A stretch of 64,000 nt of DNA, taken from an uncultured Acidobacteriota bacterium (lineage in GTDB: Bacteria > Acidobacteriota > Thermoanaerobaculia > Multivoradales > UBA5704). The notes under the pieces were generated by a model. That model was not told the DNA's origin, did not search any database, and saw only the letters and a program-made list of their open reading frames with translations. Below are positions 1-64,000 of the stretch, one piece after another. The translations under genes were made by a program, and so were the position numbers. Position 1 is the stretch's first letter; each line of letters starts with the position of its first letter. The stretch is taken from contig CAVYRF010000001.1 in NCBI GenBank assembly GCA_963770895.1, positions 1,184,001 through 1,248,000 of the forward strand, given 5' to 3'.

Positions 1-1
1 C

Positions 2-2635
2 CACCTCGCCGTCGAGCTGGCCCGCGCCGACCCGGCGCTGCCGCTCGCCGCTCTGCGCTCCCAGGTGCTGGCACGCCGGCAGCTCGAAAACGAGCTGGCG
101 CTGTCGCCCGCCTTCTTCGCCGACCTGCAGCGGCGGGTGCCGGCGATCCGCCGGGTGGAGATCCATCCCAAGCGCGGGCATGCCCACAACGAGCTGACCG
201 CCTTCCGCTACCAGGTCGTGCTGCGCATCGGCGCCAGCCACGGCGCCACCGATGCCACCCACGCCGCCGCCGCCATCGGCGCAGCCGCTGCGCCCGCCTG
301 GCGGGACTGGCGGGCGGGCGGCCTGACCCTCGAGCGCTTGCAGAGCGAGCTCCAGAGCGACGGAGCGGGCCTGATCGCGCTCTCCGGCATCCCCAACCTG
401 CGGCTCGCGACCGACGTGGCGGCCGCCCGCCTGGCGTGGGAGGACGTGCCCCCCGAGGCGGCCAATGGGCACGGCACCCTGCACGCCGGTGGAGCGAAGG
501 CTGCGGCCGCCGGCGCCACCGCCGGCGATCTGCGCCGCCGGGCGGCAGCTGCCGCCGCGGCGTCCGGCGCCGTCGATCCGCAGGCGCTATGGGACCTTGC
601 GGCCCAGCTGTCCTACGACATCGAGATCGGCTGGGCGGCGCCGGGTGCCGACGGCGCCTTCACCGCACTGCTGCGTCGCCGCCCCGCCGCCCCCGCTGCG
701 CACGACGCGGCGGTTCCGCCCCTGGCCGAGCTGCTCCCCCAGCCGGCGCCCGGCGCGACCGCCGCCGAGCTCGCCAACCGACCGCTCCGCGGGCGCTTCG
801 CCCGGCGGCTGGCGCCCGAGCTGCGCGCTTTTCTCGGCGCACGCCTGCCGGAGCCGATGCTCCCCGCGGCGTTCGTCCTGCTCGATGCCCTGCCGCTCAA
901 CGCCAACGGCAAGCTGGACATCCAGCGGCTGCCGCCCCCGGAAGCCGCCCGCGGCGCCGCCGCCGGGACGCTTTCGGCGCCGCGTACGCCGCTCGAAGAG
1001 CGCCTCGCCGCGATCTGGGCGGAGCTGCTCGGCCTGGCGCGGGTCGGCGTCGACGAAAGCTTCTTCGATCTCGGCGGCCACTCGCTGATCGGCGCCCAGC
1101 TGATCTCCCGCCTGCGCCAGGTGCTGGAGGTCGACCTGCCCTTGCGCCTCCTCTTCGAGGCGCCGACGGTGGCTGCAATGGCCGTCGAGATCGAGCTTCT
1201 GCAGCGCGGCGCCGGCGCCCGCGAGCTGCGCACCATCGCCTCCTTCGGCGAGGTCCGCGACTCGCCGCCGCCGCTGTCGTTCGCGCAGGAGCGTTACTGG
1301 TCGGGCCGGCACCTCGAGGCCCGCTCGGTGGCCTCGACCGTGCCGCTGCTCATGCACCTTCAAGGCCCGCTCGACCTCGTCTGCCTGCGGCAGGCGATCG
1401 CGGCGGTCGTCGAGCGCCACGAGCTCCTGCGCACCAGCTTCCAGGACGGTCCGGCCGGGCCGACCCAGGTCATCCACCCCATGGTGCCGCTGCATTTCCC
1501 GATCGTCGATCTCGGGCGGTTGGGCGCCGCCGAGCGGATGGCGGAGGTGCGGCGCTTCAGCATCGTCGACGGCAGGCTGCACTTCGACTACCAGCGCCCG
1601 CCGCTCTTCCGTCAGACCCTCTTCCGCGGCGCGGCCGACGAGCACATCCTGCTCTTCACCATCCATCACGTCGCCGCCGACTGGTGGTCGGGCTCCATCC
1701 TGATCGGCGAAGTCTCGGCCCTCTACCTGGCCATCCACGAACGCCGGCCCTCGCCCCTGCCGCCGGTCGTCGCGCAGTTCCAGGACTTTGCGCGCTGGCA
1801 GCGTCGCCTCTCGCAGGAGGAGGCGCACGCCAGCCAGGTGACCTTCTGGCGCGACCACCTGCACGGCGCCCTCCCCATCGACCTCAACCCCGGCCGGCCG
1901 CGCCCCCAAAAGCCCACCTACACCGCCGCCGTCGAGGAAGTCCACGTTCCGGCGGACCTCGAAAAAGAGCTCGACGCCTTTTCCGCCCGCCACGGCGTCA
2001 CCCTCTTCATGACCCTGCTGGCCGCCTTCAAGGCGCTCCTGCATCACGAGACCGGGCAGGACGACCTGGTCGTCCCCTGCAGCTTCGCCAACCGCAACCA
2101 GTTCGAGACGGAATCTCTGATGGGCAACCTGGCCGTCAACCTCCCCCTGCGCACCCGCCTCGCGGGAGTGGAAACCTTCCGCGATCTCCTGCAGCGGGTG
2201 CGGCACGTGACCCTCCAGGCCCACGACCATCCGGACATCTTCTGGGAGCCCGTGGTGGCAGGCATGAGCTTCCTCGAAGAAGGCGATCGGGGAGGGCTCA
2301 CCACCTTCCGCATCCTCTTCCAGCTCATCAAGGCGCCCCCCACCGCCGAGGCCGCCTCCGACCTCCGCATCACCCAGCTGGGCGTCGACACCGGCAAGAT
2401 CCGCCTGGACATGAGCCTCTTCCTCACCCAGGACAACGGCCTCTCCGGACGCTTCCGCTACCACCGCGACATCCTCGACAAGCCAAGGGTCGCCCGCATG
2501 CGCCATCGCTTCCTGCGCATCCTCGCCGCCATCGTCGCCGACCCCGACCGCCCCCTGGCCGACCTGGCCCAGGCGCCAGCCGATCCAATCCCCCAGGAGC
2601 CGATCCCGCAAGCCGACGCTGTGCTCGGCAGCTGA
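2..2635 (+). CDS. NRPS, 5'-truncated by the window: tail of an embedded methyltransferase domain, A C-terminal end, PCP, terminal condensation domain
   Basis: NELTAFRYQVVL (nMT-type motif), LPLNANGKLD (A10), FFDLGGHSL (PCP), SFAQERY and HHVAADWWS (C domain); no TE. Confidence 0.93.
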   Translation, partial: HLAVELARADPALPLAALRSQVLARRQLENELALSPAFFADLQRRVPAIRRVEIHPKRGHAHNELTAFRYQVVLRIGASHGATDATHAAAAIGAAAAPAWRDWRAGGLTLERLQSELQSDGAGLIALSGIPNLRLATDVAAARLAWEDVPPEAANGHGTLHAGGAKAAAAGATAGDLRRRAAAAAAASGAVDPQALWDLAAQLSYDIEIGWAAPGADGAFTALLRRRPAAPAAHDAAVPPLAELLPQPAPGATAAELANRPLRGRFARRLAPELRAFLGARLPEPMLPAAFVLLDALPLNANGKLDIQRLPPPEAARGAAAGTLSAPRTPLEERLAAIWAELLGLARVGVDESFFDLGGHSLIGAQLISRLRQVLEVDLPLRLLFEAPTVAAMAVEIELLQRGAGARELRTIASFGEVRDSPPPLSFAQERYWSGRHLEARSVASTVPLLMHLQGPLDLVCLRQAIAAVVERHELLRTSFQDGPAGPTQVIHPMVPLHFPIVDLGRLGAAERMAEVRRFSIVDGRLHFDYQRPPLFRQTLFRGAADEHILLFTIHHVAADWWSGSILIGEVSALYLAIHERRPSPLPPVVAQFQDFARWQRRLSQEEAHASQVTFWRDHLHGALPIDLNPGRPRPQKPTYTAAVEEVHVPADLEKELDAFSARHGVTLFMTLLAAFKALLHHETGQDDLVVPCSFANRNQFETESLMGNLAVNLPLRTRLAGVETFRDLLQRVRHVTLQAHDHPDIFWEPVVAGMSFLEEGDRGGLTTFRILFQLIKAPPTAEAASDLRITQLGVDTGKIRLDMSLFLTQDNGLSGRFRYHRDILDKPRVARMRHRFLRILAAIVADPDRPLADLAQAPADPIPQEPIPQADAVLGS

Positions 2636-2798
2636 TCTCGAGATCGACCGGCCCAAGGCGGCAGCTCCGGCGCGGCCGCCGGGAGGGCTCCCCTTGTCGT
2701 CGCGCTGCGGGCTCGCCAAGCGGCTTGGCGGTGAGCCGTATCGCCAGCGGTTCCCCGCATTGCCTCGCCCCAGAGCGCCGCCAAGCGGACCCCTCCCG

Positions 2799-3685
2799 TC
2801 ATCCGCCCCTCCCCAGACTGCCAGGAGGGCGAGCACACGCCGGCGCCTCTCGCCGGCACCGCACGAGTGAGAACCCCGCCTTCACGCCAGGTCGGTTCGC
2901 CGCGTCGCCCCGATCGCGAAGCGCCTGGCGGCGCGTGCGCAATCGGGGCCGGGGCGACAATACTTCATGCCACTTCCTCAATTCCGGCACATCCAAGTAA
3001 CCCCAAGACATATCGCCAAACCGCAGCTCTCGTAGGTTATTCCTCGGAAGCCGTACAACATGACTGAGGGGTCCTGCTTGTCGCGGCAAGTGATGGTACA
3101 CCTCATAAGCCAGGATGTCGGCCGCCTGTAGCGCCACGAACTCCCGCTCGTTCTCAAATCGCAGAGAAAGGAGGCGGAGGTTGTTCTTTTGTAAGGGGTC
3201 TTGCTCGTTTTCCTGAAACAGCTTCAGGCTGACGCCAGCGCCGCTTGCTCCACTTTCAAAAGTATATGCAATTTGAGCGGCTGGCGCCTTTGCCCTAACA
3301 AGCTTGGCCGCGTCCATAAAGCAGGCCATGGCGGCCAGCCGTACGCGCCCCCAGTGAGCTGTTTCGCTCCCTCAGAGAAAATCGAGTCAAATTCTTTTTT
3401 GGGAACCGCAATGCCAACGCTGCCAAGCGTGTGCCTCTTAACGATGTCAACTAGCCTGGAGTATCTAGCGCGCCTTTCATTGTGAGTCCAGGATTTATAT
3501 GGCTCAACCCGAGTGGAGCAAAAATCCACCATGTGAAACATGTCAAGCCCAAGCTCCGCCAGCGCGAGTTTCCACTCTGTCTCATAATCGAGCCACAACT
3601 CTTGGGTTGATATATATCCTGCCACGCTCAATACTCTTGAGCGTTGATGTGTTCCGCTCTCATCAAAATAGGCTTCAAGAATCAC
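2799..3685 (-). pseudogene. DUF3800-like (RNase H-fold) protein, split by a 1-nt frameshift near 3338
   Basis: N-part AYFDESG...FHMVDF (3685-~3338) continues in another frame as LAAMACF...YTFESG...LQAADILAY; the 3' end reads into repeat R1. The frameshift may be a sequencing error. Confidence 0.75.
2885..2956 (+). repeat. Bulged-hairpin dispersed repeat, copy R1 (3'-truncated)
   Basis: Core GCCCCGATCGCGAAGCGCC-TGGC-GGCGCGTGCGCAATCGGGGC at 2907-2949; 2885-2952 nearly identical to 4635-4702. Confidence 0.9.
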
Positions 3686-3725
3686 GAGGTATCAATCTTT
3701 CGGCCGGGGGCCGCTTGGTGCATGG

Positions 3726-3749
3726 CGGGGAGGAGCGGCCCTCCCCTAC
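3726..3749 (-). repeat. GTAG-type REP-like palindrome (single, degenerate)
   Basis: Minus strand GTAGGGGAGGGCCGCTCCTCCCCG: GTAG tetranucleotide followed by a GGGGAGG/CCTCCCC stem. Confidence 0.45.
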
Positions 3750-3815
3750 AGGAGGACCGTATAGCAGGCCGAGGCCGCGGGAGCCGCAACACAGGAAGAG
3801 AGCACTGCCCGCCGC

Positions 3816-4157
3816 TCATGCCGCTTGCAAGATGAAACTGACGCGTACGGCGTCGTAGGGAAATACGATGCGGCCGTCGCCGGTCTTCTCCAGGAGTCCG
3901 GCGGCGAGCAGTGCATGGACATCTCCGTGCACCGCCTTGACGTCCCGTCCCACACGACGGGCAGCCTCCCGTATGGAGACCTCTCCCGCGCCGGTCAGTT
4001 GCGCGAGCAGCTCCCATCGTTTCTGCGTCAGTACCTTGAACATTAGCGCCGGCGTCTCGAAGCTGATGAAGGCCCCTTGGGCCTGCCCCGCCATGGCGCG
4101 GACGAAACGGCGATCCGTCTCCACGCGCGGCGAGATCTCCAGAGTCACAGTTCGCAT
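3816..4157 (-). CDS. HTH protein, putative antitoxin (HVO_A0114-like)
   Basis: ATG at 4157, 1 nt after the upstream stop; ISFETP...LTQKRWELL...SIREAARRVGRDVKAVHGDVHALL...IVFPYD. Confidence 0.85.
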   Translation of the reverse strand: MRTVTLEISPRVETDRRFVRAMAGQAQGAFISFETPALMFKVLTQKRWELLAQLTGAGEVSIREAARRVGRDVKAVHGDVHALLAAGLLEKTGDGRIVFPYDAVRVSFILQAA

Positions 4158-4158
4158 G

Positions 4159-4440
4159 TCACGGCCTCCAGCGCTCCACGTCCCGCCAGAAGTCGGCGAG
4201 GAGCTGTTCCGGCGTGATAAAGGTGTAGGGGGTTTGCTGGTTGCCGGCATGGCGATGGTCACCCTTGCCCGCCTCGTTGTCGTACCGCAGGATACAGGTC
4301 CCGTCGACCACCAGCGCGAGTCGATACTTGAAAGGATGCGCGCTTCCCGGGACGGGCGCTGGCAGGCGCCACACGACCAGTTCCACGAAAGCATCTCCGG
4401 CAATGATCCGCCGTTCCCGGAACAGGGGATCGGCCTTCAT
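4159..4440 (-). CDS. DUF6516 (TumE-like) putative toxin
   Basis: FKYRL...LRYDNEAGKGDHRH signature; paired with the HTH gene. Confidence 0.85.
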   Translation of the reverse strand: MKADPLFRERRIIAGDAFVELVVWRLPAPVPGSAHPFKYRLALVVDGTCILRYDNEAGKGDHRHAGNQQTPYTFITPEQLLADFWRDVERWRP

Positions 4441-4477
4441 GTTGGAGAGAATACCAACACCAAAAGCGAATGTCCAC
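4441..4477 (-). promoter_or_regulatory. Probable leaderless promoter/operator of the DUF6516-HTH pair
   Basis: Minus strand TGGACA...TATTCT-ctccaac-ATG; inverted repeat GTTGG-N8-CCAAC at 4441-4458. Confidence 0.5.
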
Positions 4478-4634
4478 GGCCGCGGATCTGATCCGCGACC
4501 ATCTACGCAACTGGCGTGGCAGGCTCGGAAACCGGCGAGCCAGAATCAGAGGTAGCGGTCCGCTCCCGAGCTTCGAGGTCGCGGTCCAGGCTCGCCAGGC
4601 GATAGACGACCCAGCCCCCGACGATCGAGACGGG

Positions 4635-4724
4635 CGCCAAGTCGGTTCACCGTGTCGCCCCGATCGCGACGCGCCTGGCGGCGCGTGCGCAATCGGGGCC
4701 GGAGCGCGGGCGAGGCGTCGTGCC
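4635..4724 (+). repeat. Bulged-hairpin dispersed repeat, copy R2 (most complete)
   Basis: Core GCCCCGATCGCGACGCGCC-TGGC-GGCGCGTGCGCAATCGGGGC at 4657-4699; 5' extension shared with R1, 3' extension shared with R3/R4. Confidence 0.9.
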
Positions 4725-4815
4725 ATACATGAAGGGCTTGCGGCGAGGAGCGCCGGCCGGCCCCGCCGGACCGGAGACGCCGGCCGGCGGGGCTTGCTGC
4801 GGCCGCGGCGGCCGG

Positions 4816-6150
4816 TCAGTGGGCGCCGGTGTTCTTGACGATGCGGCCGGCCTGCATGACGAAGAAGACGTTTTCGGTGCGGCGGATGTCTTGCAGCGGA
4901 TCGCCGGCGACGGCGACCAGGTCGGCGACCTTGCCGTGCTCGATGGTGCCGATCTGGTCGGTGAGGCCGAGCAGGTCGGCGCCGCCGGCGGTGGCGGCGC
5001 GCAGGGCCTGCGCCGGCGTCATGCCGTTGCTTGCCATGAGCGCGAACTCGCGCGCGTCCAGGCCGTGCGGCTCGACGCCCGAATCGGTGCCGAACGCCAC
5101 CTTGACGCCGATCTTCATGGCGCGCCGGAACATGTCCTGCATCGCCGCGGCGGCGGCGCGCGCCTTGACGGCGATGGCCGGCGGGAACTTGTCGGCCTTT
5201 TCGCCCACCCAGTAGCCGGCGAACAGCGTCGGCACCAGGTAGACGCCCTTGTCCTTCATCTCGCGCAGCGTGTCGTCCTTGAGGAACGAGCCGTGCTCGA
5301 TCGAATCCACGCCGGCGGCGATGGCGATCTTGGCGGCGGCGTCGCCGTGGCAATGCGCCGCCACCTTGCGGTGCCACGCATGCGCCTCCGAAACAATGGC
5401 GTTCATCTCCTCCTGGGTCAGCTCCGGCACGTCGACCGGATCGGCCAGCGACAGCACGCCGCCCGACGGCATGCACTTGATCACGTCGGCGCCGTACTTG
5501 ATCTGGTAGCGCACCGCCTCGCGGCACTCCGCCGGCCCGTTGCAGACCCCCTGGATGGTGCCGGCCGGCTTGACGCGGTCGGGAGGAAACGGCGACTGGT
5601 CGGCATGGCCGCCGGTCGAGCCGATGCCGTAGTTCGCCACCAGCATGCGCGGCCCCTCCGCCACACCGGCGTTGATCGCATTGCGCAACCCGACGGCCAG
5701 AAAATCCTGCGAGCCCAGGTCGCGCACCGTGGTGAATCCCGCCTCCAGCGTCAGCCGCGCATAGTGGGCCGCATAGTGCGCCTGCTCGGCCGGGAACCGC
5801 ATCACCCCGGTAAAAAAGTCCTTGTACCAGTCGTCGCCCGCCTCGTGCGCCATGTGCACGTGCGCGTCGATGAAGCCGGGCAGCAGCGTCGCATCACCCA
5901 GGTCGATCACCCGAGCCCCCGGCGGCACCGGCAGGTTGGCGCCCACCTGGGTGATCCGCTCCCCCTCCACCACCACCATGCCCGGCGCCACCACCTGGTC
6001 GGACGTCGCGGCGAACACCCGCGCCGCCTTGATCACCACCACCGCCGGCGCCGCCGCGGACTGCGCCGCCGCCGCCGCCCCCAGCGCGCCCCCAGCCGGA
6101 AGCCCTGCCGCCACCGCCAGCATCACCACCAGCAACCCAAGCTTTTTCAT
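4816..6150 (-). CDS. Secreted metal-dependent amidohydrolase (Xaa-Pro dipeptidase-like)
   Basis: Signal peptide; LLPGFIDAHVH, GFTTVRDLG, VAAHCHG, SIEHG, FGTDSG, GKVADLVAV; GGAGAA RBS. Confidence 0.93.
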   Translation of the reverse strand: MKKLGLLVVMLAVAAGLPAGGALGAAAAAQSAAAPAVVVIKAARVFAATSDQVVAPGMVVVEGERITQVGANLPVPPGARVIDLGDATLLPGFIDAHVHMAHEAGDDWYKDFFTGVMRFPAEQAHYAAHYARLTLEAGFTTVRDLGSQDFLAVGLRNAINAGVAEGPRMLVANYGIGSTGGHADQSPFPPDRVKPAGTIQGVCNGPAECREAVRYQIKYGADVIKCMPSGGVLSLADPVDVPELTQEEMNAIVSEAHAWHRKVAAHCHGDAAAKIAIAAGVDSIEHGSFLKDDTLREMKDKGVYLVPTLFAGYWVGEKADKFPPAIAVKARAAAAAMQDMFRRAMKIGVKVAFGTDSGVEPHGLDAREFALMASNGMTPAQALRAATAGGADLLGLTDQIGTIEHGKVADLVAVAGDPLQDIRRTENVFFVMQAGRIVKNTGAH

Positions 6151-6367
6151 CCTGAATTCTCCTTACCGGTTTCCGTCCAGGGTAGCACCGCAGGGGCGGC
6201 GGAGGGCGGCCTCTACGGCCTCGCCGGGGGGCGGCGGCGCTTTTGAAGTGACGCATCGGGACCGACAAGTGACGCTAGATCGGAACGCCTCGCCGCGGTG
6301 AGGTCTTGCGCCTGTTGGTATATTTTCCGCCGGTTACCTCAAGTACCTGACAACTCAGCAGTCACCG

Positions 6368-28477
<22,110 letters not shown>

Positions 28478-28568
28478 CCCCCGCGGCAGGCGGTGGCGGT
28501 GCGGTTCCCGTCCCCCAGCCCGTCTCCCAGCCCGGCCCGCCGCACAGGCCGGCCGGGCGCCGGCGCGC

Positions 28569-29972
28569 TCACGATCCCGGCGGCGGCTCCGGGCAGGTGC
28601 AGGCGTTCTGGGCGGTGAAGAAGTAGGGGAAGAGGACGACGTGGCTCATGTACAGCGTCTTGTCCACCACCGTCACCGTTTGGGGGTTCACCTGCGGGTT
28701 GCCGACCAGGCCGGCAAACTCGCCGGGGAACTGCGGGTTGTGACAGCCGAAACAGCTCACGTCCTGCTTGAACGTCTCCAGGGTCGTGTTCGACAGCAGC
28801 GGCGAGCCGCCCGGCGTCGTCAGGTTGACGGTCGGCGTGCGCACGTTGAAGGGCGCCGGCGCGGGCGCTGGATCGGTCGCCCACAGGGTGCCCACCAGCT
28901 TGTAAAAGCGCAGCGGCGACCTGGCCGGCAGCTGGCGCTGCACGGTGCCGTTCAATTGATCGATCTGGCGGGCGATCTCGGGCGCCGCGCCGCCATGTGA
29001 ATACTTGCGGCAGACGTTGGTGGGCTTGGCCGGACCGCTTGCCGGATTGGCCTGGTTGCAGTGCGCCTCGTCGCTGCGGCAGTCGGTCACCCCGTCGTAC
29101 AGCGACCAGGGGCCGGGTTGCGGCGTCTCGTCGCAGTCCGGAGCCGTGTTTTGATGTTCGAAGGTGGCCCAGATCAGCTCGGGGTGATTGTCGGCGCCGC
29201 CGGTGACGTGAAAGCCCACCAGCGCCAGCTCCTGTTCGGTGGCGCAGGCGATCTGGTCGCCCGCCGGGCAGCTGCCGCCGGCGCCCACCGGCACCGAGCA
29301 GCAGCTCTTGGACTCGGGGATGACGCAGGCGGTGGTGACGAAGTACTGCGCCTTCTCCTGCTCGCTCATGCCGGCGGCCAGGCGCCACGAAGTCTTGATC
29401 TCGAAGCTGCCGCTCGGAAACGCCTGCTGCGGGTCGGCCGCGCTCAGCACCGCCGGATTGGCCAGCTGGTGATTGGTCACGAACTGGATCCACGCCGGGC
29501 TGACATGGGCGGTGAAGTAGACCGGGTTGCCCGCCTGGTCGATCACCTCGCCCGACAGCTGGTTGCCCGCCGCGTCCTTGGGCGGGAAGCCGGGCTGGGT
29601 CGTGGCGTTGACCACCTCCTGGGTGGGCGGCCCGCCGCACTGATTGAAAGGGGCTTTGGGCGTGCCCTTGGTGCACGCCTGCTGGCAGAACAGGCTGTTG
29701 ATGGCCGGCTTGGGGAACCCCCACTGGAGGTAGCGCGGCACCGGCTGGGCGGGGCTGGTCTCGAGCAGCGCCAGAAAAGTCTGCCAGGCAAACTGCTGAA
29801 ACTGGCACGGGCTGGCCGGCGCGGTGTCGGGCACCATCGGAATGCCGGTGAACCAGCTTGCCGGCGCGGTGCAACCGCCGCCCGCCGCGACCGCCGGCAG
29901 GGCGCCGGCCGCCAGCAAGAGAGCGAATACCAGCAACGTCGCACACAAACCTCCCCACGATCGCAGCGCCAT
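28569..29972 (-). CDS. Secreted Cys-rich protein with a C-terminal CxxCH (putative c-type haem protein)
   Basis: Signal peptide; FAWQTFLAL, ALVGFHVT, WATFEH, SNTTLETF, SCFGCH. Confidence 0.75.
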   Translation of the reverse strand: MALRSWGGLCATLLVFALLLAAGALPAVAAGGGCTAPASWFTGIPMVPDTAPASPCQFQQFAWQTFLALLETSPAQPVPRYLQWGFPKPAINSLFCQQACTKGTPKAPFNQCGGPPTQEVVNATTQPGFPPKDAAGNQLSGEVIDQAGNPVYFTAHVSPAWIQFVTNHQLANPAVLSAADPQQAFPSGSFEIKTSWRLAAGMSEQEKAQYFVTTACVIPESKSCCSVPVGAGGSCPAGDQIACATEQELALVGFHVTGGADNHPELIWATFEHQNTAPDCDETPQPGPWSLYDGVTDCRSDEAHCNQANPASGPAKPTNVCRKYSHGGAAPEIARQIDQLNGTVQRQLPARSPLRFYKLVGTLWATDPAPAPAPFNVRTPTVNLTTPGGSPLLSNTTLETFKQDVSCFGCHNPQFPGEFAGLVGNPQVNPQTVTVVDKTLYMSHVVLFPYFFTAQNACTCPEPPPGS

Positions 29973-30220
29973 GCCCGTGCTCCTTTTTTCGAGATGCTAA
30001 ATTGAGCTTAGGGGATCTAGCTCTGGCGGTCAATCGCCAGGACTTCAGGCGCCTGCGCCTGGCTGCGCCGTGCCCGGCGGGCCTGCTCAGGGTGGGGGCG
30101 TGAATGCGTAGAGGCCCTGGCCCGCGGTGCCCAGCGCCTGCGGCGCCGGCGTCGCCGCATCCGCGGTCTGCTAAGCTTCGCTCGATGCTCGATCTCCCGC
30201 CTGCCTGACCGGCACCCACG

Positions 30221-31180
30221 ATGCGCACGATCACCCTGGAAGAGCACTATGCCAGCCCGGAGTTCCTCGCCGGACCCGGACGCCACCTGAAGGCGGAAGG
30301 CACGCCGGCCGGAGTGCTGGAGGCGCTCTGCGACCTCGACGACAAGCGGATCCAGGCGATGGACGTCGCGGGCATCGACGTCCAGGTGCTCTCGCTCACC
30401 TCGCCGGGCACGGAGCAGCTGGACGCGACCGAAGCGGTGGCGGTGGCGCGGCAGAGCAACGATTTCCTTGCCGCCGCGGTGCGCCGCCACCCGGGTCGTT
30501 TCGCCGGTTTTGCCGCGCTGCCCAGCGCCGATCCGGCCGCGGCCGCGGACGAGCTGGCGCGGACGACCCGGGAGCACGGTTTCCGGGGAGCCATGATCAA
30601 CGGCCACGTCCGCGGCCGCTACCTGGACGACCCGTTTTTCGCGCCCATCCTGGAGCGCGCGCAGGCGCTTGGGGTTCCCCTCTACCTGCATCCGACGCCG
30701 CCGCCCCAGCCGGCGATCGACGCCTTGTACAAGGGCTTCTCGCCGGTCGTGGAATGCCTGCTCGCCGGGCCGGCCTGGGGCTGGCACATCGAAACCGCCG
30801 TGCACGTCATCCGGCTGATCCTGGGCGGCGTCTTCGACCGCTTGCCACGGTTGCAGGTGGTCGTCGGGCACATGGGCGAGGGTTTGCCCTTCATGCTGCC
30901 GCGCCTCAACCTGGTCCTGTCCGAGGCCAGGACCAAGCTCGCGCGCCCCGTCGCCGCCTACCTGCGCGAGAACGTCCACTACACGTTCAGCGGCTTCAAC
31001 TTCACGCCCACCTTCCTCAACCTGCTGCTGGAGGTGGGAGTCGACCGCATCCTCTTTTCGGCCGACCATCCCTGGGCCTCGATGGCCCAGGCGCGGGCCT
31101 TCCTCGACCGCCTGCCGGTGAGCGCCGCCGACAAGGAGCGCATCGCGCACGGCAACGCCCAACGCCTGCTCGGCCTCTGA
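30221..31180 (+). CDS. Amidohydrolase_2 family (aromatic-acid decarboxylase/ACMSD-like)
   Basis: ITLEEHY, MDVAGIDVQVLSLT, LYLHP, GHMGEGLPF, ILFSADHP. Confidence 0.9.
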   Translation: MRTITLEEHYASPEFLAGPGRHLKAEGTPAGVLEALCDLDDKRIQAMDVAGIDVQVLSLTSPGTEQLDATEAVAVARQSNDFLAAAVRRHPGRFAGFAALPSADPAAAADELARTTREHGFRGAMINGHVRGRYLDDPFFAPILERAQALGVPLYLHPTPPPQPAIDALYKGFSPVVECLLAGPAWGWHIETAVHVIRLILGGVFDRLPRLQVVVGHMGEGLPFMLPRLNLVLSEARTKLARPVAAYLRENVHYTFSGFNFTPTFLNLLLEVGVDRILFSADHPWASMAQARAFLDRLPVSAADKERIAHGNAQRLLGL

Positions 31181-31252
31181 ATCGCGGATCATCCGGCGCG
31201 CACCAGGGTGGCCGCGGCCGGGGCTTGGTGGGCGGAGCGGAAGGTGGTGCGC

Positions 31253-32953
31253 CTAGAGGGCCGGGTGGCTGGCGGGCAGGACGTCCCAGGCGGCGCGCTC
31301 CTGGGCGTCCAGCTGATGTTGACGGAAGTGCTGGCGGACGGCGATTTGTGTGCCCAGCTCGAGCAGCTGGTCGCCGTCGGCGGTGTAGGCGGGCCAGGCG
31401 GGCAGGCTGGGACCGGCGGGCTGGCCGGTCTTGGCGAACTGAACCCACAGATTGTGCACCAGGCGGGTCATGGCGCGGTCTTCGGCGGGCAGCATGGCGG
31501 CCAGCGGCGACAGCTTGTCCCAGGTGTTGAAGACGTAGGGCAGCTCGGAACCGTGCGAGGCGCCCATCACCTTGCCGCGTTGATGCACGCGCACGTAGGA
31601 AAAGTAGTAGAGCCAGGCGGGCGCGCCTTGCGCCGCGGCGGTGCGGGCGAACCAGCGCTCGGGGGCGACAAAGTAGTGATCGCCGAAGATGGCGGCGCCC
31701 AGGGTCTTGTCGTTCGTGGTGTCGGTGCCGGTGGCGGTGTAGGCGGCGCGCACGGTGGGCCGGGCGTAGGGCAGCGCCGCCGCCGGGTCGGGCAGCAGCG
31801 AGGCCTCGAAGCTGTTGCAGCCCAGGATCAGCGGCACGCGCAGGGCGTGGCCGCCGGCAAACGCCTGGGCGATGCCTTCCTTGAGCAGGCGGCCGTCGAT
31901 GACCGGCCCGACGTTTTCGGCCGGCACCGCGACCAGCGCTTCGGCAGGCAGGGCGCGCAGGACGTCGGCGTCGACCCCGCCGGCCTTGACCACGCCGGCG
32001 GCCCACCTGGTGACGGCTTCGGACTGCACGCGGGTGGCGGCGGCGACGGTGCGCTCGCCGGCGGCTTCGGCTTCGTTCATCGTCGGCAGCGGCTCCCAGC
32101 CGCCGCCCGGCGATTCGGCGATGGCTTGCGCGAACAGGCCGCGCGCCGCGGGCGTCGACATCAGCGCCAGCAGGTCGCCGCCGCCGGCCGATTCGCCGAA
32201 CACGGTCACCCGCCTGGGGTCGCCGCCAAACGCGGCGATGTTGCGCGCCACCCAGCCCAGCCCGGCGATCTGGTCGAGCAGGCCGAAGTTGGCGACCGGT
32301 TCGCCGGCCGGCGCCGCGCGCGACAGCACGGCGTGGGTGAAGAAGCCGAAGTGCCCCAGGCGGTAGTTGAGCGCCACCAGGATCACCCCGTCCTGCGCGA
32401 AGGCGGCGCCGTCGTACAGCACCCGCGACCCGGCGCCGATGACGTTGGCGCCGCCGTGCAGCCAGACCATCACCGGCGCGCCGTGCGCCCCCTTGGGCGC
32501 GAACACCTGCAGCGTCAGGCAGTCTTCGCTCACCGGGGTGCCGGCCGGCACGAACGATTCGACCGCCGGATTGGGCCGCTGCATGCACGTGGCGCCGGGC
32601 GCCGCCGCGCTGCGCTCGCCCTGCCAGGGCAGCGGCGGCTGCGGTGGCCGCCAGCGCCGCGGGCCGACCGGCGGCGCCGCGTACGGGACGCCCTGAAACA
32701 CCAGCACGCCGTCGCGTTCGATCCCCGCCAGCACTCCGGATTCGACTCGCACGCGCGGCGGGGCCGCCACCTCGCCACCGGCGCTCACGCCACCGCTCCC
32801 CGCGGCACCGCTCGCCGCTGCGCCGCCGGCCGCCGCGCCTGCCGCGGCGCCGGGCTGCTGGCCGCGCGCCGCGGTGCCCAGCGCCAGCACAGCCGCCGCC
32901 AGCAGCGGCAGACACCAGGCTGAGATCACGATCGATTTGGCGTTTTTCCTCAT
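31253..32953 (-). CDS. Secreted type-B carboxylesterase
   Basis: Start MRKNAKS (ATG 32953) plus signal peptide; SEDCLTL, WLHGG, FGESAGG, GASHGSEL. Confidence 0.93.
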   Translation of the reverse strand: MRKNAKSIVISAWCLPLLAAAVLALGTAARGQQPGAAAGAAAGGAAASGAAGSGGVSAGGEVAAPPRVRVESGVLAGIERDGVLVFQGVPYAAPPVGPRRWRPPQPPLPWQGERSAAAPGATCMQRPNPAVESFVPAGTPVSEDCLTLQVFAPKGAHGAPVMVWLHGGANVIGAGSRVLYDGAAFAQDGVILVALNYRLGHFGFFTHAVLSRAAPAGEPVANFGLLDQIAGLGWVARNIAAFGGDPRRVTVFGESAGGGDLLALMSTPAARGLFAQAIAESPGGGWEPLPTMNEAEAAGERTVAAATRVQSEAVTRWAAGVVKAGGVDADVLRALPAEALVAVPAENVGPVIDGRLLKEGIAQAFAGGHALRVPLILGCNSFEASLLPDPAAALPYARPTVRAAYTATGTDTTNDKTLGAAIFGDHYFVAPERWFARTAAAQGAPAWLYYFSYVRVHQRGKVMGASHGSELPYVFNTWDKLSPLAAMLPAEDRAMTRLVHNLWVQFAKTGQPAGPSLPAWPAYTADGDQLLELGTQIAVRQHFRQHQLDAQERAAWDVLPASHPAL

Positions 32954-33149
32954 CGGTTCCAGAGCATAGCAGGCAGCCGTGCCAGGCCGAGGGCGGTGGT
33001 TGTGGGGGCGCCGCTTGTGGCGCGGAGCAGAGGCGGCTTGTGCGTGGGCTGAGCTTGCAGCGCGGCGCTGGGGAGGTCGCCGCGCGGGCCTTGACGGTGC
33101 TCGCGACGGTGTGGTCTGCTCCGTGGTGGAGGCGCCGGCGCGCCTCCTC

Positions 33150-33185
33150 AAATCCCGGTCCCCACGGACCGGGATTTTGTTTTTG
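33150..33185 (+). terminator. Intrinsic terminator hairpin lying upstream of the hydrolase gene
   Basis: AAATCCCGGTCC-CCAC-GGACCGGGATTT, perfect 12-bp stem followed by TGTTTTT. Confidence 0.75.
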
Positions 33186-33226
33186 GCCCAGGCGCACCCG
33201 AGGAACGTGAAGGAGGAGGCATGGCG

Positions 33227-34045
33227 ATGAGCGAGGCAGCCCCCCGTCACCCGATCACCACCCGGCCGCTGGTCTACGCCCACCCCGGCGCGGACGGCCT
33301 GCCCGTCCGCCGCGACGTCGAATATCGCACCGGCGACGGTGGCGCGCTGACGTTCGATCTGTATTACCCGCGGGAGCCTGCCGGCGCCGCGCCGTTCCCG
33401 GCGCTGGTGTTCGCCAACGGCTTTCCCGACCCCGGATGCCAGCGCCACCTGGGCTGCCGGCAGAAAGAGATGCAGTGCTACGTCGATTGGGCGCGGCTGG
33501 CCGCCGCCGCTGGAGTGGCGGCCGTGCTGTACGCGAACCGCGAGCCGGTGGCGGATGCGCGCGCGGTGCTCGACCACCTGGGCCGCCACGCGGAGGCCCT
33601 GGGAATCGATGCCGGCCGCATCGGCATCTGGGCTTGCTCCGGCCACGGACCGCTGGCACTGTCGCTGCTGATGGACGGCGCCCGCCAGCCGCCGCCGCGC
33701 TGTGCGGCGCTGTTCTACCCGATGCTGCTGGATCTGGACGGCACCACGGCCATCGCCGACGCCGCCGGGCGCTTCGGCTTTGCCAATCCCGCCGCCGGGC
33801 GCTCGCCGGACGAACTGCCCTCGGCGCTGCCGCTGTGGGTCGCCCGCGCCGGCCAGGATGAAAACCCCGGCCTGAACGAGGCGCTCGACCGCTTTGCCGC
33901 CCAGGCGCTGGCGCGCAACCTGCCGCTGACCCTGGTCAACCTGCCCGCGGCGCCCCACGCCTTCGACCTGCTGGACGCCAGCGACGCTTCCCGCCACGCG
34001 GTGACCCAGGCGCTGGCCTTCCTGCGCCACCACCTGGGCGTGTGA
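33227..34045 (+). CDS. Alpha/beta hydrolase family protein
   Basis: AGGAGGAGG RBS; FDLYYP, RIGIWACSGHG nucleophile elbow, RAGQD, PHAFD. Confidence 0.85.
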   Translation: MSEAAPRHPITTRPLVYAHPGADGLPVRRDVEYRTGDGGALTFDLYYPREPAGAAPFPALVFANGFPDPGCQRHLGCRQKEMQCYVDWARLAAAAGVAAVLYANREPVADARAVLDHLGRHAEALGIDAGRIGIWACSGHGPLALSLLMDGARQPPPRCAALFYPMLLDLDGTTAIADAAGRFGFANPAAGRSPDELPSALPLWVARAGQDENPGLNEALDRFAAQALARNLPLTLVNLPAAPHAFDLLDASDASRHAVTQALAFLRHHLGV

Positions 34046-34079
34046 GCCGCACGGCTGGCCCGCCCCCGGCGCCGAGGCG

Positions 34080-34415
34080 CTAGGGAGGCGACAGGCACTC
34101 GCAGAGCGGCACCGCAATCGCCGCACAGGTGCTGATCATCTGGCACAACTTCGGCGAGCCGACGCCGCAGCGCGAATTGAGCGTCTTGCCGGCACAGTCG
34201 GCGTCGCTGCAAGCGCCGCACGTCGTCGTCAAGGCGATGGCGCCCTGCTGTCCAGCCGGCGGCGGCAACCACAGCGGCGTGGTGCTCAGCGAGCAGGAGC
34301 CGGACGACAGCAGGGTGGCGGGACCGGCGAGCTCCGCGCCCACCGCACGCCCCGGCAACCAGGCGCCAGCGGCAAGCAGCAGCGCGACGGCCAACGCAAG
34401 CTTTGCAGGCCTCAT
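34080..34415 (-). CDS. Small secreted Cys-rich protein (111 aa, 8 Cys in the C-terminal 46 aa)
   Basis: AAAGGAGG RBS before ATG 34415; signal peptide; TCGACSDADC...C...C...C...CEC. Confidence 0.8.
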   Translation of the reverse strand: MRPAKLALAVALLLAAGAWLPGRAVGAELAGPATLLSSGSCSLSTTPLWLPPPAGQQGAIALTTTCGACSDADCAGKTLNSRCGVGSPKLCQMISTCAAIAVPLCECLSPP

Positions 34416-34618
34416 GACGTTGCCTCCTTTCCTCTGCTTATCGTAAGTGCGAAAGGCCGCTCGAAGCGTGGCCGCCGCGCCTCGGCGCGCCCAGCCGCAC
34501 CGGCGGTCTGCCGGCGGCCACCGCATGCGGCCGGGCCGCTGCGCCTGCGTCGCTTCGCGGTACGATGCGTCACCACACAGCTGCGGGCTCCCGGCCACGC
34601 TGGGACGGAGGATTGCGC

Positions 34619-36907
34619 ATGCACAGGTGGCCGGATCGGCGTCAGCCGCGGCGGACCGCGGGTTTCGGACCGGTGAGCTGCTGGTTGCTGTGGTTCGCCG
34701 CGGGCGGTCTGCTGCTGCCGGCCGCGGCGCGCGCCCAGGCGACGGAACCGCCGCCGCCGCTGCTGCCGGAAGCGACGGTGCGCGCCCTCGCCGCCGAGCT
34801 GTCGGGGACGACGGCAAAGCACACCGTGCAGGACCTCACGCTTCACCACAGGATGCGCGGCTCCCGCGGCTTCAAGGCTGCCTCGGACTACGTCGCGGCG
34901 CTGGCGCGCTCGTATGGGCTCGCGGTCGAGGTGATCAGCCTGCCCGCCGACGGCAGCGTCATGTACGGCACGCAGCGCTCGCGCCCAGCCTGGGACGCCG
35001 ACTTTGCCGAGCTCTGGGAACAGCGCCAGCAGGGTGGTGACAGCGCCGCCGGCGGCAGTGCAACCAGCGGCGGTGTCGGCAGCGGCGGCGGCATCTGGAC
35101 GGATGCGCAGCGCATCGCCTCCTGGGACGCGCGTCCCATCACGCTGGCGGAAGACAGCGCCGCGGGCGAGGTCGCGGCGGCGCTGGTGGACATCGGCCAG
35201 GGCACCGCGGGCAGCGACTACCGCGGCAAGGACGTCCGCGGCAAGCTGGTCCTGGCCGGCGCCCAGCCGGGGCCGGTCGCGGCCCTGGCCGTCGATCGCT
35301 TCGGCGCCGCCGGCATCATCTCCTACGCGCAAAATCAGCCCACCGCCTGGTCGCAGGAAGACGAAAACCTGGTGCGCTGGGGTCACCTGGCCACCTTCCC
35401 GCCGCCGCACACCTTCGCCTTCATGGTCTCGCTCAAGCAGGCCCGTGCCTGGCAGGCACGCCTGGCCGCCGGCGGCACCGTGCGCCTGCGGGCCAAGGTC
35501 CAGGCCGGCCAGCATCCCGGCAGCTACGACATCGTGACCGCCGTCATCCCCGGCGCCGACCCGGCGCTGGCCGGCGACCAGATCGTCCTGTCGTGCCATC
35601 TAGACCACCAGCGCCCCGGCGCCAACGACAACGCCAGCGGCTGCGCCACCATCCTGGAAGTGGCCCGCACCCTCTCGAAGCTGGTGCGCGAAGGCCGCCT
35701 GGCGCCGCCGCGCCGCACCCTGCGCTTCGTCTGGCCGCCGGAAGTGGAAGGCACCGTCGCGCTGCTCAACGCCCGCCCGGACCTGGCCCGCCAGGCGCGC
35801 GCCGTCATCCACATGGACATGGTGGGAGGCGCCGCCGCCGCCACCGGCGCCATCTTCCACGTCACCCGCAGCCCCAAGAGCCTCCCCACCTTCGTCAACG
35901 ACGTCGGCGAAGCCTTCGGCCGCTTCGCCAGCGAGCAGTCCGACGCCTTCGCCAGCACCGGCGCCGCCGACTTCCCGCTGGTCGACCCCGAGGGCTCCAA
36001 ATACGCCCTGCAAGCCGCGGTGGTCGACTTCACCCCCGGCAGCGACCACGAAGTCTGGTCCGAAGGCTCCTTCCGCGTCCCCGCCATCTACCTCAACGAC
36101 TGGCCCGATCGCACCATCCACACCGGCGCCGACACCCTCGCCAACATCGACGCCACCAAGCTCCTCCGCGCCGCCTTCATCGGCGCCGCCAGCGCCTACT
36201 ACCTGGCCCAGCTCGACACCGCCCAAACCCCCGCCCTCTGGGACACCATCCGCCGCCACGCCCTGGAGCGCCTCGCCACCGCCCTCGCCCGCGCCGAGCG
36301 CCTGCGCGCCGGCGCCAACCCAGCCGCCGCGCCGGCTGCTGCCGTCTCAGGAGCCGCCGCAGGCGACGCCGGTTCGGGCACCAGGACCGCGGACGCCGCC
36401 GCCAAGGCCGCCGACGCCGACGCGGCCGCGCTCCTGCGCTTCCATCTGGCCTACGAATCGGGTGTGATCGAATCGATGAGCACCTTCGCCGCCCTGCCGC
36501 CGGCCACCCGTCAGGCCGCAACGGACTTCCTGCGCGCCCTGGAACGCCTGAGCGGCCTGCCCCCGGCGCCATCCAGTGCCGCCCCGCCCGCGCTCCCCGG
36601 TGCCGCGGACGCCGGCGCCCTGATCCTCCGCCGCAACCCCGATCCCAAAGGCCCCATGACCGGCTTCGGCTACAGCTACCTGGAAGACCACGCCGCCCAG
36701 CAGCACCTGCCCACCCCAGCCCTGGTCGATCGCCGAGGGCTGTGGGGCTCCGACTACGCCTACGAAGCCCTCAACCTGGTCGACGGCCGCCGCACCGTAA
36801 GCCAGATCCGCGACGCCCTCACCGCCATCTACGGCCCCGTCCCCCTCCCCGAAGTCGCCGCCTACCTCGACACCCTCCGCCGCATCGGCGTCCTCGCCAC
36901 CCCCTGA
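34619..36907 (+). CDS. Secreted M28-family/DUF4910-like aminopeptidase with PA domain
   Basis: GGAGGA RBS; CHLDH, GANDNASG, PPEVEG, HMDMVG, GSDH, IHT. Confidence 0.88.
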   Translation: MHRWPDRRQPRRTAGFGPVSCWLLWFAAGGLLLPAAARAQATEPPPPLLPEATVRALAAELSGTTAKHTVQDLTLHHRMRGSRGFKAASDYVAALARSYGLAVEVISLPADGSVMYGTQRSRPAWDADFAELWEQRQQGGDSAAGGSATSGGVGSGGGIWTDAQRIASWDARPITLAEDSAAGEVAAALVDIGQGTAGSDYRGKDVRGKLVLAGAQPGPVAALAVDRFGAAGIISYAQNQPTAWSQEDENLVRWGHLATFPPPHTFAFMVSLKQARAWQARLAAGGTVRLRAKVQAGQHPGSYDIVTAVIPGADPALAGDQIVLSCHLDHQRPGANDNASGCATILEVARTLSKLVREGRLAPPRRTLRFVWPPEVEGTVALLNARPDLARQARAVIHMDMVGGAAAATGAIFHVTRSPKSLPTFVNDVGEAFGRFASEQSDAFASTGAADFPLVDPEGSKYALQAAVVDFTPGSDHEVWSEGSFRVPAIYLNDWPDRTIHTGADTLANIDATKLLRAAFIGAASAYYLAQLDTAQTPALWDTIRRHALERLATALARAERLRAGANPAAAPAAAVSGAAAGDAGSGTRTADAAAKAADADAAALLRFHLAYESGVIESMSTFAALPPATRQAATDFLRALERLSGLPPAPSSAAPPALPGAADAGALILRRNPDPKGPMTGFGYSYLEDHAAQQHLPTPALVDRRGLWGSDYAYEALNLVDGRRTVSQIRDALTAIYGPVPLPEVAAYLDTLRRIGVLATP

Positions 36908-36918
36908 ACCGTCCCCCT

Positions 36919-37272
36919 TCAGACCGCTTCGCCGGCATCGCTGAGCGGGGATTCCACCTCCGCGACAAGCCGCGGGAGATGACCCTCGGCCACGCCCCAT
37001 ACCGCGGCGTCGTCGATCGCGTCGTAGCCGTGAATGATGCGGTTGCGAAAACTGACGATACGACGCAGGTCGGTGATCCTCGACGCTACGTCGGAATCGG
37101 TTTGGGCGAGGCGCCCAAGTGCTTCGCCGATGAGCTCAAACTCCCGCTCGACAGCGCGGCGGAACAGGCGGTCCTCGCTATAGGCCGCAAAGTTGCGGGT
37201 GCTGCACCATTGGCGAATGCTGCGACCCGACGCGAGGATGTCAAACAGCAGTTTCTTCGCGCGGTTGTCCAT
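36919..37272 (-). CDS. hepT: HEPN (DUF86) RNase toxin
   Basis: AVEREFELIGEA and RNRIIHGY (RxxxxHxY). Confidence 0.88.
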   Translation of the reverse strand: MDNRAKKLLFDILASGRSIRQWCSTRNFAAYSEDRLFRRAVEREFELIGEALGRLAQTDSDVASRITDLRRIVSFRNRIIHGYDAIDDAAVWGVAEGHLPRLVAEVESPLSDAGEAV

Positions 37273-37570
37273 ACACGAGCTCGCGGGTGGCCTGGATCTC
37301 GCGGCGGAGGTACGGATTGCGCATCGCCTGGTCGGTTAGCAGATCGATTGGGCGGGCAAAGAGCCGCTCCAGGCTATCGGCAAAGTCGAGATATCTCTGG
37401 GCGTAAGCCCCTGTCGGTTGGCGATCGGCCATCTCGACCAGAAAATCGAGATCGCTGCCTGGTTGGAACTGCTCCGAAACGGCCGATCCGAACAAATACA
37501 GTCGCTGGACGCCGTAGCGCCGGCACAGCTCAGAAAGGTCGGTCAGGTGCTCCTCCACAAGTGCGATCAC
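37241..37570 (-). CDS. mntA: Minimal nucleotidyltransferase antitoxin
   Basis: LYLFGSAV...SDLDFLV (GSx10DxD); overlaps hepT. Confidence 0.88.
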   Translation of the reverse strand: MIALVEEHLTDLSELCRRYGVQRLYLFGSAVSEQFQPGSDLDFLVEMADRQPTGAYAQRYLDFADSLERLFARPIDLLTDQAMRNPYLRREIQATRELVYGQPREETAV

Positions 37571-37680
37571 GAAACCGATCGTACCATCGCACCCAAGCGG
37601 GGCCAGCCGCGCCTCCGTCCACCTTCGCGCTTCACTAGTCCGAGCGGGCGGCAGTCAGACGAGGCGCTCCTGGTTGAAGG

Positions 37681-38960
37681 TCAGGGCAGGGTGATGAGCC
37701 GGGCGTAGACCGTGGTGGCGGTGCCGCTCAGCCAGACGGCGACGGCGGTGCCCTTGGGGCCGGCGGCGAGGGCGGGGAGCTCTGGTTGCCGGCGGTGGTG
37801 ACGGTGACGAGAAAATCGCCGCCGGTGGGGGCGCCGTCGGCGCTCAGGAGGCGGCCGAAGATGCCGGTGCCGTCGCCGTCCTGGCCCGATTCGTCCTCCC
37901 AGATCGTGACGTAGCCGCCGGCGGGTTGCCAGACGATCTTGGGTGTCGTGCGTTGGCCGGGTACGCGGCGGTTGACTTGGAACTCGTCCGCTTCCTGAGC
38001 GGTGCCGTCGGCGTCGAAGAGGAGACCGTGGATGGGGCCGGGCGGCTTGGGCCCCAGCGGCGGCAGCCAGGGGAAAGCGGGGAACTGCTCATCCCAGACG
38101 ATGGCGAAGCTGCCGTCTGGTTTCATGGCCAGTGAAGCGTCGTAGCTGCTCTCATCGTCGGGAAAGAGCGGGTCGATCGGCAGGGCCTTGCCGCTCTGCG
38201 ACACGCGCACGGCATAGACGCTGATGTCGTCGCCGTAGTAGGTCAGCGCCGCCGTGAGGGACCCGTCAGGCGCCATGGCGATGGCGTCTGGGAAGGGACC
38301 CGAGCCGTCCACGTAGGAACCCATGCTCAGCAGCACCTCGCCGGTCAAGGGCGCGAGCTGGGCGGAGAAGACGCGCGCCTCGGCATTGTTGTAGTAGCCG
38401 AAGGTCTGCTGGTAACCGACATCGGCGGCCCAGGCGACGACCACCTGGCCCTCCGGGGTCGCGCTCACCACCCCGAAATAGCGGTTGAAGGGGCTCGGCA
38501 GGTGGGCCAGCTCGGCGTGGGTCAACGGCGACCCGTTGCGCCGGAACATCTGCACCTCCACCTGCTTGATGACGATGACGCCGCGGCCCGCGGGTCTGCG
38601 GTAGCTGTCCCATACCGCCGTGAAGGTGTCGTTGCTGGTCGCCACCAGGCCGTCCAGCGCGATGACGTTGGCGGACGGCACCAGCAGGAACTCGCCGCTC
38701 GCCGGCGCACCGTCAGCAGTAAACAGGCGAGCGTGCACGCCGACCGGGTGGGCTGTGCTCGGACTCCCCATCGGCTGCGCCGCCCACGCCACGATGAACC
38801 CGCCGTCGGGGAACACCGCGACCTGCGGCGTCATCTGGGCGTCCAAGGTGCTGACGTTGACCTGGATCTCCGGCCCCAGAACCGGCGCGGCCGCAGCCAT
38901 CCCTGGCAACAGAAAAGCGGCCAGCAAGGCCCAGGGTGAAAGGCGGTTCGGAATCCCCAT
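37681..38960 (-). CDS. Secreted protein with xQVN-type repeats; 1-nt frameshift near 37775
   Basis: Signal peptide; repeats EIQVN, EFQVN, DFLVT...GNQ; last repeat continues as PALAAGPKGTAVAVW...YARLITLP* (stop 37681) in another frame. Confidence 0.7.
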
Positions 38961-39048
38961 GAGCGATACCCCCTAGAGCGTTCCGCGGGGGCGAGCGAAA
39001 GGCCACGCCGCCAGTTTCAACTATAACGTGGAAGGCCGCGAGCCACTC

Positions 39049-39099
39049 GGGTTGACACCTTACCCATGCGCGTGCGATTCTTGGGTTAAATGTCTACCC
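39049..39099 (+). promoter_or_regulatory. Two GGGT-N9-ACCC palindromes (putative PadR operators) over the -35 box and the start codon
   Basis: 39049-39065 contains TTGACA; 39083-39099 contains ATG 39090. Confidence 0.65.
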
Positions 39100-39446
39100 G
39101 AGAAGGAAAAGAACGACTCGAGCTGTTGCAGGGCACCCTCGACCTGCTGATCCTGCGCACGCTGATCTTTGGACCGCAGCACGGGCAAGGGATCGCGCGC
39201 GCCATTCAAGACACCTCCCAAAGCGAGCTGCTCGTCGCGCACGGCGCGCTCTACCCAGCGCTCCAGCGCCTCGAAGAGAGACGCTGGATCTCCGCCCGCT
39301 GGGGCACCTCCGACAGCAACCGCAAGGCGCGCTTCTACACCTTGACCGCGGCCGGCCGGACACAGCTGGTCGTCGAGACCAGCAAATGGCAACGGCTGAC
39401 CAGAGCGATCGCGCTCGTCCTGGGGCCGGAGGCGCCGGAAAGGTAA
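39090..39446 (+). CDS. PadR-family regulator, acidobacterial type
   Basis: [40 protein letters not shown]. Confidence 0.92.
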
Positions 39447-39524
39447 CGCCCGTGCTCCACCGCAGGCGGCAGCTCGAAGAGCCGCTCGCGCCTCCTGCAG
39501 GAACCTGGCATCGTCAGGTGGCTT

Positions 39525-39645
39525 ACGCCTGGACTACGACCGCGGCGGCGCAGAGCCGCCTGGATGCGCTCGTCGTCGCCCTGCCGCAGCAATTCCCCGG
39601 CGACACTCCGCGCACCAGCGACTGGACGGTGCGCCTGACGCCTGC
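39525..39645 (+). pseudogene. Short relic of an ADOP/MacB-like ABC permease
   Basis: TTAAAQSRLDALVVALPQQFPGDTPRTSDWTVRLTP resembles an ADOP periplasmic segment; no start codon; sits where PadR partners normally lie. Confidence 0.55.
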
Positions 39646-39673
39646 TGGCGCCTGCTGCCGCGCGCGGGAGCGC

Positions 39674-40621
39674 CTACACCAGTCCGGACACCTTCTCGAG
39701 GTCGATGTTGCCGCCCGACACCAGCGCGACGACCCGCTCGCCAGGGGAGACGCGGACCTTGCCGGCGAGGAGCGCCCCGGTGGCCGCGGCGCCGGAGGCC
39801 TCGACATAGAGCTTGGCCCGCGTCAGCAGCAGGCGCATCCCCTCCATGATCTCGGCCTCGGTGACGGTCACGATGTCGTCCACCGCCTCGCGGGCGATGG
39901 CCAGGGGCAGGGCGCCGACGAAAGGAGGCGTCATGCCGTCGGCCAGGGTCGCCGGCCGCGTCACCGGCACCGGCTTGCCGGCGGCCAGCGCCGGGCCCAG
40001 ACCGGGGCCGGCCTCCAGCTCGACGGCGACCACGCGAGTCCGCGGTCGGCTCCCCTTGATGGCGGAGGTCACGCCGCCCAGCAGGCCGCCCCCGCCCACC
40101 GGCACCACCACCAGGTCGACGTCCGGCAGGTCCTCCAGGATCTCCAGGCCGGCCGTCCCCGAGCCGGCCAGCAGGACCGGATCGTCGAAAGGGTGGACGA
40201 AGGTCAGGCCGCGCGCCTCCCGCACCTCGTTCAGCTTGTCGAACAGTGTCGGCCGGTCGGGATGGAGCACGATCTCGGCGCCGTAGCCGCGCACCGCATC
40301 GATCTTCGACTGCGGCGCATCGGTCGGCATCACCACCACCGCCGAGCACCCCGCGACCCGCGCCGCCCAGGCAACGGCGGCAGCGTGGTTTCCGGCCGAA
40401 ACCGTGACCAGGCCGCGCCCGCGCTCGTCGCCGGACAGCGACAGGACCCGGTTCAGCGCGCCCCGCGCCTTGAAAGACCCGGTCTTCTGAAAGCTCTCGC
40501 ACTTGAGATACAGCCGCACCCCCACCCGCTCCCCCAGCTGCAGGCTGGAAAACAGAGGCGTGTGATGGATCGATCCAGCAATGCGGCTCGCCGCCGCCCG
40601 AATCTCGCTCAGGGGAATCAT
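39674..40621 (-). CDS. PLP-dependent threonine/serine dehydratase family
   Basis: KCESFQKTGSFKARGA, SAGNH, VPVGGGGL, SGGN. Confidence 0.93.
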   Translation of the reverse strand: MIPLSEIRAAASRIAGSIHHTPLFSSLQLGERVGVRLYLKCESFQKTGSFKARGALNRVLSLSGDERGRGLVTVSAGNHAAAVAWAARVAGCSAVVVMPTDAPQSKIDAVRGYGAEIVLHPDRPTLFDKLNEVREARGLTFVHPFDDPVLLAGSGTAGLEILEDLPDVDLVVVPVGGGGLLGGVTSAIKGSRPRTRVVAVELEAGPGLGPALAAGKPVPVTRPATLADGMTPPFVGALPLAIAREAVDDIVTVTEAEIMEGMRLLLTRAKLYVEASGAAATGALLAGKVRVSPGERVVALVSGGNIDLEKVSGLV

Positions 40622-40755
40622 GCCGCGGATTCTAAAGGACCTCCACCGCCAAAAACACCACGCACCACCCGGAGCCGCGGAAGTCGCGCCCGCCCCCCGC
40701 TCCAGCTTTACCGGTGCAAGCCCCCTTGAGGATCTGTTCTGCTGCGGGCAGGCTG

Positions 40756-40776
40756 GTCTATACTCATGGTATAGAC
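40756..40776 (+). promoter_or_regulatory. Palindromic operator of vapBC-1
   Basis: GTCTATAC-TCATG-GTATAGAC, perfect 8-bp inverted repeat just upstream of the RBS. Confidence 0.75.
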
Positions 40777-40793
40777 GTCAAGAAAGGAGGCTC

Positions 40794-41048
40794 ATGACCA
40801 CCACCGCAAAGTTGTTCAAGAACGGGCGCAGTCAGGCCATCCGCCTACCGCGTGAGTTCAGGTTCGAAGGAGACCGGGTACGAGTACGCCGCGCCGGGCG
40901 CGGCGTACTCGTCGAGCCGATCTTCAAGGACGTAGAAAAGTGGTTCGCGGAACTGGATGGCATGGCCGCCGAACCTTTCATGTCCGACGGACGGCGGCAG
41001 CCAACTTCTCCTCGGCGCGACGTTTTCCATGACGACGTACCTGCTTGA
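40794..41048 (+). CDS. vapB: AbrB/VagC-type antitoxin
   Basis: AAGGAGG RBS; AKLFKNGRSQAIRLPREFRF. Confidence 0.92.
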   Translation: MTTTAKLFKNGRSQAIRLPREFRFEGDRVRVRRAGRGVLVEPIFKDVEKWFAELDGMAAEPFMSDGRRQPTSPRRDVFHDDVPA

Positions 41049-41451
41049 TACGAACGCGTGCATCGCGCTGATCAACGGCACCGAGGCCAACGTCCGACGG
41101 CGATTTAGGCGCGTGGTGGCTCGGGAGAGCGTTGTCCTTCTGTCGTCGATCGTGGCCTTTGAGCTGTGGTATGGAGTCGCGAAGAGCCAGCGCAAGGATC
41201 AAAACCGGAAGCGACTCGCAGCATTCCTCGCCGGCCCGTTCGAGTGGACGATGTTCGACGATGATGACGCGGAAGCTGCTGGAATCGTTCGCGCAGAGCT
41301 CGAAGCCGCAGGAACACCGATCGGCGCCTATGACGTCCTCGTCGCGGGACAGGCCCGGCGACGTCGCGCGACCCTCGTGACCTCCAACGCGAAGGAGTTC
41401 ACGCGAGTGCGTGGTCTGAAGTGGGAGGACTGGGCCGATTCAAGTCGGTAG
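41029..41451 (+). CDS. vapC: PIN-domain toxin
   Basis: YLLDTNACI, FELWYG, PIGAYDVLVAGQA, LVTSNAKEF. Confidence 0.93.
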   Translation: MTTYLLDTNACIALINGTEANVRRRFRRVVARESVVLLSSIVAFELWYGVAKSQRKDQNRKRLAAFLAGPFEWTMFDDDDAEAAGIVRAELEAAGTPIGAYDVLVAGQARRRRATLVTSNAKEFTRVRGLKWEDWADSSR

Positions 41452-41504
41452 CACGCCTCGATGAGCCTGAATTCGGACCGCGTCGTGTTCGGGCAGGGCT
41501 GATT

Positions 41505-41579
41505 GCCCCGACCGCGACGCGCCCTGCGGCGCGTGCGCGATCGCGGCTGGGGCGCGAGTGCGGTGTCCTGCCGCGCCGG
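41505..41579 (+). repeat. Bulged-hairpin dispersed repeat, copy R3
   Basis: GCCCCGACCGCGACGCGCC-CTGC-GGCGCGTGCGCGATCGCGGC plus 3' extension to ...TGCCGCGCCGG. Confidence 0.9.
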
Positions 41580-41670
41580 AACGCTGGTGCGTCCGCCCGA
41601 GGTGCTGGCGCGGTTGCGGGAGGCGCTGGACGGCGGATGCTGCTCAAGGCGCACCCTGAGCGCCAGGTCC

Positions 41671-41715
41671 CATCACGCATTGCCATCTGGTGCGAACTTT
41701 CCTATCATCACGCAT
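41671..41715 (+). promoter_or_regulatory. Sigma70-type leaderless promoter of vapBC-2 with direct-repeat operator
   Basis: TTGCCA(41680)-17 bp-TATCAT(41703), ATG 8 nt later; CATCACGCAT at 41671 and 41706. Confidence 0.7.
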
Positions 41716-41716
41716 C

Positions 41717-41971
41717 ATGCGAACAACCGTCGACATCGTCGATCCGGTCCTGGTGGAGGTACGGCGCGAGCAGGAGCGGCAAGGCAAGACCCTGGGCGAG
41801 GTGGTGTCGGAGCTTCTGGCCGAGGGGCTGGCGGCCCGCAGCCAGCGCAGCCAGGCCGCGCCCCCGCAGACGTTGCAGTGGGTTGCCAAGGATCTGAGGT
41901 GCCGGATCGACCTGCGCGACAAGGAAGCGCTGTGGACTCTGCTCGACCATGAGGCGCTTCACGAGCCGTGA
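41717..41971 (+). CDS. vapB: RHH-type antitoxin
   Basis: MRTTVDIVDPVL...GKTLGEVVSELL...IDLRDKEAL; GTGA overlap with the toxin. Confidence 0.85.
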   Translation: MRTTVDIVDPVLVEVRREQERQGKTLGEVVSELLAEGLAARSQRSQAAPPQTLQWVAKDLRCRIDLRDKEALWTLLDHEALHEP

Positions 41972-42405
41972 GCTTCAGCGTCGATGTCAATGTGCTGATC
42001 TACGCCTCCGACAAAGGCAGCCCTCATCATGCGACCGCCCTCGCCTTCCTTGAGGAGCGGACCGCCGGGCGCGAGATCTTCTGCATCGCCTGGATGACCG
42101 CCATGTCGTATCTCCGGATCGTCACCCACCCGGGCGTCCTGGGCTCGCCTCTCCATCCCGAAGAGGCGCTCGCGAACCTCCGTACCCTCGCCAGACTGCC
42201 GCACGTGCACATGCTTTCCGAGGAGAAGGGTTTCCTGGATGCCTACAGCGAGGTCACGGGCGGCGAGCCGCTACGCGGCAGGCTCGTACCGGACGCCCAC
42301 CTCGCCGCCATCCTCCTGCAGCACGACGTGCGCAGGCTCTACACGAACGACTCCGATTTCCGCCGCTTCTCCTTCCTCGACGTCCAGAACCCCTTCGCAG
42401 CCTGA
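41968..42405 (+). CDS. vapC: PIN-domain toxin (mycobacterial-type VapC)
   Basis: VDVNVLIYA, YLRIVTHP, VPDAHLAA, TNDSDFRRF. Confidence 0.92.
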   Translation: MSFSVDVNVLIYASDKGSPHHATALAFLEERTAGREIFCIAWMTAMSYLRIVTHPGVLGSPLHPEEALANLRTLARLPHVHMLSEEKGFLDAYSEVTGGEPLRGRLVPDAHLAAILLQHDVRRLYTNDSDFRRFSFLDVQNPFAA

Positions 42406-42453
42406 CCCGTTACCACTCAGCCGTCTGCCGCGCAACGCCGCTTTCACGTTGAC

Positions 42454-42528
42454 GCCCCGACCGCGACGCGCCTTGCGGCGCGTGCGCGATCGCGGCCGGG
42501 GGGCGAGTGCAGTGTCTTGCCGCACCGG
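42454..42528 (+). repeat. Bulged-hairpin dispersed repeat, copy R4
   Basis: GCCCCGACCGCGACGCGCC-TTGC-GGCGCGTGCGCGATCGCGGC plus 3' extension; nearly identical to R3. Confidence 0.9.
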
Positions 42529-42736
42529 GAGGCTGGCTGGCGGTCGGCGTCACGCCGATCCAAGGATGGCGCCGTTGCGCGACACCACTACCTAAAGGGC
42601 TTTCAGTTGCGGCGATCCGCGTTGGCAAGTCGCTTTGCTGCAGCCTTTCCCGGCCCGAGCGCAGTCGCGCCGCCAGGCGCCGCGCCCAGTCGTCGTTTTG
42701 AGCGATCATTTCTAGCCGGCAAGCGGCAATCAGCGA

Positions 42737-42994
42737 TCAGCCCTTCAGGGTCGTGGGGTCGATGCCGCGACGCTTCCAGAAGGCGCGGAAGTTCGCGTCT
42801 TCCCAGAGGTCTCTCTGCCGCTGCTCTTCTTCAATGGAGCGGTGCCGGTAGACGCCTGGGGGGAACCGCTTGGGGCAGGTGCGCTCGGCGAAGGACCAGA
42901 CGCCGGCGATGGCGTGCAGAAGCTCGGGAGTTCCCGGCTCGTGCCAGAGGGAATCTTCCATCTCTTGCAGATCGCGGAACCTGCGGACGGGCAT
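42737..42994 (-). CDS. Small hypothetical protein (85 aa)
   Basis: GGAGA RBS; protein-like composition; MPVRRFRDLQEM...FPPGVYRHRSIEE. Confidence 0.7.
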   Translation of the reverse strand: MPVRRFRDLQEMEDSLWHEPGTPELLHAIAGVWSFAERTCPKRFPPGVYRHRSIEEEQRQRDLWEDANFRAFWKRRGIDPTTLKG

Positions 42995-43022
42995 CCATCG
43001 TCTCCCAGGTTGCAGCGGCGGT

Positions 43023-44873
43023 TCAGTCAGCCGGCTTGGCGGTGGCCAGGGCGTGGAGCTCGGAGAGGGAGCGGATGATGCCGCCGCGGACGACCCAGCG
43101 GAGGCGGCGGAGGTTGGCGATGTCGGCTTCGGGGTCGGCGGCGACGACCAGGAGGTCGGCCAGCTTGCCTTTCTCCAGGGTGCCCAGGTCCTTGGCGCGG
43201 CCCATGGCGGTGGCGCTGCCGCGGGTGGCGGCGACCAGGACGACGCGCGGCGGCAGGCCGGCGCGCTGCATGGCCTCCATCTCGGCGTAGACGGAGACTC
43301 CGTGGAGGGTCAGCGGGTTGCCCGCGTCGGTGCCCATGGCGATGGGGATGCCGGCGCGGTAGACCTGCATCAGGTTGGCCGCCGCGACGCTTTCGCGGTC
43401 GGCGGTGCGCTTGGCGGAGGTGGCAAGCTGCGCGGCGGTGCGCGCGGCTGTAACCGCGGCGATGTCGGGCGAGGCGGTCTCGGCCACGCGGGCCAGGGTG
43501 TCGGGATCGACGCAGCCGTTGGGATCGTCGACCGCCGGGGGCTGGTGGCTGGCGGCGCTTTCGAACATGCGCTGGTAGCCGCGCCCGACGGTGAGGGTGG
43601 GGCAGTAGAGGGTGCCCTGGCGCTTGGCCAGGTCGAGAAACTCCGCGTCGACCGCCAGGTCCCAGACGCTGTGGACCAGCAGGTGGGCACCGGAGCGCAG
43701 GGCCGCCTTGGCTTCGGCCAGGCCGGTGGCGTGGACGATGAGCGGCAGGTGGCGGAGCTTCGCTTCGTCGCCGGCCGCGGCGACCAGCGGCTCCAGCTCG
43801 GGGATCGGCTTGCTGGGGATGAACCAGACCTTGACCGCGGCGGCGCCGGCGGTTGCCAGGTAGCGCACGCCCTCGCGCGCCGCGGCTTGGTCGTGCAGGA
43901 AGATGAACTGCCGCTCGGCCGGCAGGTTGAGCCAGTGTTCGAGGGTGGAGAGCAGCGGGCCGGCGGCGGCGACGCGCGGCACGGTGGGCTCGGTTTCGGA
44001 CGATGCGGGCAGGGAGAGCGTCCACGGATAGCCGCCGACGTCAAAGACGGACGTCACGCCGGAGCACAGGTAGGTGCGGCCGAAACGCTCGGGGTGGCGG
44101 CGCAATCCGGCCTCCACCTGGTCGTACGGATGCTTGGCGCGCACGTCGATCGAATCCGGGCGGCCGTCCGCCCAGCCGGTCTGCGAAAAGTGCACGTGGG
44201 CATCGATGACGCCCGGCGTGATCCACGACCCGGACACGTCCAGGATGTTGGTGTCATACGGGATGGGGCAGGCGGAGCGCGCACCGGCGCACTCGATCTT
44301 GCCGTCCTTGATCAGCACCACGGCATCCTTGACGGGCGGCGCGCCGGTGCCGTCGAGCAGGGTGCCGCCGACCAGCGCGCGCGGCGGCGGCGAGGTGCCC
44401 GGCGGCTCCTGGAAGGCGGTGGTGACGGTGATCTTCCAGCCGGCGGCGGTCTTGACGAACAGGCGCTCCGACAGCCCCGCCACCTCCTGCGCGCCGTAGC
44501 GCACGCGGTAGCGGTAGGTGCCGTAGACCAGGCCGGGACGCAGCGCCACCAGGTGCAGGTCGCTGGCGTCGATGTGGTCGGGCCACCCCGAGCCGATGCC
44601 GGCGGCGAGCCCGGCGCGCCCCAGCTCGAAGCCGTCGGGGCCGGTGCGCGGCAGGTCGGCGGAATCCAGATAGCAATCCAGGTAGGCCTTGGCGTCGCGG
44701 TCCCGGATGGCCTGCAGGTTGGCCTGGAACACCACCCGTGCCTCCGCCACCTCGGAAGGCACCGATGCCGGCGCGGCAGGGGGCGGCGCGGTGGGCGCGG
44801 CAGGGACCTGGCCGGCGACGGCCAGCAGGCACGACAGCACCGACAGCGACACCAGCGGCAGACGCGCCTTCAT
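43023..44873 (-). CDS. Secreted amidohydrolase with an N-terminal NTF2/DUF4440-like domain
   Basis: Start MKARL (44873); N-domain ...GLSERLFVKTAAGWKI; PGVIDAHVH, IVHA, LVHS, MGTDAG, GKLADLLV. Confidence 0.88.
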   Translation of the reverse strand: MKARLPLVSLSVLSCLLAVAGQVPAAPTAPPPAAPASVPSEVAEARVVFQANLQAIRDRDAKAYLDCYLDSADLPRTGPDGFELGRAGLAAGIGSGWPDHIDASDLHLVALRPGLVYGTYRYRVRYGAQEVAGLSERLFVKTAAGWKITVTTAFQEPPGTSPPPRALVGGTLLDGTGAPPVKDAVVLIKDGKIECAGARSACPIPYDTNILDVSGSWITPGVIDAHVHFSQTGWADGRPDSIDVRAKHPYDQVEAGLRRHPERFGRTYLCSGVTSVFDVGGYPWTLSLPASSETEPTVPRVAAAGPLLSTLEHWLNLPAERQFIFLHDQAAAREGVRYLATAGAAAVKVWFIPSKPIPELEPLVAAAGDEAKLRHLPLIVHATGLAEAKAALRSGAHLLVHSVWDLAVDAEFLDLAKRQGTLYCPTLTVGRGYQRMFESAASHQPPAVDDPNGCVDPDTLARVAETASPDIAAVTAARTAAQLATSAKRTADRESVAAANLMQVYRAGIPIAMGTDAGNPLTLHGVSVYAEMEAMQRAGLPPRVVLVAATRGSATAMGRAKDLGTLEKGKLADLLVVAADPEADIANLRRLRWVVRGGIIRSLSELHALATAKPAD

Positions 44874-44993
44874 CGCAGCCTCCTCTTCTCGGGTTGCTCG
44901 CTGCCGCACCATAGCGGGCAACTGCCGCCCGGCGCAAGCCGGCCCGTCCCCCTGGCTGCAAGCGGTGACGGGCCGGCGGGGGAGGGTGCCCGC

Positions 44994-45716
44994 TCAATAG
45001 CGGTCGTGATGGCGGACCCAGGCCATGCCGTGGCGCAGGCCGGCTTCGTCGCGGCCCTTGGGCACCAGGTCGAGGTAGTTGTAGGCGCCGATCAGGATGT
45101 CGAGGCCGCGGGCGTACGTCGAATAGGTGTGGAAGATGGCGCCGTCCTGATCGCGGGCGAATACGCTCAGGCCGGGCGCTTCGTCGCCGGCAAAGCCGGA
45201 CGGCTCGTAGTTGTAGAGGACCTTCCCGTTCCCCTGAGCGCGGTCCTCGGGCGTGAAGGAGACGTGGAAGTCGTGGTTGAAGCTGTTGCCGGCGGACGAA
45301 ACCCACTTGAACCGCCAGCCCATGCGCTGCCGGAAGGCTTCGATCTGGGGCAGCGGGGCGTGCGACACGACGGCCAGGGTGACGTCGCGCTGCGCCAGGT
45401 GCACGACGCTGCCGTCGATGTGATCGGCGATCAGCGAGCAGCTGGGGCAGCCCTGCTCCCATCCGGCGCCGAACATGAAGTGATAGATCACCAGCTGGCT
45501 GTTGCCGGCGAACAGGTCGGCCAGGGTCTGCTTGCCATCCGGGCCGTCGAAGACGTAGGGCGTTTCGACGCGCACCCAGGGCAGCGTCCGGCGCGCGGCG
45601 CTCAGGTCGTCGCGCTGGCGCGTGAAGAGCTTCTCCTTGGCCAGCAGGTCCTTGCGGGCGGCCAGCCATTCGGCGTGCGAAACCACCGGGGGATGTTCGA
45701 TCTGCTGCTCGGGCAT
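44994..45716 (-). CDS. DUF899 thioredoxin-like protein
   Basis: EWLAARKDLLAKEK, YHFMFG, GCPSCS, HTYSTYARG, LDLVPKGRDE, WVRHHDRY. Confidence 0.92.
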   Translation of the reverse strand: MPEQQIEHPPVVSHAEWLAARKDLLAKEKLFTRQRDDLSAARRTLPWVRVETPYVFDGPDGKQTLADLFAGNSQLVIYHFMFGAGWEQGCPSCSLIADHIDGSVVHLAQRDVTLAVVSHAPLPQIEAFRQRMGWRFKWVSSAGNSFNHDFHVSFTPEDRAQGNGKVLYNYEPSGFAGDEAPGLSVFARDQDGAIFHTYSTYARGLDILIGAYNYLDLVPKGRDEAGLRHGMAWVRHHDRY

Positions 45717-45745
45717 TGACGATCTCCTCGATGTTGGTGTGGCGG

Positions 45746-45943
45746 CTACGACGACGACGAGGGCCGCTGCGGTTCCTGGCCGCTGTCCGTCGCGGGGGAG
45801 CCGCCGGCGGCGCGGGCCATGCCCCGCTGGTGCCGCGGTCTGCGCAGGGCGCGCGCGGTCCAGCCGCCCGCCGCGGCTGCCGATGCGGCCGAAGCCAGGC
45901 CGGAAACGATCCACGCCGCATTGGCGAAGCATGCTGGGCACAT
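45746..45943 (-). CDS. Small protein with N-terminal CPAC motif and a hydrophobic helix
   Basis: GAGGAGG RBS; MCPACFANAAWIVSGLA; in operon between SRPBCC and DUF899. Confidence 0.7.
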   Translation of the reverse strand: MCPACFANAAWIVSGLASAASAAAAGGWTARALRRPRHQRGMARAAGGSPATDSGQEPQRPSSSS

Positions 45944-45988
45944 GGTTCCTCCTCGCGATCGGCTGGGCGGTAACGGGGCAGCGGCAGC

Positions 45989-46450
45989 TCAAGCCGGCGC
46001 TTGCGACGCCTCGGCCGCGCGGCGGGTGGCGTCCAGGATGTGGGTCCAGCCCTTGGTCACGCCCTGCTTGAAGTTGGCTGGCATGAACCCGAAGGCGGTA
46101 TGGCGAAAGGTGATCAGGGTGCCGCCGTCGACTTCGGACAGGCGGTACTGGACGTTCGAGATCACCGCGGAGGACATCGCGAGCGGCCCCGTCATCTCCA
46201 GCAGCGTCGGGCGTTTGATGGCCTGCACGACGCCCCAGAAGTGACCGTTGTCGTCGCCCAGGTCGCGGTACCACCTGCCGCCGGGACGCGCTTCGAGCTT
46301 CATCGACAGCGACTTGCCCTCCAGGGTTTCGAAGCCGGGGCCGACCTGCTCCAGGAGCGCCGCAAAGGTCGTTTCGAGCGAGGCGCGGACGTGGCTTTCC
46401 AGGGTGATCTCGAGGGTCAGGTCTTCCGTGATGGACGGACTGGCGATCAT
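45989..46450 (-). CDS. SRPBCC/AHA1-domain protein
   Basis: LEARPGGRWYRD, WGVVQAIKRPTLLE, GWTHIL; ATGA overlap with ArsR. Confidence 0.88.
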   Translation of the reverse strand: MIASPSITEDLTLEITLESHVRASLETTFAALLEQVGPGFETLEGKSLSMKLEARPGGRWYRDLGDDNGHFWGVVQAIKRPTLLEMTGPLAMSSAVISNVQYRLSEVDGGTLITFRHTAFGFMPANFKQGVTKGWTHILDATRRAAEASQAPA

Positions 46451-46836
46451 GGTTTCTCCTTTGTGTTGGGTTCGTCTGACGTGGGTTCAAGCCGGACGGG
46501 CGGCGGCCCGTCGGGGCTCATCCGTTCGGCGGTTTCCTTGATCCTGTCCAGTTGATGCCGCCAGAAGCGCTCGAACTGCCCCGCCCATTCGTGCAGCGGG
46601 CGGATCGCCTCGCCGTTGACCCGGTACAGCATCCGGCGGCCGTCGCGGCGCACGCGCACCAGCCCCACGTCGCGCAGCACCCGCAGGTGCTTGGACACGG
46701 ACGGTTGATCGGTGCCCAGCGCGGCCACGATGTCGCCCACCTGGCGCTCCGACAGCGCCAGGAAGGCCAGGATCTGGCGCCGCCGCGGTTCGGCGACGGC
46801 GTTCCAGGCATCCGAAGTGGTAGCGGCTCGCGGCAT
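46447..46836 (-). CDS. ArsR/SmtB-family regulator
   Basis: AVAEPRRRQIL, QPSVSKHLRVLRDVGLV, W...FERFW. Confidence 0.92.
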   Translation of the reverse strand: MPRAATTSDAWNAVAEPRRRQILAFLALSERQVGDIVAALGTDQPSVSKHLRVLRDVGLVRVRRDGRRMLYRVNGEAIRPLHEWAGQFERFWRHQLDRIKETAERMSPDGPPPVRLEPTSDEPNTKEKP

Positions 46837-46843
46837 GGTCCCC

Positions 46844-46870
46844 ATTATACATGCCTATATGGGAATGTAT
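46844..46870 (-). promoter_or_regulatory. -10 box and palindromic ArsR operator
   Basis: TATAAT on the minus strand (46849-46844), 7 nt before ATG; imperfect palindrome ATACATGCCTATATGGGAATGTAT. Confidence 0.7.
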
Positions 46871-46930
46871 AGAGGGGGGCGTGCTCCGGGCGCGCCAGGC
46901 GCGCCGCCGGCCTTGCCCTGGCGCGCCGCC

Positions 46931-48433
46931 TCAGTCGTCGGCCGGCGCGCCGTCCTTGATCACGAAGCGGGCGTCCAGGCGTGCCACCTCGGAGGCCAGC
47001 CCGGCCAGCTTGACCGAGCGCAGGACCTCCTCGAAGTCCTTGTAGGCCGCCGGCGCCTCGTCGATCGGGTAGACGCGGGTGTTGGTCAGGATGTCGCGCT
47101 CGGCGAACGAGCGGTCGACCTCCCGCTGGTCGAGCTGGCGGGCAGCCTGCTTGCGGCCGAGCGCGCGGCCGGCGCCGTGATTGACGCTGAAGCGGGCCAG
47201 CGCCGCCCCCGGATCGGCCACCATCACCGCCGAACCGGCCTGCGGGTTGCCCGGCAGCAGGATCGGATGGCCGATGGCCGCGAACGGCGTGCCCGCCAAC
47301 TCCGGGTGGCCGCCCGGAAAGGCGCGCGTGGCGCCCTTGCGGTGCACCCACATGGGCTTGCCAAGGACGCTTTCGCGCCGCGCGATGTTGTGGCTGATGA
47401 AGTACACCAGCCGCCCGGTGACGCCGGGAAAGACCACGCCGAAGGCCTCCAGCACCAGGGCATTGATCAGCAGGTGGTTGACGGTGGCGAAGTTGGCCCC
47501 CAGCGCCATGTCGTCCAGGTAGCGATCCGCCTCGGGCGTGCCGAGCGGCGCATAGACCAGCTCGCGGTCGCCCGCCGGCAGCGGCAGGTGCCAGCGCTCG
47601 AACTGTTCGCGCAGCACGCGAAACTGCCGCTGCGCCAGGTCGTGGCCGAAGCCGCGCGAGCCGCAGTGCGACAGAAACGCGACCTGGCCGTCGCGCAGGC
47701 CGAACGCCTCGGCGGCCCGCGCCGCACGCTCGCCGCCGCCCACCTTGACCACTTCGCACTCACCGAAGTGGTTGCCGCCGCCATAAGAGCCCAGCTGCTG
47801 CATCTTTTCGCCGAACTTGGCGAAGCCGCCGTCGGACCGCAGCTGGTCCAACCGGGCGCGCAGGGTGTCGGCGGTGCCGTCGTGCCCCAGGTGGTGCCAA
47901 TCCTCGCAGCGCTCCGCCCATTCGACGGGAATGCCGAGCGCGGTGCACACCGCCGCCGCGGCGCCCTCGGTCGCCACCGCCCGCCCCAGCTCCTCGTCGA
48001 CGCGGCGCGCCTTGCGCACGCTGCGCTGGCCCTTGCCGGCGCCGGTCGGCACGCGCTGACCGATCTCGTTGATCAGCGCCCGCCGCAGCCGCGGATCGGC
48101 GATCGCGTCGGCCGGCAGATCGAGCTGCAGCAAGCTCATCGAGCACTTGATGTCGACCCCCACCGGGCCGGGATAGATGTGCGTCGGCGACGTCAGCACG
48201 CAGCCGACCGGCGCCCCGTAGCCGCGGTGCGCGTCGGGATTGAGCACCAGCTCGGCGACCCCCGGCGCGCTGCGGGCGTTGATCGCCTGCTGCAGACACA
48301 CCTGGTCCAGCCCATCGCGGATCGGCGCCGTGCCGATGACCTGGATGGGAGCCAGCCGGCCATCCTGGACCGGCAGGATGGCAGTCGCTTCGCCGGTGGG
48401 GATGAGCGGCGGGACAGGGGTTTCATGGATCAC
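46931..48433 (-). CDS. rtcB: RtcB-family RNA ligase
   Basis: GGGAGG RBS + GTG 48433; PDAHRGYG, VGVDIKC, GGGNHF, HCGSRG, HN, HRKGAT, NHGAGR, DEAPAAYK. Confidence 0.92.
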   Translation of the reverse strand: MIHETPVPPLIPTGEATAILPVQDGRLAPIQVIGTAPIRDGLDQVCLQQAINARSAPGVAELVLNPDAHRGYGAPVGCVLTSPTHIYPGPVGVDIKCSMSLLQLDLPADAIADPRLRRALINEIGQRVPTGAGKGQRSVRKARRVDEELGRAVATEGAAAAVCTALGIPVEWAERCEDWHHLGHDGTADTLRARLDQLRSDGGFAKFGEKMQQLGSYGGGNHFGECEVVKVGGGERAARAAEAFGLRDGQVAFLSHCGSRGFGHDLAQRQFRVLREQFERWHLPLPAGDRELVYAPLGTPEADRYLDDMALGANFATVNHLLINALVLEAFGVVFPGVTGRLVYFISHNIARRESVLGKPMWVHRKGATRAFPGGHPELAGTPFAAIGHPILLPGNPQAGSAVMVADPGAALARFSVNHGAGRALGRKQAARQLDQREVDRSFAERDILTNTRVYPIDEAPAAYKDFEEVLRSVKLAGLASEVARLDARFVIKDGAPADD

Positions 48434-48704
48434 GGTACAGCCCTCCCAAAAACCTTTCGCAACTTGCGAAGACGCGGCACCAGGCGCGGTGGCCCGCATT
48501 CTACGGCACCCGGCCGCTGCCGCTCTCGCCGGCACGGCCGCACCGCGGCCTTCGGCCGCGTCACCCGCCAACCTGGAGTTGCGCTTGCCTGGACCGCCGG
48601 CCGGGCGGCGGGTACACTGCTGCAGGTCAAGCGGGCACAACGGAGCGACGGTGGCGCCGGCGGGGAAGCGCCAGCGCCGGCCGGGCGCGAACGGAAAGGC
48701 GACG

Positions 48705-50174
48705 ATGGCCGACGACACGCAGGCGATTTCGCGCCGGGCTCTCCTGGGCGGTCTGGCCGCCGCCACGACCACTGCGGCGGCCGCGGCGGCGGCTGGCTTT
48801 GCGCTGGCTCCGGCCGGCGCCGGTGGCGGCCCCGGCGGCGGCGGAGCGGTTGGTGCAGCTGGGGCAGTTGGGGCAGCTGGGGCGGCGGCTTCGCAGACCA
48901 CCGGCGCGACAAAAGATGAGAGCGCGCCGCGCGCCGCCGGCACGCCCGCGCCGCGGGTTGCGGTCGTCGGGGCCGGCGCCTTTGGCGCGTTTACCGCTCT
49001 CTCGCTGCGCCGGCTGGGGGCGCAGGTGACGCTGGTCGACGCGTGGGGACCGGGCAACGCGCGCGCCAGCTCGGGCGGTGAGACGCGCGTCCTGCGCGGC
49101 GTCTACGCCGACCGCATCTACGTCGAGCTGGCGGCGCGCGCCTTTGCCGCCTGGGACCAACTGGAGCGCCAGACCGGCCGCACGTTCTTCCACCCGACCG
49201 GCGCCATCTGGCTGGTTGCCGACGATTCGGACTTCGTCGCCAAGGCGGCGGAAAACCTGCGTGCCGTCGGCTTCCCCTATGCGCACCTGGATACCGCCGA
49301 AGCGGCGCGCCGCTATCCGCAGATCGCCTTTGCCGGCGTGCGCTGGGTGCTGCGCGAGGAGCGCGCCGGCTACCTGATGGCGCGCGAGGCCTGCGCCGCG
49401 GCGGCGGCGGCGCTGGTCGCAGAGGGCGGGGAGTACCGCCTGGCGAAGGTCGAACCCGGCCAGGTCGCGGCGCAGCGCATGGCGCCGCTGCGGCTGAGCG
49501 ATGGCTCGACCCTGGCGGCCGACGCTTACGTCTTTGCGTGCGGCCCCTGGCTGGGCAGCCTGTTTCCCGGCATGCTGGGCAGCCGCATCGCGCCCACCCG
49601 CCAGGAGGTGTTCTATTTTGGCGTGCCGGCGGGCGACGCGCGCTTCGAGCCGCCGGCGATGCCGGTGTGGGTCGAGGTCGGGGAGCGCCTGTTCTACGGC
49701 ATCCCCGGCAACGAGCGGCGCGGCTTCAAGGTCGCCGACGACACGCGCGGGCCGGCGTTCGACCCGACCAACGGCGAGCGCCTGGCCGGCGGCGAGGCGC
49801 TGGACCGCGCCCGGGCCCTGCTGGCGCGCCGGTTCCCGGCGCTGACCCACGCCCCGGTCGTCGAGTCGCGGGTCTGCCAATACGAAAACACCCCCGACCA
49901 CAACTTCATCCTGGACCGCCATCCGGGCGCCGCCAACGTCTGGCTGGTCGGCGGCGGCTCGGGGCACGGCTTCAAGTTCGCGCCCGCCTGGGGCCGGCAG
50001 GTCGCGGAGACGGTGCTCGGCCGGCGTCCGCTCGAACCGTTCTTCACCCTGCCGCGCCTGCAAGGGCTGGCCTGGAGCCCGCGCGACCTGCGCGGCGCCC
50101 GCACCGCCGGACCGGTGGGCGGGTCGGCCGCGCCAGGAGGGGCGCCGCCGTCGTCCACGGACGGCCAGACGTGA
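48705..50174 (+). CDS. Tat-signal FAD-dependent oxidoreductase (sarcosine oxidase-like)
   Basis: SRRALL; VVGAGAFG; SSGGETRV; CQYENTPD; GGSGHGFK. Confidence 0.9.
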   Translation: MADDTQAISRRALLGGLAAATTTAAAAAAAGFALAPAGAGGGPGGGGAVGAAGAVGAAGAAASQTTGATKDESAPRAAGTPAPRVAVVGAGAFGAFTALSLRRLGAQVTLVDAWGPGNARASSGGETRVLRGVYADRIYVELAARAFAAWDQLERQTGRTFFHPTGAIWLVADDSDFVAKAAENLRAVGFPYAHLDTAEAARRYPQIAFAGVRWVLREERAGYLMAREACAAAAAALVAEGGEYRLAKVEPGQVAAQRMAPLRLSDGSTLAADAYVFACGPWLGSLFPGMLGSRIAPTRQEVFYFGVPAGDARFEPPAMPVWVEVGERLFYGIPGNERRGFKVADDTRGPAFDPTNGERLAGGEALDRARALLARRFPALTHAPVVESRVCQYENTPDHNFILDRHPGAANVWLVGGGSGHGFKFAPAWGRQVAETVLGRRPLEPFFTLPRLQGLAWSPRDLRGARTAGPVGGSAAPGGAPPSSTDGQT

Positions 50175-51967
50175 GCCGCACGCGCCGCCACGGTCGCCGC
50201 GGCGCGATCGCGACGTTCCCAGCCGCGGCGCTGGCGACGCTCCCGGCCGTGGCGCTTGCCGCGCTCCCAGCCCTGGCGCTGGTCACGCTCCCAGGCGTAG
50301 CGCCGGCCGCGCTCGCGGCCAGCCCGCCGGGCGTCGCGGCGCCGGCGGCGTCCGCGGCACCGTCGCCGGTGCCTGCGCCAGCCCTGGCGCCGGATACGGC
50401 CAAGGCCGACGGCGAAGCCTGGTGGGCGCACGTGCGCTACCTGGCCGACGACCAGCTGGAGGGCCGCTTCACCGGCAGCGCCGGCTACCGCAAGGCTGCC
50501 GACTACGTGGCCGCGCGCTTCAAGGAATACGGCCTGGCGCCGGCCGGCACCGACGGCTACATGCAGCCGGTGGAGTTCGAGGAGGTGAAGATCATCTCGA
50601 TGCGGTCCGGCGCCACCCTGGTGCGCGGCGGCAAGGAGACGCCGCTTTCCTTGGGGCGCGACTTCGTGCTCAGCGCGCGCGGCGCGCAGCCGGGGACGTT
50701 CGAGGCGCCGCTGGTCTTCGCCGGCTACGGGCTGCACCTGCCGGACGCCGGTTACGACGACCTGGCCGGTCTGGATCTGCGCGGCAAGGTGGTGGTGTAC
50801 CTCAACAGCGGGCCGGCCGGCATCTCCGAAGAGCTGAAGGCGCATGCCCACGCCTCCGAGCAGCTGGCGCGCGAGCTGGAGCAGGCGGGAGCGGTGGGGT
50901 TGATCAGCGTGCCCAACCCGCGGGCGATGGACCGCAAGTGGGAAAGTTTTTCGGCCGTGGCGGCGCAGCCCACCCTGCGCCTGGCGGACCCCGCGCTGCA
51001 GGAAACGCAGGGGCCGTTCCTCAAGGCCACCTTCAATCCGGCGCAGGCCGACAAGCTGTTCGACGGCTCCGGGCACCGCTTCGACGACGTGCTGGCGCTG
51101 GCCGACGCCCACCAGCCCCTGCCGCGCTTCGCCCTGGCCGTCGTGCTGCGCGCCCACCTGACCACGACCGGCCTCCGCTTCGCCTCGGACAACGTGGCGG
51201 GCCTGCTGCGCGGCGCCGATCCGGCGCTCGGCCGCCAGGTGGTGGTGGTGTCGGCCCATCTGGATCACCTGGGCTTCAACCCCGCCCTTTCCGGTCACCA
51301 CGTCTTCAACGGCGCCATGGACAACGCCTCCGGGGTGGCGTCGATCCTGGAGATCGCCCGCCGCCTGGCCGCGGCGCCGGCGGCGGAGCGCCCGCGCCGG
51401 TCGATCCTGTTTCTGGCGATCTGCGGCGAAGAAGAAGGGCTCCTGGGCTCGCGCTACTTCGCGCAACGGCCGACGGTGCCGCGCGCCGACCTGGTGGCCG
51501 ATCTCAACCTGGACATGTTCCTGCCGCTCTTCGCGTTGCGCTCGCTGGTCGTCGAAGGGCTGGACGAATCGTCCCTGGGCGACGACGCGCGCGCGGTGGG
51601 CGCCGCGGCGGGAGTCGAGGTGGGCCCCGACCCCGCGCCCGACCGCGCCATCTTCGTGCGCAGCGACCAGTACAGCTTCATCCGCGCCGGCGTTCCCGCC
51701 ATCATGCTGATGTTCGGCGCCAAACCCGGCAGCCGCGAAGCGAAGACCGCCGAAAAGTGGTTCGACACCCGCTATCACGCGGTGTCCGACGACGTCCGGC
51801 AACCGGTCGACCTGGCTGCCGCGGCGCAGTTCAACCAGCTGATGACCCAGCTGGTGCGGCACATCGCCGCCGACGCCCAGCGGCCCGCCTGGAAGGACAC
51901 CAGCTACTTCAAGCACCTGGCGCCGCCCGCGGTACCTGCGCCGCCCGCCGCGCCCGCGCCGCCCTGA
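50171..51967 (+). CDS. Secreted M28-family peptidase with PA domain
   Basis: GTGA overlap; SAHLDHLG, NGAMDNASG, GEEEGLLGS, NLDM, RSDQYSF, YH. Confidence 0.92.
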   Translation: MSRTRRHGRRGAIATFPAAALATLPAVALAALPALALVTLPGVAPAALAASPPGVAAPAASAAPSPVPAPALAPDTAKADGEAWWAHVRYLADDQLEGRFTGSAGYRKAADYVAARFKEYGLAPAGTDGYMQPVEFEEVKIISMRSGATLVRGGKETPLSLGRDFVLSARGAQPGTFEAPLVFAGYGLHLPDAGYDDLAGLDLRGKVVVYLNSGPAGISEELKAHAHASEQLARELEQAGAVGLISVPNPRAMDRKWESFSAVAAQPTLRLADPALQETQGPFLKATFNPAQADKLFDGSGHRFDDVLALADAHQPLPRFALAVVLRAHLTTTGLRFASDNVAGLLRGADPALGRQVVVVSAHLDHLGFNPALSGHHVFNGAMDNASGVASILEIARRLAAAPAAERPRRSILFLAICGEEEGLLGSRYFAQRPTVPRADLVADLNLDMFLPLFALRSLVVEGLDESSLGDDARAVGAAAGVEVGPDPAPDRAIFVRSDQYSFIRAGVPAIMLMFGAKPGSREAKTAEKWFDTRYHAVSDDVRQPVDLAAAAQFNQLMTQLVRHIAADAQRPAWKDTSYFKHLAPPAVPAPPAAPAPP

Positions 51968-51972
51968 TCCGC

Positions 51973-53358
51973 TCAGCCGGCGCCGACCGCGCGGCGGATC
52001 TGCCGCGCGGCGCGCAGTCCGCTGGTCAGGGCGCCTTCGACGGTGCCGGTGTGGCCGGTGGTGTCGGTGGCCTCGCCGGCAAAGAAGAGCGTGCCGTCGA
52101 CCGGCCGCGACAGGCTGCGCGCGGCACCGGCGCCGCCGACGCGGGCGTAGCTGTAAGCGCCGCGGGAATACATGTCCTGCTCCCAGTCGTGCATCCAGGT
52201 CGCCGCCAGGCGCGACGTGACGGCGCGCCGCGGCAGGCCGAGCGCCGCCGCCAGCTCCGCGACGGCCGTGGACTTGACGGCGCCGGGGCCCCGCCGGGCG
52301 ATGGCTGCCGCCCTGGGGCCGCCGCACCAGGCGACCGCCAGCGGCCACAGCACGGGATAGGCGGTCCACCAGACGCCGAACGTCGGCCCGCCCAGGCTCC
52401 AGAAACCGATCCGCGCCGTCAGCTCCGCCGTGTGTCCCACCGCGCCGGCCGTCCACGGAAACTCCCGGAACCAGCAGGCGAGGCGCGCCACCGACCCCAT
52501 CGCCACCCCGCCGAGGGCGCGCCGGACGCGCGGCGGCTCCGGGTCCAGGCGAAGGCCGCCGGGCTCCGCCGGGCCGGCCGCCAGCACGCCGGCGGAGACA
52601 GTGATCAGGACCGCCCGCGCCGCGAAGCGCTCGCCGCCGCCATCGCCACCGCCGCCGCTGGCGCCACGACCGCCGCCGTCACCGGCGCCGGCGCCGCCGC
52701 CGTCGTCTCGCCTGGCGGCCAGCTGGACCTGCCCCCGGCGCCATTCGATCGCCGTCACCGCGGTCCGCAGCCGGAGATCCGCTCCCAGCTCCGCCGCCAG
52801 CCAGCGCGGCAGCTGGTCGTAGCCGCCGTGCACCCGCGCCATCTGGCTGGCCGCGGCCCCCATCTGCGCCTCGTATTGGGGCGCCAGCGAGCGCACGCTG
52901 ATCTGGTCCGCATCGGCGGCGTGGTAGCCCTCGACGAAGCCGCGCGCGGCGCGCCGGTCGGCGGCCGACGCGAGCTTGCCGAGGTGGGCCAGGTAGCTGT
53001 CGAACGAGCGGTCCGGCGCCGCCGGGTCGATGTGCCCCAGGATGCGGTCGATGGGGCTCCACCTCTCCGTCCCCGACAGGTGCCCGCGGCGCGCCCGCCA
53101 ATGTTCGCCGGCGATGTCGATCGTGGCGATCCCCGCCTCGGCAAGCAGGCGATGGGTGACCGGTGCGGCGCCGTGGACGAACTCCGCGCCCAGCTCGACC
53201 GGCAACGGGATGCGCGGGTCGTGCACCGTGAGGATGCGGCCGCCGACGCGGTCGCGCGCTTCGAGCACTAACACCCGCAGGCCGTGGCGGCGCAGCTCGC
53301 GGGCGGCAGCCAGACCCGCCACGCCGGCGCCCACCACCGCCACGTCCGCTCGCTCCAT
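51973..53358 (-). CDS. Flavin monoamine oxidase family protein
   Basis: VVGAGVAGL, LEARDRVGGRI, ELGAEFVHG, GAYSY, FFAGEAT...TVEGA. Confidence 0.92.
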   Translation of the reverse strand: MERADVAVVGAGVAGLAAARELRRHGLRVLVLEARDRVGGRILTVHDPRIPLPVELGAEFVHGAAPVTHRLLAEAGIATIDIAGEHWRARRGHLSGTERWSPIDRILGHIDPAAPDRSFDSYLAHLGKLASAADRRAARGFVEGYHAADADQISVRSLAPQYEAQMGAAASQMARVHGGYDQLPRWLAAELGADLRLRTAVTAIEWRRGQVQLAARRDDGGGAGAGDGGGRGASGGGGDGGGERFAARAVLITVSAGVLAAGPAEPGGLRLDPEPPRVRRALGGVAMGSVARLACWFREFPWTAGAVGHTAELTARIGFWSLGGPTFGVWWTAYPVLWPLAVAWCGGPRAAAIARRGPGAVKSTAVAELAAALGLPRRAVTSRLAATWMHDWEQDMYSRGAYSYARVGGAGAARSLSRPVDGTLFFAGEATDTTGHTGTVEGALTSGLRAARQIRRAVGAG

Positions 53359-53402
53359 GCTCCTCCCTGCTGCCATGCCCGTGCCGCCCGGCGTCCGACC
53401 GA

Positions 53403-53984
53403 TCACGCCGCCGGCGGCGGGGATTGCGGCGAGTCTTCGCCCGGCGGGCGCGGCATCAGCCGCTCGATGACCACATAGGTGACCGTGTCCCAGGAGTTGT
53501 GGATGCCGATGACCAGCAGCGCGAGCGTCGCCGCGGCGATCGTGAACAGCGCCCCGATGGGGTGTGCGACCAGCAGCAGCCCGCCGGCCAGCAGCAGCGC
53601 GTGCGCCACGAGCGGGATGGCGATGTGCCACAGCCAGTCCTCGACGACCAGGCGATAGTCGCGCTGGCGGATGGCGCGGCGGGTCACCAGGCCGGCGTAC
53701 ACCGTTCCACCCGCGCCGAACAGCACGATCGTCATGGCGACCCCGAAAAGCCCGCCCCAGGGTGCGCACATCACGGCGGCAAGCAGCAGCACGGTGCTGA
53801 AATACACGATCGTCGGCGTCGCGAACGCATCGATCCCGGTCGACGAGTTCCCCAGCCGCATCTGCGCGAACAGCGCGATGACGACAAACTGCAGCGCCGT
53901 CAGCGCCGCCGCCGCGGAGCCGGCGATGACGTAAAAGTTCGCCCAGTGGAGGAGGATGGGCGGCGTTGCGATGGCTCCGTACAT
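53403..53984 (-). CDS. Multi-pass membrane protein, function unknown
   Basis: GGAGGA RBS; about 5 hydrophobic helices; WANFYVIAGSAAAALT...HNSWD. Confidence 0.82.
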   Translation of the reverse strand: MYGAIATPPILLHWANFYVIAGSAAAALTALQFVVIALFAQMRLGNSSTGIDAFATPTIVYFSTVLLLAAVMCAPWGGLFGVAMTIVLFGAGGTVYAGLVTRRAIRQRDYRLVVEDWLWHIAIPLVAHALLLAGGLLLVAHPIGALFTIAAATLALLVIGIHNSWDTVTYVVIERLMPRPPGEDSPQSPPPAA

Positions 53985-54195
53985 GGCGTCCTCCAAGAGA
54001 TCCGCACCCGCCTCTGCATCGACGCCAGGGCGGGCGCAGGCAGGATCAGGACCAGCCGTCTGCGGCCGTTGCCGCATTCTAGCGCGCACCTGCGGGCCGC
54101 GGCCGCCGGTGCGGGTGGAGAAGTGACATAATTGGCGCGACGTTCCGGCGCCGGCGCAGGTGCCGCCGCTGCCGCCTGTTCACGCCCCCGCTGAC

Positions 54196-55197
54196 ATGGC
54201 CCGTCCCACCGTGATCTGCCTCACGCCGGTCCGCAACGAGGCGTGGATTCTGGAACGCTTTCTCCACTGCGCCAGCCGCTGGGCAGACCACATCCTGCTG
54301 GCTGACGACCGATCGGTCGACGCGTCGCAGGCGATCGCCCGCCGGTTCCCCAAGGTGCGGTGGATCGCGCCCGCCGTCCCGATGAGCGACGAAGGCGCGC
54401 GCCGCGGCCTGCTGCTCGACGCGGCGCGGCAGATCGCGGCGCCGCGGCTGTTGCTCGCCTTGGACGCGGACGAAGTGTTGAGCGCCGGCTCCTGGGACAC
54501 GGCGGAGTGGGCGGCGATGCTCGCCGCCGCGCCGGGGACGGGCTTTCGCTTCCGCATGCGCAACCTGCGCCCCGGCCTCCAAAGTTGCTGGGACGAGCCG
54601 TGCGAAGGGCTCTGGGCGTTTCGCGACGACGGCAGCGCTTTCCACGGCGAGGTGCTGCACAGCCGCCGGCTGCCCCTGCCGGCTCCCGACGCGGTGGTGA
54701 TGCTGGCCGACGTCCAGGTGCTGCACTACCAGTACACCGATTGGGCCAGGATGCGTTCCAAACACCGCTGGTACCTGTGCCTGGAGCGGCTGCTGCGGCC
54801 GGAGCGCCGGCCGCTCCAGGTGTACCGGCAATACCACCACATGGACGCCGTGCCGCGCGGTGCGATGCGGGCGGTGCGGCAGGAGTGGCTTGCCGGCTAC
54901 GAAGATCTCGGCATCGACATGCGGCAAGCCCAAGGTGCGCCGCCGTACTGGTTCGACCGCGAAGTGGTGGCGATGATCGATCGTCACGGCGCCGGCCACT
55001 TCCGCCGCCAGGCCATCTGGGAAACCGATTGGGCGACGCTGGCGCGGCGCGACGGATACGATGCGCCGGAGCGCTTTCGCGATCCGCGCACGCGCCGCGA
55101 AAAAGCGATCCATTCCTGGTTGCGCCTCACCCAGCGCCGCTCCCGCCAGCCCCTCGTGCGCTGGCTCGACGGCCTCTTGCAGCGGCAGGGGTGGTGA
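54196..55197 (+). CDS. Glycosyltransferase family 2-like
   Basis: CLTPVRNE, DDRSVD, ALDADE, VLHY. Confidence 0.85.
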   Translation: MARPTVICLTPVRNEAWILERFLHCASRWADHILLADDRSVDASQAIARRFPKVRWIAPAVPMSDEGARRGLLLDAARQIAAPRLLLALDADEVLSAGSWDTAEWAAMLAAAPGTGFRFRMRNLRPGLQSCWDEPCEGLWAFRDDGSAFHGEVLHSRRLPLPAPDAVVMLADVQVLHYQYTDWARMRSKHRWYLCLERLLRPERRPLQVYRQYHHMDAVPRGAMRAVRQEWLAGYEDLGIDMRQAQGAPPYWFDREVVAMIDRHGAGHFRRQAIWETDWATLARRDGYDAPERFRDPRTRREKAIHSWLRLTQRRSRQPLVRWLDGLLQRQGW

Positions 55198-55204
55198 CCG
55201 GGTG

Positions 55205-56650
55205 ATGCCGCCACCGGCGCCGCCGCCGCCGCTCACCACCCTCGATCGCTTGCCGGCGCCGCCGCCCGGCCGCGCGGGCTGGCCGTGGACCGAGGCGCCG
55301 CCGCCGCTGCCGCCGCGGCGCGCCGGCGGCTCGCCCTGGCCGCGCATCAGCATCGTCACCTGTTCGCACAACCAAGCCGATTTCCTTGAGGAGACCCTGC
55401 GATCGGTCCTGCTGCAGGGCTATCCGAACCTCGAATACATCGTCATCGACGGCGGCAGCAGCGACCATTCGCTCGCGATCGTCGAGCGCTACGCGCCCTG
55501 GCTCGCCCGCTGGGAGGCGCAGCAGGACCGCGGCCAGGCGGGGGCGCTCAACAGCGGCTTTGAGCATGCCACCGGCGACATCCTCGCCTACCTGAGCTCC
55601 GACGACACCTACCTGCCCGGCGCCCTGGAGCGCGCCGCCCGCGAGGTCGACGAGCGGCGCCATCGCCACCTGGTGGTCGGCCGCTGCCTCTACGTCGACG
55701 CCGCCGGGGCGTCCTTGGGCAACGAGCACCCCAGCCGCGCCGTCAGCCACCGCCGCCTGCTGGCCATCTGGAAGGGGCACAGCGTGCCGCAGCCGGCCGC
55801 CTTCTGGAGTCGCGCCGCCTGGCAGGAGGGCGGCCCGCTGGTCGAAGACGCCGGCATGCGCTGGATCGACTACGGGCTCTTCTGCCGCATCACGCGCCGC
55901 TACCGCCTGCACGCCGTCGATCAGCTCCTGGCCACCTATCGCCTCCATCCCACCTCCATCACCGTCTCCACCGGCCCCGCCGCCGCCCGTCCCCAGATCC
56001 TCCAAGTCAGCCGCTGCTATTGGGGTCCGCCCTGGACGCCGCGCCACCTCCTGCTCGCTGCCTCGCTCGCCGTCCACCGCTGCGATCGCCTGGGCCGCGG
56101 CCGCGCCATCCTCCGCCGCGCCTTGGCCGAGCGCGCCCAGGGCCACAACCCCAGCGCCCGCCGGCTCACCGCGCTGGCGGCCCTGGTCGTCCCCGACGTG
56201 GTGTGCCGGCTGGCGGTCGAGCGCCGCCAGGCCGACGGCCGGCCGCATCCCATCGCGTCCGCGCTCGGCCGCCTGCTGGGCCAGCGCCCCGCCCCGTTCA
56301 GCCATTCGACCGACCCCTGGCCCGACCGCTGGGTCGGCCCTCACCTCCACCTCGACCTGCCGGCCGCTGGAGGCGAGCGACGCCTGCGCATCCTGGGCAC
56401 CGCCGTCCGCTCCTACCTGGGCGCCCCGCTCACCTTGGAAGCACGCATCGACGGCCGCCCCGCCGGCGCCGCGACCATCGAGCGCGAAGGCCCCTTCGCC
56501 GTCGACCTGCCGCTGACCCCCGCCGCCGCGCCAGGCCGCCGCCACGTCGAGATCCAGGCCACCCCCCACTTCATCCCCGACACCATCCTCGGCAACAGCG
56601 ACCAACGCCCCCTCTGCTGGCTGGTCCAATCCGTCACCCTGCAACCCTGA
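55205..56650 (+). CDS. Glycosyltransferase family 2 with an extra C-terminal domain
   Basis: WPRISIVT, SVLLQGYPNLEYIVIDGGSSD, YLSSDD, PQPAAFW. Confidence 0.9.
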   Translation: MPPPAPPPPLTTLDRLPAPPPGRAGWPWTEAPPPLPPRRAGGSPWPRISIVTCSHNQADFLEETLRSVLLQGYPNLEYIVIDGGSSDHSLAIVERYAPWLARWEAQQDRGQAGALNSGFEHATGDILAYLSSDDTYLPGALERAAREVDERRHRHLVVGRCLYVDAAGASLGNEHPSRAVSHRRLLAIWKGHSVPQPAAFWSRAAWQEGGPLVEDAGMRWIDYGLFCRITRRYRLHAVDQLLATYRLHPTSITVSTGPAAARPQILQVSRCYWGPPWTPRHLLLAASLAVHRCDRLGRGRAILRRALAERAQGHNPSARRLTALAALVVPDVVCRLAVERRQADGRPHPIASALGRLLGQRPAPFSHSTDPWPDRWVGPHLHLDLPAAGGERRLRILGTAVRSYLGAPLTLEARIDGRPAGAATIEREGPFAVDLPLTPAAAPGRRHVEIQATPHFIPDTILGNSDQRPLCWLVQSVTLQP

Positions 56651-56670
56651 CCCATAGCACGGCTGATCGA

Positions 56671-59139
56671 TCAACGGCTGGGCTCTGGCGCCTCGGTTGG
56701 AGCTTCGGTCTTCTGCAGATCCGGGCCATCGAGCCCCGCCAGGGCCTGCCGAAGCTGTTCCAGGCTCTGTGCCACCTGGTAGCCGAAGCCCTCGTCCTCT
56801 CCCAGCTGAGGAGCGGCGGCGAGGACCGCAGGGACGCTCGTGTCATAGGCGTGCCGGACCAGAGCAGACCACAGCCTCGGCTTTCCCTCCTCGAGATCCT
56901 CGAAGGTCTTCCAGACGCGGGAGAGCTCTTGATGCCAGTATGCCTTGAAGCCCGAGGCAGTGAAGACGCTGTTCTCCAGATAATCCACCAGAGCTCGGAG
57001 ATCTTCCTGAATCTCGGCCAGGATTGATGCGAAATCGGCGGCTGGGCCGGACGGGCGGGCCAAGTCCTCCCTCGGTTGTGGTGCAGGCTCAGGTTCCGGC
57101 GTGGCGGGCTTCGAGGTCCCCGGCACCTCGATCTTTCGAAAGGTCACGCCCGAGAAAGCCGGCGGTGACGCATGCCTCGATGCGCTCCCGGCTTCGCTCG
57201 CAGAGAGCGGTGGTGGCGGGGGCGCGCTGAGAGGGCGCCAGCTACCATAGTCCAGGAAATGTTCCAGATCCTTGTGGGCGGGATCGACACCCTCGTAGAA
57301 CTCCGCCAAAGCTTTGATGTCCGGCGCCCTTTCCTTGAGGCTGACCCGCCGGTCCGGAACTCCCCGCGGAGCTGTCAAGAAGATCTCGGCTGCAGGCCGG
57401 GCAAAGCGGAGGAATAGAGTTGAAACGCCATGCTCGATGCGAGGCTCGATCGGGCCAAGATCCTTGTCAAGCGCTTCTTCGATGCCCTTGATGCCCCAGA
57501 GAAGCTCTACCATTTTGCTCGTCAGCTCGCCGATGGACCGGTTGAGGTCCGCGGCCAGGTCCCGGCCGATGCCGTCGATGTGCTTCACGGCCTCCTGGTG
57601 GACCACCTTCCTGATCGCGATGTGAGCCGAGACGGGCAGGAATCTGCCATCGCCCGTGCGTCCATGGACCTTGTAGAGCTCCTGAATCTTATCTGGTGAC
57701 GCAGATGGCAGAGCTGCTTCAAAGCCGTGGACGAGGTCCCGGTAGCGGCCACGGAATCTCGTCAGCTCCGGGTTGTCGGACGGTTCCGCATCGACTTCTC
57801 GTCCGACCTTGGGCATTACTTTAGAATCGTAAAAGTCGCCCAGGTCCTTGCGGATTCTCGTCCACTCCTGGGTCCACCAGGCGTTGAAGGCGATCTCGAA
57901 CCGGCGGTCTCCGTCTTCCTGATAGTTGCCAGAAAATTCGGGGAACCTCTCTTCGAGTTGGTTGACCAGGTCACGGGCGACCCGGCGAAGGTCCGCCAGA
58001 ATCCTGTCACAGCGGCGGGCGAGAAGACTGGAGCGTTCGCCGTCGATATATGCCTGCACAGCGCGCTTGAGCTCGTCTATCCCATCGCCGACGCCGAGCT
58101 GGGCGAGGCGGGCCACGATGTTGGGCCCGTAGCGCATCACCTCTTCGCGTCCGGCGCCATTGCGGAAGAGGAGCGCGGGAGGGCAGACAGGCAGGACGCG
58201 GTCCGGTGGTATCCCTCGCCACTCGCGCCGGGCGCTTTCGAGAAGCTCGCGGAAATGCTGAACATCTTCGGCGGTGTCGATGCGCGTCAACACCACAAAA
58301 GTCTTACCTGCGGCCTTGACCGCCGGATCCTCGATGTCCGCAAAGCGGAGCATGCGCACCTCGGTCCCTTCGCGGTTGGGAGAGCGGAAGTCCTTGGCAT
58401 AGAGGATGGCGTCGCACTCAGCAATCTTCTGCTGCGCTTGTTGCTTGTGCATTTCAAGGGGAGAATTGAATCCAGGTACGTCATGAAAAACCAGGTCGCG
58501 GGCGGCGCGCAGCGCCGTTGTGCGCAGAATGATGCGCCGCACGGCCCGTGCATAGGCGGGATCCGTGATGACCCGCGTGAGATCCTGGCGGATCTCCCGG
58601 ATATCCAGAAACGATCGCTTTTCGGGAGAACGGCCCAGGAGAGGGCGGATCTGCGCTTCCAGCCCCCTGGTTTCTTCAAGGTCATTGTCCAGGTCTCGGA
58701 AGTCCTGCCCCTCCTGGCGTTGCGCAGCGGCGAGAGATGCATGAGCCTTGCGCTTCTGGTCGAGCTCCTCGGCAAACTCCTCGGGTGTGCGATATTCGAT
58801 TTCATAGCTCTGATCCCGCTCGCTGGGAGCGGACCAGATCTCGGTCGGAGTATAGGTGCACCGCTCATCCCGCGATGGGAGGATCTCGGCACCCAACCAG
58901 GCATTGATGAGAGCGCTTTTCCCGGCCTTTTCGAGACCGAGGACCGCCACATGGAACTGATTGTCGCGGAGCTTCTTGAGCTGACGGGCCAGCTGGGGCG
59001 CCAATTGGTCAAGCTTCTGACCGATCTTGGCCGTCAGGTTGGCAGCCTGCTGGCTCTGCAGGTCCCGCGCACGGGAGAGTACCGCATCCGCAAGCTGCAT
59101 CCTTGTCAGGTAGTGAGCACGGAAGGTTTCCCAACTCAT
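56671..59139 (-). CDS. Dynamin-like GTPase (822 aa)
   Basis: GGAGA RBS + ATG 59139; G1 GLEKAGKS, G2 RCT, G3 DVPG, G4 TRID; long helical C-terminal part. Confidence 0.88.
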   Translation of the reverse strand: MSWETFRAHYLTRMQLADAVLSRARDLQSQQAANLTAKIGQKLDQLAPQLARQLKKLRDNQFHVAVLGLEKAGKSALINAWLGAEILPSRDERCTYTPTEIWSAPSERDQSYEIEYRTPEEFAEELDQKRKAHASLAAAQRQEGQDFRDLDNDLEETRGLEAQIRPLLGRSPEKRSFLDIREIRQDLTRVITDPAYARAVRRIILRTTALRAARDLVFHDVPGFNSPLEMHKQQAQQKIAECDAILYAKDFRSPNREGTEVRMLRFADIEDPAVKAAGKTFVVLTRIDTAEDVQHFRELLESARREWRGIPPDRVLPVCPPALLFRNGAGREEVMRYGPNIVARLAQLGVGDGIDELKRAVQAYIDGERSSLLARRCDRILADLRRVARDLVNQLEERFPEFSGNYQEDGDRRFEIAFNAWWTQEWTRIRKDLGDFYDSKVMPKVGREVDAEPSDNPELTRFRGRYRDLVHGFEAALPSASPDKIQELYKVHGRTGDGRFLPVSAHIAIRKVVHQEAVKHIDGIGRDLAADLNRSIGELTSKMVELLWGIKGIEEALDKDLGPIEPRIEHGVSTLFLRFARPAAEIFLTAPRGVPDRRVSLKERAPDIKALAEFYEGVDPAHKDLEHFLDYGSWRPLSAPPPPPLSASEAGSASRHASPPAFSGVTFRKIEVPGTSKPATPEPEPAPQPREDLARPSGPAADFASILAEIQEDLRALVDYLENSVFTASGFKAYWHQELSRVWKTFEDLEEGKPRLWSALVRHAYDTSVPAVLAAAPQLGEDEGFGYQVAQSLEQLRQALAGLDGPDLQKTEAPTEAPEPSR

Positions 59140-59156
59140 CGTTTGTTCTCCGCTTC

Positions 59157-60365
59157 TCAGGATTTCAACAGGATGAGGAGTATGACAATGGCAGCCAGGA
59201 CAAGGAACGTCCACACCAACACCGTGAAGCCGGAAGGTCCGGCCCCAACCCGCGGCTGCGCAGGAGCGACCGGTGACAGAGCCGGTGGTGGATGCAGGGG
59301 CGCTGGGGTTGTCCTTGTCGCAGCTCCAGTCTTTGGAGTAGGCGGCGGTGGCGCCGGCTTCAGGCTCCTGATGTGGCTACGGACCAGATTCCAGGAATCT
59401 GCGGCAGGAATCCTGGCTACGAGATCGCCAAGCGAGGCCCGTAACAGACCAATGGGCGGACAGGTCGCAAGCGAGGCCGAGCGCCACGTCTGACGAAATA
59501 CGTCCCAAAAGGTCGGTGCGAAGCCGCGCAGCCATCTCTCGGCCTCCCGGAAGCGCTCGCCTGCTTCCTGGGAACCATGGTCGTCGCCAAAGAACCCGCT
59601 CTCTCCCGTCATTGCAGCGAGGGGAGGGTTGGCCAGAAGGAGGATTTCCGCCGCGAGGATCGCTGCGGCGTAGCGATCTCCTTCCCTGCAGGCGACGCGA
59701 TTGTCTCTCGGGTGTGTATAACCGGGAGTGCCGCGGCTGTCTCCAGGCGGTGTTCCCGGAAAGTACACGTCCTCCAGATCGATGACTTGGATTTTGCGAG
59801 CCGCGAGCTCGATGACGACGTTGCCTCCGGCGATGTCGGTATGAGTGGCGCAGAGACCTTCGATTGAGCAGACCACGTCGAGAAAATGTGCGCATAGATG
59901 GATCGCCGCGGGGGCCTCGAGGTGCTTCCCCTCGGTCGCAGCTTCTAGAATCTCATTCCAGGTTTGTCCCCCGATCCAGGGCATGAGCATCGCGTAGCTC
60001 AGCTGGTCCCAGAGCCTTGTGGCTGGATCGGAGGGCAGGATCACACGACGGTTGGCTGCCCGCAGGCCGTCGAGCTGGTAGAGCGGCTCCAGACGGCGTG
60101 CAATGTGCGCGAGCTCGGGCGACCGGCACCCAGGCCGGAAGACCTTGAGCGCCCAGTCCTGGCCAGTCAGGCTCCGCAGCTTGTAGATCGTCGCCCGGCC
60201 GCCGACGTCGCTCGCGTGCACCATCCTGAATGTGCCCCTCTCGAAGCTGCGGAAGAAAAAGGATTCGCCGAACAGCGCGATCTCCTGATCCGGTTGGGGC
60301 TTGAACACTGTCGCGGCGGTTGCGTCAGGGCTGTCCCTGGCGAATGTCGATCTTGTAGAATCCAC
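59157..60365 (-). CDS. Protein kinase-like enzyme with a C-terminal membrane anchor
   Basis: GGRATIY, WALKVF, HTDIAGGN, VIDLED, GTPGY, DRYA; Pro-rich linker, then FTVLVWTFLVLAAIVILLILL. Alternative start GTG 60308. Confidence 0.85.
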   Translation of the reverse strand: MDSTRSTFARDSPDATAATVFKPQPDQEIALFGESFFFRSFERGTFRMVHASDVGGRATIYKLRSLTGQDWALKVFRPGCRSPELAHIARRLEPLYQLDGLRAANRRVILPSDPATRLWDQLSYAMLMPWIGGQTWNEILEAATEGKHLEAPAAIHLCAHFLDVVCSIEGLCATHTDIAGGNVVIELAARKIQVIDLEDVYFPGTPPGDSRGTPGYTHPRDNRVACREGDRYAAAILAAEILLLANPPLAAMTGESGFFGDDHGSQEAGERFREAERWLRGFAPTFWDVFRQTWRSASLATCPPIGLLRASLGDLVARIPAADSWNLVRSHIRSLKPAPPPPTPKTGAATRTTPAPLHPPPALSPVAPAQPRVGAGPSGFTVLVWTFLVLAAIVILLILLKS

Positions 60366-61704
60366 GATTCTCCCCAGGTCCCGGGTAATTCCGGCTGCGA
60401 CCGCGGAACGTGTAGGTCTGCTTCGTTAGGACGGAGCCATCTTGGCTGAGCGCTCGGATCTCCATTTCGAGAGCATCGATCTTTTGGATAGTCGGGAAGT
60501 CGTTCCCCGGCGTCCAACGCGCGATTGGTTTCTCCTTCGCCCAGATCTCGACCGCGGAGACCTCTGCTGGAGCCTCGATCCGAAGAACGACCTCTCCCCC
60601 GAGGGCACTTTTGCCGGACTGGTCGAGCGGCTCGGCAGCAATGAGCCACTCTGGTGTGCGTTTCGCAGGGGTGACCTCGCGAGGTGCACGGTCCAGCAGT
60701 TCGGCGGCTCCGAGATGTATGTTCAAGCCGGGCTCGGGCCCCTGCCGCGGGGGCTCAGAGAGGAGAGCCGTCATGATCCTCGCTCCCGCGAGCAGCCCCA
60801 CAACCAGGGCCGCAGCGGTCCATAACGGCCAGTACGCCTGGCGGCGTGGCGGTGAAGCGTCGCTCTTGATGATGCGTCGCGGCGGATCCGGGGGTAAAGG
60901 AGGTTCGATCACGGGCTGGGCATGGGCCGCAACCGCGACGAAGCAGAGATCGTCGTCGCTCGCCTTTTCCTCAGCGACCCGCTCGAAGCCTTGCGGAGAC
61001 AAATTCCAATCCTCCCCGAGGCCATCTGAATGGATGACGCATCTCGTGACGTTTCGCAAGATCCGGCTTTCGAGGAGGAGAGGGGCTTCGCCGGTGCTGG
61101 ACCAGCGCCCCCGGGAGGACCCCGTAACGCCGCTCCAATGTCCATCTGCCAGGGCGATCCAGGCTTGGACGTCGCCAACCAGGTATAGGTGCAGGGTGCC
61201 TTCCACCCTGCCGAGGACAAACGCGCCGAACACCGTCTGCGAGCCATCGAGCCGCGCCTTTTTGACGGCGCCTTGGACCAGGGGAGGAAGGTCCGCCCCC
61301 GTTGGTATCGCCAGGACAAGACGCTGGATCTCTGGCGTCCAGCTCAGGAGAGTTGCTGTAAGCCGCTCCTCGCTAGGAGGAGTGGAACGCAGGTCCCAGA
61401 GGTGCTCGAGCAAGCGTTCGGACACTTCACGCGCTGCCAGCTCGCCATGGAACGATTGGCTCACTCCGTCGGCGGCGATGCCCACCACATGGACACCATC
61501 GGTGCGCAGCACCGCGAAATCCTGACCGGACGTACCCTGGGCATCGTGCTCCCGGCATTTCCTGTACCCGAGGTCTACCTCCAAGCCATGGTTCTTGAAG
61601 TCCCGATGCTTGTGCTGGACCTCCGTCGAGGAGGGGTCTGCGCGAAGATCCAGGGAGTGGGTCTCGTGGGCGGCCCTTCCCTCGCCGGAGATCTTGGGGA
61701 TCAT
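60325..61704 (-). CDS. PP2C-like phosphatase with a TM helix and C-terminal domain
   Basis: ATGA overlap with vWA; GQDF, AADGVSQS, HSDG, SDDD; TM WPLWTAAALVVGLLAGARIMTALL. Confidence 0.85.
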   Translation of the reverse strand: MIPKISGEGRAAHETHSLDLRADPSSTEVQHKHRDFKNHGLEVDLGYRKCREHDAQGTSGQDFAVLRTDGVHVVGIAADGVSQSFHGELAAREVSERLLEHLWDLRSTPPSEERLTATLLSWTPEIQRLVLAIPTGADLPPLVQGAVKKARLDGSQTVFGAFVLGRVEGTLHLYLVGDVQAWIALADGHWSGVTGSSRGRWSSTGEAPLLLESRILRNVTRCVIHSDGLGEDWNLSPQGFERVAEEKASDDDLCFVAVAAHAQPVIEPPLPPDPPRRIIKSDASPPRRQAYWPLWTAAALVVGLLAGARIMTALLSEPPRQGPEPGLNIHLGAAELLDRAPREVTPAKRTPEWLIAAEPLDQSGKSALGGEVVLRIEAPAEVSAVEIWAKEKPIARWTPGNDFPTIQKIDALEMEIRALSQDGSVLTKQTYTFRGRSRNYPGPGENRGFYKIDIRQGQP

Positions 61705-62456
61705 CGCCGCACCTGGTCTGTTGCCTTCGACATGACGAATCCGAGCTCGACCAGCTCCGGCCGGGTTCCCGGAATCAACATCCGATTGCCGGCGGCGAAT
61801 CGGTAGCCCTGGGTCGCCAGGACTTCGGCATAACTCGGCGGCAGAGGGGAGGACATCCGGAAGAGCTTCTGTGCATGGGGGTCTTTGAGCTCCGAAAGGC
61901 TCCCCACTCCGGGCCACCCCTTGACGTCACGAATCAAGGTTTGAGTGAGGTCTGCCCCGAGATAGACGTTTTCGACGAGGACGTTCCCGTCGGAAGTGGA
62001 GATGCCCATGATCTCCCGGACCATGGGCTCGGGATCGGCTGTGCTGTGCTCGCCGTCGGTCAGGTGGCAGACCAGAGGAGCTGGGCGCCCTGCCAGCCTC
62101 GGCATCTCGCGGACCAGGAGATCCCGCGCCACGGCGAAGGCCTCGTATGTCGAGGTCGCCTCGTTCGCGGTGAACTCCGGGATTCCGATATCCACCACCT
62201 GCTGGAGGAGACGGGGACCGCCGAAGATATCGACGACTTTGTCGCTGTACGAGAAAAGAGCGACCTCGTAGCGTGACAGAATCTGTTCGCCTACCAGGGA
62301 GCGCTGGATCATCCTTTCGAAAACCTGTCGAAGGGCTTGATTCACATGCGCGATCTTCGACGCTCCGTCCAGCAGGTCGGTCATCGAACCGCTGACGTCG
62401 ATGAGGTAGATGATGAGTGCGGGGGTCTGCCTGGTTGCCTTGATACCGTAGGGCAT
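61701..62456 (-). CDS. Stand-alone vWA protein (TerY-like)
   Basis: AGGAGGT RBS; MIDAS IDVSGSM, TST, HLTDG. Confidence 0.9.
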   Translation of the reverse strand: MPYGIKATRQTPALIIYLIDVSGSMTDLLDGASKIAHVNQALRQVFERMIQRSLVGEQILSRYEVALFSYSDKVVDIFGGPRLLQQVVDIGIPEFTANEATSTYEAFAVARDLLVREMPRLAGRPAPLVCHLTDGEHSTADPEPMVREIMGISTSDGNVLVENVYLGADLTQTLIRDVKGWPGVGSLSELKDPHAQKLFRMSSPLPPSYAEVLATQGYRFAAGNRMLIPGTRPELVELGFVMSKATDQVRR

Positions 62457-62710
62457 CGGGATCTCACCTCCTAGCCCACAGAAACCACTTCCTCCCTTCT
62501 TGTTTAGACGGCTGGCAACGAACCCTTGCCTGTCCTCAGCCGGGCTGGGTCGGACGTCGATGCGCGGTCGTGTTGGCGCGCTACACCGCGGACGCGACAC
62601 CGCAAATGCCAACCGTGCAGTCAGCTCCGCAGGCGCCAGGCCTCGCCTACTGGCTGGCGCAACAGCCGCATGGCTGTCGCCGCTTCCGGCAGATCTGGCA
62701 GTGGCGTTAA

Positions 62711-64000
62711 CTCTACTTTGTCAGATTTCGGAAGCGCTTGATTCCAAGGCGGTTAGCTCTTAGAATTGGGCTGGAAAGTATGATTTCTCGCCGAGACCAG
62801 ATGCTTCCCCCCCTCAAAGGACCATAGTCGGAAGGAGAGACGCTATGCCCCAGCTCCCCTGCAAGAGCTGGGAGCGCGATTCCTGGCCTTTCAGCGGGGA
62901 TTTGCGCTTCTTTTCCGCCTGCGGACCCGAGACGTGAACTTGCAAGCACGGGCGTATCTGAGCGGTTTGTTGCAGGCCGCAAAGCGCAACGTCCAGCGGA
63001 TGGCAGAGGTGGTGCCCGGCACCGAGGCTCAGGCACTGCACCACTTTCTCGCTCATTCGCCCTGGGATGCGCGAGCCGTCATGGATCAAGTGGCGAAAGA
63101 GGTCGGCGGGCTGTTGGGCGGAGATCAGGACACCTGCCTGCTGCTCGACGAGACCTGCTTTGCGAAGAAAGGCGTTCGGTCGGTGGGCGTAGCTCGGCAG
63201 TGGTTCGGCTTGCAGGGCAAGACGGATAACTGCCAGGTGGCGGTCTTCGCCGCCTTGGCGCGAGGCAAGCGGGTCAGCCTGATCGATGCGGAGCTGTACC
63301 TGCCGCGGGAGTGGGTCGAGGATCCAATGCGATGTGCCGCGGCGGGTGTGCCGGTTGAGCGCCGCGTGATGAAGACGAAGCCAGCGTTGGCTCTGGATCT
63401 GGTTCGACGAGCACGACGCAACGGAGTGCACTTCGCCTGGGTGGCGGCGGATGGGACGTATGGTCAGGATCGCGCTCTGCTGCGCGCCCTCGACGACGCC
63501 GATGAGACGTTTGTCATCGATGTTCACCGGGACCAACGGGTCTTTCTTGACAACCCGCGTCGGGCCAAACGACGTCGGGCGACACCGGAGTCTCGCGCTG
63601 AAGACTTGCGTGTGGACGAATGGGTTGCTCGCCAACCGGCCGCAGCATGGCAAGAAGTATGGGTCCGGCGCGGGACCCAAGGGGAGCTTCGTGTGCAAGC
63701 CCTGCGTTGCCGCGTCTGGGTGCGCGAAGCCACAGAGACCCAAGCCCGCTGTTGGCAGTTGATCGTGACGCGCGAGATCGGTGCGCCCGACACCACCAAG
63801 TACAGCTTCAGCAATGCCGCCGAGCAGACCTCTTTGCAACGGTTGGCTTATATGCAGCGGCAGCGCTACTGGGTCGAACGTGCCTTCCAGGAAGCCAAGA
63901 ACGAGGCCGGCATGGACGAATACCAGGCGCGAAGCTGGCAAGCTTGGTATCACCACATGGCCCTCGTCATGATGGCGCTGCTTTTCATTCTGAAAGAAAA
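62711..64000 (+). mobile_element. IS701-family insertion sequence, right end beyond the window
   Basis: Transposase motifs; putative left end CTCTACTTTGTCAGATT at ~62711. Confidence 0.85.
62859..64000 (+). CDS. IS701-family DDE transposase (3'-truncated, start uncertain; absent from the ORF track)
   Basis: AYLSGLLQAAKRNVQRMAE, HHFLAHSPWD, LLDETCFAKKGVRSVGVARQW...NCQVAV, VAADGTYG, RYWVERAFQEAK, WYHHMALV. Confidence 0.92.
   Translation, partial: MQELGARFLAFQRGFALLFRLRTRDVNLQARAYLSGLLQAAKRNVQRMAEVVPGTEAQALHHFLAHSPWDARAVMDQVAKEVGGLLGGDQDTCLLLDETCFAKKGVRSVGVARQWFGLQGKTDNCQVAVFAALARGKRVSLIDAELYLPREWVEDPMRCAAAGVPVERRVMKTKPALALDLVRRARRNGVHFAWVAADGTYGQDRALLRALDDADETFVIDVHRDQRVFLDNPRRAKRRRATPESRAEDLRVDEWVARQPAAAWQEVWVRRGTQGELRVQALRCRVWVREATETQARCWQLIVTREIGAPDTTKYSFSNAAEQTSLQRLAYMQRQRYWVERAFQEAKNEAGMDEYQARSWQAWYHHMALVMMALLFILKE

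Follow-up and report, generated by a model that had tools for sequence, protein, structure and literature searches.

A long-standing question is how chromosomal toxin-antitoxin (TA) operons get from one site to an unrelated one when no mobile-element ends can be recognised. It comes up in a 64,000-nucleotide stretch of the genome of an uncultured Acidobacteriota bacterium (the window), in which bulged hairpins stand in same-orientation pairs around TA genes. The original prediction was that these hairpins may be the sites of an undescribed gene-capture system whose enzyme is encoded elsewhere. The analysis reported here ties a REP-like family quantitatively to TA operons in this genome. If the palindromes were landing pads and TA addiction selected the surviving insertions, two classes of "selfish" intergenic DNA would be linked; a passive link would leave the family as just another lineage-specific REP-like repeat.

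Repeat copies and cargo genes in the window

The degenerate pattern given for the four predicted copies (R1–R4) matched at 2907, 4657, 41505 and 42454 of the window, all on the + strand and with zero mismatches, and matched in 0/100 shuffled sequences. The spacings came out as claimed, at 1750 bp between R1 and R2 and 949 bp between R3 and R4. R1–R4 each fold into an imperfect stem of 18–19 bp that contains one bulged base and is capped by a 4-nt loop, in agreement with the predicted stem of ~19 bp and 4-nt loop, and the unit of ~85 nt falls within the predicted 70–90 bp. Contrary to the statement that no copy was seen in other intergenic regions, a degenerate fifth copy, in inverted orientation, is also present in the window. 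The features are listed below in window coordinates.

2879..2958, + strand: R1, a 3'-truncated unit; hairpin at 2907-2949, then a G-run
2959..4635, - strand: cargo 1, a DUF3800-like ORF pair, the HVO_A0114 gene and TumE, all on the - strand
~2970-3691, - strand: DUF3800-like frameshifted ORF pair, with co-linear sub-threshold DUF3800 matches (E 0.24 and 0.026)
3816-4148, - strand: HVO_A0114 winged-helix gene
4159-4440, - strand: TumE (PF20126)
4636..4755, + strand: R2, a complete subfamily-A unit; hairpin at 4657-4699, G-run and long tail
40794..41451, + strand: vapBC-1, MazE/AbrB-type antitoxin (40794-41048) and PIN toxin (41029-41451)
41499..41595, + strand: R3, a complete unit; hairpin at 41505-41547
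41680..42405, + strand: cargo 2, a promoter-like site, an antitoxin-position gene and vapC-2
41680-41708, + strand: promoter-like site of vapBC-2, outside the unit
41717-41971, + strand: antitoxin-position gene of vapBC-2, without a Pfam match
41968-42405, + strand: vapC-2, PIN toxin
42448..42545, + strand: R4, a complete unit; hairpin at 42454-42496
~42623..42700, - strand: degenerate inverted copy; outer 5' arm gone

Cargo 1 is foreign in composition, with 47–57% GC at 2960–3750 compared to 71% for the genome. This low-GC DNA stands in place of the R1 tail from 2959 onward; the junction truncates a decayed gene. The 5' extension of R1 (~28 nt) is common to R2 and the copy at C2:1524649. Of the genes predicted between R1 and R2, TumE (formerly a DUF) and the HVO_A0114 winged-helix gene were recovered, whereas the predicted DUF3800 gene amounts to sub-threshold matches in the frameshifted ORF pair. 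R3 and R4 do enclose a PIN gene with its upstream partner (vapBC-2), and vapC-1, expected to end ~50 bp before R3, stops at 41451, 54 bp ahead of the R3 core. There is one copy of vapBC-1 in the genome. In relatives a primase-like gene lies 3' of the vapBC-1 homologue, and here ~25 nt of that gene are left before R3. The vapC-2 cassette has an 82% identical homologue in the relative G009, with no unit at its flanks.

Pair members were said to resemble each other more than the other pair, and among 60 aligned units the mutual best-match ranks were 1/1 for R3/R4 and 1/8 for R1/R2. The tail variant of R3 was found elsewhere only in R4. R4 and the degenerate inverted copy make up a tail-to-tail doublet, 173 bp from start to start, and three similar doublets exist elsewhere in the genome.

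Structure and distribution of the repeat family

When the scan was extended to the whole genome, as the original prediction had proposed, nhmmer converged on 64 copies and a covariance model found 61. The family thus described consists of ~64 units of the same ~85 nt, each with a bulged, GC-rich hairpin of 18–19 bp, a G-run and a GCGTCTTGCC tail. Arms are 18–19 nt and loops 3–4 nt long across the family. The 18 pairs of the stem are paired in 90.6% of cells, compared to 26–43% with a slid partner, and compensatory changes maintain the stem: seven pairs have changed on both sides, a number reached by 0/500 shuffles. A C.A mismatch at alignment columns 15/45 is conserved in 40/60 units, and one bulged base per arm is conserved as well. 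The - strand of the unit is the better-folding one. On the 5' side of the foot the consensus reads GGTTG, and on the opposite strand a C-run is followed by GGCC. The units fall into subfamilies.

Two familiar identities were rejected. A MITE was discounted by inspection, as the TTGCC found at both ends fails to co-vary within copies, e.g., in R2, R3, R4 and C2:1299648. An intrinsic terminator was rejected because no terminator-like sites were found in 40500–43100, and the stem is followed by a G-run or AACC and no T-run.

The covariance model of the unit had no match in 30 relatives, nine of them from the same genus, and BLAST of the units gave weak partial matches only, in 4/30. Searching public genome and metagenome collections for the core pattern returned only chance coding matches. 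Rfam gave no match in the window at the gathering score, and otherwise one chance-level hit (E 0.18). The family is species-specific, REP-like and an orphan.

Almost all units (63/64) are intergenic. Convergent gaps account for 16/55 unit-occupied gaps, compared to 18% among all gaps, and there is a mild excess of units at gene 3' ends. Between co-directional genes, 23 units are antisense and 12 sense, so that the G.U-wobble strand would be the one present in a transcript. On C2 the orientation switches at the skew minimum, from 11+/6- to 5+/19- (Fisher P 0.009; the bias is confounded with gene orientation), placing the better-folding strand on the inferred lagging-strand template; on C1 it is 12+/10-, with no bias.

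Association with toxin-antitoxin genes

The enrichment that the original prediction proposed to look for was found genome-wide. TA modules were counted as PIN genes only (n = 33), taken from the calls of a home-made gene caller, with vapC-2, missed by the first listing, added by hand. Five of the 33 are flanked by units on both sides, compared to an expected 0.09 and a permutation mean of 0.011 (maximum 1 in 2000 permutations), and 7/33 have a unit no more than 700 bp away, compared to a permutation mean of 0.78. Inter-unit intervals of 600–2500 bp contain a PIN gene in 5/12 cases, but size-matched spans do so in only 49/1743 (2.8%; P ~1e-5), and TA or defence-type genes are present in 9/12 of these intervals. 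The bracketed cargo is diverse (RHH+PIN, MazE+PIN, TumE, HigB-like and AAA_21+DUF4276), and every cargo is single-copy. The frequency with which units adjoin or surround operons for TA or defence functions far exceeds the chance expectation.

The association has two clear limits: 26/33 PIN genes have no unit nearby, and TA or defence neighbours occur at only 12–14 of the 39 repeat-bearing regions, with housekeeping genes adjoining the rest. Solo units beside ordinary genes make up about two thirds of the loci.

Adjacent pairs less than 3 kb apart comprise 13 with the same orientation and 9 with opposite orientation, with at most three co-oriented units per cluster. Same-orientation pairs around TA cargo are 0.3–2.4 kb apart. 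In 5/6 of the direct pairs that bracket TA genes, operon and unit run antisense to each other, and at three loci the unit tail lies 63–132 nt upstream of the TA operon. The neighbour is the best match in 9/15 same-orientation pairs versus 1/10 opposite pairs, and the duplicated stretch in pairs often continues for 20–440 nt past the unit, with variable ends; together, these observations suggest that same-orientation pairs arise by duplication. Partners in the tail-to-tail inverted doublets (four, at 138–173 bp) rank only 14th to 49th in likeness in the three doublets with both members aligned. In R1 the unit/cargo junction lies behind unit position ~58. At C2:1298123 it lies behind position 34: the unit is broken just past the hairpin loop, where the cargo has its stop codon. 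Since the breaks at R1 and C2:1298123 lie within units, the events appear to have occurred at the unit itself.

Origin of the association

We give moderate credence to the view that this orphan REP/BIME-like family acts as recombination-prone portable homology and that TA-bearing intervals are preferentially kept. The units would be fragile palindromes that also provide 80–400 nt of portable homology. DNA carrying a unit would join a resident unit through one homologous cross-over, or an interval could form by local duplication; either event would leave two direct-orientation sister units around the cargo. Recombination between the direct repeats would then delete most such intervals, while those with an addictive TA module would persist, so that same-orientation pairs become enriched for enclosed TA genes. 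Permissive hot spots, such as tRNA-adjacent gaps and gaps between convergent genes, may also be common to units and TA cassettes, as in the two gaps described below. The arrangement at R1 and R2, with a resident 5' part joined to foreign low-GC DNA at one end and the resident tail at the other, fits the prediction of a single cross-over. The many PIN genes without a nearby unit indicate that retention is not the whole story. Other points against this view are that neither a RAYT nor a GTAG tag accompanies the family, so that no mobilising enzyme was found for it, that the REPIN-shaped family of G002 has no TA neighbours, and that the classical REPs of Pseudomonas, unlike these units, avoid recently acquired DNA (PMC3390384).

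We considered the possibility that units and TA cassettes gather independently in the same permissive hot spots, the pairs being formed by local hopping or gene conversion and the unit neither moving nor keeping the cargo. In relatives, two gaps that hold a unit in this genome are either empty or taken up by something else, whether a vapBC pair, a REPIN specific to the species or other hairpins. In the HemN/DUF1579 gap, where this genome has a unit, G004 has a PIN+MazE pair, and the tRNA-Ala/hflX gap has unit-vapBC-unit here and, in the sister species G002, that species' own REPINs. The vapBC cassette homologues of relatives carry no units. Precedents come from E. coli, where the folA-apaH gap contains either ccdO157 or a REP (PMC3184786) and hicAB takes the place of the REPtron locus in 24 strains (PMC3333891). 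However, PIN genes are ~15-fold enriched between units even when compared to size-matched spans between intergenic gaps, and the breaks within R1, where the unit is joined directly to foreign DNA, and within C2:1298123 speak against passive gathering. Furthermore, the REPIN-shaped family of G002 (two inverted arms ~83 nt apart) shares the hot spots, but TA neighbours are absent at 8/8 of its loci, showing that TA association is not a general trait of such repeats. Passive co-occurrence is possible, but rather doubtful.

A dedicated capture or transposition system acting on the folded hairpin (attC-, IS200/IS605- or REP/RAYT-like), with its enzyme elsewhere and unit-cargo-unit as the integrated cassette, seems unlikely. 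Part of the original reading stood: the TA association is non-random, with same-orientation pairs around diverse TA and defence cargo, the stem changes are compensated, and the mismatch and bulges are conserved. The C2 strand placement, with its flip at the skew minimum, and the prevalence of antisense operons in the TA-bracketing pairs also point in this direction, as does the presence of one IS200-type Y1 transposase in the genome. The variable junctions, the duplications beyond the unit, the R1 junction that truncates a decayed gene and the unit-free vapBC homologues of relatives do not agree with it, and neither do the single-copy cargos, the many solo units beside housekeeping genes and the unbiased orientation on C1. 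The enzyme expected near the repeat (RAYT, Y1 or tyrosine recombinase) did not materialise, as none was flanked by or close to a unit. RAYT was not found in the genome, where the one PF01797 match was the 143-aa IS200-type Y1 transposase, which has its own, different hairpins at its flanks and lies >100 kb from any unit. Integron integrase was absent from the genome (best TIGR02249 match 77.6 bits; cut-off 265), and none of the 24 tyrosine-recombinase matches lay within 5 kb of a unit. The Y2/IS91 search had no match in the genome, nor in any control genome, and the single IS110 is far from any unit. No attC R'' (RYYYAAC) or R' (GTTRRRY) core site was found in the unit; only the unpaired 5' GTTGCCC was present, which does not fit GTTRRRY. 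The units do not look like precise gene-capture sites.

We regard as equally improbable a chromosome-wide, integrase-less cassette system in which the units are recombination sites for capturing, holding and shuffling small TA and defence operons between dispersed bulged hairpins. Its agent would be an unrecognised enzyme acting on the lagging-strand-template fold, or host recombination using the units as portable homology. If such a system existed, TA modules would guard their own cassettes from deletion, and the whole would be a scattered functional analogue of the chromosomal integron, built from a REP-like repeat.

That the unit is a transcribed RNA element (terminator, mRNA stabiliser or regulatory hairpin) for neighbouring operons is very hard to credit, since the excess at gene 3' ends, the antisense excess and the tails upstream of three TA operons are outweighed by the missing T-run and terminator sites, the lack of an Rfam match at the gathering threshold, an inconsistent position relative to neighbouring genes and a vapBC-2 promoter-like site outside the unit.

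Comparison with known systems

A pdif site is 28 bp long, with XerC and XerD arms of 11 bp and a 6-nt spacer. The pdif/Xer modules of Acinetobacter plasmids resemble the present intervals in being small and often TA-bearing, with short recombination sites as their boundaries and no transposase of their own to shuffle them. The units, however, are chromosomal and have an 18–19 bp stem, a 3–4 nt loop and no Xer-type architecture.

The two ends of IS200/IS605 carry subterminal imperfect hairpins of one common orientation, and a strand and replication bias is known for these elements (PMC3333891). Their non-autonomous derivatives have such hairpins as well. The paired units recall this arrangement; an orientation bias of the units appears on C2 only, where it is confounded with gene orientation. 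In contrast, the hairpins of the resident IS200-type tnpA are unrelated to the units, no element with fixed ends occurs in multiple copies, and the cargos are unique.

Integron attC sites and TA cassettes share with the units folded sites, unpaired bases and small cassettes that are often TA modules; their common orientation is matched in the same-orientation pairs, and TA genes may stabilise the array both here and in sedentary chromosomal integrons. Unlike attC, the units have no R''/R' boxes, variable terminal structure or integrase. They are scattered (≤3 per cluster) rather than gathered into one array, neighbours are sister copies including their flanks, and the junctions are imprecise.

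The REPINs of Pseudomonas fluorescens, which Bertels and Rainey reportedly described in 2011, are said to be lineage-specific, non-autonomous palindromic repeats made of two inverted REPs. The units are likewise lineage-specific, non-autonomous and palindromic, but each consists of one hairpin plus a tail, in a genome where RAYT was not found.

The units differ from E. coli REP/BIME in having GGTTG 5' of the foot and no GTAG (or CGTC) tag, in numbering only ~64 in a genome without RAYT, and in adding a G-run, a conserved tail and same-orientation pairs 0.3–2.4 kb apart around TA cargo. The units share with the E. coli elements, which are served by a RAYT transposase (Ton-Hoang et al. 2012, PMC3333891), a GC-rich imperfect palindrome of 30–45 nt, an extragenic location, several subtypes, inverted doublets of unlike subtypes with linkers between them and a conserved stem mismatch. 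Both also occupy loci where other strains or species have TA genes instead.

A family of 64 bulged-hairpin units

The four hairpin sites in the window agreed with the pattern given in the original prediction at 0 mismatches, and none of 100 shuffles matched it. The genome-wide search for copies proposed there was carried out on the source genome (G000; 8.16 Mb, 71% GC, three contigs), in which the window corresponds to C1:1184001–1248000. With up to three mismatches the pattern gave 14 sites (0 for the reversed control), while an iterated nhmmer profile converged at 64 copies, 62 of them with E < 1e-4, and a covariance model found 61. The model was built from 60 of the 64 copies, the four omitted ones being truncated or weak. 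The statement that the window held no further intergenic copy did not stand, since the profile revealed a degenerate fifth one.

The unit is ≈85 nt long and has the consensus GGTTG, bulged hairpin, G-run and a tail that ends in GCGTCTTGCC. At least two subfamilies could be distinguished, the two being told apart by a compensated change from A-T to G-C and by the identity of the bulged base; R1–R4 belong to the minor one. The 18-pair stem was paired in 90.6% of cells, compared to 26–43% when the partner was slid, and covariation was confirmed by seven pairs changed on both sides, with values not equaled in any of 500 shuffles. In 40 of 60 units, one position of the + strand has a conserved C·A mismatch, corresponding to a G·T wobble on the − strand. 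Folding z-scores ranged from −2.3 to −3.1 for the − strand and from −0.7 to −2.5 for the + strand. No T-run was found 3′ of the stem, and the unit matched no Rfam family. A second hairpin in the tail was not supported, its pairs being inconsistent across subfamilies, and target-site duplication at the units was rejected.

Features of the window
1–2635: end of a nonribosomal peptide synthetase (NRPS) gene with methyltransferase, carrier and condensation domains
2652–2830: copy of a second repeat family (~180 nt), immediately following the stop codon of the NRPS gene, ahead of R1
2959–4635: cargo between R1 and R2
6368–28477: uninterrupted ORF of 7369 aa
36919–37570: HepT-like RNase and nucleotidyltransferase, a further operon of toxin–antitoxin (TA) type with no unit adjoining
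41447–41490: ~25 nt from the start of a primase-like gene, left after vapC-1 and ending ~17 nt before R3
41596–42447: cargo between R3 and R4, with vapBC-2
~42623–42700: degenerate unit, inverted, from the nhmmer profile

Units bracket toxin–antitoxin genes

For a survey of neighbors, 154 of 178 flanking ORFs were scanned against Pfam, the remaining 24 being second neighbors or long ORFs. A TA or defense family adjoined or was enclosed by units in 12 of 39 repeat-bearing regions. Two further regions were putative (MqsA-like HTH; DUF433 with DUF5615), and the others bordered ordinary genes, such as those for PdxJ, SOD, ParC, TsaD and a CLC channel.

Families in the 12 regions
PIN with RHH or MazE partners
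PemK with RHH
TumE with HVO_A0114
HigB with HTH
Gp49-like
PhdYefM
AbiEi
AAA_21 with or without DUF4276

Enrichment of TA genes beside units, which the original prediction had proposed to test, was borne out genome-wide for PIN genes, both by permutation and against size-matched spans. The genome has 33 PIN genes, 32 found by search plus vapC-2, which was missed there and added by hand. Seven of these lay ≤700 bp from a unit and five had a unit on each side; in 2000 permutations the respective means were 0.78 and 0.011, and the maxima 5 and 1. The 22 inter-unit intervals amount to 21.5 kb in total and hold five PIN genes, compared to 0.087 expected. A stricter null comprised all 1743 spans of 600–2500 bp that link two intergenic gaps. 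A PIN gene was present in 49 of these, as against 5 of the 12 inter-unit intervals of that size (P about 1e-5); TA or defense-type genes were present in 9 of the 12. Since the enrichment holds by permutation and under the stricter null, the bracketing of TA genes by units is real and general. The open-access literature searched yielded no account of direct pairs of REP-like units placed around TA cassettes.

Placement and orientation of the units

Nearly all units (63 of 64) were intergenic according to a home-made codon-based gene caller, and convergent gaps were mildly over-represented (16 of 55 occupied gaps, compared to 18% of all gaps). There were 22 adjacent pairs less than 3 kb apart, 13 of them co-oriented at 282–2400 bp and nine opposed. 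Four of the opposed pairs were tail-to-tail doublets at 138–173 bp. In the three doublets with both members aligned, the partner ranked only 14th to 49th in likeness, indicating that doublets join unlike subtypes; E. coli BIMEs are likewise composed of unlike subtypes (PMC3333891).

On contig C2, unit orientation flips at the GC-skew minimum, from 11 + and 6 − before it to 5 + and 19 − after it (Fisher P 0.009; P 0.02 by cluster). Contig C1 showed no orientation bias. The cumulative skew reaches its lowest point at C2:1.97 Mb and increases along all of C1, which suggests that the two contigs are parts of one ~8.1 Mb chromosome, with C1 inverted.

Pair junctions and cargo

The neighbor was the best match of a unit in 9 of 15 co-oriented pairs, compared to 1 of 10 opposed pairs. 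The stretch shared by pair members often passed the left border of the family by 20 to ~440 nt, with ends that differed from pair to pair. In R1, the switch from unit to cargo follows approximately unit position 58. In the copy at C2:1298123, the break comes just past the loop and directly abuts the stop codon of a HigA-like gene; a fragment of that gene's operon is found again further on, showing duplication and deletion in this region.

The R1–R2 cargo is foreign DNA (47–57% GC). Its first gene, a frameshifted DUF3800-like remnant, has no stop codon of its own and continues into R1. Relatives carry vapBC-1 (84–91% identity) and vapBC-2 (82%) elsewhere in their genomes and without units. The primase-like gene of which the window retains only the start follows vapBC-1 in three of the copies from relatives (those of G003 and G002, and one of the two in G009). 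A decayed copy of this gene with internal deletions was also seen at C1:2003321–2004559. No flanking duplications beyond chance were detected at the TA cassettes of G004 and G009. Contigs corresponding to window positions 38000–46000 came from three soil-metagenome runs and one run labeled “organism A”, all in short pieces; in two of the runs R4 is bridged in the arrangement of the window. These short contigs contained no credible joint that skips the cassette, the sole long one having a 22-nt side.

The ~180-nt repeat located before R1 has at least six further copies in the genome at 87–93% identity, one of them between the units at C2:4139472 and C2:4139912, and has no match in Rfam.

Distribution in related genomes

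With a 91-nt unit as query, BLAST matched 4 of 30 relatives, and these only weakly and in part (three of the same genus, one from another family of the order), and the covariance model found no copy in these 30, nine of which are of the same genus. When 185,579 species genomes and the JGI metagenomes were scanned for the exact pattern, five and three stretches emerged, respectively, each a chance match within coding DNA. Two of the metagenome stretches are identical. They contain the exact 5′ arm and loop of the hairpin (L077:3305–3333 and L078:2677–2705) within coding sequence read by eye as an NRPS carrier domain; we took these as chance matches in high-GC coding DNA. A plasmid collection contained no match.

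The sister species G002 has a REPIN-shaped palindrome family of its own, with 15 half-sites and arms ~83 nt apart, which was absent from G000, G001, G003 and G009.

Examples of the G002 palindrome family
L081:1500–1720
L084:1490–1610

No TA neighbors were found at its eight loci (16 proteins scanned). The tail 12-mer GAGCGTCTTGCC was considered as a genus-wide signal and rejected, as 19 of 20 sampled sites were coding-like on inspection; we took these for a GKTL Walker-A stretch in reverse. It is truly common only to the tail of the G000 unit and the spacer of the G002 copies, which hints at shared origin or shared recognition.

Two gaps are hot spots shared between the genomes, with differing contents. 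The gap between the HemN-like and DUF1579 genes is 38–68 nt in G003 and G009, 169 nt with other hairpins in G001, 249 nt with one unit in G000, 1.2 kb with a PIN and MazE pair in G004, and 1.7 kb in G002. Between tRNA-Ala(GGC) and hflX, G000 has unit–vapBC–unit, G002 its own palindromes, and G003 other genes. A synteny break between parC and moaE in G000 holds a unit. Parallels exist in E. coli, where the folA-apaH gap contains either ccdO157 or a REP (PMC3184786) and hicAB replaces the REPtron locus in 24 strains (PMC3333891). A separate ~165-nt element, seen on C2 at L036:6697–6868 and L036:12924–13095, has many matches in G003, G004 and G009 (78–87% identity) and appears to be dispersed genus-wide.

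Search for a mobilizing enzyme

The RAYT, Y1 or tyrosine recombinase flanked by the repeat, which the original prediction had proposed to look for, did not emerge. The only Y1 transposase in G000 is of IS200 type, with hairpins unrelated to the unit, and 0 of 24 tyrosine-recombinase matches were within 5 kb of a unit. This tnpA (L015; C2:1633731–1637087) lies among ~310-nt tandem repeats and palindromes, is flanked by two identical 18-nt hairpins and adjoins the only IS110-family gene of the genome, which is far from any unit. No integron integrase scored above the cut-off. The search for Y2/IS91 was without a match in G000 and in every control genome as well, and thus carries little weight. 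Among the ORFs located between inverted units, none could be assigned to a family of nucleases or recombinases; matches were limited to a VapC/PIN toxin, an anti-phage AAA ATPase and a single hit at chance level. Subfamily-A units are accompanied by large XRE-HTH proteins, which were discarded as candidate enzymes, having only HTH and weak TPR matches.

Origin of the pairs

The original prediction suggested that the hairpins may be sites of a gene-capture system. Precise capture at the units is unlikely, considering that sister pairs share flanking sequence, junctions are variable, the R1–R2 cargo starts with a gene remnant, relatives carry the vapBC cassettes without units, and no enzyme was found among the families searched. 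An enzyme acting on single-stranded DNA may still be involved, given the flip in orientation on C2 and the conservation of unpaired bases. Since the G002 palindromes showed no TA link at any of eight loci, some property peculiar to the G000 family may be involved.

Events at the units themselves offer the best explanation of the pairs. The shape of R1/R2 is exactly that expected from a cross-over between a resident full unit and a circle of cargo plus ~78 nt of a unit: the left copy would consist of the resident 5′ part leading into the cargo, and the right copy would receive the resident tail. The resulting direct repeats would invite deletion, and intervals with an addictive TA module would outlast others; we infer that the enrichment may arise in this way.

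Compared to REP/BIME elements, the G000 family lacks the GTAG tag and a RAYT but resembles them in structure, position and doublets. An orphan, species-specific repeat of REP/BIME-like kind is the most fitting classification.

Follow-up and report, generated by a model that had tools for sequence, protein, structure and literature searches.

A membrane-anchored TerY-P-like triad with a dynamin-like GTPase as its fourth gene in an acidobacterial genome

Within the analysed window, a 64,000-nucleotide stretch of an acidobacterial genome, the minus strand of positions 56671-62456 carries four intact and co-oriented genes encoding a vWA protein, a PP2C phosphatase, a kinase and a dynamin (Table 1). 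These genes are tightly packed. The ATG of the vWA gene is preceded by a GGAGGTGA box, and a direct reading of the sequence places an ATGA start/stop overlap at the vWA/PP2C junction. The GTG start of the kinase gene, preceded by a GGGGAG box, gives an overlap of 41 nt with the PP2C gene; if the alternative GTG at 60308 is used, a gap of 16 nt separates the two genes instead. The kinase and dynamin genes are 17 nt apart, and this short gap, which contains a GGAG ribosome-binding box, indicates that the two are co-translated. All four reading frames are full length relative to their homologues. The operon genes also differ in composition from their native neighbours, with a GC content of 0.61-0.64 and a GC3 of 0.71-0.77 as against 0.745-0.76 and 0.84-0.90, respectively (genome average GC, 0.709). 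The genes to the left of the operon encode glycosyltransferases. The original prediction had named the four genes, noted their tight packing and their lower GC content relative to the genes on their left, and placed them beside an IS701 element, and each of these points was borne out, the kinase being recognised through its AlphaFold model and Foldseek and the other three products through profile matches. That the four-gene operon represents one horizontally acquired functional unit is a proposal to which we give about an even chance.

Table 1. Features of the operon and its upstream flank
Feature	Coordinates	Strand	Basis
TerY-like vWA protein, 251 aa	61701..62456	-	PADLOC TerY 1.5e-23; Pfam VWA_2 27.7 bits (cut-off 27)
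PP2C phosphatase, 459 aa	60325..61704	-	PP2C_2 (PF13672) 28.3 bits (cut-off 24)
Divergent eukaryote-like protein kinase, 402 aa	59157..60365 (alternative start 60308)	-	Invariant motifs, AlphaFold/Foldseek
BDLP-class dynamin-like GTPase, 822 aa	56671..59139	-	Dynamin_N 55.8 bits (cut-off 27)
Leader, 250 bp, from IS end to vWA start	62457..62706	-	Sequence read
IS701-type insertion sequence, DDE_5 transposase	62707..64000 (true end 64217, past the window)	+	DDE_5 2.5e-50

The insertion sequence, whose edge lies 251 bp upstream of the vWA start, is 1511 bp long and is bounded by perfect 21-bp inverted ends (62707-62727 and 64197-64217). It is active, and the genome carries four full-length copies at 96.9-100% identity. 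Any native promoter of the operon must either lie inside the leader or have been displaced by the element, which may have cut the operon off from it. No sigma-70-like site was observed on the minus strand of the leader, and a minus-strand scan for promoters and terminators returned nothing above chance. The island is a mosaic in which fragments of an IS3-type orfA and of a PadR-like gene accompany the insertion sequence; beyond this element lie a CHAT gene and another that is MotA/ExbB-like and matches ZorA weakly. This CHAT/MotA-like cluster was considered as a part of the same operon and rejected: it is on the opposite strand, its GC3 (0.80-0.87) differs from that of the operon, and the insertion sequence and gene remnants lie in between.

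The vWA protein retains a MIDAS motif (D20-x-S22-x-S24), has no membrane segment and is 51% identical to a paralogue on another contig (C2) of the same genome. The phosphatase comprises a catalytic domain (approximately residues 45-260), a single transmembrane helix placed at residues 293-317 by hydropathy alone, and a C-terminal domain of about 140 aa that is predicted to lie outside the cytoplasm. The metal-binding aspartates of its catalytic domain (in D62, D79-G80, D227-G228 and D251-D252) are invariant across 12 sequences, and a full-length orthologue (P0117) displays the same architecture. For the outer domain, protein-atlas scores not exceeding 0.81 point to Ig-like beta-sandwich clusters, which may serve as a lead.

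The kinase falls below every Pfam cut-off, with APH at 19.2 where 23.2 is needed. Its AlphaFold model (pLDDT 88.2) matches the protein-kinase fold, the top Foldseek matches being TTBK1, Lyn, YabT, CK1 and PknB (E 7e-10 to 3e-8), and the residues K74, H175-T-D177, N182 and D196 are invariant in 18 sequences. The C-terminal part of the protein consists of a Pro-rich linker followed by a tail-anchor helix (residues 375-402, again from hydropathy alone), and neither an OB fold (Gao type) nor a zinc ribbon (CoCoNuT type) was identified at its C-terminus.

In the dynamin, the G1 motif GLEKAGKS (at residue 68), T95/T97, D220-VPG and T285-RID are invariant or nearly so across 25 sequences. The catalytic motifs of the other proteins are likewise present, so that the original prediction of intact MIDAS, PP2C, kinase and GTPase (G1-G4) motifs stands, as does, by hydropathy, that of membrane tethering of both enzymes. 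No 19-residue window of the dynamin attains a Kyte-Doolittle value of 1.6, and hydropathy revealed neither a hydrophobic segment nor a hydrophobic paddle. A long, disordered, Ser/Thr/Pro-rich linker (approximately residues 645-700) is specific to its clade. The AlphaFold model (pLDDT 83.6) predicts a GTPase-plus-helical-bundle fold, neck and trunk included, and the top Foldseek matches are SynDLP (7zw6), BDLP (2j69), IniA (6j72), the Campylobacter DLP pair (5oxf) and mitofusin, with E-values of 8.7e-13 to 9e-10. The alignments to SynDLP, BDLP, IniA and Campylobacter DLP extend over 800-900 columns with low TM-scores (0.22-0.35), a level to be expected of proteins with flexible hinges.

The vWA, PP2C and kinase genes together constitute a membrane-anchored variant of the TerY-P triad (Anantharaman et al. 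2012; described by Gao et al. 2020 as an anti-phage system that stands alone; cited through PMC10542128 and PMC4978471). The predicted likeness was confirmed by the TerY profile match together with the adjacent PP2C and kinase genes and their catalytic residues. TerY-P is presented in PMC10542128 as a mobile phospho-switch coupled to varied systems, stand-alone TerY-P-like modules being described there as defending against phages, and its association with WXG/FtsK genes is mentioned in PMC4978471. PADLOC returned a strong TerY match, STK_OB for the kinase at just 8.2e-4 (spanning profile positions 111-182 of 562), weak LeoA/LeoBC matches for the dynamin, and no match to any of its models for the PP2C protein. 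In line with the original prediction, against which an existing model for the whole operon would have counted, no PADLOC model set spans all four genes, and a membrane-anchored TerY-P sub-type is apparently missing from PADLOC.

Further copies of the membrane-anchored triad occur in soil metagenomes, with one more in the host genome, and in the nearest loci as well as in the host's paralogous cluster the PP2C protein and the kinase are both membrane-anchored. Of the 49 kinase loci, 25 contained a vWA gene and 18 a PP2C gene, many of the contigs being short. The neighbours of these triads are varied and include CHAT genes (L099, L104), a WD40-TIR gene (L103), a trypsin-like peptidase (L108), barnase/barstar (L122) and FtsK with WXG100/YukD (L119, L138). 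Several further neighbours are ordinary genes, such as those for a permease, a lyase and an ABC1 kinase.

The dynamin subfamily occurs elsewhere either as a solitary gene, as in Methylococcales, or in dynamin-X-dynamin operons. The Methylococcales genes adjoin ordinary ones, for example TauE, Rrf2/IscS-like genes, phosphofructokinase and a Na/H exchanger; since most subfamily dynamins reside in such housekeeping-like contexts, defence is not an intrinsic function of this GTPase. The dynamin(~870 aa)-X(~270-308 aa)-dynamin arrangement is that of the closest genomic relatives (loci L003, L004 and L006). A second dynamin of ~870 aa and a small protein are absent directly upstream at the operon described here, and the sole other Dynamin_N gene of the genome is far off, on contig C2.

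This leads to the question as to how widespread the linkage of triad and dynamin is. Triad genes were found in none of 80 dynamin-subfamily loci, and no dynamin was found in any of 49 triad loci by tblastn or with a GTPase-domain HMM, which in a control recovered 14 dynamins in 11 loci. In the 60 related genomes the four-gene system was not found: dynamin matches were weak and partial (5/60), and kinase matches (3/60) were strong just in one genome (G028), where the match is a two-kinase cluster resembling the paralogue on C2. A tblastn search of plasmids left the dynamin unmatched and gave one weak match to the kinase (24% identity, in a Brevibacillus record), and viral contigs yielded no relative of either protein.

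The nearest relatives of the proteins provide a different view. A contig size of 20337 bp is common to the closest dynamin (P0005, 64% identity), a kinase (P0099, 51%) and a PP2C protein (P0117, 43%, full length), while a size of 10786 bp is common to a second set (dynamin P0006, 53%; kinase P0100, 41%; PP2C protein P0118, 45%), the two PP2C relatives having come from an exhaustive search that returned 456 relatives of the phosphatase. From equal contig size and source, rather than from gene order, we infer that PP2C, kinase and dynamin are co-located on the contigs of two relatives, the comparison covering these three genes. Furthermore, the operon dynamin, P0005 and P0006 form one clade with a support of 1.000 (FastTree). 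Equal-size contigs for the nearest relatives and a single dynamin clade together suggest a PP2C-kinase-dynamin unit that is conserved in a very small lineage only. Hence, the original expectation that dynamin and triad would co-occur elsewhere fails for the 80 and 49 loci surveyed and probably holds for the two nearest relatives of the three proteins. The linkage would then be real yet confined to a tiny clade, with three likely instances.

The best reading of these data is that a phospho-switch recruited a dynamin once, as its output or as a partner, and that the system probably serves defence or the response to envelope stress. More specifically, we propose that a membrane-anchored TerY-P triad captured a BDLP-class dynamin as its fourth gene, a conflict or defence role being the most likely one; in sister triads, CHAT, TIR, protease and secretion genes occupy the position of the dynamin. 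We regard this proposal as having a roughly equal prospect of being right or wrong. Phage defence has been reported for the Bacillus subtilis dynamin DynA. In the proposed system the tail-anchored kinase and the single-pass PP2C protein would be anchored in the cytoplasmic membrane, their catalytic domains exposed to the cytoplasm and the C-terminal domain of the phosphatase to the outside. An envelope signal, be it phage attack or membrane damage, might tip the balance between kinase and phosphatase, with the outer domain of the PP2C protein or the metal site in the vWA protein perhaps acting as the sensor. Along the lines of the switch that the original prediction had put forward, the phosphorylation state would in turn control whether the soluble dynamin is recruited to the membrane, assembles there or shows GTPase activity, the phospho-target being either the dynamin itself, with its Ser/Thr/Pro linker as candidate acceptor, or the vWA adaptor. 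Finally, the dynamin would seal or remodel the membrane.

The same machinery may instead serve envelope or membrane homeostasis, the triad adjusting how the dynamin repairs or shapes membranes when the cell meets abiotic stress or develops, without being specifically connected to phages. The solitary occurrence of the subfamily dynamin beside ordinary genes in many Methylococcales is consistent with this, as are its structural relatives SynDLP, BDLP, IniA and mitofusin, which are membrane-remodelling or repair proteins, the glycosyltransferases to the left of the operon, and the first linkage of TerY-P to tellurite and stress responses (PMC10542128). However, the operon is foreign, patchy in distribution, flanked by insertion sequences and was not found in the 60 relatives, a pattern more typical of accessory conflict genes than of housekeeping genes, and CHAT, TIR, protease and toxin-immunity genes adjoin sister triads; we consider a homeostatic role rather unlikely, if a serious contender. 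It is improbable that the dynamin acts as a sensor or scaffold that detects membrane damage, assembles and activates the kinase, with targets encoded elsewhere, for example in the CHAT/MotA-like cluster past the insertion sequence. DynA-type proteins have been described as clustering at damaged membrane, and a CHAT gene lies across the insertion sequence here and also flanks two sister triads; nevertheless, the dynamin occupies the distal variable slot in which other triads carry effector-like genes, and the strand and GC3 of the CHAT cluster, together with the intervening insertion sequence and mobile-gene remnants, set it apart from the operon. Still less probable is a functionless linkage, in which independent or decaying genes have left the dynamin as a passenger beside the triad, for while the mosaic island with its active insertion sequence and gene fragments, and the wide occurrence of triad and dynamin each without the other, would suit it, three proteins share the same two nearest-relative contigs at 41-64% identity, which implies long co-inheritance under selection, all four frames are full length, and the kinase-dynamin junction indicates co-translation.

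Beyond the capture of a dynamin by a TerY-P triad, the operon could represent a new class of system, in which a membrane kinase and phosphatase, with a vWA adaptor, gate the assembly or GTPase cycle of a dynamin in an inducible membrane-sealing or abortive phage defence, the usual partner dynamin having been exchanged for the switch; we advance this as a tentative possibility that is more likely wrong than right. Direct phospho-gating of this kind, if true, would parallel in a prokaryote the control that phosphorylation exerts on eukaryotic dynamins such as Drp1. To our knowledge, little is understood about what activates bacterial dynamin-like proteins, and no paper tying a bacterial dynamin to TerY-P, or to a kinase and phosphatase of its own, was found in open-access and bioRxiv full text. 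The rare pairing of triad and dynamin may reveal how bacteria toggle a dynamin, and the compact operon, with catalytic residues that are plain to see, lends itself to a direct test of phospho-control in a prokaryotic dynamin.

Among known systems, the operon resembles Eleos, a dynamin-like system directed against phages, in possessing a dynamin-family GTPase in a defence-island-like setting, with PADLOC matches to LeoA (2e-12, partial) and LeoBC (1.4e-8) that are both weak and confined to the GTPase core; Eleos (LeoA + LeoBC), however, has two GTPases where the operon has just one, and the partner genes are wholly different. With the bacterial dynamin-like proteins (Nostoc BDLP, SynDLP, IniA, the Campylobacter DLP1/DLP2 pair and B. 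subtilis DynA) it has the Dynamin_N domain, the G1-G4 motifs and the predicted fold in common, at a sequence identity to solved structures of only 11-16%; unlike them, its GTPase lacks a partner dynamin in the operon and is linked to a kinase and a phosphatase. With TerY-P it shares the same three domains per operon, the vWA gene first, the intact catalytic residues of PP2C and kinase, a mobile and patchy distribution, and varied conflict-like neighbours that include WXG100/FtsK, as reported for H. pylori. In contrast, the characterised TerY-P kinases end in an OB or zinc-ribbon tail where the operon kinase ends in a Pro-rich linker and membrane anchor, the PP2C protein of the operon has a transmembrane helix and an outer domain unlike that of TerY-P, and the second, soluble kinase-like gene that the nearest triads usually carry between vWA and PP2C is absent. 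Above all, a dynamin is attached to the triad, which widens the picture of TerY-P as a portable switch by a membrane-anchored sub-type that occurs next to partners as different as CHAT proteins, TIR proteins and a dynamin.

The vWA, PP2C, kinase-like and dynamin genes constitute a real, rare and conserved operon, whose four complete, co-oriented minus-strand genes fill positions 56671-62456 of a source genome region belonging to an 8.16 Mb assembly (70.9% GC, three contigs). Every particular of the four-gene observation in the original prediction was borne out, namely gene positions, orientation, junctions, families, motifs, composition and the neighbouring insertion sequence (IS); the ATGA overlap between the vWA and PP2C genes and the 17-nt kinase-dynamin gap can both be read in the sequence. 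An alternative GTG start for the kinase-like gene lies at 60308, 16 nt past the PP2C stop, and a start no later than this is favoured, since, in the alignment with relatives, residue 21 is the first of a conserved N-terminal F-x-P-x-P...LFGE block. The dynamin gene and a convergent GT2 glycosyltransferase gene have their stops 20 bp apart, and it is exactly at this boundary that GC content shifts. The four genes, which had been described as lower in GC than those to their left, indeed show GC values of 0.61-0.64 and GC3 values of 0.71-0.77, against a GC3 of 0.84-0.90 in native neighbours; hence, all four look foreign and of similar origin. The genes to the left of the operon (glycosyltransferases, amine oxidase, peptidase) are all of native composition.

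Coordinates of the operon, its surroundings and the loci compared with it (window positions unless a locus or contig is named; L numbers, loci with relatives; G000, the window's own genome; C2, one of its contigs)
Feature	Position	Strand	Remarks
vWA gene	61701-62456	minus	ATG start with GGAGGTGA ahead
PP2C gene	60325-61704	minus	ATG overlaps vWA TGA stop as ATGA
Kinase-like gene	59157-60365	minus	GTG start behind GGGGAG; 41-nt overlap with PP2C gene
Dynamin gene	56671-59139	minus	17-nt gap with GGAG separates it from kinase gene
IS701-type element (DDE_5 transposase)	62707-64217, 1511 bp, ends beyond window	plus	Perfect 21-bp inverted ends, 62707-62727 and 64197-64217
IS3-type orfA fragment and PadR-like regulator fragment	64444-65436 (L001 10444-11436)		Between IS and CHAT gene
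CHAT, MotA/ExbB-like and three further genes	65584-73435 (L001 11584-19435), past window end	plus	Tightly packed
Paralogous triad cluster	G000 C2:3026000-3030750 (L083 9999-14747)	minus	
Second Dynamin_N gene	G000 C2:4147016-4147444		Open frame up to 1363 aa
Paired-dynamin operons	L003 6311-12283; L004 5857-12295; L006 2256-8150		~870-aa dynamin, 270-308-aa protein, ~760-810-aa dynamin; Pseudomonadota, Desulfobacterales MAGs
FtsK/SpoIIIE gene	L119 15523-19599		Adjoins soluble-type triad
WXG100/YukD genes	L138 7345-8187		Adjoin soluble-type triad

The vWA protein matches PADLOC TerY (1.5e-23) as well as Pfam VWA_2, and contains the MIDAS DxSxS motif. The PP2C protein matches PP2C_2 above the Pfam cut-off, and its metal-binding aspartates do not vary among 12 aligned relatives; a transmembrane helix predicted at 293-317 is followed by ~140 residues, and a weak likeness to Ig-like beta-sandwiches (scores no higher than 0.81) was the sole lead for this C-terminal domain. 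No Pfam family reached its cut-off for the kinase-like protein. Its beta-3 lysine K74, the H-T-D177 catalytic loop with N182, and D196, which stands in a DLE motif replacing DFG, are all invariant in an 18-sequence alignment, while its AlphaFold model (pLDDT 88.2) matches TTBK1/CK1, Src-family kinases, B. subtilis YabT and PknB. A Pro-rich linker and, at 375-402, a strongly hydrophobic tail form the C-terminus of the protein, and the proposed membrane tethering of both enzymes is thus predicted by hydropathy. The dynamin (Dynamin_N, 55.8 bits) has G1-G4 motifs that are invariant or nearly so among 25 relatives, and its model (pLDDT 83.6) matches SynDLP, Nostoc BDLP, IniA, the Campylobacter DLP1/DLP2 pair and mitofusins; hydropathy analysis found no hydrophobic segment in it. 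Residues ~645-700 form a disordered Ser/Thr/Pro-rich linker that is extended in the dynamin's small clade compared with other relatives. The MIDAS, PP2C Asp, kinase Lys/HxD/N and GTPase motifs, previously judged intact, are so in the sequence, and those of the three enzymes in the alignments as well. An unrelated second Dynamin_N gene of the same genome is probably the host's own dynamin-like protein.

We propose, with about even confidence, that the operon encodes a phospho-switch controlling the dynamin, with a role in defence. The kinase/PP2C pair would set a state of phosphorylation on the cytoplasmic side of the membrane, with the vWA protein acting as a metal-dependent adaptor or phospho-target; this state may in turn control dynamin recruitment or GTPase-driven membrane remodelling, the presumed trigger being envelope damage or phage attack. 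Such phospho-control, once demonstrated, would sharply raise the significance of the operon.

The IS701 element reported beside the operon proved to be a DDE_5 transposase gene within a complete IS with perfect inverted ends. Situated 251 bp upstream of the start of the vWA gene, it could influence operon expression. Four full-length copies (two identical, one 99.9%, one 96.9%) and several fragments of it occur in the genome, so the element is active in this host and has moved recently. Beyond it, the stretch with IS3-type orfA and PadR-like remnants is mosaic and decaying, the N-terminus of the orfA remnant resembling a transposase helix-turn-helix. The CHAT cluster that follows, in which the MotA/ExbB-like gene has weak ZorA matches and three genes (421-843 aa products) match nothing in Pfam or PADLOC, could form an uncharacterised defence system of its own.

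A word-indexed search with the dynamin gave 93 clusters, query included, with ~70 full-length relatives at 31-64% identity, and a scan of one genome per species returned 146 relatives; the 80 best loci among them were retained. These best 80 are mostly from Methylococcales (33-36% identity), and tblastn found a vWA, PP2C or kinase match in none of them. Dynamin neighbours were inspected in seven of the 80. The closest of these, L003 (43%), L004 (38%) and L006 (36%), encode a second dynamin and a 270-308 aa protein directly upstream, and could represent an uncharacterised paired-dynamin system; HEPN and MoxR-type AAA genes lie near that of L004, and a phage-type integrase gene follows that of L006. 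At three loci from Methylococcales and one from Acidobacteriota, the neighbours are unrelated and resemble housekeeping genes. Solitary dynamins of this subfamily occur in dozens of Methylococcales species (L007-L082) in varying housekeeping-like contexts, suggesting that these methanotrophs have conserved it for a membrane function. The subfamily therefore has no general link with the triad, and for most of it a defensive role is not obvious. That the same machinery serves general membrane stress is, for the operon, a less likely alternative; that the dynamin acts as the sensor is less probable still.

The kinase family is small (19 clusters in the word-indexed search, query included). Metagenome contigs scanned with the kinase alignment yielded at least 49 loci; among the 49 listed, tblastn placed a vWA gene upstream of the kinase in 25 and a PP2C gene in 18, though many contigs are too short for further genes to be seen. 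In the nearest loci (L101, L103, L104, L107 and, in part, L099) the gene order is a vWA gene, a soluble kinase-like gene, a transmembrane PP2C and a tail-anchored kinase, and more distant ones encode short soluble enzymes. The paralogous cluster on C2 is a membrane-type triad with two kinases: vWA (51% identity to the operon gene), kinase-like gene (33%), PP2C with a transmembrane helix (35%) and tail-anchored kinase (42%). Its GC content is below that of its flanks, GT4 glycosyltransferase and asparagine synthase genes come after it, and it is without a dynamin. Downstream of the kinases, 41 of the 81 ORFs listed were scanned, most short and opposite-strand ORFs being left out. Conflict-type neighbours included CHAT (L099, L104), WD40-TIR (L103), a trypsin-like peptidase (L108), another protein kinase (L118), barnase/barstar (L122), FtsK (L119), WXG100/YukD (L138) and NB-ARC-TPR (L135); permease, lyase, ABC1 kinase and sedolisin-type protease genes were more ordinary. 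Passages of PMC10542128 and PMC4978471 describe TerY-P as a portable switch joined to varied systems, WXG/FtsK genes among them, and the varied neighbours found here, FtsK and WXG100/YukD included, agree with those descriptions. The latter two, beside soluble-type triads, echo the published tie of TerY-P to type VII-like secretion components. A dynamin was detected in none of the 49 triad loci listed, either by tblastn with the window's dynamin or by a GTPase-domain HMM, which recovered 14 dynamin frames in 11 control loci, distant ones included.

The expected co-occurrence of dynamin and triad thus fails in the best 80 of the 146 dynamin loci and in the triad loci listed, but holds in a small clade. 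The dynamin's nearest relatives, P0005 (64%) and P0006 (53%), each lie on one contig, of 20337 and 10786 bp, respectively. The second- and third-ranked kinase relatives, P0099 (51%) and P0100 (41%), lie on single contigs of these same sizes and with the same source labels; the top-ranked P0098 (54%) is on a contig of 2304 bp, too short to inform. An exhaustive PP2C search gave 456 matches, the best two being P0117 (43%, aligned from end to end, with the transmembrane and C-terminal parts included), on a 20337-bp contig, and P0118 (45%, catalytic domain only), on a 10786-bp contig. As three independent searches converge on the same two contig sizes, chance is not plausible, and a meaningless adjacency of dynamin and triad carries little weight. 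Co-occurrence of PP2C, kinase and dynamin is therefore kept in about three instances, two of them read from equal-sized contigs rather than gene order. The three dynamins form one clade (support 1.000; 32 sequences, 764 columns) that branches from within the second dynamins of the paired operons; support for its exact sister is poor (0.38). Most simply, this would mean that a membrane-anchored triad captured a DLP2-type dynamin once and that the genes were then inherited together down to ~40-50% identity.

Searches of the main text of open-access and bioRxiv papers found none that connects a bacterial dynamin with TerY-P or with a vWA/PP2C/kinase set. The dynamin belongs to the BDLP class, and the operon is a member of neither the Eleos system nor the paired DLP operons. 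It shares three defining features with the TerY-P triad, a TerY-like vWA protein, a PP2C and a kinase; however, the kinase C-terminus is without the OB or zinc-ribbon feature and the PP2C is not recognised by PADLOC. Hence, its first three genes are best described as a membrane-anchored variant of TerY-P rather than a canonical member.
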